From positions 1 to 35,204 of IMG/VR virus record IMGVR_UViG_3300010234_000034: a stretch of DNA of 35,204 nt. The stretch is one strand, 5' to 3'. Of the stretch, positions 1-35,204 are shown piece by piece. The DNA is from a virus. Lineage: Duplodnaviria; Caudoviricetes. The translations under genes and the position numbers were made by a program. The notes beneath the pieces are model-generated. The model had not been told where the DNA came from. It saw only the letters and a list, made by a program, of their open reading frames with translations, and did not search any database. Position 1 is the first letter of the stretch; each line of letters begins with the position of its first letter.

Positions 1-134
1 AAGTAGTTTTCCAACAATCCAATCAATCCACCTATTTGTAAAGAACAAGGGATGTGTTCCCCTTTTTCCGAACGCCAATGTGTAGTTGATGTTGGGGAAA
101 AGAGGGTGGAGTTTTAAGTCCTCCACCACGACTT

Positions 135-1316
135 TTAGGTGAGACTTGCACGATAGTCGCCGTCTGCCTTCAGAACAAGGCTTACTCCTCCCTTTGATGG
201 GGGGCTGTAAGCGGAACGGTAGGCGTAGGTGTTTTTCCAACCAAGGAACGACTGGCAAACAACGATCCATTGGGTCTCATAAATGAGTCCTTCTGGTGTC
301 ATTACGATGGTCGTTTCTGGTTCGGCTACAGCATCGTGAACATGACCCGAGATGAAGAAGTGAACGTTGTCGGTAAAGCGTCTTGCTCTACCAGCCATAT
401 TCATTTTTCCACCCTTCGTCTGGGAGTTTCCTTTGCCGTGGAAGACATAGAAGTTCCAAGTGAACGTGTTGGCATTCACTGAAAGGAAGATCGGCCCATC
501 GAAGTACGGGACTTTCAACCTTTCTGCAAGAATGCGACTTACGTCGATGTTGGTCTTCCTCTCCGTCCTCTGCTCGTGGTTACCCGTGGTTGAACACAGA
601 CACTTATGAGCAATGGGGGCGAGTAGTTCCGTCATCCTGTCCAACTGGGTGTGAGGAGTCTCTACTTGATCGTAGGTCATTCCCCTCGAGTCATCCAAAG
701 CGTTTTCGCAAAGGTCCCCGCCAAGAATGGCATAGACGTTTGGAGTTTCCTCAATCCAGCGAAGGTACGCAAGAAACTTCTCATGGCGGTGTGCGTGGTG
801 TCCGTAGTGGACATCAAACAACGGTGCGATGATGATTTCTTCCTGAAAATCAGGTAGCAGAATGCTGACGAATGGGTCTTCTTCTGCAACCGTAACCTCG
901 TGATCACGATCCTTCAGGACGATTTCCTTCGGGTCGTACTTCGGCAAGAGGACATAAACCTTCTGCCGATAGCGGTCTCTTTGTGTGAAAAGAACGAGTC
1001 CTCCGTAGTCCCCTGCGAGTAGGGTATCGGTATGCTCCTTGAACTTCTTGCGAAGCTCCTTCTCGGTACGTCCCTTGATCAGGAACTTGCGAAAAGTGGC
1101 GATGCGGTGTGCATCGTTGTCATACTGATTGACTGGTGAGATGAGTCCGAGTTCCTCCTTGTATCGTCTGAGAGTTCGGGGTGTTACGCCCAACTTCTCT
1201 GCGAGTGCGGAAGTGGTCTCATTGGAATGTGCTTCCACATAAACTACACGACAAGGTCGGCAGCTTACTTTCGGCACTTTCTTCCCCGAGTATTTCGGGT
1301 GCTTAGGGCAAGTCAT
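135..1316 (-). CDS. Calcineurin-like metallophosphoesterase with N-terminal Cys motif and HTH
   Basis: Motifs FDVHYG, GGDLCEN, GNHE, FHG, GHVH; N-terminal ALAEKLGVTPRTLRRY HTH; start moved to ATG 1316 because GGAGGT lies at 1321-1326. Confidence 0.88.
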   Translation of the reverse strand: MTCPKHPKYSGKKVPKVSCRPCRVVYVEAHSNETTSALAEKLGVTPRTLRRYKEELGLISPVNQYDNDAHRIATFRKFLIKGRTEKELRKKFKEHTDTLLAGDYGGLVLFTQRDRYRQKVYVLLPKYDPKEIVLKDRDHEVTVAEEDPFVSILLPDFQEEIIIAPLFDVHYGHHAHRHEKFLAYLRWIEETPNVYAILGGDLCENALDDSRGMTYDQVETPHTQLDRMTELLAPIAHKCLCSTTGNHEQRTERKTNIDVSRILAERLKVPYFDGPIFLSVNANTFTWNFYVFHGKGNSQTKGGKMNMAGRARRFTDNVHFFISGHVHDAVAEPETTIVMTPEGLIYETQWIVVCQSFLGWKNTYAYRSAYSPPSKGGVSLVLKADGDYRASLT

Positions 1317-1349
1317 AGCGACCTCCTTTTGTGTGTTTAGTGTATTCAT

Positions 1350-1358
1350 ATTATAACA
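1350..1358 (-). promoter_or_regulatory. Extended -10 promoter (TGTTATAAT) of the metallophosphoesterase gene
   Basis: Exact TGnTATAAT upstream of the SD and ATG. Confidence 0.7.
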
Positions 1359-1396
1359 CCTCGACAACACGTTTACCTATTCAGTTTTGTGGAAAA

Positions 1397-2620
1397 CTAT
1401 TTAGGCTCGTAGAAATAGATACGCAAGTTTCCTTGTGTTCTGTATCTCTTTATCCAACTGTCGAGAGTATAGTTTTGACTCCATAGCCCCGTAGAAGAGC
1501 TGTTTGAGTAGATCTTTCCATTCTTTCCCATAACACCAACGTGTCCAGTGAAGGCCTTTGTGGGTGAGATTATAATTGCCCCTGGCTTTGGGATTTTTGT
1601 ATATTTATATTTTGGATTGTTTTCTAAGTAGTCCAGTAAGTATGGTGTGTACGTAATATTTACAGCGAAGTCTGGATCTACAGAACTTACAACAGCGCAA
1701 AGAGATTCGGCACAACCAAGCTCGTCAGGTGCTACGTCTGCTGGTGAAGCATCTTTACCCACCCAATCTAGTGCTGACTGGTATATCTTTTCAATAAGTT
1801 TTGGTTCTGGTTTCGGTTCTGGCTTCGGTTCTGGTACGGGGTCAGCTTCTAAACCCAGTAAACTGAGAATCATTTTCAAAAACTTCTGCCATGCTGTTTC
1901 AACTACCACCTGTCTTTCTATGTGATGTGAGTGGATTGCTAACGGCACAAAATCTGCCCTCATTACCTTCAGGTAAGGTTCATAACTATCAAAGATCATC
2001 TTATCTCCATTGGGTAGTAGTCCATAGCAGATTGTAAGGTGCCCATCTCTGATTCCTGGTGGACCATAATACCTACCGCTATCATCTTTAAACCATGCTG
2101 GCACACTCATTGTTACTGGCCCGTGTTTTAGAGCTTCGGCCAGATCTTCAAACTTTACATTTTCATAACCGTATTCAAATTCAGCACCACGTGCTTTTGC
2201 GAGTGTTTTTAATTTCTTTGGTATCTCTTTATAAAATTCTTCCACTGTCATGTGATCGTTAAAAGGATATTCTTCTTCGAACACGCTCCAGTTTTTCCGT
2301 ATAAAATATTGAACAGTTGATGGACTATTCCCTATAGCTGGATTCGTCTTAGAACCAGCGGCAACAAACCTATCGCTTAGGTTTTGTTCTTTGTATCCAA
2401 GTATCTTCATTAGCCACTCAATTACAGTAAGTGTTGAGAAAGAAACACAACCACTGGTCTCCGCTATGGCATTGCTCTGAGGCTCTGTTTTGGGCATGTA
2501 AGGGCTTGAGTCCCCATTTGGCACTAGGACTGGTCTTCTCTTGTATTTCGCCCCCAGGGAGTTATTTGAGCCAAATACGTAGTCCTCAGGGTTCTCCTCA
2601 TGTATAAATCCGTTGTTCAT
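1397..2620 (-). CDS. Two-domain cysteine peptidase: N-terminal papain-like (C1) domain, PEPK linker, C-terminal NlpC/P60/CHAP-like domain
   Basis: Q..SGCVSFS / GHLTICYG / IFDSY papain-type motifs; Pro-rich linker PVPEPKPEPKPEPK; GCAESL...GHVGV second Cys-His pair. Confidence 0.75.
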   Translation of the reverse strand: MNNGFIHEENPEDYVFGSNNSLGAKYKRRPVLVPNGDSSPYMPKTEPQSNAIAETSGCVSFSTLTVIEWLMKILGYKEQNLSDRFVAAGSKTNPAIGNSPSTVQYFIRKNWSVFEEEYPFNDHMTVEEFYKEIPKKLKTLAKARGAEFEYGYENVKFEDLAEALKHGPVTMSVPAWFKDDSGRYYGPPGIRDGHLTICYGLLPNGDKMIFDSYEPYLKVMRADFVPLAIHSHHIERQVVVETAWQKFLKMILSLLGLEADPVPEPKPEPKPEPKLIEKIYQSALDWVGKDASPADVAPDELGCAESLCAVVSSVDPDFAVNITYTPYLLDYLENNPKYKYTKIPKPGAIIISPTKAFTGHVGVMGKNGKIYSNSSSTGLWSQNYTLDSWIKRYRTQGNLRIYFYEPK

Positions 2621-2621
2621 A

Positions 2622-2855
2622 TTATTTTACTCTTTGTTCTATAAATTTTAATGATGTTCTGATTTCGACTAGATCTGTTTGGATCTGCAACATCGTTATG
2701 TCGAGTGCCTCATGTGTTGTCTGTAGTCCTTCAATCTTTTCAGAATTATCTATAACTTTTTCACCCAACTGAGTCCATGTGATTATTATCCCAGCTACAA
2801 ATAGAACGATAAACCACCAATCTCTTGCAACTTTTATCATATTCTGTCTAGTCAT
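2622..2855 (-). CDS. Small membrane protein with coiled coil (holin/XhlA-like candidate)
   Basis: One TM helix (WWFIVLFVAGIIITW) then a heptad coiled coil; adjacent to the peptidase. Confidence 0.55.
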   Translation of the reverse strand: MTRQNMIKVARDWWFIVLFVAGIIITWTQLGEKVIDNSEKIEGLQTTHEALDITMLQIQTDLVEIRTSLKFIEQRVK

Positions 2856-3279
2856 ACTTTATTGGTTTTACCGCCTCGCCCCGTTCTTTGGCTTTTGTGC
2901 GTATTTCTAAATAAACCCCCCTTTCTAATACATCAACATCTAAATCATAATCAGTAAGTATCTCTGAATATGCGTTGACTATATCGTTCCAGTTTGTCTG
3001 GTCTATAACCACGTTTGGTTGCTCTCCATCAAGGATGGCTTTCTTAACGTGCCCTTTTACATCTGTGCCAGAGTAGGCTTCTGCTTTCTTAATCTTCCTA
3101 TCACCCAGGACTTTCTCCTCTACTATAAGTTCTGCACCTAGCTCATCTTCAATGATGGGTGCATTAGCTGGATCTATTGTGAAGGTTGGCGGTGTCCTAT
3201 CTATTCCAAAGAATACAATAACTCCAATGAATAGTATTCCCGTTAGTCCAAATAGTTTTAGTTTAGTCTCGTTTGTCAT
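2848..3279 (-). CDS. Hypothetical protein with N-terminal membrane anchor
   Basis: 143-aa ORF; hydrophobic helix at about residues 9-25; TAATATG junction. Confidence 0.7.
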   Translation of the reverse strand: MTNETKLKLFGLTGILFIGVIVFFGIDRTPPTFTIDPANAPIIEDELGAELIVEEKVLGDRKIKKAEAYSGTDVKGHVKKAILDGEQPNVVIDQTNWNDIVNAYSEILTDYDLDVDVLERGVYLEIRTKAKERGEAVKPIKYD

Positions 3280-3280
3280 A

Positions 3281-4150
3281 TTAAAATATTGGTATTAGTA
3301 ATGGTGCTCCTCCGTCTCCACCGCCTCCAGCTGCGGCAACCGCCGTGAATGTTCCATCTGCTGTGAATGTATGAAGTGTGTCCCCTCCATCTGTCGTTAT
3401 TGTTCCTCCTGTTGAGTCTGTGGAAACTCCATCTGATCCGTCTGTTGCATATCTAATGATAACGATACCAGAACCTCCCCCACCGCTACCGTTAGCACCT
3501 CCACCTCCTCCAGTGTTGGCTGTTCCGTTTGCTTCTCCAGCTCCACCTCCACAAGTTGCTGTTCCATTACCAGGAGAGGCGGATGTTCCTCCACCTCCTC
3601 CACCGTAACAAACAGATGATCCACTTATTGAACTTGATGTTCCAGCACCTCCGTTTCCTGCTTGTGTACTAGATGAAGCGTTGCCTCCGTTGGCACTATC
3701 ACCAGCTCCACCTCCAGAAGCTAGACCATCTCTCGTTCCACCAGTATTACCTGAGCCAGAATCTCCACCAACTCCCGTTGTGTGTCCTCCCAACCCCGCT
3801 GAAGCTGTTATTGATGAGAAAACACTGTCTTCTCCTGGGTCTCCGTCAACAGAACCAACTCCAGTAGATGCGCCTCCATCACCAACTGTAACTGTGTAGG
3901 CCTGAGCTGTTATATCAAGAGATGCGTTGTATGCAACTTCACCTCCTCCACCTCCAGCGGGAAAGGTTACACCTCCAACACCACCACCAGCTCCACCTCC
4001 TCCAGCAACTACAAGAACCTCAACATGAAACCCTGAAGAACCCAAAACTATTTCGTCTGGGGTCTCTTCAATTGCTGGTTTGTATGACAATACTCCAGCT
4101 AGAAACACCAGAAGCACCATTATTACGATTTTGTTGAAGTGTTTAATCAT
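3281..4150 (-). CDS. Gly-rich domain protein with N-terminal membrane anchor (receptor-binding/fibre-like)
   Basis: VEVLVVAGGGGAG...GGSGIVIIRY...HTFTADGTF Gly-rich signature; start at ATG 4150 (TAATG overlap with upstream stop). Confidence 0.75.
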   Translation of the reverse strand: MIKHFNKIVIMVLLVFLAGVLSYKPAIEETPDEIVLGSSGFHVEVLVVAGGGGAGGGVGGVTFPAGGGGGEVAYNASLDITAQAYTVTVGDGGASTGVGSVDGDPGEDSVFSSITASAGLGGHTTGVGGDSGSGNTGGTRDGLASGGGAGDSANGGNASSSTQAGNGGAGTSSSISGSSVCYGGGGGGTSASPGNGTATCGGGAGEANGTANTGGGGGANGSGGGGSGIVIIRYATDGSDGVSTDSTGGTITTDGGDTLHTFTADGTFTAVAAAGGGGDGGAPLLIPIF

Positions 4151-7100
4151 TATTCTCCTGCACTGAAGCGACAATGCACTGTTGCTGTGCTTGTTGCTGT
4201 GCTAAATACTAATATATCTGTTACTCCTGCTGTTGTTGAAAGAGTTATTGCTGGACCCGCACATTCACTTGGCATAGCTAGAGTTCGTGAGCCTGTTCCG
4301 TCCTGAGTTACGTAGTAAGTTACTGATTGTCCGACTGCGATGTTTGAGAATGCTAGAGTCCTGTTTCCAGCAAGTGTTGTGTAGAACTTGTTATTTGTAG
4401 ACCAATCTAGGGTTACTGTCGCTCCATCTGTTGCTTCGTCTGGTGTTAATACTACTCGTCCATTGTCTATTCTGAAGTCTCCGTATAGGTCTAGGTCGTA
4501 TGCTGGGGTGGTTGTTGCTATACCCACCTTACTTGCTAGGTATGTACCAGTTACGTCTCCGAGGTCTCCAAATCTTGCCGCCTCAAAGGTTGCTCCTGAG
4601 CTGTATGAAGATGCCCCGTATATTGATACATAAGCACCCGAACTAAGAGCTGTTGTTACTATTGCCCCCTTCGTCTTTGTTCCATTGAGGTCTGTTGAGC
4701 TCCATGTAAGAGGAGCTAGTTGCTGTCCCGAACCATAAAGGCTTTCAATGTTGATTCCTGCGTCAGATACAGCGTCTACACCGAGAGCTGAAGTTCCAGC
4801 CACTGTTAGTTTTGCAAGGGGTGAGGTTGTTCCTATACCCACCTTTCCTCCACCTGCAAAATAAGAATTATCTGTATTGTGGTTAAATGTCAAAAACTCA
4901 GTGTTCTGTGTTCCTGAATCGTTGTATGAACGAATCTTTGTGGTTCCACCATTTATTTGGAATCCGATAGTTCTTTCATTGGAAACACCTCCGCTATCAT
5001 AAAGGAATAAGCCAGCAGACTGTGAACCTTCAGTATATAGTCGCCCATCTGCTAATCCTGCACCTACAGCAATACCATCTTCTGTACCTCCATCAAACAC
5101 CCAAGAAAGACCCACGTCCCCCGATAGGTTAAGTAATGATTCTGGTGACGTGTCACCTATACCGACGTTTCCAGTATCACCTTCAATGGTGAAGAAGTTG
5201 GTAACATCTGTTGCGTTGTTTTGTGCTGTATCTACTTGGTGAGTTGTGGCATTAGAGTTTCGGTTAATCATAAAGTCGTCTGTGGAGTATCCTCGTCCCC
5301 AGAACCATTCATATCCTCCTGGCACATTGTGATAATAAGAACCACCTCCTCGTGCTGTTGAGTTTCGTGCCTCCAGTAGAACTGAAGCGTCTGTCCAACC
5401 GCTAGAGTTTCCTGAAATCTTTAGGTCAGTTGTAGTATCAGACCATAGTTCCATTTCTGCTCCTGAGCTTACTGTAGTTGTTCCTACTCCAAAAGCTGAA
5501 CCGTTGATGTAAGAAGTTCCTGCGCTGTAAAGCATCACATCTCTGTTACTGTCTGTGTCCCATAATTCAAGATAGCCATTTCCTGAACCATCTGTTTGAA
5601 TAGTGAGCGCCTGAACATTTGCTGAGTCTTTGAGTTTTAGTAGTGTTTGTGAGGTTTCAGCCGTTCCTTTTACCTCCATTCTATAGGTTGCTGCTGTGTC
5701 TCCAACTACCATATTTCCGCTAGAGTCTATTGTTACTTTGTTGCTACCATTTGTTGTAAACCTTAAATCAGAACCAAAACCTTCAATCTGAACTGGAGTT
5801 GAGTCATCAAGCTCTAGAACAGCAGAGCTTGAGCCGTTTAGGTCTCCCATTCGGAAGTTATTATTTCCGTCTGCTATTGCAAACTTTGAGGCTGGACTAG
5901 TCGTCCCTATACCGACGTTCCCTGTAGATAATATAGTCATCTTCTCTGCATTTCCCGCAAACAAACCTAACCTACCAGAAACCGTAGCGTCTCCTATCTC
6001 AGTTAAGTTGCCGTCGTAATTATGTGTGAACTTTGCACCGATAGTATCTGATGGTGAAGCAAAATATATGTTTCCAGTTACGCTGTCTGGTGTAAGTATA
6101 CTTAGACCTCCTGCAGAAGCTGCTTCTATAATAAGCTCATCTGCTTGTGGGTGAGCCGCACCGCCAGAAGCGCCAGAGTATACAACCAAATTACCGTTTG
6201 GAGTTGTAGAACCTATACCGACGTTTCCTGAGGAGTCGATTGTGAGAGATTCAACCCCTGATGACCCTACATAGAATGACATAGCATCTCCTGTTGAACC
6301 AATCATTACATTTGCATCTCCTGTTGTTACACTGTCCCTGAACACAATTTGCTTACCACTTGAGGCGGTTGTTTCAAGTTTAAGTGTGCGTTGTGTTGCA
6401 CCTGAATTTGCATGTAGTGTTAAGTCTGGTGATGTGTCACCTATACCGACGTTTTGTGAAGAATCTATATATAGGGCAGAGGTTGAATTTGTTATAAGAG
6501 AAAGAGTGTTTGTTCCTGTTCCTCCAATCCCAGTAGACCCATCTGCATGACTTGGTAGCAATGTTGGGTTTGTTGAACTAACTGATTCGTCTATGAGACC
6601 TGGTCCTGTTGCGTCGTCTGCTCTAAACATTCCACTCGCATTAACAAACAAGAAGTCTCTAGCTCCTCCTGTTGTTATAGATAGGTTGTTGTCTGATGAC
6701 TCATAGAGACCAGTGTTTCCATCTCCAAAGGCTAGTCCTGGTGTTGCAGCACTTCCAGCAACACTTGTATCAACAAGCGTTCTGGTTGAAAGGGTTACAA
6801 GGTCTGAAGCAATAGTTACGGGTACTACCGTTGTTGAATCGTCCTTAATTTGGAAAAGAATGTCTTTATATTCTGCGTTTGTGTTTAACTGAAATACAAA
6901 GTTCCCTGTATTCAATTGCTGTAGTTTTAGTCCGTTACTTGCACTATTCCAATAAGTATCGTTACTGATTATCGCCCCCCAAGGGTTAGCGTCATCTGCT
7001 CGTATTGAGAGTAGAGGTGAACCAGCCCCATCGTCTGTTAGAGATAGCTCTTGACCAGTGATTGAACCAGCTACATCAAGGTCGTTTGTTACCTGCAGTG

Positions 7101-7668
7101 TTACTGGCGCAAATAGGTTTCCATCTACTTGAGCGTTTCCTGTTACATGTAAATTAGTTGCTGTAGTAGTTCCAACGGGAAGTGTTAGAGGTGAGGCTAG
7201 AGAAAGAGTGTCTCCAGTTAGAGTGATCTCGTTAGCCGTTCCTGCAAGGTTTGTATCGTCCCCTATGTCTACTTGTCCTACGTTAATGTTGTCTCCTGAG
7301 AGCGTTACATAATCCAAAGAACCTGATGTTCCTAGATTAGTATCGTCTGATATATCTACTGTATTAGCTGTGATCTGCTGTCCTGAAAGTGTTAGGTAGT
7401 CTTGTCCTGCAAGGGTTACTGCGTCGTGTGCCACCCCGAATCCAAGTGTTGAGGTTGCTACTACGTCATATTTACCATTAGCATTACCAACAAGAACCTG
7501 CCCATAGGTAGGTTTAGTTGACGTTCCTGTTCCACCCTGAAATGGAAGTGTTATAGACAGCCCCAGTACTGGATCTTCTATCTGAGAAGTTTGATTTGAT
7601 ATTAAAATTCCACCGAGAGCTAAAACTCCGATGATTCCTATTGCTGCATATTGTATAAATCCTTTCAT
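4150..7668 (-). CDS. Long tail-fibre/adhesin-like protein with GNVGIG repeats and N-terminal membrane anchor
   Basis: 1172 aa, Thr/Ser/Gly-rich; repeated (G/Q)NVGIGxTSP units; C-terminal TLAGNRTL...TQDGTGSRTL domain typical of fibre tips. Confidence 0.75.
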   Translation of the reverse strand: MKGFIQYAAIGIIGVLALGGILISNQTSQIEDPVLGLSITLPFQGGTGTSTKPTYGQVLVGNANGKYDVVATSTLGFGVAHDAVTLAGQDYLTLSGQQITANTVDISDDTNLGTSGSLDYVTLSGDNINVGQVDIGDDTNLAGTANEITLTGDTLSLASPLTLPVGTTTATNLHVTGNAQVDGNLFAPVTLQVTNDLDVAGSITGQELSLTDDGAGSPLLSIRADDANPWGAIISNDTYWNSASNGLKLQQLNTGNFVFQLNTNAEYKDILFQIKDDSTTVVPVTIASDLVTLSTRTLVDTSVAGSAATPGLAFGDGNTGLYESSDNNLSITTGGARDFLFVNASGMFRADDATGPGLIDESVSSTNPTLLPSHADGSTGIGGTGTNTLSLITNSTSALYIDSSQNVGIGDTSPDLTLHANSGATQRTLKLETTASSGKQIVFRDSVTTGDANVMIGSTGDAMSFYVGSSGVESLTIDSSGNVGIGSTTPNGNLVVYSGASGGAAHPQADELIIEAASAGGLSILTPDSVTGNIYFASPSDTIGAKFTHNYDGNLTEIGDATVSGRLGLFAGNAEKMTILSTGNVGIGTTSPASKFAIADGNNNFRMGDLNGSSSAVLELDDSTPVQIEGFGSDLRFTTNGSNKVTIDSSGNMVVGDTAATYRMEVKGTAETSQTLLKLKDSANVQALTIQTDGSGNGYLELWDTDSNRDVMLYSAGTSYINGSAFGVGTTTVSSGAEMELWSDTTTDLKISGNSSGWTDASVLLEARNSTARGGGSYYHNVPGGYEWFWGRGYSTDDFMINRNSNATTHQVDTAQNNATDVTNFFTIEGDTGNVGIGDTSPESLLNLSGDVGLSWVFDGGTEDGIAVGAGLADGRLYTEGSQSAGLFLYDSGGVSNERTIGFQINGGTTKIRSYNDSGTQNTEFLTFNHNTDNSYFAGGGKVGIGTTSPLAKLTVAGTSALGVDAVSDAGINIESLYGSGQQLAPLTWSSTDLNGTKTKGAIVTTALSSGAYVSIYGASSYSSGATFEAARFGDLGDVTGTYLASKVGIATTTPAYDLDLYGDFRIDNGRVVLTPDEATDGATVTLDWSTNNKFYTTLAGNRTLAFSNIAVGQSVTYYVTQDGTGSRTLAMPSECAGPAITLSTTAGVTDILVFSTATSTATVHCRFSAGE

Positions 7669-7669
7669 A

Positions 7670-8461
7670 TTATAAGTAAGTTATTGTGAAACTGGTTCCT
7701 GATAATGAGTCATCTAGTGCGGTTGTAAATGTGATTAAGCTACCAGATATAGAATATTCGCTTGGGTGTATAACCTGACCGTTAATGGCAAAGTGTATAA
7801 TGCTTGTTATCTTTGCAACCGTTCTATATTCCTTATTAGCACCGTCTATGTCTCCAACAGGTGTTTCTGTCTTCACTAACCGTCCAAGAGCAAACTTCAC
7901 TCCATTGTCTGTTACGCCACCGCCCAACATCTTCTTGTCTGTTGTTTTTGACAACTCCTTCTTTAGTCGTTCCACCTCCTTTTTTAATACTTCTATAGCA
8001 TCAATAAGCTCGAAAGGTTTTTCTGGCTCTGGTATAAGTGCTTCCATCTTTTTTAACAAATCCCCGTCGGGTGATCGAGATTCAAGCTCGTAAGTAACAG
8101 AACGCACCTTATCTCGTATAAAGTTAAGGTTTTCTGACTGCTCTCTCTCCATCTTGGCAAATACCTTTTTTACATCAGCTTTGAAAGATTCAACTTCTCC
8201 ATTAGCAACATTTGTTAGTTTCTTTTCTATCTCTTTAACAATAGACGCAAATGCTGACATGTCGGCCAATAACTTCTCTCTAGTGTCCTTTGTAGACTTA
8301 ACAACAACAGTAAAAGCTTCTAAGAAATCTTCTTTCCTTACCCAGTCCATGTTGTCTATCATCTTAGAGAGCTTTGTGAGTTTTCTCTCCCCTTCAGACA
8401 TACCTTCGTATGGGTCTTTTTTGTTTATTAGCTTATTTAGTTTTTGTAGTGCTGTTGGCAT
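7670..8461 (-). CDS. Coiled-coil protein with C-terminal beta domain, probably virion-associated
   Basis: Lys/Glu-rich helical N-terminus; C-terminal ETPVGDIDGANKEY...ITFTTA motif like those of phage structural proteins. Confidence 0.6.
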   Translation of the reverse strand: MPTALQKLNKLINKKDPYEGMSEGERKLTKLSKMIDNMDWVRKEDFLEAFTVVVKSTKDTREKLLADMSAFASIVKEIEKKLTNVANGEVESFKADVKKVFAKMEREQSENLNFIRDKVRSVTYELESRSPDGDLLKKMEALIPEPEKPFELIDAIEVLKKEVERLKKELSKTTDKKMLGGGVTDNGVKFALGRLVKTETPVGDIDGANKEYRTVAKITSIIHFAINGQVIHPSEYSISGSLITFTTALDDSLSGTSFTITYL

Positions 8462-8467
8462 ATATAT

Positions 8468-8476
8468 ATTATAACA
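8468..8476 (-). promoter_or_regulatory. Extended -10 promoter for a leaderless transcript
   Basis: TGTTATAAT followed by 6 nt and ATG 8461. Confidence 0.7.
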
Positions 8477-10165
8477 TTAAGCGTCTGCGTCCCTTACTTC
8501 TATTAAACTAAATCTTGCATTAACTATAGTATCAGCCTTGTCTGTGGTTACCTCTAACCAGAAACAAGACATTTCTCCTATAGGAAATGGTAATGGTGGA
8601 GACAGGTCTACATGGTTTTCTACCGCTGTATCTAAACTAATTCTAGCTACCTCGTACTTGGAATTAGATACTGCTGAATATACCCACGCTTTCAGAGTTA
8701 CTACTGGATTTGCTCCCGATTGTTTAAGAGAGGTAAGTGTAAGCCATTCTGCTATCGCTTGGTGGTTTACCTGTGTAAAGAATATGCACTGCTGTGATGT
8801 TCCTTCTCCTATTGGTATTTGTCCCTGAATAGTTGCATCTGTTGTTGCTGTAGCTGTGATAGTTCCTTCGTTTACCTTGCTAGTTCCTGAAACATATATA
8901 GCCATTCTGTTTACACCTAACCAAGTTTCAGTTGTTACTACTGGTGTAGTTCCGTTTAGTGTTACCACTACTGTTTGAGCCTCTCTGTTGGCATCTACTC
9001 CATAAATAATAATAGAGTTTGCTCCCGTGTCTGGTACTACTCCGTTATCGTCTACGTCAGTTGATACTACGGATAAAGTCCTAGCTGTAGTCATAGGTAC
9101 GAATGTTCCGCCCCAAGAAGCGACAACTTCTGTCCCTATGTCTATGTCGTTGTTATATCCAAACTTATTCCATAGTGTTGCTCCCTGTCTTCTACCAAGT
9201 GCTACTTCGTAATTATAGGAAGTAGGTCGTGTTACTGTTGCATCAAAATCTTGAGAAAGAGTAGAGTCAGACGGAGCATTTAGCTGTCCATAGTCTCCAA
9301 GTAAGGTTTGTAGTCTTAAATAGGTTTGATTGCTTGCACTTGTATTTGTGAACACCACTCTTGCATATTTTCTTGTTATCTTGAAAGCGTGGGGTGGTTC
9401 AATCTGTGTTGTTCTGTAGTATCTAGTTAGAGTTGAGTCTTGATTGACTCCATCTGGTGAGAATTGAACACTAAATGTTCCGTTTTGGTCTGTCTTTACT
9501 GCAACTGTTAGAGAAGCATACTTTGATACATCTTCCCATACACCAGTAAAGGCTATTCCTGCGTTTAGGAGTGTTGTTGTTGAGTTATCAGATGATACTG
9601 TACCTGCTAGAGATGGGTCTATAGTATCTCCTGCTGTATTAACTACCTGTGTTTTCTGTGAGCCATCTGTTTGAGCATCTGATGTAGCAGGATTGATAAC
9701 AACTCCAGCCACATTCCTTGTCCATATCTTGCTTGGGCCTACAGCACCACCCTTGTATGAGTCGGGTTTATCTTTTATTCCCTGACTTACAATAAGAAGT
9801 TCGTTTAATCTTTTCTCTAGTCCTGAGAAGTCTACTGGCATTGGCTTATTCCCCTGAATAGACCTTAATATCTCTAGCATTTCAGAGTTATCTGGTCGCA
9901 TGTTTGATACTAGATCCGCTAGTAGTGTTTCAAGTCTATCTGTGTTCGGTATATCGTCTTTTTTACTCTCAATAAGTGTTTTTATGGCGTTTTCAAGCCC
10001 AGAGAAGTCAATTTGAGGTATATTTACCTCGATTTCAGGCATTTCCACCTTAATATCTGGTGAACTAAGCAATTCTAGGTCAAACTTCTCGGGTATTTGA
10101 ATACCAGCAATAGCTTTTTCTATCTCTACCTTGATTATTTCTTTTATTTCTTTGATTAAATCCAT
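8477..10165 (-). CDS. Putative virion structural protein (helical N-terminus, beta-rich C-terminus)
   Basis: 562-aa ORF in the tail module; Thr/Val-rich beta-like C-terminal two thirds. Confidence 0.6.
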   Translation of the reverse strand: MDLIKEIKEIIKVEIEKAIAGIQIPEKFDLELLSSPDIKVEMPEIEVNIPQIDFSGLENAIKTLIESKKDDIPNTDRLETLLADLVSNMRPDNSEMLEILRSIQGNKPMPVDFSGLEKRLNELLIVSQGIKDKPDSYKGGAVGPSKIWTRNVAGVVINPATSDAQTDGSQKTQVVNTAGDTIDPSLAGTVSSDNSTTTLLNAGIAFTGVWEDVSKYASLTVAVKTDQNGTFSVQFSPDGVNQDSTLTRYYRTTQIEPPHAFKITRKYARVVFTNTSASNQTYLRLQTLLGDYGQLNAPSDSTLSQDFDATVTRPTSYNYEVALGRRQGATLWNKFGYNNDIDIGTEVVASWGGTFVPMTTARTLSVVSTDVDDNGVVPDTGANSIIIYGVDANREAQTVVVTLNGTTPVVTTETWLGVNRMAIYVSGTSKVNEGTITATATTDATIQGQIPIGEGTSQQCIFFTQVNHQAIAEWLTLTSLKQSGANPVVTLKAWVYSAVSNSKYEVARISLDTAVENHVDLSPPLPFPIGEMSCFWLEVTTDKADTIVNARFSLIEVRDADA

Positions 10166-12393
10166 TATTTGTTTGCTTTATTCCAGATGTCTGTTAGTTG
10201 GGATTTGGTTTTGATTATATCGCTAGATAGAATACGGATTTCTGATTCTGATGGAATACCAAAACTACTTATATCAACAGCTTTCTTGTTTTTAATTCTT
10301 GCAATTTCACCAAGTTCTGTAACCAACCTTTCAAACGGTTTTATGTTTTCATTTTCCAAACCTACTTTTACCATGTCTATATTTTCATCTATGATTGATT
10401 TAATATATTTTTTTGTACTTGCATCCAGTTCGTTGTATCTCAGTATGTCTTTATTATCTACAAATCCTTCAATGATTTTTCCCTTGTTACCATAAACTTC
10501 TGCAATTTTTTGGTCGGTTGTAAATGATTTTCCAATACCTGCACTTTTTTCTGCTGATATAGTGGGTTCTCCTCTAAAAACAGGTGTCCCCTGCGCCTCC
10601 ACAAACTCCTCTGCACTCTTATACTTCTTAGCTTCTGATACCAAGTCGTCTCCTATATTTAGTTGTTCAGGGATTACGCCCTTGTTAAAAGACGGTTGTG
10701 CTGCCTCTTTCAGTATCGTCTCCTCATCTAAGAACTTTCTTTGTAGATAATCTCCGAGGATATTCATAGCACCCTTAGGATCACCAGACAAAGCTCTCAA
10801 GGCATCAAATCCAGCACTTGTTATTTCTTGTCTAAACAAGTTCTTGGTATTTTTATTGCCCAGCAAGTCTGTAACTACAGTCATCAGCGTTGCATCATTC
10901 ATTAGGTCAATTCCAGTAAGTTCTTTTACTGTTGCGATTATCTTTCGTGCATCTCCACCTCTTCCTGACAGGACAAGCCTTAGTAGGTATTCACCCCCAG
11001 CTTTTCGCCCTGTGTAAGACTCTAGTGTTGCTAGTGCGTCCATAAACTCTGAGTATTTCGCTAGATCTCCAGCTCCTGTTTTGCCCACCAGTGTGGAAGC
11101 CTCATCTGCCAACGATGACCTGAAACTTCGTGAGAATGGATCTACTGAGTTTGATGCCTCTCTAGCACCCTTTGCGAAGTTTATCTTTCCGTCTACCAAT
11201 GACCGCAAGTCAATCATATTTCTTAGTGTCGGGGATTGTTTGAATTTCAAAAACTCTGCATATAAATCATTTAATACTTTTATGTCTCCAGCCGCCCCAG
11301 TTTTCGCAATAGTACCTGGTTTTTGAACAACTTGCCCATTTCTTATTGTGAGATTCAGTTTTTCAAGACCTTCCTTAAACGTGTTGTCTACAGCCTGAAC
11401 AGACGTTGACGGGGCTTTAACTGTCGCTAGTTTCTGTCGTGTCTGTCCAATAGCTGAACCTGTTTCATTATTTATTCTATACAATTCATCTACAGCAGAT
11501 TGAACCCTTTGTCCACCGAACTCATAAGGAGTAGGTACTGTGTCATCTAGGTTTCGTGCATTTACCACATCAATATATTGCTGTAGGTTCTCTGGCCCCG
11601 CCTCTTTTATTCGCTTCTTAATATCTGGTGTAAGCCCGATAAACTTCTCTCTTATACTTGGCTGTACAGCACCCTGTTCTGCAAGTTCCCTTATTGCTGA
11701 TGGTGAGTCTTTAAGTGCTTGGTCTGCCAAGTCTATAGCATCGTCCACCGATTTAGCTGGTCTCGTAAAGAGACTCTGTACCTTTTTAACCCCAGATTCA
11801 GCACCCTCTTTCGCTGTTTGTAGTCCAGTCTTAAAGGCTGGTGCAACAACTTTCTTTGCCCTACCAAGTCCAGTGATTTCAAGGAGACCCTCCCCAAATC
11901 CTGCAATGTTTCGTGCTTGTCTCTGTATACCCTCTGGCAGTGAATTAAAGAAATTAACAACATCCTTTACATTCTCTGATTGAGCAACCTTCCCCGCTAT
12001 TCCCTCAACTCCCGTTTTTATCTTTTCTTCTGTTTCTTGACCTAGGGCTACTTTACCTGCACCAACAACAACCTCCCCGAATGCTCTTGATCCACCTCTG
12101 AAGAATGAAGCTCCAATTTCTGTTGCCCTTTCCAGCGGGTCTACTAGCCGATCAAGAGCTGTCTGTGGTTCGGGTCTTGTAAGAGTTTCGCGTATCCTTT
12201 CCCCTTCCTCCCTGAAAGTACTTCCAACACCCTCAAAAGTCTCTTTTATATCTCCAAGAGTTTCTCTTATTCTTCCTGGCTTATTGTTGGCAAATTCATT
12301 TCTGTATTGAGAAATCGCCCTCATTCTTTCGAGGTCGCTCTTACCTTGTGATATTCCAAAAGCGTCTATTTCTCTTTCTTTATTACTGAGCAT
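10165..12393 (-). CDS. Internal virion/ejection protein with C-terminal ADP-ribosyltransferase-like domain
   Basis: Helical protein at the ejection-gene position; C-terminal VFRG...SFTT...ESEI (R-S-E) motifs; start taken at ATG 12393, overlapping the end of the upstream gene. Confidence 0.62.
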   Translation of the reverse strand: MLSNKEREIDAFGISQGKSDLERMRAISQYRNEFANNKPGRIRETLGDIKETFEGVGSTFREEGERIRETLTRPEPQTALDRLVDPLERATEIGASFFRGGSRAFGEVVVGAGKVALGQETEEKIKTGVEGIAGKVAQSENVKDVVNFFNSLPEGIQRQARNIAGFGEGLLEITGLGRAKKVVAPAFKTGLQTAKEGAESGVKKVQSLFTRPAKSVDDAIDLADQALKDSPSAIRELAEQGAVQPSIREKFIGLTPDIKKRIKEAGPENLQQYIDVVNARNLDDTVPTPYEFGGQRVQSAVDELYRINNETGSAIGQTRQKLATVKAPSTSVQAVDNTFKEGLEKLNLTIRNGQVVQKPGTIAKTGAAGDIKVLNDLYAEFLKFKQSPTLRNMIDLRSLVDGKINFAKGAREASNSVDPFSRSFRSSLADEASTLVGKTGAGDLAKYSEFMDALATLESYTGRKAGGEYLLRLVLSGRGGDARKIIATVKELTGIDLMNDATLMTVVTDLLGNKNTKNLFRQEITSAGFDALRALSGDPKGAMNILGDYLQRKFLDEETILKEAAQPSFNKGVIPEQLNIGDDLVSEAKKYKSAEEFVEAQGTPVFRGEPTISAEKSAGIGKSFTTDQKIAEVYGNKGKIIEGFVDNKDILRYNELDASTKKYIKSIIDENIDMVKVGLENENIKPFERLVTELGEIARIKNKKAVDISSFGIPSESEIRILSSDIIKTKSQLTDIWNKANK

Positions 12394-13831
12394 AATATTT
12401 TGAAGGATTAAATCCATTAGTTGTTTGTCCACCAATACCCATCTCTAACATATCTTCGGCACTAAGACCCATTGCAGAACCCACATCTATTGGATCTATA
12501 ACACCTAGATTTAATGCCTTTGCAAATGTTGGCTCTAATAAGTCTGCTATTTTTTGAAGCTCTGCTGTGTACTCGCTTTCGGGTAAATCAAGAGATAGTT
12601 TTGATGTTGAGTCTTCGATAAGTCCAAGTTCCCTGTCGGACATCGCTCCCAATCCCTTCAATGCACTCAAGTTTTCTCTTGTAAGACCTTTCTTTAACTG
12701 TTCGTGGGTTTTATTGAAGTCTCTTGTGGCAAATCCTGGGAGAGTTGGGAGTATTGAAGTAAATCCTGTTGCTAACTTTAGCTTTTTATGAGTTCTAAGG
12801 TCTGTTATAAGACCCTGAACAGACAGCGCACTCTGTGCCTCTAGTTTTGTAGCCTCCGCCTCCTCGATTCCCTTAACCGTAGACTCTTGTGCCAGTAGTG
12901 CGGCTTTCAGTCGTAGCTCCTCTTTTCGTGTATCAATCTGGTTTCGTAGGTTTTCTACCTGTAAATCTTTCATTAACTGATCGGCTTGTCTGTTTGTTCT
13001 GGCTATTTCAGACATGTGTGGGGCTGCTATTCTCATGGCTTCATCAATGCTTTGTGCCAAATTTATCTTTTCAGCCACCCCCGTTGGTAATCCCATCTCT
13101 ATCGCCTTGAGAGCGAAGTTTCGTCTAGCTGTTTCATCATTTATAGAACTCTCTATTGCCCTCTCCCTATCCTGCAAAGCTAGTTCTGTCTTCAACGCTC
13201 GTTTCTTATCAGCTAGTGTGAATGCTGGTGAGTCTTTTATTACTTGTAGATTAGCTTGTGCAACAGCTAGTTGTTCCTTTATTGGGTCAAATCTCTGTGC
13301 TACAGCCCTGTCTGCAAGGTTTTGAGCTAGTTCTATGTTACCTCTTACCGCTTCAAGCTGTGAGGCTACACCAAGAGACTTTATGGCGTTTTCTCTTAGT
13401 CGTCCTGTTTGTATTGGTGCCACTCCACCCGCCGTTCTACCCCTACCAATAGATTCTTGTTGTATCTGTAGCGGAATTGCTTGTGATTCTTTAATTAGTC
13501 CACTTAACTGTGATGTAAGTGCATTTTGTTGTTTTAGTGATTCTGGCAACCCAAGACCCTCCTCTGTGGCAGTTCTTACAGCAGATTGTCCTAGTAGTTG
13601 CTCGTTTAGGGTTTGTATTTGTTTTGAAAAGCCTTGTGCCTCAACCTCTGGCTGAGTTGCTTGTATTTCAGGTATCTCCAACGAATCAACTGGGAATACT
13701 GGTGATTCTTGAGACCTATTAAAATTAACAGACGGTGCTTCTTTCAGCATTTCACCTGTAATAACATCAACCTGACCTCCAGTTGGTGTTCCATCTTGTT
13801 GTATTATGTTCCCTTCTTTATCTACTGCCAT
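12383..13831 (-). CDS. Internal virion/ejection (DNA delivery) protein
   Basis: Gln/Ala/Leu-rich coiled coil; GLGAMSDRELGLI motif; position after the nozzle gene. Confidence 0.62.
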   Translation of the reverse strand: MAVDKEGNIIQQDGTPTGGQVDVITGEMLKEAPSVNFNRSQESPVFPVDSLEIPEIQATQPEVEAQGFSKQIQTLNEQLLGQSAVRTATEEGLGLPESLKQQNALTSQLSGLIKESQAIPLQIQQESIGRGRTAGGVAPIQTGRLRENAIKSLGVASQLEAVRGNIELAQNLADRAVAQRFDPIKEQLAVAQANLQVIKDSPAFTLADKKRALKTELALQDRERAIESSINDETARRNFALKAIEMGLPTGVAEKINLAQSIDEAMRIAAPHMSEIARTNRQADQLMKDLQVENLRNQIDTRKEELRLKAALLAQESTVKGIEEAEATKLEAQSALSVQGLITDLRTHKKLKLATGFTSILPTLPGFATRDFNKTHEQLKKGLTRENLSALKGLGAMSDRELGLIEDSTSKLSLDLPESEYTAELQKIADLLEPTFAKALNLGVIDPIDVGSAMGLSAEDMLEMGIGGQTTNGFNPSKYYAQ

Positions 13832-13832
13832 A

Positions 13833-14144
13833 TTATGATGCGATTAGTCCAAGCTCTTCGAGTCTTGTAATTATTAAATTTATCTTTGCCCTTGCTGTTC
13901 CATCTTCTGCTGAACCTGTCTGTGCTACAGGAGAAAGCCCTACAGGTTGATCTACTGGTGTTACCCCATAAAATCCTAGCTTCTGGTCTGATGCCGTTCC
14001 AATCTTTGTTCCATTCTTTCGCCCAGCGGAAATATTCCTACCGTCCTCCATTTGAAGTGTCTTGTATACAGTAAAGCGGTCAGACTTCTCTAACTTGTCC
14101 AGTCGTCCCTGTAATTCTTGTATCTGTAATTCTAATGGATTCAT
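13833..14144 (-). CDS. Small virion protein
   Basis: QKLGFYGVTPVDQP...LEELGLIA motif like those of head-fibre-type proteins; ATGA/TAATATG coupling. Confidence 0.55.
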   Translation of the reverse strand: MNPLELQIQELQGRLDKLEKSDRFTVYKTLQMEDGRNISAGRKNGTKIGTASDQKLGFYGVTPVDQPVGLSPVAQTGSAEDGTARAKINLIITRLEELGLIAS

Positions 14145-15652
14145 ACTTCTGTGTCGATTAGTGAATACTTATATGTAAATGCGGTTATAACAGCGCCTCC
14201 AGTTGATTCCAGTTTGAACTCATATTCTGAACCTGCTACAAAATTTGGATCTGTACCTGGAGCTGTCTTTTCAAAATACAATGAGTCATCTATTGAAGCT
14301 GTGCCTATCTCCACCCACGCTCCGCCATCTACCCTGTAATACATTACAACAGTGTCTCCTGATGCTAACTTCTCATAGCTAACCCTTGCTGATAGGAGTT
14401 GTTTTTCGCCATCTCTGTGATCTGCGGGCATTTGTGGGTTGATTGTTGTCTCGTATACCCCAGTTGTATAGGCTTCACTCTCATTTGTCTTAGAGAGTGC
14501 CCATGTTGAGTTGTCTATGTAAGACTGAAATACGAAGTCATTTAATATATAAAACCCACTAGGAATACCTGTTGTTAGTGCCGTTGTGTTATTCGGTGTG
14601 TATTCCTGTGTTACGGCAAAGCCTGAGTCAGTTGGATTTATGCTCCATATACCATCTCTAAGCGTCCCATCTACCGTTCCGTACATTTGGAAATATATTC
14701 GTCCATTAGCTTTTCTTCTCATGTTAGGAAGATTGATAGAACTAACGGGGAATCTTTGGAATTCTTTTGGTCCACTTGATGTTAAATATCTAAATGAAAC
14801 GTAGTCGTCTAGTGCTGTAACAACCCCCGCTTTTGTTGAAGCTCCGACAAGGAAGCCTCCAAGCTCTTCTATAAAGAGGAGTTTTTCATTACCCCATGAG
14901 TGCTTCTCTGAGAATATAGTTAAAGATGTGTCTCTGTCCCATAGGTAAACATTAGATTTTACTGATTGATTTGAAAGTGAAGTTGTTGCTATCGCTATAA
15001 AGTTTCCATATTCACAAATAGCCTCTATTCGCTCATTGGCAGACACGGCACAAGCGACATTCGTCCATGACCCATTGTCATTCTTAGCAATATTGTTGTC
15101 GTAAGGTATATATAAAATGTCATCGACTGAATGAACCAACCCTTCCCTAACTGTTGTAAATGATATTTGGGTTGTTGAAGCTCTCTCGTCCCAAGCTGTT
15201 CCAGTTGGAGAGAATGCCATTATGTCGTTGGTCTTTGCACAGAATATAAGTCCTACCTTCTCATAGTAAGTAAACAAATCAAACTTAGCCGCACCAGTTG
15301 ATGATTGGTTATTTGACGGTGTAGCCCACCCATCGTCCCCTAAATCGTTAGTTGCGCCTGTTGTTGTGATGATTTTTCTAAGAACCTCCGCCCTACTATT
15401 AGCAGACTGCTTCCCCAGCGAATACAGGTTGTAATCACCGCTCCCATCTTTAGCTATAGCAAAGTTCTGTTTCTGGCTAGTTGCAGCTGAATCATCTCCG
15501 CTTTCACTAGCGAAGCGAGGTCTAATCTTGTAGGGATAGCTAAACAGATCCATGTTTGATGTTCCACGACAAACAGCTTCTCGGGGATCTCGTGGATCTC
15601 CTACCATTCCTCCGTTGAATCTATCTATTTTTGTCTTGAATACTTTTGCCAT
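14141..15652 (-). CDS. Tail nozzle/stabilisation protein (P22 gp10 / T7 gp12-like beta-propeller)
   Basis: N-terminal FNGGM motif; about 500 aa all-beta with repeated Trp/Asp blades; synteny. Confidence 0.62.
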   Translation of the reverse strand: MAKVFKTKIDRFNGGMVGDPRDPREAVCRGTSNMDLFSYPYKIRPRFASESGDDSAATSQKQNFAIAKDGSGDYNLYSLGKQSANSRAEVLRKIITTTGATNDLGDDGWATPSNNQSSTGAAKFDLFTYYEKVGLIFCAKTNDIMAFSPTGTAWDERASTTQISFTTVREGLVHSVDDILYIPYDNNIAKNDNGSWTNVACAVSANERIEAICEYGNFIAIATTSLSNQSVKSNVYLWDRDTSLTIFSEKHSWGNEKLLFIEELGGFLVGASTKAGVVTALDDYVSFRYLTSSGPKEFQRFPVSSINLPNMRRKANGRIYFQMYGTVDGTLRDGIWSINPTDSGFAVTQEYTPNNTTALTTGIPSGFYILNDFVFQSYIDNSTWALSKTNESEAYTTGVYETTINPQMPADHRDGEKQLLSARVSYEKLASGDTVVMYYRVDGGAWVEIGTASIDDSLYFEKTAPGTDPNFVAGSEYEFKLESTGGAVITAFTYKYSLIDTEV

Positions 15653-15655
15653 ATT

Positions 15656-16888
15656 TTATTGATACCATTCTACGATTACTATACCCGCTGTTCCTGAACC
15701 ACCAGCCGTGTCTGAGTTAGAAGCCGTTGCTCCAGCACCGCCTGAACCATACCCCGATGCACTAGCTCCCGCTCCAGCGCTTGATGCTATTGTGTCTATA
15801 CCTCCATTTCCTAGTGGAGAACTACCACCACCACAACCAAATGTTGTGATTGCGTTATAACATCTATGTCCTGTCTCTCCAGTAACACCAACGTCAGCAT
15901 TTGTAGTTCCACCTCCAGCGCCACCACTCGCAACTGCACTTGCAGATGCTTGTGGGCCTCCAGTACCACCACTTGCCGTTACGGTTACGTCCCCAGCAAA
16001 GATTGAATCTCCTCCGTTTGCACCTGCCTCAGATGAAACTCCTGCACCCAAAGCTCCCACCGTTACGGTTACGTTTCCAGATACCGACACTATGGCTTCG
16101 GCATATCCTCCTGCGCCACCGCCACCACCAGCATCATTGGCATCTCCAGAGTCGGTTCCACCTCCTCCCCCGCCTCCTCCGACAAGCCTAACCTTGACCT
16201 TGTCTACTCCAGCAGGTTTTACCCATGTTCCTGAAGTTGTGAATACTGTTGATGTGGCTATTGGTGATGTGAATGTTATATACCCAGTCGGGCTTACGGC
16301 CATTGTTGTTGTTGCTGTAGGTAATGAACTAGGTGTGTTTAGTGATAACCCATTTAATATAAAAGGATTTGCTACCGTTGATGATGCTACTAGGTTTTTA
16401 ACCCCAAATGATGTTCCCGTAAAGTTGTAGTCCGCTGTTTCGTCTACAGATTGTGTAGACCATGCTGGAACACCCCCTGTAACGGTCAAAACTTGGTTAG
16501 ATGAGCCTATTCCTAGCTTACTCAGGGTATTAGACCCAGAAGCATAAAGAATGTCTCCTGTGGTATATGAGGTTTGTGCGGTTCCTCCGTACACCTCGCC
16601 AACAGCCGTTGCATTCCATGTTCCAGTTGTGATAGTTCCAACCCCAGTAAGCAATGACATTGTTGTTGTTGCTTGTAGTGCCTCTAAATCTGTATTTATA
16701 TTAGAAAAGTTTGTGTTTATAACCCCTCGTGAGTTTTTAAGAGTGTCTGAGCCCTGAATTGTTGTAACCGTTGCTCCAAAAGTGTCATCTCCGATTGAAA
16801 TTGAGTCTTGCGGTGCGTAATTATACAAACCAACAAAGCCAATTGCTGTTGCTACGAGTGTTATTGCAATATTTGTTAGTAAATTCAT
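15656..16888 (-). CDS. Gly-rich fibre/spike protein with N-terminal membrane anchor
   Basis: SRGVINTNFSNIN helix, GDILYASGSNTLSKLGIGS repeat, FTTSGTWVKPAGV...GGGGGGG...GIVIVEW Gly-rich domain. Confidence 0.75.
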   Translation of the reverse strand: MNLLTNIAITLVATAIGFVGLYNYAPQDSISIGDDTFGATVTTIQGSDTLKNSRGVINTNFSNINTDLEALQATTTMSLLTGVGTITTGTWNATAVGEVYGGTAQTSYTTGDILYASGSNTLSKLGIGSSNQVLTVTGGVPAWSTQSVDETADYNFTGTSFGVKNLVASSTVANPFILNGLSLNTPSSLPTATTTMAVSPTGYITFTSPIATSTVFTTSGTWVKPAGVDKVKVRLVGGGGGGGGTDSGDANDAGGGGGAGGYAEAIVSVSGNVTVTVGALGAGVSSEAGANGGDSIFAGDVTVTASGGTGGPQASASAVASGGAGGGTTNADVGVTGETGHRCYNAITTFGCGGGSSPLGNGGIDTIASSAGAGASASGYGSGGAGATASNSDTAGGSGTAGIVIVEWYQ

Positions 16889-17076
16889 TAGTTTGCTGGG
16901 TTATTAGTAATAGTTGCGGTGTTTATATCCTTGTTTGTAAGTGAATACGGGTTATCCCATGTTCCAGCTCCTTCTTCCCATGTAAATTCAGCCTCATCCC
17001 ATGTCAAAGACGTAGATCCTAGTTCTACGTTGGTTGGTGTTGCTGTATTTATTGCTTTATTGGTAACTGTTGCCAT
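16888..17076 (-). CDS. Small virion protein
   Basis: 62 aa; internal repeat TNKAINTAT/TNKDINTAT flanking TWDEAEFTWEE. Confidence 0.6.
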   Translation of the reverse strand: MATVTNKAINTATPTNVELGSTSLTWDEAEFTWEEGAGTWDNPYSLTNKDINTATITNNPAN

Positions 17077-17079
17077 GTT

Positions 17080-17832
17080 TTATATATATCTTATCTTTTT
17101 AGGTTTCATAACAGCCTTACTTGGGTAAGTTGTTGCTATAAAGTCTTCAAAATCCTCCTCTAACGGCTGTATTTCTGATTGGATTATGTTTAGTGTCGCA
17201 GAATCTGTCGGTCTTTGTACTGCAACGTATGATTTAGCTGCTCTCAACGCCAATAGCTCGTGGAATTGCTTAGGAATACCTGGCTTTGTTGTGTCATCTG
17301 CTGAAGTTCCTGTAACCGTAAACTCTGACTGTTCTCGTCCAAAGAATAGCTCTATACCAGCCGATACAGCGTAGTTTGGCTCTGGGTATAGGTAAATTCT
17401 ATTACCAGCCTCCAAGAAGTGTGTAGGCGTTCCTGAATTGTCTGAGTTAGGAGACATAACGTCTGGAACACGTGGATCACTCAATAACATGCGTTCTAGC
17501 TCTGTGTAGTCTGTTGCTGTTGCTGAATTTAATATTCTAACGTTTGTTACATTCAAAATAGCCTTTGTGTTGTCATCAGCTGTGATTTTGTAGTCCGCTT
17601 GTCCTGAAACGATATCTACACGTCCAATAGGTGCATCTGTGTGATTGTTATCGTCCCATCTTATTTGGTCTGAAAAAGACAATAACCTCGTTAGTAGCTT
17701 GTCAAAAGATACGTTGAGGTTGTTTATAATAGTTCTAAGAACGTCTCCTGAACTTCCATACGGTAATCGAGACCAGAACTCTACTCTCTGGACTAGACCG
17801 CTTTGATTTGTTGTGTCTGATAGCTGTGCCAT
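17080..17832 (-). CDS. Head-tail adaptor (gatekeeper)-like protein
   Basis: Directly after the capsid gene; IVSGQADY, IYLYPEP and PGIPKQFHELL motifs typical of podoviral adaptors. Confidence 0.65.
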   Translation of the reverse strand: MAQLSDTTNQSGLVQRVEFWSRLPYGSSGDVLRTIINNLNVSFDKLLTRLLSFSDQIRWDDNNHTDAPIGRVDIVSGQADYKITADDNTKAILNVTNVRILNSATATDYTELERMLLSDPRVPDVMSPNSDNSGTPTHFLEAGNRIYLYPEPNYAVSAGIELFFGREQSEFTVTGTSADDTTKPGIPKQFHELLALRAAKSYVAVQRPTDSATLNIIQSEIQPLEEDFEDFIATTYPSKAVMKPKKIRYI

Positions 17833-17861
17833 TATTTAACGATTATCTATTAACTCCCATA

Positions 17862-17886
17862 ATCCCACCCCCAGAAGGGGCAGAAT
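17862..17886 (-). terminator. Stem-loop downstream of the major capsid gene
   Basis: ATTCTGCCCC-TTCTG-GGGGTGGGAT with G-U pairs on the minus strand; weak U tract. Confidence 0.45.
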
Positions 17887-17893
17887 ATAAGAA

Positions 17894-18769
17894 CTACGCT
17901 ACGTTCACGTCAAATACTAGGCCAACTTGGCTTGTAGGTGTTAGGTGTCCGATATCTACTCGAGAGTAGTATGCGTTACCTGAGAAGAACGTATTTGAAT
18001 CCGCTGCTGGGAATTCAATAACGTGTGCTCGTCCATAAGTACCTCGTAGGATACCTAGTCTTTCTACTTTCTTAACTCCAGCGAACACGTGGTTTGCTGT
18101 GTGGTCATTTGACCAGTAGTGATCAACTCCAAGGTAGTGTAGACCTTCTACTGTTCCTTCCTTTAGAGCTTGGTCTGCTGTTGCGAAACCGTTAGCTTGT
18201 ACGAATGCTTCCAATAGTTCAAAATCGGCTGCTCTCCATACGAATCCAACTCCGTTTCTGTTCATCATAGTTTGTCCGTTTGCTTCTCGTATTTCTCTCT
18301 TAACACCACGGATGATGTCGTCGATGTTTGAAGCTGAAACTGTGATTGCGTCTGTTGCAGCACCTCCGCCTCCTATTGAAGCTGTTCCGAAGTCTGTCCA
18401 AGATGCGTGTCGTGCAAGAACTGCTGATTCGATGTACTCGTTTAGAAGTGCTCCGATTCGGTCAAACAATTCAGCTGGCTTTGTCCAAGGTGATTGTGCA
18501 AGGTCTCCCAAGTCAACCAATAGTCCAAGGTCTCGTCCTGTTGAAATTGTTAGTGTTTCTGCAGTTTCTGCAAATGTTTGTAATGCTAGTCCTGTTCCTC
18601 GTGTAACAGTTGTTACAGAAGGTGTTGTTGACATGTATGAACTTGAGATAACTCTTGTATCTGTGTAAGTTACATCACACATCTCTTTCCATGTTTGTGG
18701 GTGATCCAGTCTATCCTGAAGCACATCCTCAAACATTGTCTCGTAAGTAATTGTGTTAGCTACTGACAT
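17894..18769 (-). CDS. Major capsid protein (HK97 fold, P22-coat-like)
   Basis: 291 aa after the scaffold gene; size, composition and EGLHYLGVDHYWSN pattern fit. Confidence 0.78.
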   Translation of the reverse strand: MSVANTITYETMFEDVLQDRLDHPQTWKEMCDVTYTDTRVISSSYMSTTPSVTTVTRGTGLALQTFAETAETLTISTGRDLGLLVDLGDLAQSPWTKPAELFDRIGALLNEYIESAVLARHASWTDFGTASIGGGGAATDAITVSASNIDDIIRGVKREIREANGQTMMNRNGVGFVWRAADFELLEAFVQANGFATADQALKEGTVEGLHYLGVDHYWSNDHTANHVFAGVKKVERLGILRGTYGRAHVIEFPAADSNTFFSGNAYYSRVDIGHLTPTSQVGLVFDVNVA

Positions 18770-18809
18770 AATAAGTTTGAATAATGCTGATAATCCAAAC
18801 TAATTTAAT

Positions 18810-19415
18810 CTATTTGTCATTGTAAAACTTTTTCCCTTCCTTTGAGTTGGTCATGAATGCTCTCGCAATCTTAACTCTAGTCTTTCTGTCAGGTACTTGT
18901 TCTGCTGTTGGTGGCACACCCTTCGCAACCCAATATTCAGGTGTATTTTTGGCTCCTGATTGACCTCCTCCTCCGCCTTTTATGTCAGAGGTTGCTTCTA
19001 CGTTAGCTCGTGAGGTTCTAAGATCCTCAAGTTTAGTTTGGAAGTAGTCGTCATCAACGAGCTGATCCCAATCCATACCTGTTTTCTTCTGAATATCCTT
19101 TGCAAGTTCTACTTCATCTTCAGCTGTAACACCTGCTGACCGAAGATAAGTTTTTTCCAATAGTCCAAATTCGTTTGGTGCTTTTTTGTCATTTTCTACA
19201 GTTTTGTCTGCTTTTTTTGCTTCGTCATACAGTTCTTTGTATGTTTTGCCAGTGTCTGGGTCTACCGCTTTGTTCTTCCAGTTCTGACGTTGTGCATCTA
19301 GTGTCTTAACTTTAGACTCTAGTTCGTCATTTTGTGAAGTTTTGTCTTCTACAGTGTTTTGAGTGTCCTGTACCACTTCGTCATTTGTTTCCATAAGTTT
19401 TGTCTTATTAGTCAT
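18810..19415 (-). CDS. Capsid scaffolding protein
   Basis: Acidic helical protein immediately upstream of the capsid gene. Confidence 0.68.
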   Translation of the reverse strand: MTNKTKLMETNDEVVQDTQNTVEDKTSQNDELESKVKTLDAQRQNWKNKAVDPDTGKTYKELYDEAKKADKTVENDKKAPNEFGLLEKTYLRSAGVTAEDEVELAKDIQKKTGMDWDQLVDDDYFQTKLEDLRTSRANVEATSDIKGGGGGQSGAKNTPEYWVAKGVPPTAEQVPDRKTRVKIARAFMTNSKEGKKFYNDK

Positions 19416-19440
19416 TTGATGGGTTTTGTCCCTTAATAAA

Positions 19441-19977
19441 TTAGTCTGCTACTTGGAATGGTGCTACGAGTAGCATTACATCTGAGTCTGATTTCTTAAC
19501 AAACTTCAATGTTGCTCCTTCTAGTCCATTTACGATAACTGATCCTCCTTCTAATTCCTGCAAATCAACTCCAGTTCCAGCTGCGAATGTCACAGTTGAT
19601 GCTGCTGTTGAAGATGCGTTGTAGAAAGTAACTTCAAATGTCTGCCCTGTTTTCAGTCCAACAAGTGGTGCTGATGTTGAAGCCATTGTTGTAAGAGTTG
19701 TATTTACGTTTGGTGTCCATGAAATGTAACCAACCTTGTCTCTTAGTTCTGCTGTTGTAAGTGTGTATGTTGCTGCTGTTGAAGATGTTGCTACAACTTC
19801 TCCACCGTTCACAAAGTTTGAAAGGAAAAATTGTCTTTCTGTGTGGTCTGGCCCTGCGGCTACACCAAACTCTCTAACAACCTCCTTCGTAACCTCTACG
19901 CCTCCTGCATTGAAGTAAGCTACCAATGCAAATACTAAAGCTACTGCTGCGATTATTACGCCTAGATTCTTCTTCAT
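19441..19977 (-). CDS. Head decoration-like protein with N-terminal membrane anchor
   Basis: TM helix at about residues 5-22; YTLTTAEL...VTFAAGTGVDL beta domain; head module. Confidence 0.55.
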   Translation of the reverse strand: MKKNLGVIIAAVALVFALVAYFNAGGVEVTKEVVREFGVAAGPDHTERQFFLSNFVNGGEVVATSSTAATYTLTTAELRDKVGYISWTPNVNTTLTTMASTSAPLVGLKTGQTFEVTFYNASSTAASTVTFAAGTGVDLQELEGGSVIVNGLEGATLKFVKKSDSDVMLLVAPFQVAD

Positions 19978-19978
19978 A

Positions 19979-20095
19979 CTATTTCTTCTTTTTGTCTGAT
20001 AACTTGCTTCGACCTTTTTTCTTTGCCTCTACCTTCACTTCTGCGATTTGCTTATCTCGAAGTGATGGCATTCTTGCGTCTTCCAATGTTCCCAT
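19979..20095 (-). CDS. Small basic protein (38 aa, MGTLEDARMPSLRDKQ...KKKK)
   Basis: Translated by hand; fills the gap; TAGTATG junction with the next gene. Confidence 0.6.
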   Translation of the reverse strand: MGTLEDARMPSLRDKQIAEVKVEAKKKGRSKLSDKKKK

Positions 20096-20116
20096 AATAT
20101 TTCTATAAACTAATAA

Positions 20117-20761
20117 TTAAAGCCAATAAAGCGTTACGTCTAACGTGTTCGCTATTGTTGCATAACATCCTGAAGTAAATGATGCTTTACCAAGGTCGTG
20201 ATATCCAATCGCTGGTGTGATTGTGTTGTTTATCAGCGGTGCTGGTTCTGCTCCACCTTCCAATGTTGTTGCTCCCCACGTTGCGTTGGCTGCGGTTGTT
20301 GTGGTTGCTACTGTATTACCATCTGTTCCAACTGCCTTTGCGTCTACTACCTGTGTTGTGTCTGCGTTTGCCGCTCCGTCTACATCTGCGTTAGCTACTG
20401 TGTCAGAACCATAAGTTGTTCCTCCACCAGCTGACTTGTCTATAGCTGACTTTAGGTTGTCTAAAGAAGCTGCGGCTGATGCTCCAATAAGAACCTCGTT
20501 GGCTGCCTCCGATGTTGTAAGTGAAGACTTCATTGTATAGGTTTGTGTCCCTATTGTTATTGTCTCACCATCTGAGAAAACCCCAGTAGTCGTTATAGTT
20601 CCTGATGCTTTATCTCCTGCAGTTGTTGTTGTAAGACCATCTCCGAAACGGATTGTTCCAGTTGATGTACTGTTTACATACATACCGACTAAAATACCCT
20701 GCCCTGTTTTCACTTGGGCTGATGCACTTAGATTTGTGTAATTTGTTGCTTGATTTTCCAT
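20117..20761 (-). CDS. Putative head decoration/structural protein
   Basis: Thr/Ala/Gly-rich 214 aa; first gene after a promoter and structured leader. Confidence 0.6.
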   Translation of the reverse strand: MENQATNYTNLSASAQVKTGQGILVGMYVNSTSTGTIRFGDGLTTTTAGDKASGTITTTGVFSDGETITIGTQTYTMKSSLTTSEAANEVLIGASAAASLDNLKSAIDKSAGGGTTYGSDTVANADVDGAANADTTQVVDAKAVGTDGNTVATTTTAANATWGATTLEGGAEPAPLINNTITPAIGYHDLGKASFTSGCYATIANTLDVTLYWL

Positions 20762-20784
20762 AATAAAATAAGAGTTACCTTTTA

Positions 20785-20855
20785 GAGTAGCTCTGTGGAG
20801 TTCCTAATTGGTGTGAATTAGAAGCTCCAGAGAACTACCCTTTGTTTTCACACCC
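20785..20855 (-). promoter_or_regulatory. Structured 5' leader: 25-bp hairpin whose loop is complementary to upstream GGTGTGAA
   Basis: 23 of 25 positions pair, including 3 G-U on the minus strand; loop (TT)CACACC versus 20847-20854. Confidence 0.65.
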
Positions 20856-20875
20856 AAACGTATTAAGTTGACTAT

Positions 20876-20884
20876 ATTATAACA
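20876..20884 (-). promoter_or_regulatory. Extended -10 promoter of the head operon
   Basis: TGTTATAAT. Confidence 0.68.
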
Positions 20885-20912
20885 TGTTTTTTAATAATTC
20901 TATTTCTTCGAC

Positions 20913-21149
20913 CTATAAACCTATCTGTTTTGACTTCTTTTCAACCGACTCCTTCTCAATAACGAACTTTTTAAGCTCCTTAAAGGCATCTTCTAATAAA
21001 TCAGTTGCTATTTTGTGTGCCGCCAATACATGAACGTCATTATGTGGTACTGGCTTCAGGAATGCTCTCGTTATTATATCCATAACAGCCTCGGACATCT
21101 CCTTATCTGACATAAACAGTTTAACTTTCTCTCTTTTTAGAATGCTCAT
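20913..21149 (-). CDS. Small protein downstream of the portal gene
   Basis: 78-aa helical ORF; TAGTATG junction. Confidence 0.7.
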   Translation of the reverse strand: MSILKREKVKLFMSDKEMSEAVMDIITRAFLKPVPHNDVHVLAAHKIATDLLEDAFKELKKFVIEKESVEKKSKQIGL

Positions 21150-21150
21150 A

Positions 21151-22947
21151 CTATGCTTGTGGGGTTAATTGAGGTGCTTCAACTGGTGTTTCCTGAGGCT
21201 GTGGTAGTTCCATCTGTGAGATATTAGCAAAGTCTACTCCTGATATACCTGAGAATTCTAGTAGATCACCAAATGCTGATGACATACCTGGTATTTGCAT
21301 AACCTGTCGGAATCCTTGAGGGTTTGAGAACACAAACTGGAATATTGATAGGATTTTGTCTGACATAGCTGATAGGTTCTTCTGCTTTCCTGCGATGTTG
21401 ATACCCATTTTCACCTCTACTCCTCTGAATTCGTCCTTTAGTATCTCTATTAGGTGCTTGTTACCCTTCTTAGCGAAGTCTTCTGTGGCTTGTTCTCTAA
21501 ATGCTTCCACCTCCTGTTCTGACAGAACTATTCCGTCAAGCATGTTCCCCTTCTCAAATTCAAATACTTCATTGTCTATAACCCTTTCAGTAACCCATTT
21601 AAGCTCGTCTGATGTAAGTGTTGCTAGAAACTTCTTACCATTGATGATTTTCTTAACCATATCAGGGATAATCCAGTCTCGGTATATCTCTTCAAGGAAT
21701 TTAGCCCTTTGTCCCCTTCTTCTGTCGTGAATACCACGTCCTTGTTCAATAACTTGGTTCTGGCCTCTGAATGTTGTGCCTGAGTTAGCTTGTTTACCTA
21801 GTTGTGGGTCAAATGCTGAACCTGCTCCTTGTGCTTGTTCATACCATGAGTTAATACTCTGTTCGAACAGTTGCACCTTATTGCCGTCCATTGTGGGGAT
21901 AATGCCTATTCTCTTGCCATCTGCGATGGTAGTTATCTCTAGGTTTTCCATGTCCTGAATCTGGTTTCGGTCTGTGAATCCTTCGTCATCTGTCCATAGA
22001 GGTGATTTAGATCCAGCTTCCAACATACCCATCTTGTGAATCTCTAGGAAGTTTGTCCATATCTGTGGCTGTACTAGGCTCTCTCCTATACCTGAACCAA
22101 GTGCTCGATTGTGGACTTTCTTTGATGTGTGGAATTTAAGGTCGTTAGAATCAGCTTTCTTTCGGTATAGCGTTACTCCCTCCTCTTTGTTGTTCTTTCC
22201 TGTGTAGAAACCAACAATGTGAAGTTGGTATGAGTAATCCTCCATATTATCGTTGTCCTTTAGGAATGCCTCTGGGAAGTCTCCTCTTACTATGTAAACT
22301 TCAATATTTTTACCGCTAGTCTGGTTTTTCTTTGTTCCAAACTGTCCTGATGGGTCTTTTTCTGGTGTTGCAAGGGTAATAAGCTCCTCTAGTGAGATAG
22401 TTGCACCGTTCTTTTCGTCTCCCCACCCCCTTGAGGCTGTTTGTCTTAGTTTGCTTGGTGAGAATGAGAACTTGAATCCCATTGGACCTCCCATAGCATC
22501 TGTCTGGTCTGCGAATGCTACTGATGGAAGGAATACAACCTCTGGCTTCTTAGCTCCCTTTTGCACCATAACGCCTCCATAATCAACGTCATCTTCTGTT
22601 ATTTCGTCAAATAGTGTGTCTAGGTTGTTCTCCTTAACATATACCTCGTCGTGGTATTTCTTTATTAAAAAGGATAGTACACGCCCCGTTTTGTTTTCTA
22701 TATAAAATATAACGTCCTTTACCTCTATGTCCTCTGACCAATAAGCCAGATTTAAGATACCTTCAAACACATTCTTGAATGGTCGTAGGTAATCGTTTTC
22801 TCCTGTGAAGAATTTACTGTTCTTTAGGTGGAAGATCATCTGAACGTGGTTCTTCATGTTCCACAGCCAGTTATCGCCTACTCTAACCTCGTCTGTCTCA
22901 TAAGCCCTCTCCTGGTCTTTAATGTACTCGTATATATTATTTTTCAT
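21151..22947 (-). CDS. Portal protein
   Basis: 598 aa between TerL and the head genes; Gln/Pro-rich C-terminal tail typical of P22-like portals. Confidence 0.78.
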   Translation of the reverse strand: MKNNIYEYIKDQERAYETDEVRVGDNWLWNMKNHVQMIFHLKNSKFFTGENDYLRPFKNVFEGILNLAYWSEDIEVKDVIFYIENKTGRVLSFLIKKYHDEVYVKENNLDTLFDEITEDDVDYGGVMVQKGAKKPEVVFLPSVAFADQTDAMGGPMGFKFSFSPSKLRQTASRGWGDEKNGATISLEELITLATPEKDPSGQFGTKKNQTSGKNIEVYIVRGDFPEAFLKDNDNMEDYSYQLHIVGFYTGKNNKEEGVTLYRKKADSNDLKFHTSKKVHNRALGSGIGESLVQPQIWTNFLEIHKMGMLEAGSKSPLWTDDEGFTDRNQIQDMENLEITTIADGKRIGIIPTMDGNKVQLFEQSINSWYEQAQGAGSAFDPQLGKQANSGTTFRGQNQVIEQGRGIHDRRRGQRAKFLEEIYRDWIIPDMVKKIINGKKFLATLTSDELKWVTERVIDNEVFEFEKGNMLDGIVLSEQEVEAFREQATEDFAKKGNKHLIEILKDEFRGVEVKMGINIAGKQKNLSAMSDKILSIFQFVFSNPQGFRQVMQIPGMSSAFGDLLEFSGISGVDFANISQMELPQPQETPVEAPQLTPQA

Positions 22948-23200
22948 TGAACAAGTCTTTAGGGAATAATAGAGATATGTTCTTGTGAGCTATCTCTTTA
23001 ACCAAACGACTTGATGCTCCCCACACACCTTGGGCTAGTCGTGGTTGGATCATTTTTTCTACTGTCTTTTTACCGTCTGTTAAAGTCAAAAGACCCAGTC
23101 CTCTTACGAGTGTGGGTTCTAGGTTTAATATTGCCTCCTGAACGGTCTTTCCTTTAGCTTCTGAGGTTCTACCCATTAGCTTTAGCGTTGATTTTATCAT
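22937..23200 (-). CDS. Hypothetical protein
   Basis: 87-aa ORF overlapping both neighbours. Confidence 0.65.
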   Translation of the reverse strand: MIKSTLKLMGRTSEAKGKTVQEAILNLEPTLVRGLGLLTLTDGKKTVEKMIQPRLAQGVWGASSRLVKEIAHKNISLLFPKDLFNEK

Positions 23201-23421
23201 AATGATATTCCTAGGTCTCTTATGTTGACGTATTTACCTCCTCCGAGTTCATCGTATACCTGCAATTCACTCTTTCTAGCTCTCTTTGGCGGTATTACCT
23301 TTGAATCTATCTCTTTTGCAATAGCTAATCTCTGCTCGTTGCAAGGAGGACAATAATAAGGCTCTACGTCATCAGAATCGTAGGCTGTCTTGCACTTTAT
23401 ACATTGAGGACGATACTTCAT
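23197..23421 (-). CDS. Zn-ribbon protein
   Basis: CIKC...CPPC; start moved to ATG 23421, 6 nt after TGTTATAAT (23428-23436). Confidence 0.65.
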   Translation of the reverse strand: MKYRPQCIKCKTAYDSDDVEPYYCPPCNEQRLAIAKEIDSKVIPPKRARKSELQVYDELGGGKYVNIRDLGISL

Positions 23422-23440
23422 GGACATATTATAACACAAA

Positions 23441-23914
23441 TTATTTAGTCAAGAAAGAAAATATCTTTTCCCAACCTTCTATTAAACGATAATCTTCAAA
23501 TATTTCTTCTCCAGCCTTGATCTTTTTAAGTGCTTTGTCGTTCTTAGCATCATAGTTTGGTTTATCTGAATGGTTACAATAAGCCTGTAGCCTAGTTACT
23601 GGGAATATGAAGTGTGAGCCTGTTATTACGTTAGGCCACATACCTAGTATCTCCTCTGCTATCTCTGGGCGTAGTAGCTTGAACTTCTTGTAGGGTATAT
23701 CAAACTGGTGGTTTATTATGTCTGCATACAAAGTCTCCCCTTTCTTGATGTCTCTCATGGCAAATAACCCCACTCCATGCACCTCAGAAGCCCCTAGACG
23801 GGTTTTAATAGACTTATTCAACATGTCTATCGCCTGTTTAGTTTTCAGCTCTCTACGGAGCTTTTCTTTCTTCTCGGCTTGTTTATTCTGATTTATTTGC
23901 TTCTTTTTCTTCAT
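23441..23914 (-). CDS. SET-domain protein (putative lysine methyltransferase)
   Basis: HGVGLFAMRDIKKGE, YCNHSDKPN and IKAGEEIFEDY are the SET motifs. Confidence 0.88.
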   Translation of the reverse strand: MKKKKQINQNKQAEKKEKLRRELKTKQAIDMLNKSIKTRLGASEVHGVGLFAMRDIKKGETLYADIINHQFDIPYKKFKLLRPEIAEEILGMWPNVITGSHFIFPVTRLQAYCNHSDKPNYDAKNDKALKKIKAGEEIFEDYRLIEGWEKIFSFLTK

Positions 23915-24149
23915 TGATTTTTTTGATTATCATCATTTGTCCCATAATACGCTTCCACTCCATGTATTCACGAGCATCTTTGAACCCCAGCTCTCGCATC
24001 TTCTTGGCTCGTTCTTTTGCTATACCCTGACACTCCTTACACTTTTGCCATACAGCAACCTTCCTGTGTTTGTGGCTTGAGGGCATATATAACTGGCGCT
24101 CTATCTCCTCATAGCATTTAGGGTCTTTTAGTTTCTTTTGTATGTTCAT
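23883..24149 (-). CDS. Hypothetical basic protein (HxH...CxxC)
   Basis: 88-aa ORF; TAATAT 6 nt upstream of the ATG. Confidence 0.65.
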   Translation of the reverse strand: MNIQKKLKDPKCYEEIERQLYMPSSHKHRKVAVWQKCKECQGIAKERAKKMRELGFKDAREYMEWKRIMGQMMIIKKINEEKEANKSE

Positions 24150-24282
24150 AATCCTATATTACGCTTCTTAGGCTTTTGCTTTCTAATAACGTGCTTACAA
24201 CTATCCCACCCCTCGACACAGCAACGTGGAATAATCACATTTGTTCCTACTGGTTGTTTTGGTTGTTCTTTGTCCTTTTCCA

Positions 24283-25482
24283 TTATAGTGCAACGTTAGT
24301 TTTAGCTCTAGGTGGTCTATTACCCGCTTGTATTATATTCTCTCGCCTTCTCATTACTGGCATAAGTGAGTTTATACCGTATCTAAGTGCGTCTAGGCAG
24401 TGGTCGTTACCATCTACGGGTTTCCCTGCTATCAACTTCCCGTCTTTATCTGATTGCCATAGGTAGTTACGATATTCCTTCAATAAGTGTGTGCTCCTAC
24501 GAGTAACAGTTATCTTCTGGGCTTGAACAGCCTTTATACCGTGTCTTACACTATCCGCTCCCTTCTTTGTCGGTAGTATATTGATACCAAATGAACTGAT
24601 CTCAGCGATACTTTTAGGCTCAGCACTATCTGCTACAACCAACGCCCTGTCCATGTTCTTGATCGTGTTAGCTATCTCTCGGTTAGAAGCCTCTGTTTGA
24701 TACATTACCTCATCTAGTATATACCCTCCGTTTAAGTAATAAATAGCAACAATAGCTACTGGGTCTGGGTAATATCCAAAGTCTAATCCGTAACGCTCCA
24801 GTCGTGCCTCGTGTGGTATCTCATCAATAATGTTCCAGCCCCTGTATATCCTTGATTCTATCTCCCCTAGCTGTCCTAAACCGTATACCTTCCACCAGTT
24901 AACGTCTGGTTTGTGCGATTCAATAGACTCAACAATAGATTTAGGCAATACCTCTAGGCAGTCTAGGTATGTAAGTGTTAAAAAGTCGTGGTCTCGGTTG
25001 TTCTGTATCTTCTCGTAATACCAGAATTCGTTAGAGGGGTTCCAGTCTAGCCACACTACCTCCTTGGTTCTAGGCTCTATCTGGTCGAATACTTCCCATG
25101 TCATAGCGTGGTTTGCCTCGTTTATAAAAGCCACGTCCCTTCTTGGCCCTTTAGCTTTACCTATCTTGTCTACAGCAATGAACTTAATCTGTGATTTGGT
25201 GCTGAACGTATATACCTTGTCAGTAGAGTTCCACCTTGAGTCCTCCCAGTAGCCCTGAGCCAACATAATAGATTGGAAGTCCCTTATAGCTCCGTCTTTG
25301 AGGTGTGGGTATGATTCAGCGAATATGTCTATCTTCTTATTCTTCTGTGTTTGAGCGTAGTCAATACACCATACAAGAATGGATATAGTTTTAGATGCAG
25401 ACGTTCCTCCACAGACTGCTCTAATCCTTTTTTTCAGTGCGAAGATCTTCTTCGTCGCTGTTGTGTCCTGAAATTCCGCCAT
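24283..25482 (-). CDS. terL: Terminase large subunit (PBSX-like)
   Basis: GGTSASKT Walker A, FINEAN Walker B, DWNP, GLDFG, ADSAEP and DHCLDALRY nuclease motifs; ATG 25482 preferred over GTG 25512. Confidence 0.95.
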   Translation of the reverse strand: MAEFQDTTATKKIFALKKRIRAVCGGTSASKTISILVWCIDYAQTQKNKKIDIFAESYPHLKDGAIRDFQSIMLAQGYWEDSRWNSTDKVYTFSTKSQIKFIAVDKIGKAKGPRRDVAFINEANHAMTWEVFDQIEPRTKEVVWLDWNPSNEFWYYEKIQNNRDHDFLTLTYLDCLEVLPKSIVESIESHKPDVNWWKVYGLGQLGEIESRIYRGWNIIDEIPHEARLERYGLDFGYYPDPVAIVAIYYLNGGYILDEVMYQTEASNREIANTIKNMDRALVVADSAEPKSIAEISSFGINILPTKKGADSVRHGIKAVQAQKITVTRRSTHLLKEYRNYLWQSDKDGKLIAGKPVDGNDHCLDALRYGINSLMPVMRRRENIIQAGNRPPRAKTNVAL

Positions 25483-25783
25483 ATATTGGTGTTTGTATTG
25501 TTTCCCCTCCACTTGTTATGTCCATCTTTTGTTGTGGCATACCGTCCATATAGTTCCATACTAACCTGCGAAGGGCAGTATCACCTGACTTAATAGCGTC
25601 TGCTACGACCTTTTTAGCTAATACCTGCTCCATAGTAAGCTCGTTACCGTCATCATCTTTTATACCTGACATAACCGATAAAGCCTCCTTCACTATAGTT
25701 GTGAAGCTCCTTGCACCAGTTCTCCTACCTTCTGTATTCCTTCTGGGGTCATCTCCTTTTTTAAATGGTACTCCTCTTGTCAT
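25421..25783 (-). CDS. terS: Terminase small subunit
   Basis: PFKKGDDPRRNTEGR N-terminus and DGMPQQKMDITSGGE C-terminus; overlaps the terL start. Confidence 0.75.
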   Translation of the reverse strand: MTRGVPFKKGDDPRRNTEGRRTGARSFTTIVKEALSVMSGIKDDDGNELTMEQVLAKKVVADAIKSGDTALRRLVWNYMDGMPQQKMDITSGGETIQTPIYGGISGHNSDEEDLRTEKKD

Positions 25784-25784
25784 T

Positions 25785-26996
25785 TTACAGCTTTTTAGCA
25801 GTTAATCCTGTATAATCCTCCCATCTTTTTACTATTACATCTACATATTTAGGGTCTAGTTCCATTCCATAACATATTCTACCTGTCTTCTCTGCCGCTA
25901 TTAGTGTGCTACCGCTTCCTAGGAAAGTATCAAGGACAACGTCCTCACTCTTGGAGCTGTTTACAATTTGTTTTTGCAATAGCTCAACGGGTTTCATTGT
26001 TGGATGTTCTGCGTTCCTTGATGGTTTGGCGTGGTCTACGACACTCAAGTTCTTTCTCTCTTGTCTTTTAAGCTGTTTCTTAAACCAAATAAATGCCTTC
26101 CTATCATCCTCTGGCACTTTCAGAACAGTTGTCTTGTCTCTGCTTCCATACCACGTGTGAGACGCCCCCTCTCTCCATCCATACAAACATGGTTCGTGTT
26201 TCCACTGGTAGTCTTGTCTTCCCATTACCAGACTGTTCTTGTTCCAAATGATGCACTGTCTAACAACAAACCCCGCGTCCTTACAAGCATTTCTGAAATT
26301 ATAACCCTCGCTGTCTGCGTGCCATATATAAAACGATGCTCCCAGCTTCATTACCTCCGCCATTCTGTTGAAAGCGTCTGTAAGAAATGTCTTGAAGCTA
26401 CTATCATCCATGCTGTCATTCTCTATCTTGAGTCCCGTCCCTCCTTCGTAATCTACATTGTATGGAGGGTCTGTTACTACAAGGTCCGCCTTCTTCCCCT
26501 CCATCAGCTTCTCTACATCCTCTATCTTTGTACTGTCTCCACACATTACTCGGTGTTCTCCCAATAAGTATATATCTCCTAGCTTTGCTGTGGGTTCTTC
26601 TGGTAGCTCTGGCACTTCGTCATCCTTTTCATCTGGTTCTATAAGTAGGTCTGTATCAAAGCCTGTTAGCTCAAACAAATCCTCTGGTAGTTCTTTCAAG
26701 TCCTCCATTGCTAACTCCATATCCCAGTCGCTCTCGTTTAGTTTGTTGTCGGCTAGTCTATAAGCACTTGCTTGGTCTTTAGTGAGGTCTGCTACTTTAA
26801 TATCTGGCTCTGTTAAGCCGTAGTTCTCTCCGTATTTCTGATACGCAAACCACCTGCCGTGTCCTACGATAATCACACCTTTCTTGTCTACTACGATAGG
26901 TTGTTGCCACCCGAACTCTTTAATACTCTCAGCTATTAGCTTGAGCTGTTTATCGGGGTGCTTCTTTGCGTTTTTAGGATAGGGTTTAATTTCCAT
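25785..26996 (-). CDS. ParB-like N-terminal domain fused to an N6A/N4C DNA methyltransferase
   Basis: SIKEFGWQQPIVVD...GHGR (ParB-N); TDPPY, HPTMKP and DTFLGSGST (beta-class MTase). Confidence 0.93.
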   Translation of the reverse strand: MEIKPYPKNAKKHPDKQLKLIAESIKEFGWQQPIVVDKKGVIIVGHGRWFAYQKYGENYGLTEPDIKVADLTKDQASAYRLADNKLNESDWDMELAMEDLKELPEDLFELTGFDTDLLIEPDEKDDEVPELPEEPTAKLGDIYLLGEHRVMCGDSTKIEDVEKLMEGKKADLVVTDPPYNVDYEGGTGLKIENDSMDDSSFKTFLTDAFNRMAEVMKLGASFYIWHADSEGYNFRNACKDAGFVVRQCIIWNKNSLVMGRQDYQWKHEPCLYGWREGASHTWYGSRDKTTVLKVPEDDRKAFIWFKKQLKRQERKNLSVVDHAKPSRNAEHPTMKPVELLQKQIVNSSKSEDVVLDTFLGSGSTLIAAEKTGRICYGMELDPKYVDVIVKRWEDYTGLTAKKL

Positions 26997-27240
26997 ATAA
27001 CCTGTCCATTATCTTCTCTACCAGTGAGGGTTTCTTTACTGTTGGTGCTTCAAGGATGTCCTTAATCCTCTTGTCTAGACCTTTGCGTCCTATGAACTTA
27101 GCATTGAGTTTCTTCTGACTCTCAATCTTTCTGTTCAGTCCAGTTATCTCTGCTTTGAGACCCTCAACCTGTTTCACCAAAGGAAAGAAGCTGTTAAGCA
27201 TGAATTTATCGTGTTGTTCTGCTAGTTTTTTAACGTCCAT
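26986..27240 (-). CDS. Hypothetical coiled-coil protein
   Basis: 84-aa ORF coupled to neighbours. Confidence 0.65.
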   Translation of the reverse strand: MDVKKLAEQHDKFMLNSFFPLVKQVEGLKAEITGLNRKIESQKKLNAKFIGRKGLDKRIKDILEAPTVKKPSLVEKIMDRLYGN

Positions 27241-27430
27241 GTGTATATATTTTTTCTATTAAATTTGCTTGAAAGGTTCTATAGGAGTAAGCATCTGGGA
27301 ATTCCACTACATATCTTCGCTCTCGATTGCTATCTAACGTAAATTCTACGTCCCTTTCTACACCTCCCATCATTTCAAGACTTCTTGACCATGTTTTGAG
27401 TAGTTCAAGCTCGGTTCTCTCGCTTATCAT
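27230..27430 (-). CDS. Hypothetical protein
   Basis: 66-aa ORF; TATAAT (27437-27442) 6 nt upstream of the ATG. Confidence 0.65.
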   Translation of the reverse strand: MISERTELELLKTWSRSLEMMGGVERDVEFTLDSNRERRYVVEFPDAYSYRTFQANLIEKIYTHGR

Positions 27431-27457
27431 GGCTATATTATACTACATTTCCACCAT

Positions 27458-27766
27458 TTAGTCATGTCTACATCCTCCACAGAGGCCTCCCTTTGATTTC
27501 CCTGCGTATTTACTTTTTAATAATATCCCACAGTCTTTACAGAACCTCTTTGTACATAAATCACACCTATGGCCGAACTTGTTTAGCTTTATCTTATAAC
27601 ACGACGGGCATCTCTTCTTTCTAGTTTTGCCTTGATCTTTCAGATCCCACGCTTTCAATGTTTCGTAGACCCTTTTACCAGTAGTGTGAAGAGCTATGGC
27701 TATTTCTGATTGAGAACACCCTTTAAGGCGTAGTACCAGTGCTTTTTGTAAAGTTTCTGTTTTCAT
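27458..27766 (-). CDS. HTH plus Cys-rich Zn-finger protein (putative transcription regulator)
   Basis: LRLKGCSQSEIAIAL HTH; four CxxC pairs. Confidence 0.6.
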   Translation of the reverse strand: MKTETLQKALVLRLKGCSQSEIAIALHTTGKRVYETLKAWDLKDQGKTRKKRCPSCYKIKLNKFGHRCDLCTKRFCKDCGILLKSKYAGKSKGGLCGGCRHD

Positions 27767-28133
27767 TAGTGTAATGTTCTATTTTGTCTAAGTACCATTC
27801 TCTTTCTACCTTATGCCCCATTTCTAGTGTTCTGCGGAGTTTTAGGTTGTCTACGTGTTCTTGGCCGTATTCTGAGATCATAAATGCTTCATAATTCACC
27901 CAGTTACCCGATAAGTTGATATTGCAGTGATAGCACTGTGCATGGACGTTGGTTTCATCGAAATAAAGTTTGGCTGTACACGTTGCTCCAGTAATAAAAT
28001 GTCCTGCGTGCATACCTGATCCTGTAGCTTCTCTACCACAAGTTACGCAAGTGTATCTGTCACGTTCCCTGATGTATTTAGAAAATAATTTCCACAGCTT
28101 TTTCTTGAGTTTCGTTATTGTTAGAGGTTTCAC
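27723..28133 (-). CDS. ninG: NinG/Rap-like recombination endonuclease
   Basis: FSKYIRERD..CVTCG..HAGHF..NVHAQCYHCN; TGTTATAAT at 28141-28149. Confidence 0.85.
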   Translation of the reverse strand: MKPLTITKLKKKLWKLFSKYIRERDRYTCVTCGREATGSGMHAGHFITGATCTAKLYFDETNVHAQCYHCNINLSGNWVNYEAFMISEYGQEHVDNLKLRRTLEMGHKVEREWYLDKIEHYTNENRNFTKSTGTTP

Positions 28134-28150
28134 TCCCTTAATTATAACAT

Positions 28151-28417
28151 TTAAAACAGTTTCCCGTTATATCCTGGTATATATCCTAAATTCAACTGCG
28201 CTTCTTGTGATAGAACTTCCTTCTTATCGTAGTCTGTCCCCCTCAAATCCTTTCTGTCGCTTAGTATTTGTCTCCATAACCTATCAGCTCCAAGTATTGC
28301 ATGAACTAGATCCTCACCTTCGTTAGATTGTGTGAACCTGAATATTGCCAAGTTCTTATGTCTACGCTCTCTGGCCCACACGTTGTCCTCTAAGAATTTT
28401 GTGAGTTTATCTTTCAT
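28151..28417 (-). CDS. Hypothetical protein (last gene of the repeat-linked array)
   Basis: ATG lies within the 17-bp repeat. Confidence 0.7.
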   Translation of the reverse strand: MKDKLTKFLEDNVWARERRHKNLAIFRFTQSNEGEDLVHAILGADRLWRQILSDRKDLRGTDYDKKEVLSQEAQLNLGYIPGYNGKLF

Positions 28418-28418
28418 A

Positions 28419-28607
28419 TTACTTTAGGTTATCTAATAATGTTTTTGCCTTCTCATAATCTTCAGAAGATATTTTGTCCTCTATAAAAGCTCTGTCTAAA
28501 ATTCTTTTAATTTCTTTTCTTTTGTGATGATTGGTTAACCCGATGAGGTCTGTTGGTATAGATATTATGTCGTCTACCAAACTAAACAATCCTTTAATTA
28601 TTCCCAT
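28419..28607 (-). CDS. Small hypothetical protein (cassette)
   Basis: 62 aa; starts and ends in repeat copies (…DNLK*). Confidence 0.7.
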   Translation of the reverse strand: MGIIKGLFSLVDDIISIPTDLIGLTNHHKRKEIKRILDRAFIEDKISSEDYEKAKTLLDNLK

Positions 28608-28628
28608 ATTACTTTAGGTTATTGATAA

Positions 28629-28805
28629 TTAAATACGATTGTATAGTTCTTGTAATTCTCTTGGCAATTTAACTTTTTTCCTCATCTTTTCTGGTAAATC
28701 TTGATAAGACACCAGCACATCAACTCCAGCAGAAAACACTCTTTGTTTTGATTTGGCTTCTTTAATAAAAGCTATTGACTCTTTTAGTTTTCTTTGTAAG
28801 TCCAT
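28629..28805 (-). CDS. Small hypothetical protein (58 aa, MDLQRKLKES...LYNRI; cassette)
   Basis: Translated by hand; ATG from the repeat; stops just before the next repeat. Confidence 0.65.
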   Translation of the reverse strand: MDLQRKLKESIAFIKEAKSKQRVFSAGVDVLVSYQDLPEKMRKKVKLPRELQELYNRI

Positions 28806-28806
28806 A

Positions 28807-29265
28807 TTACTTTAGGTTATCTTTAATAAAGTGACACAAGCCAACAATAAGCTCTCGTTCAATGTTATCTGCTTGGGGGTAAGAAAGTTCGCTCTGAAGT
28901 TTCTCAAAAATAACTCTGTCGTCTTTTGATGCCTGAAAAACCCACTCTCTTTTGTCACAATCCTTCTCGTAGCAATAATCCTCGTCTTTATGTGATTCAA
29001 TGGGGCATTTTGTGACCTCATAACCAAGATAAAAAGAATACTCACCGGCACCGCATCCAACATAATCATCAGAGCCATAAACAGATACACTTTCATCCTT
29101 CTCGTATTCCTTCCGTTTAGCTATCTCTAGAAATCTTTTTGCATTAGACAAACGATAACCAAGCTCTTTTACTTCCCCCTGTGGTGTTTGTGGGTCATCA
29201 TACTTCTCCTGAAGTTCATCAACTAATTTTTGGTAACCCTCAACTCCTTTGACTTCATCATACAT
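28807..29265 (-). CDS. Hypothetical protein (cassette)
   Basis: 152 aa; starts and ends in repeat copies (…DNLK*). Confidence 0.72.
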   Translation of the reverse strand: MYDEVKGVEGYQKLVDELQEKYDDPQTPQGEVKELGYRLSNAKRFLEIAKRKEYEKDESVSVYGSDDYVGCGAGEYSFYLGYEVTKCPIESHKDEDYCYEKDCDKREWVFQASKDDRVIFEKLQSELSYPQADNIERELIVGLCHFIKDNLK

Positions 29266-29266
29266 A

Positions 29267-29440
29267 TTACTTTAGGTTAGAGTCTAATAATTTCTCAAAT
29301 GTCGGCATCCAATCCTTTAAGTAGGGCAAATCATAATCAACCCCTTCTTGTTCTAGTTCGTATATATTACGCTCTATTTGTCTTACCTTTGTCGCTAAAA
29401 AGATTAAAGCGTTTCTGGTTGTTGTGTGTTTATCTCTCAT
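29267..29440 (-). CDS. Small hypothetical protein (57 aa, MRDKHTTTRN...DSNLK; cassette)
   Basis: Translated by hand; stop lies in the repeat. Confidence 0.65.
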   Translation of the reverse strand: MRDKHTTTRNALIFLATKVRQIERNIYELEQEGVDYDLPYLKDWMPTFEKLLDSNLK

Positions 29441-29657
29441 CTCTCTTTAGGTTATTGATAATGGTGTCTAGGGCTTCGTCAAAGATGTGGTCTTCGCTCA
29501 TTTGAGTATCATCTGTTCTCTTTTCTCCCTCTATCATTTCCGCTATCTCTCTCCTCTGTTGTGTGAGGGACTGCCGATGACACTTACCACAGCAGTAGTC
29601 GTAATATTGTGAGTGTTTACAAGTTGAGTGTATCTCTGGTTCTAGTATTTGTTTCAT
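29430..29657 (-). CDS. Hypothetical protein
   Basis: 75 aa; ATGA coupling; ends …NNLKRDER over the partial repeat. Confidence 0.65.
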   Translation of the reverse strand: MKQILEPEIHSTCKHSQYYDYCCGKCHRQSLTQQRREIAEMIEGEKRTDDTQMSEDHIFDEALDTIINNLKRDER

Positions 29658-30082
29658 ATAAGTTCTGCTTTATCCAACTGGTTGTTGTAGTCGTTGGGAT
29701 CTGGTACTGGTATTCCGTTCTCTTCAAAATACCTTATAGCGTTCTCAATAGCCTTGCTCATGGTCTCGTGGTTGGATTGAGCCAATGACTTACCTACTTT
29801 ATATGCTGTATCTTTAGTCTTAACGTAGCGGTAGTTGAACTCTTGGCGCATTAAGTCTTGAGCGTCATTTATGGTCATTCGGTGGTAGTTTGCAAACTCA
29901 GGGACTAGAGCACCGAACCAATAGCCGAGTTGAGCTTGTGATTTAGTGCCTTTGTAGTCCTCCACCTTCATTCTAATTTGCTTTCCTTTTCTATCCCTAC
30001 ACCAGTCCTGCCAGATAGCTAACTGTGTAGGTGTCCAATCCACCTTACCTTCCTCATTTATTTTTAAGATGAATGTTCTCAT
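29654..30082 (-). CDS. NinB/Orf-like recombination accessory protein
   Basis: KSQAQLGYWFGALVP...MSKAIE...GIPVPDP pattern; next to the SSB-like gene. Confidence 0.55.
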   Translation of the reverse strand: MRTFILKINEEGKVDWTPTQLAIWQDWCRDRKGKQIRMKVEDYKGTKSQAQLGYWFGALVPEFANYHRMTINDAQDLMRQEFNYRYVKTKDTAYKVGKSLAQSNHETMSKAIENAIRYFEENGIPVPDPNDYNNQLDKAELI

Positions 30083-30085
30083 GGT

Positions 30086-30610
30086 TTAGAAATCGTCTAA
30101 GCTCTCTTCCTTCTTTTTCTCAAATGGGTCTTTCCCGTCAAATAGTGCATCTAGGTTTACTGGTGTTGTAACCATTGCACCCTTGATTGTATCTGTTAGG
30201 TCTGTTGCTGGGTTTGCAACCACGTTGTACTCGGTATCATCTCTAGTAGTTCCCTTTCGAGTAATTACAATATCGTAGTTCTTTGGATCTCCCCACGCTT
30301 CGTTCTCAACGTAAGCCTCTATCGCTGTTCGGATAGTCTTCTGTGTTACTTGCATGATTTGAACTCTCTCTTGTGCGTAGTTCCATACAGTAAACGCCCA
30401 GAAGTATTTTGGCTCTTTGCCGTCTGGTCCGAATGGTGGTTGTTCTCCCATTCTGTATCGCACTGGCGCTCTCTTCCCATCCTCTTCACTCCACCCCTCG
30501 TAGCCTATAATTGCACTGGATAGAATCCTTAATTTGTGTGTACCTTCTGTTAGTTTTGTGTAGTTTCCTTTTGACACTGGTTCTTTATGATCTTTTGGTA
30601 AAAATGACAT
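30086..30610 (-). CDS. Single-stranded DNA-binding-like protein
   Basis: KLRILS..GYEGW..PKYFWAFTVWN..WGDPKNYDIVITRKG..DTEY; acidic tail ESLDDF. Confidence 0.62.
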   Translation of the reverse strand: MSFLPKDHKEPVSKGNYTKLTEGTHKLRILSSAIIGYEGWSEEDGKRAPVRYRMGEQPPFGPDGKEPKYFWAFTVWNYAQERVQIMQVTQKTIRTAIEAYVENEAWGDPKNYDIVITRKGTTRDDTEYNVVANPATDLTDTIKGAMVTTPVNLDALFDGKDPFEKKKEESLDDF

Positions 30611-30623
30611 ATATTTATTTTAA

Positions 30624-30803
30624 TTAACTATAATGTTCCCCTGCTAATAAATCCCCGACCCCGAATCTAGTGTGTAACTTGTAGCCGATCATTTGTTTTC
30701 TATGACCGTGTGCCCTTCGGTACTTGGTTACTAGATTGTTATATTCTTTTCTGTCGAGTTCGTTTCTCCTACGCTCCCGACCTTCTTTGGTTGATGTGTC
30801 CAT
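30624..30803 (-). CDS. Small basic protein (59 aa, MDTSTKEGRERRR...)
   Basis: Translated by hand; TAATTATATG junction. Confidence 0.6.
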   Translation of the reverse strand: MDTSTKEGRERRRNELDRKEYNNLVTKYRRAHGHRKQMIGYKLHTRFGVGDLLAGEHYS

Positions 30804-30807
30804 ATAA

Positions 30808-30900
30808 TTATTTAGATTTTCTTAATTTTCTATTAATAAGAATTGTTTGTATAACCAAGCCCACCCAAACTCCTGCAAAAAATGTTAGTAATATTTCCAT
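30808..30900 (-). CDS. 30-aa membrane peptide MEILLTFFAGVWVGLVIQTILINRKLRKSK
   Basis: Translated by hand; same TAATTATATG junction on both sides. Confidence 0.6.
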   Translation of the reverse strand: MEILLTFFAGVWVGLVIQTILINRKLRKSK

Positions 30901-30904
30901 ATAA

Positions 30905-31057
30905 TTATAATTCGTTTAATAATTCCCTAATCTCTTTTACTTTGTCCAGAATCTCTGTGGCTGTATGAGCCCTCTCCTCTTGTGTCCCAGCCTCATCTCC
31001 GTTCCAAGCTCCAGCGACCTCTTCTGCATACTTTTGCATTTCGTCTAATGTTTTCAT
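30905..31057 (-). CDS. Small acidic protein (50 aa, MKTLDEMQKY...)
   Basis: Translated by hand; ATGA coupling. Confidence 0.62.
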   Translation of the reverse strand: MKTLDEMQKYAEEVAGAWNGDEAGTQEERAHTATEILDKVKEIRELLNEL

Positions 31058-31224
31058 ACTTTTGTTTTATCGTAATAATCTTCACCCCCCTCCTCAAAAT
31101 ATGTATCTGCTCTCTTGACCATATCTATATCTTTATCAGTTCCCACCCAGATGTCATCGTCTTCAAAGTTCCCCTGTGTAAGAATCATAAACGATAACCT
31201 GTTGTGTAATTCGTATGCCAACAT
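31054..31224 (-). CDS. Small acidic protein (56 aa, MLAYELHNRL...)
   Basis: Translated by hand; starts 2 nt after the upstream stop. Confidence 0.58.
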   Translation of the reverse strand: MLAYELHNRLSFMILTQGNFEDDDIWVGTDKDIDMVKRADTYFEEGGEDYYDKTKV

Positions 31225-31226
31225 GA

Positions 31227-31370
31227 TTAGAATATTAGTTTAATAATGTTTGTTGTGATCGCCCCTAGATAGAATCCGTCTACTGGTGTTTGACCACTTA
31301 CTACCCACGCCATTGCTCCTAGAAAGTCTACTGCGAGAACTATTAGGATTGCTGTGTAAATATATTTCAT
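31227..31370 (-). CDS. 47-aa membrane peptide (MKYIYTAILIVLAVDFLGAMAWVV...)
   Basis: Translated by hand; first ORF after a structured leader. Confidence 0.62.
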   Translation of the reverse strand: MKYIYTAILIVLAVDFLGAMAWVVSGQTPVDGFYLGAITTNIIKLIF

Positions 31371-31379
31371 AATGTGTTT

Positions 31380-31434
31380 CCCTTTACTCCAGACTGCCGC
31401 TAACGACGAACAGTCCAGAGTAGAGGGCGTTAGC
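31380..31434 (-). promoter_or_regulatory. Structured 5' leader: hairpin whose loop CGTTAGC is complementary to upstream GCTAACG
   Basis: Stem 31380-31427 with G-U pairs on the minus strand; complement at 31428-31434. Confidence 0.62.
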
Positions 31435-31463
31435 TAATAATCTGTTAATATCTCGACACCTTT

Positions 31464-31508
31464 ATAATAACAGAACCTTCAAAACTTGCAATTTAACAAT
31501 GTGGATAA
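31464..31508 (-). promoter_or_regulatory. Sigma70-type promoter (TTGCAA-N16-TATTAT, extended TG) with an upstream DnaA-type box
   Basis: -35 at 31486-31491, -10 at 31464-31469, TGTGGATAA at 31500-31508 (+). Confidence 0.6.
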
Positions 31509-31532
31509 CTCAAACAACCGCTCTGCTTAGGT

Positions 31533-31700
31533 CTAGTCTTCCCGTAAACACGGCAAACAGAACACTTGGTCTTTTCCCCTAGTTCTTACGAACAACCCGT
31601 TGCCTTTACTCTTGCATTTCTTACTCTTACACATTGGATATTTCTTGGGTTTCATTTTGTTTGCGTTTATTCCTATTGCGTTTGCTTTTATATTTTTCAT
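31533..31700 (-). CDS. Small basic Cys-containing protein (55 aa)
   Basis: Translated by hand; CKSKKC...CLPC; TAATATG junction. Confidence 0.55.
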   Translation of the reverse strand: MKNIKANAIGINANKMKPKKYPMCKSKKCKSKGNGLFVRTRGKDQVFCLPCLRED

Positions 31701-31701
31701 A

Positions 31702-31986
31702 TTATCTTTCTGGACATACCCAATAAAATTTAGAGAAGTTACCTCTCGCCATGCAATCTTTATACAACAACTCTAGCTCTCCCATTTGGTTCTTCAGTAT
31801 CGGGTGCTTGTTAATTTGGATAGCGACTCTCTTCTTTGTGGTTGGCTTGTACTTCGTTCCCCTTCGTAGATCATTGATGCCTTCTGTGATCTTGCAGACA
31901 AGCTCGTCTTTCCTGTTCTTGTATTCAGACTCTTGGTTGAGGAACTTATTTAGATAGTTTGGTTGAATATCCACGGTTCTATACAT
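31702..31986 (-). CDS. Hypothetical protein
   Basis: 94-aa ORF coupled to neighbours. Confidence 0.7.
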   Translation of the reverse strand: MYRTVDIQPNYLNKFLNQESEYKNRKDELVCKITEGINDLRRGTKYKPTTKKRVAIQINKHPILKNQMGELELLYKDCMARGNFSKFYWVCPER

Positions 31987-32167
31987 TAGTGTTTGTTAAA
32001 TCTACATCTTTGTGTTCCTCACAGTAATCACCAAGCCATTCAGCATCTCCGTTCATAACAGTTGGATAGTAGAAACCTCTGTGATTGGGTTTGTTGTCGC
32101 ATAACTCACATTTGTCTTTATATATGTAAGCTCCTTTTTCCATTGAGTATGTGTTTGCTTTTGCCAT
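31979..32167 (-). CDS. Small Zn-binding protein (CELC...CEEH)
   Basis: 62 aa; TAGAAT 6 nt upstream of the ATG. Confidence 0.62.
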   Translation of the reverse strand: MAKANTYSMEKGAYIYKDKCELCDNKPNHRGFYYPTVMNGDAEWLGDYCEEHKDVDLTNTNV

Positions 32168-32588
32168 ATAAATATTCTAACCCCTGTAATCTGTTTGTCT
32201 AATACAGAATGTGGATAAACTATTTGTTCTCCTTTCTTCATAAACAGCCCCGCTTTTACTTCTAATAAGCAACACTCTGAGGGTTATTTATTACTACATA
32301 TCGGATATAAACAGACTGGCTACTCCTAGCATTTGTTTATATTTAAATAGATACGATGCTGATTAGGCGGCACGGACAGAGCGGTCAACTGTTTTTCCGT
32401 GCATTCTCATCAACACCTTATGTATTCTTTGAGATGAACTGGGTGGGAGAAATGTCTGCAGACAAGGTGGTTGGTATCGATCCAACTTAAAACTTATTTT
32501 ACCTAAAACCTCTTCCCCCACTCAATTCACCTCCATTTAGAGGACAAAGTTAAACAGATTGCCCTAAAGCTGGTGTGATATATAGTTG

Positions 32589-32762
32589 TTAAAGAAATCT
32601 TTTATATAATTGTCTACACACAGCGAAAACACCCTCCTCTTTGAAGATATCTCTTATCATTTGTGATACTGGCATTGAACAGTGAGGACAAACAGAAAGT
32701 ATCCCGTCCATCTCTAGTTCTCTATACCACTCATCGTTACATTGTGTGCAGTTATATTTCAT
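32589..32762 (-). CDS. Zn-ribbon protein (57 aa)
   Basis: CTQC...CPHC; ATG 32762 just after the leader hairpin. Confidence 0.62.
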   Translation of the reverse strand: MKYNCTQCNDEWYRELEMDGILSVCPHCSMPVSQMIRDIFKEEGVFAVCRQLYKRFL

Positions 32763-32770
32763 AAAAGAAA

Positions 32771-32865
32771 AAAGACTACTCAACGAAGGAAGCTGTTCCA
32801 GGCTCGGGTGAACCTTTTGGAGTAAAACTCCCTTCCTTCGTTCAATAGTCTTTGAAATTACCCGA
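32771..32865 (-). promoter_or_regulatory. Structured 5' leader: branched 22-bp stem whose inner loop ACCCGA is complementary to upstream TCGGGT
   Basis: 21 of 22 positions pair over 32771-32853; complement at 32860-32865. Confidence 0.62.
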
Positions 32866-32885
32866 TAATATTTGAACAGACCTAT

Positions 32886-32915
32886 ATTATATCACCTCCG
32901 TATTAAATATGTCAA
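32886..32915 (-). promoter_or_regulatory. Consensus sigma70 promoter TTGACA-N18-TATAAT with extended TG
   Basis: -35 at 32910-32915, -10 at 32886-32891. Confidence 0.8.
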
Positions 32916-33174
32916 TCCCAGAGACTCTCCCACAGTGGATAAGTCCAGTTCATAAATATGGTCATTGGTACAAAAAATACGCCCAGGATCAAGAACAAAA
33001 GTTTTTTTGCTATAGACGTAGCCATGAAACGGTACTATAATTATAAATGTCGGAAGTCGTCTCTTATGAGACAAAAAGCGTTAAGACAATAAAAGTATTT
33101 CCGCAAATTGAATATCTTTTCCTTGAATCGTCATTAGTAGTGGCGATTCTTTGGTTTTAAATTGTTACAGATAC

Positions 33175-33198
33175 AAAAAACACACCCTATTGGGCGTG
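33175..33198 (-). terminator. Intrinsic terminator
   Basis: CACGCCC-AATA-GGGTGTG followed by TTTTTT. Confidence 0.72.
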
Positions 33199-33246
33199 GT
33201 TGGTTGAGGTTTTTGAGAGAATTTTCTGTAACATTTGATAATTATA

Positions 33247-33738
33247 TCAAGAATTATCTATTCTCGCCAACTTTATTTCCCTCAGGGCTCTTCCTATAAT
33301 TTTCATCTCTTCATACGTGAATTTATTTCCCCGTAGCTTATTACAATCAAGACACGCCATTAGGACATTGGATGGGATATATCCAACATTATTGTCTTTC
33401 CTCTCCACGGAAAGCTTGTCGGTATCTGGTATGAATTTACAATAAACACATTTTGTATCTGGAGAGAACAGTGAGTAGAATTGGTCTTTGGTTAAATCGT
33501 TTGTTTTATTCGTTCTTTTCAGTCTGTGACAAAAATGGGACCACTTTCTTGAGTACCACAACTTACCAAAAGCTCTTCTTCTGTGCTTAATACGTGCGTA
33601 ATTTCGGGTATAGTAATCTTTTGAGTATAGTTTCGAACAAGCTTTACAAATTGCATCAACCTCCCTTCTACCCCTACGACTTTTCACATAAAAGTTACCC
33701 AAATCTTTAGCTTTTTTACACTTAGAACAAATTTTCAT
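33247..33738 (-). CDS. HNH-family endonuclease with N-terminal Zn finger
   Basis: CSKC..CKAC; CVYC...SVERKDNNVGYIPSNVLMACLDCN. Confidence 0.78.
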   Translation of the reverse strand: MKICSKCKKAKDLGNFYVKSRRGRREVDAICKACSKLYSKDYYTRNYARIKHRRRAFGKLWYSRKWSHFCHRLKRTNKTNDLTKDQFYSLFSPDTKCVYCKFIPDTDKLSVERKDNNVGYIPSNVLMACLDCNKLRGNKFTYEEMKIIGRALREIKLARIDNS

Positions 33739-33754
33739 GTATCTATACTAACAC

Positions 33755-33918
33755 AAAACCGCTCATTTTGTAAACGGTCCTGGTGGACAGCCGTAACTAC
33801 ACATAAGTGTGTCGGTAGTTTTTTAGCCATCTCTTTATTGGGTTTAACGTCCAAGCCTAGACTGAGACGTGGTGTATGTCCATTTGTTGTAGTCTGTCCT
33901 ATCGGACATATCACCGTA
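33755..33918 (-). ncRNA. Candidate structured small RNA (about 160 nt)
   Basis: Bounded by TGTTATAAT (33923-33931) and a hairpin plus TTTT (33755-33779); internal GGTG-A-TATGTCC/GGACATA-CACC stem. Confidence 0.4.
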
Positions 33919-33944
33919 TCTAATTATAACATAAAGGGCATTAT

Positions 33945-34028
33945 AAAAGACAAAAACCCACCGAGGCGGGTCTCCGTCAAAGAGGCCGAAGCCTCAATGC
34001 CAGTGAAGGGTTACCCCAACACCAGCTC
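33945..34028 (-). ncRNA. Candidate small RNA (about 85 nt) with GNRA and UUCG tetraloops and a terminator
   Basis: GGG-GTAA-CCC stem (33999-34026), GAGGC-TTCG-GCCTC (33982-33995), terminator (33945-33973); upstream TTGCAA/TATTAT. Confidence 0.6.
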
Positions 34029-34062
34029 CAATATAATACACTATCATATTTATTTTGCAATA

Positions 34063-34092
34063 GAAAAACCCGCCATCGACTGCGGGTCTTTC
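34063..34092 (-). terminator. Intrinsic terminator after the lysin gene
   Basis: AGACCCGC-AGTCGATG-GCGGGTTT followed by TT. Confidence 0.65.
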
Positions 34093-34175
34093 CTTTTGGA
34101 GAATAACACTGTATGTCGGATACAGAAACGTTTGGTATACCGTTGTTTGTTATTCAGTTGTTGTAGTTTATAGAC

Positions 34176-34889
34176 TTACTTAGGTCTGTAGAATCCAATG
34201 ATCCTCTCATCATCGTAAGGAATCGTCCTGTGAGTGATCTCGTTATATTTATAATTCCCCTCCGCTACCATATAACCGTGTATATCAAAGCCTTTAATCA
34301 CAGCAACGTGAGCTGTATCTTCTTGATACTTGATGATCAACCCTCCTCCAACAACGGGTGCTGAGTTGGGCACTAGATCTACAGCATCTCCTCTCGGTAA
34401 ATCTAACCCTAGCCAACGAGCTGTTAGCACACATGAGCTGAACACCCTGTGATCTATCCATTCGCCGTATATCTTAACCTCAAGCTCTTGTCGGCCATAC
34501 TCCATAGCTCCATCATCCATCCATATATCAAAATACTCGCATTCATAACGAGCATTCATACGATCCTGCACCTCATACATTGTTCCGTCTATCTCAACCT
34601 CAGTTCCAAACTCTAAACAATTATTGGCAACTATTCCCCGTCTGACACGTTCACCAGAAGCGGTTATAAACGGAGTATCGTCTGTCTGACTTTCTTCGCT
34701 AGAATAGGCGGAAACTGACGCTAGGGTAACTATAGTGGGTTCGGGCTTTAAAACCTCTTGTGGGGCAATTTCAGGCGAATTAAACCCCTCCACAAGCACC
34801 AAGGGAGACCTTACGGGTAGCAAGGCATTATCATGTATTCCATATTCCGCTTCAACCGTTACAGGAGAGACTAGCGCCGTAGCGCCCAC
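34176..34889 (-). CDS. Cell-wall hydrolase: 3D (lytic transglycosylase-like) domain plus CHAP-like domain
   Basis: SAYSS..TASG..FGTEVEI..VQDRMN..FDIW (3D); SSCVLTAR..HVAVI..VAEGNY (CHAP-like); true start uncertain. Confidence 0.78.
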   Translation of the reverse strand: MGATALVSPVTVEAEYGIHDNALLPVRSPLVLVEGFNSPEIAPQEVLKPEPTIVTLASVSAYSSEESQTDDTPFITASGERVRRGIVANNCLEFGTEVEIDGTMYEVQDRMNARYECEYFDIWMDDGAMEYGRQELEVKIYGEWIDHRVFSSCVLTARWLGLDLPRGDAVDLVPNSAPVVGGGLIIKYQEDTAHVAVIKGFDIHGYMVAEGNYKYNEITHRTIPYDDERIIGFYRPK

Positions 34890-34922
34890 GAGAAATCCAA
34901 TGATTGTGTTTAAGATAGGCTA

Positions 34923-35111
34923 TTAGTTAGACTTTCTTCCGAGAACGTCAATGTCGCCTCGTGATTTCCTTTGGAAAGCAAGATAAAGTGCAATAACTCC
35001 TGTGATTATTCCTTCAAGAACTCCGCTCTCTAACTCTATTCCAAAACCCTTTAATATGCTGTAAAGCAATATAGCTACTGCCCCAACATACTCTGTTGAT
35101 ACGTTTTTCAT
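34923..35111 (-). CDS. Holin-like two-TM protein
   Basis: Two hydrophobic helices and a basic tail (RKSRGDIDVLGRK); directly upstream of the lysin; TGTTATAAT at 35121-35129. Confidence 0.68.
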   Translation of the reverse strand: MKNVSTEYVGAVAILLYSILKGFGIELESGVLEGIITGVIALYLAFQRKSRGDIDVLGRKSN

Positions 35112-35130
35112 ATAACATACATTATAACAT

Positions 35131-35172
35131 AAAAAAGGGGACGCAACCCATCACTGTTGATAAGTTACGTCC
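35131..35172 (-). terminator. Intrinsic terminator
   Basis: 15-bp stem GGACGTAACTTATCA-ACAG-TGATGGGTTGCGTCC (3 G-U) followed by CCTTTTTT. Confidence 0.7.
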
Positions 35173-35204
35173 GTGTGTTAGCTCTGGATGAATCGGTCAT
35201 AGAC

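Follow-up and report, generated by a model that had tools for sequence, protein, structure and literature searches.

Membrane-anchor leaders ending in a hydrophobic residue and Gly on accessory structural proteins of a tailed phage: a candidate route of export and release

The standard view is that a tailed phage completes its particle within the cytoplasm. Virion proteins with export signals are known from the filamentous phages, whose coat proteins pVIII and pIII are processed at the membrane and join the particle in the same place; they retain a membrane segment up to extrusion and are cut at ordinary signal peptidase sites. The phage described here, a member of the Caudoviricetes represented by IMG/VR record IMGVR_UViG_3300010234_000034 (35,204 nucleotides, positions 1 to 35,204; hereafter the window), has export-type leaders on structural-module proteins, but unlike the filamentous phages it encodes a terminase, an adaptor, ejection proteins, and a lysis cassette, and its candidate site lies up to about 70 residues past the signal. 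Filamentous-type assembly, with an extrusion ATPase and neither terminase nor tail, does not fit the window, in which a terminase, an SU10-type adaptor, and an ejection protein are matched.

Signal peptidase I substrates have an n-region, an h-region, and a small residue at -1, and the phage leaders are alike in their basic n-region, hydrophobic h-region, and small -1 residue; they differ in that the head-knob family shows no preference at -3 and a hydrophobic residue at -2, with the site placed 4 to 46 residues from the helix, or behind a whole folded domain in one orthologue (P0262). An earlier note, made from the sequence of the window alone, set the motif apart from AxA sites, which holds for the free -3 position but is blurred by orthologues in which an ordinary AxA-type site takes the place of the motif. 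A lipoprotein (signal peptidase II) lipobox is absent, as P1' is A, G, S, V, or T, with Cys in 0/120 head-knob homologues, and the note correctly set aside a type IV prepilin G/F site, which precedes the helix, whereas the Gly follows it in all five window ORFs. Double-glycine leaders are removed after Gly by the C39 domain, a papain-clan cysteine peptidase, of PCAT transporters; they have no membrane helix, carry Gly-Gly or Gly-Ala at -2/-1, and use a dedicated ABC transporter, whereas the phage leaders have a helix and a hydrophobic P2, and a scan of 30 window ORFs gave no PCAT/ABC transporter match.

The Cwp84/SlpA pair of Clostridioides difficile is alike in that a papain-fold enzyme processes an exported surface precursor at a single site; in the accessible text, Cwp84 is an exported enzyme with a preference for Lys at P2 and a cell protein as its target (PMC4089489), whereas the phage enzyme lacks a signal and its substrates are putative. 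Pa223 gp52 (PDB 9NY6; 10.1101/2025.06.11.659172) and T4 gp9/gp10-type domains have the C-terminal knob fold of the window's head-knob protein. As described in the available part of that report, gp52 attaches through its extreme N-terminus, is modelled from residue 2, and carries no leader. Capsid spikes of this type are trimers bound to the capsid by an N-terminal arm, with a long triple beta-helix stalk of about 160 residues; the head-knob protein has a leader and lacks such a stalk. HFTV1 was considered as a precedent and rejected, since the accessible parts of its descriptions give no signal peptide on virion proteins (PMC12494034; 10.64898/2026.09.13.751334). The VLG box of Patescibacteria surface proteins places Val-Leu-Gly and a small residue just ahead of a folded domain or sorting signal. 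In the literature searched, mostly open-access main texts, we found no description of the VLG box, nor of tailed phages whose appendages are exported and then released by a protease.

Leader anatomy and gene content of the window

Five ORFs, all on the minus strand, begin with a single hydrophobic helix (KD mean over the best 17 residues, 2.1 to 2.8 in a hydropathy scan), an acidic linker (12 to 22 residues, net charge -1 to -4), and [LF]G (Table 1), as the earlier note had described for each of them. Among the 31 ORF calls examined, these are the only ORFs of >100 aa with an N-terminal helix, and from the host rate (22/150 single-pass proteins with [LF]G within 30 residues of the helix) the chance of five out of five is ~7e-5. 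Lys or Arg is present in the N-region of four leaders, the spike having none before its helix, and VLG is contained in three of the five. The core ORFs (portal, capsid, adaptor, nozzle, and ejection) have no helix, also as previously claimed. We note that the short holin-like ORF 2622-2855, for which family searches returned no match, likewise has LG31 directly behind its helix.

Table 1. Features of the window; a slash marks the candidate site.
Feature	Coordinates	Strand	Length	Remarks
Papain-family cysteine peptidase fused to CHAP-like domain, leaderless	1397..2620	minus		Gln48, Cys58, His194, Asp211; candidate maturation protease
Holin-like single-helix protein	2622..2855	minus	77 aa	Upstream of peptidase; label from position and size
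Orphan ORF	2848..3279	minus	143 aa	Helix, two candidate sites LG48/A and VLG59/D; role unassigned
Gly-rich adhesin-like protein	3281..4150	minus	289 aa	LG37/S, then Gly_rich_2
Gly-rich protein leader	4040..4150	minus		Residues 1-37
Long tail fibre	4150..7668	minus	1172 aa	LG36/L; phrog_18345 and phrog_9942 tail fibre matches
Long-fibre leader	7561..7668	minus		Residues 1-36
Leaderless core genes around spike	10165..19415	minus		Ejection proteins, nozzle-like, adaptor, capsid, scaffold
Spike/short fibre	15656..16888	minus	410 aa	Leader, FG38/ATVTT anchor segment, C-terminal Gly_rich_2 domain
Spike leader	16775..16888	minus		Residues 1-38; Met or classical signal peptide instead in orthologues
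Head-knob (decoration-like) protein	19441..19977	minus	178 aa	Helix 5-21, linker, FG38/V; mature part 39-178
Head-knob leader	19864..19977	minus		Residues 1-38; Gly codon 19864-19866
Leaderless protein	20117..20761	minus		In slot of leader-bearing family 10 of relatives
Leaderless portal-like and terminase genes	21151..25783	minus		
Holin-like membrane protein	34923..35111	minus	62 aa	Homologues come after peptidase gene in relatives; label tentative

Family searches clearly matched the terminase, the SU10-type adaptor, and one of the ejection proteins; the capsid, portal, and nozzle labels come from gene order and weak homologue matches (phrog_267, E 0.07-0.08; phrog_156, E 0.005-0.02). The protein at 20117..20761 is weakly related to family 10 (hhalign probability 71.5, E 3.6e-5, plus slot counts). 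Searches with ORF 2848-3279 found no homologues, and with its second site, VLG59, it is only a candidate virion protein. The capsid protein was unmatched in 50,697 GenBank phages, a search that thus yielded no named or cultured relatives, and no solved relatives of the spike anchor, portal, nozzle, or capsid were found by sequence. Scans of 30 window ORFs revealed no integrase, and searches of 401 Patescibacteria genomes no integrated prophage of this clade. No sequencing runs were listed for positions 14000-21000. The host is likely among the ultra-small Patescibacteria, an assignment made from bins: four of the six genome matches are titled Patescibacteria groups and one is an anammox bin, with host flanks in 0/6.

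Conservation and register of the Gly

Homologues keep the helix and the motif, although the [LF]G of the earlier note, present in all five ORFs, proves too narrow, and the wider pattern is [LVFI]-G/[AGS] with occasional Ala or Ser for Gly. Among 120 head-knob homologues the site has Gly in 114, Ala in two, and Ser in two; P2 is L, V, F, or I in 112 and P1' is A, G, or S in 117. P3 is unconstrained, with no residue in more than 12/120 (V, G, P, E, A, T, S, and R each in 8 to 12), and Val at -3 (12/120) is not conserved across phage families. The nearly constant position of the motif is a property of the window (residues 36 to 48); homologues have the Gly anywhere from 18 to 75, at 4 to 46 residues from the helix (median 14). 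More distant helix-bearing head-knob representatives have Gly in 121/134, exchanging mainly with Ala or Ser.

The motif lies behind the helix in 86/106 phage module proteins, mostly from four families and far from independent, against 36.6 ± 4.6 in shuffled sequences (maximum 50 in 500 shuffles). It is not equally frequent in other single-pass proteins, a possibility that the earlier note had raised against itself: past N-terminal helices of the host it occurs in 22/150 versus 26.5 after shuffling (1011 ORFs of nine genomes from Patescibacteria or related bins). The VLG box is found in a minority of host exported proteins (3/30 YkuD, 0/26 sortase linkers, with 26 read out of 30 loci, and 5/50 pre-anchor segments; 5/30 pattern loci have it in a leader or pre-anchor setting), and its Val at -3 is not kept in the phage families. 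A general host motif is thus rejected, given the lack of enrichment after host helices and its absence from the 26 sortase linkers.

Across 60 loci plus the window, not dereplicated, an N-terminal helix is absent from the core families (0/59 capsid, 0/55 scaffold, 0/54 adaptor, 0/47 portal, 0/21 nozzle, and 0/25 ejection) and nearly constant in seven accessory families (31/31, 29/29, 21/23, 10/11, 6/6, 3/3, and 3/3). In family 10 the sites follow the helix by 5 to 19 residues, are of either the xxA/ or the xxG/ type, and in most cases show a small residue at -3, so that signal peptidase I alone could handle them. Leaderless head-knob homologues were not convincingly found among 142 distant representatives or the best 150 of 943 matches; eight or nine helix-less representatives look truncated or mis-started.

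Spike orthologues occur in three forms in register: helix-linker-FG/ATITT, a classical signal VWA/STITT, and Met/ATITT. Fourteen distinct spike anchors comprise nine with helix-linker-[LFV]G (eight exact and one two residues off), one with VWA/, and four with Met at the Gly position and an in-frame stop 1 to 12 codons upstream; a classical AVA/ site also swaps in for the leader at the same residue. The leaderless orthologues occupy the same gene slot and start with the same anchor segment, and [LFVI]G/[AST]T is present in 14/14 leader-bearing spike-search matches. Because Met or classical signal sites replace the leader in register, the spike leader is likely cut right after the Gly, with strong comparative support. 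A leaderless homologue of the Gly-rich protein (L255:7951-8991, 41% identity) starts within about two residues of its site, and five related fibre heads align in register on QGGTG. P0262 (L023:8412-9122) has a signal peptide, PG_binding_1 at residues 32-87 (E 3e-11), and then KLG/A; with a peptidoglycan-binding domain before the site, the leader region probably lies on the outer side of the membrane. A capsid tree labelled by spike leader type has no starred branch and no fewer changes than shuffled labels, and we therefore claim no order of leader gain or loss.

Appendage folds and the candidate peptidase

Residues 58-177 of the head-knob protein match the Pa223 capsid spike knob (9ny6_C; Z 11.0, rmsd 2.5, 97 aligned), and the mature domain, as modelled, is of a virion-appendage fold; capsid binding is suggested by fold and gene position. 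About 20 residues separate the site from the knob, and in the available text the Pa223 spike is anchored by residues 2-41 alone (10.1101/2025.06.11.659172). For the spike there is an ESM Atlas lead (0.87), and only a lead, to T4_gp9_10_N and the N-termini of phage fibres. The sole long fibre of the window is leader bearing, and lectin-like and Gly-rich domains are present among the exported-type proteins.

The peptidase has a papain fold (pLDDT 92), with xylellain (3ois, Z 21.2) and procathepsins as top matches and Cwp84 (4CI7) at Z 18.2. Q48, C58, H194, and D211 are invariant in 24/24 sequences, and the gene is present in 15/17 related records (the other two are partial; nine of the 15 went into the profile), with a separate Amidase_2 gene adjoining it in G003, G007, and G011. 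Its pro-segment contains FG17/S (Gly codon 2570-2572), and across 24 pro-segments P2 is F or L in 21, Gly is invariant, and P1' is S, A, or G in 21, a match to the leader motif that was noticed after the fact. Papain-family propeptides put a substrate-mimicking residue into S2, according to the accessible text of PMC4089489. A host papain is not widespread (Peptidase_C1 in 4/101 genomes searched), and the phage profile is matched in 3/301 genomes searched. A complex prediction of peptidase residues 28-238 with the head-knob site peptide 25-56 scored 0.05 against a mark of 0.32.

Several observations count against the phage enzyme: a relative (E 6e-16) resides in an integrated long-tailed prophage (G210:C3) with no leader on any structural gene, the gene sits in the lysis cassette, it encodes a fusion with a CHAP-like domain (E 0.03), and xylellain-type peptidases are already known from tailed phages, as far as the available text of PMC10380794 goes. 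Given the route proposed below, the phage's own peptidase is our tentative choice of enzyme; a host envelope protease is about as likely, and a relaxed host signal peptidase I is possible but doubtful.

Proposed route and alternative readings

From the established leader anatomy, its conservation and restriction to accessory proteins, the register of the Gly with Met and signal sites, and the appendage fold, we infer export, a cut, its timing, and incorporation. The spike, fibre, adhesin-like, and head-knob proteins are likely exported across the host membrane, retained there by the helix or by a pro-region that binds the wall, and released by a non-canonical cut behind the Gly of [LVFI]-G/[AGS]; they would then dock through their new N-termini onto leaderless core particles at cell lysis. 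We place the probability of this route at about 0.6. The idea of membrane-tethered, protease-matured appendages in the earlier note thus gains strong comparative support for export and a post-Gly cut, while the cut itself, the enzyme, and the particle destination stay inferential. The peptidase, having no export signal, would meet precursors only after a membrane breach. A more speculative two-compartment version has appendages stockpiled outside the envelope and clipped at [LVFI]G/[AGS] by the cytoplasmic papain-like protease, freed at lysis as core particles arrive; the same protease may also cut host VLG-box surface proteins and so open the envelope.

It is conceivable, if unlikely, that the proteins are exported and cut after Gly but act on or around the infected cell, as receptor decoys, superinfection blocks, epibiont adhesins, or release helpers. 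Export signals usually mark non-virion proteins, and the lectin-like and Gly-rich domains, the lack of a leaderless head-knob form among the 142 distant representatives, and the orphan status of ORF 2848-3279 would suit such roles; leaderless spike orthologues with the same slot and anchor segment, the leader on the window's only long fibre, the match of the head-knob to a capsid spike knob, and the failure to find an integrase in the 30 ORFs scanned or the head-knob family in 401 Patescibacteria genomes argue instead for particle proteins. A reversed topology, in which domains tethered to the inner membrane face form an assembly platform and are cleaved in place by the phage peptidase, would bring precursor, peptidase, and capsid into a single compartment without requiring lysis, yet we regard it as highly improbable: a basic N-region (Lys/Arg in 4/5) and an acidic linker predict N-in, C-out by the positive-inside rule, and orthologues carry classical signal peptides or, in one, a peptidoglycan-binding pro-domain.

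The helix might also be a lasting anchor and [LVFI]G a hinge at the domain start, so that the proteins tether particles or stay on the cell surface. Support for a cut comes from sequence comparison, and the host VLG box stands before sortase signals and YkuD domains with no assigned function, both of which accommodate an uncut protein; this reading is nonetheless improbable, as Met and classical VWA/ or AVA/ sites take the place of the leader at the same residue, Gly swaps mainly with Ala or Ser, and the motif is common to unrelated folds with free linker length. There is very little likelihood that an internal start near the motif bypasses the leader to yield a leaderless virion form. A Leu, Val, or Ile codon at P2 could serve as a TTG, GTG, or ATT start, but P2 is Phe in 22/73 sites and such codons are not enriched (TTG in 2/24 Leu, GTG in 1/15 Val, and ATT in 0/3); this hypothesis is rejected on P2 codon use, which points to a signal at the protein level.

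If the proposed route is true, a widespread clade completes its particles outside the membrane, using a dedicated release signal unlike the standard signal peptidase site, with natural swaps of Met, AxA, and [LVFI]G pinpointing the exact residue. The route would also give a candidate function to a peptidase found in nearly all of these phages, and would be the first clue, from position, that Patescibacteria surface proteins may be cleaved at their VLG box.

Distribution and anatomy of the leader

All five ORFs reported by the earlier note to begin with a hydrophobic helix, an acidic linker and [LF]G have that anatomy, and the leader is real, clade-wide and precisely positioned. Among host single-pass proteins, [LF]G lies within 30 residues after the helix in 22 of 150, a rate at which five of five would arise by chance with a probability of ~7e-5, so the motif is not equally frequent elsewhere. 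The proposal that core particle proteins lack the leader also holds across 60 loci and the window: an N-terminal helix is present in 0/59 capsid, 0/55 scaffold, 0/54 adaptor, 0/47 portal, 0/21 nozzle and 0/25 ejection proteins, and in 31/31, 29/29, 21/23, 10/11, 6/6, 3/3 and 3/3 members of seven accessory families. Of 106 distinct helix-bearing module proteins, 86 carry the wider motif [LVFI]G[AGS] no more than 60 residues from the helix (36.6 ± 4.6 when shuffled); the 106 come mostly from four families and are not independent events.

Gly occupies P1 in 114 of the best 120 of 157 head-knob homologues, which were anchored five residues ahead of a conserved Pro; Leu, Val, Phe or Ile occupies P2 in 112 and Ala, Gly or Ser occupies P1' in 117, with P3 unconstrained. 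The site lies 4 to 46 residues from the helix. Additional distant representatives have the helix in 134 of 142 and Gly at the site column in 121 of those 134, the remainder usually having Ala or Ser. Helix and motif are thus conserved, as the wider [LVFI]G. Every synonymous codon is used in the motif, with no excess of start-like ones, which makes this a protein-level signal. As previously argued, the leader resembles neither a standard signal peptidase I site, from which it differs at position -3 and in distance from the helix, nor a prepilin site; it does not fit a lipoprotein or double-glycine leader either. A motif A-T-S/T-S/T-T (ATSST, ATTT) recurs in most exported accessory families of the clade, the head-knob protein included, with a possible role in glycosylation or structure.

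Features of the window (all on the minus strand)
Feature	Position	Remarks
Peptidase	1397-2620	papain family; no leader
Leader ORF	2848-3279	orphan; homologue searches gave none
Gly-rich protein	3281-4150	leader
Long fibre	4150-7668	leader
Helical protein	7670-8461	conserved, 263 aa, no family; in many relatives directly ahead of the fibre gene; possible carrier or chaperone for the fibre
Spike	15656-16888	leader
Trp-rich protein	16888-17076	62 aa; WDEAxxTW repeat; always immediately upstream of spike gene
Head-knob protein	19441-19977	leader
Leaderless relative of leader-bearing family 10	20117-20761	~125-residue insertion relative to its 87-90 aa homologues
SET-domain protein	23441-23914	flanked by terminase and portal; conserved in 35 loci
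Exported-type ORF	34176-34920	hydrophobic start, VEA/E site, no [LF]G; phrog_9810 sole match

Position of the predicted cut and proposed retention before release

Natural swaps mark the predicted cut position (shown here by a slash). Nine of 14 distinct spike anchors have helix, linker and [LFV]G, one has a classical signal ending in VWA, and four start at Met, with an in-frame stop 1 to 12 codons upstream; an ATITT-type segment comes next in all three forms, and the register is exact for every VWA and Met form and for eight of the nine helix-linker forms. A protein search gave 14 leader-bearing matches, all [LFVI]G/[AST]T, 10 leaderless matches starting no more than one residue from the predicted cut, and seven more aligning to downstream repeats only. 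Five fibre heads aligned on QGGTG have LG, LG, FG, YG or VA 7 to 9 residues upstream, and a leaderless homologue of the Gly-rich protein begins ~2 residues from the predicted site. Judged from sequence, Met removal, signal-peptidase cleavage and a cut after Gly would all yield one identical N-terminus. The capsid tree gives no order of leader gain versus loss. The Trp-rich protein starts Ala-Thr-Val-Thr, as does the predicted mature spike, and may be a leaderless docking partner.

A basic N-region and acidic linker predict N-in, C-out topology, and many tail proteins of relatives have ordinary AxA signals. One head-knob orthologue (L023:8412-9122, plus strand) has a signal peptide, then PG_binding_1, then KLG/A, which would place its pro-region in the wall and require a second cut ~70 residues past the signal, beyond signal peptidase I's usual reach; this pro-region suggests that retention before release matters. 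In other head-knob orthologues this region holds collagen-like repeats (P0218) or is amphipathic. The exported-type ORF, which we take to resemble a 3D-domain and CHAP-like wall enzyme, served as a non-virion exported control; its reading frame, which lacks an ATG, begins behind a stop at ~34920, and a frameshift or assembly error may account for this.

Host and candidate enzymes

The window is one contig, an entire record of 35,204 bases, with its genes on the minus strand in the layout of a short-tailed phage. Terminase, an SU10-type adaptor, one ejection protein and tail-fibre families were matched directly; portal, capsid and nozzle labels are based on gene order and weak matches in homologues. 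The capsid protein has 54 IMG/VR relatives, none among GenBank phages, and relatives in six GTDB genomes (four titled Patescibacteria groups, one an anammox bin), with no host flanks seen around those matches. Because capsid matches lie in Patescibacteria-titled bins and a relative of the peptidase is carried by a prophage integrated in a genome that shares its phylum with G013, a Parcubacteria bin, the host is likely, not surely, a Patescibacterium. Phage contigs C18 and C28 of G013 (L020/L065) are protein-identical to IMG/VR record G003, and the tail genes of a related phage, G421, come after a cluster of genes that by inspection resemble those for glycosyltransferases and epimerases (L182:58-5856, plus strand).

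That the phage's own peptidase makes the cut is a tentative assignment. Its predicted structure adopts the papain fold (Z 21.2 to xylellain, Z 18.2 to Cwp84), with Gln48, Cys58, His194 and Asp211 invariant, and the gene is present in 15 of 17 related records examined, both misses being partial records; a separate amidase gene often adjoins it. Papain prefers a hydrophobic P2. The pro-segment carries the leaders' signature, a likeness noticed post hoc (P2 Phe/Leu 21/24, Gly 24/24, P1' Ser/Ala/Gly 21/24), and papain propeptides place a substrate mimic in S2, according to PMC4089489. Against this, the gene sits in the lysis cassette and has a weak CHAP match, and the G210 prophage has the peptidase and no leader-bearing structural gene. 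That long-tailed prophage (G210:C3 ~92000-123300; L175-L177), integrated in a Patescibacteria-phylum genome, has integrase, HK97 capsid, portal and tail tube genes, flanked by cell-wall and ribosomal protein genes.

Cleavage by a host protease, perhaps an enzyme recognizing the Val-Leu-Gly (VLG) box, is about as likely. The box lies ahead of sorting signals and of some catalytic domains in proteins of Patescibacteria, a setting seen at 5 of 30 pattern loci, and is found in 5 of 50 host pre-anchor segments (1.06 when shuffled) and 3 of 30 YkuD proteins, but in none of 26 sortase linkers, and [LVFI]G[AGS] is not general after host N-terminal helices (22/150, with 26.5 expected from shuffles). 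In a short Patescibacteria L,D-transpeptidase (YkuD) subfamily (L195, L198 and L204; L139:13826-14497), helix, linker and VLG abut the catalytic domain, and three host surface proteins (L111, L112, L113) have VLG-A-T/S-T just ahead of an LPxTG-like motif and membrane anchor. Signal peptidase I is the least likely of the three agents; it could cut the sites of family 10, which lie near the helix and include both xxA and xxG, but is a poor match for those of the head-knob family.

Proposed docking on the particle

Confidently modelled (pLDDT 90.8), the head-knob protein shares its fold with the knob at the C-terminus of the Pa223 capsid spike (Z 11.0, rmsd 2.5, 97 residues) and with T4 gp9/gp10-type domains (Z 8-8.8), and it matches 316 viral structure models at E <= 0.001; no member of the family turned up in 401 Patescibacteria genomes. 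The spike anchor segment gives a lead only, to phage fibre N-termini. The Pa223 spike is anchored solely through residues 2-41 (10.1101/2025.06.11.659172), which by analogy would account for why the N-terminus has to be free.

The proposed system would resemble filamentous-phage coat export in exporting virion proteins and Cwp84-type maturation in its proteolysis, but is a member of neither. In the paper text searched, no tailed-phage appendage is described as exported and then released by a protease; signal peptides of phage proteins may be annotated in supplements. Sequence comparison gives good support to export and to cleavage after the Gly, and the likeliest purpose is attachment to the particle at lysis (overall probability about 0.6): exported precursors, freed by the cut, would dock on particles when the cell lyses.
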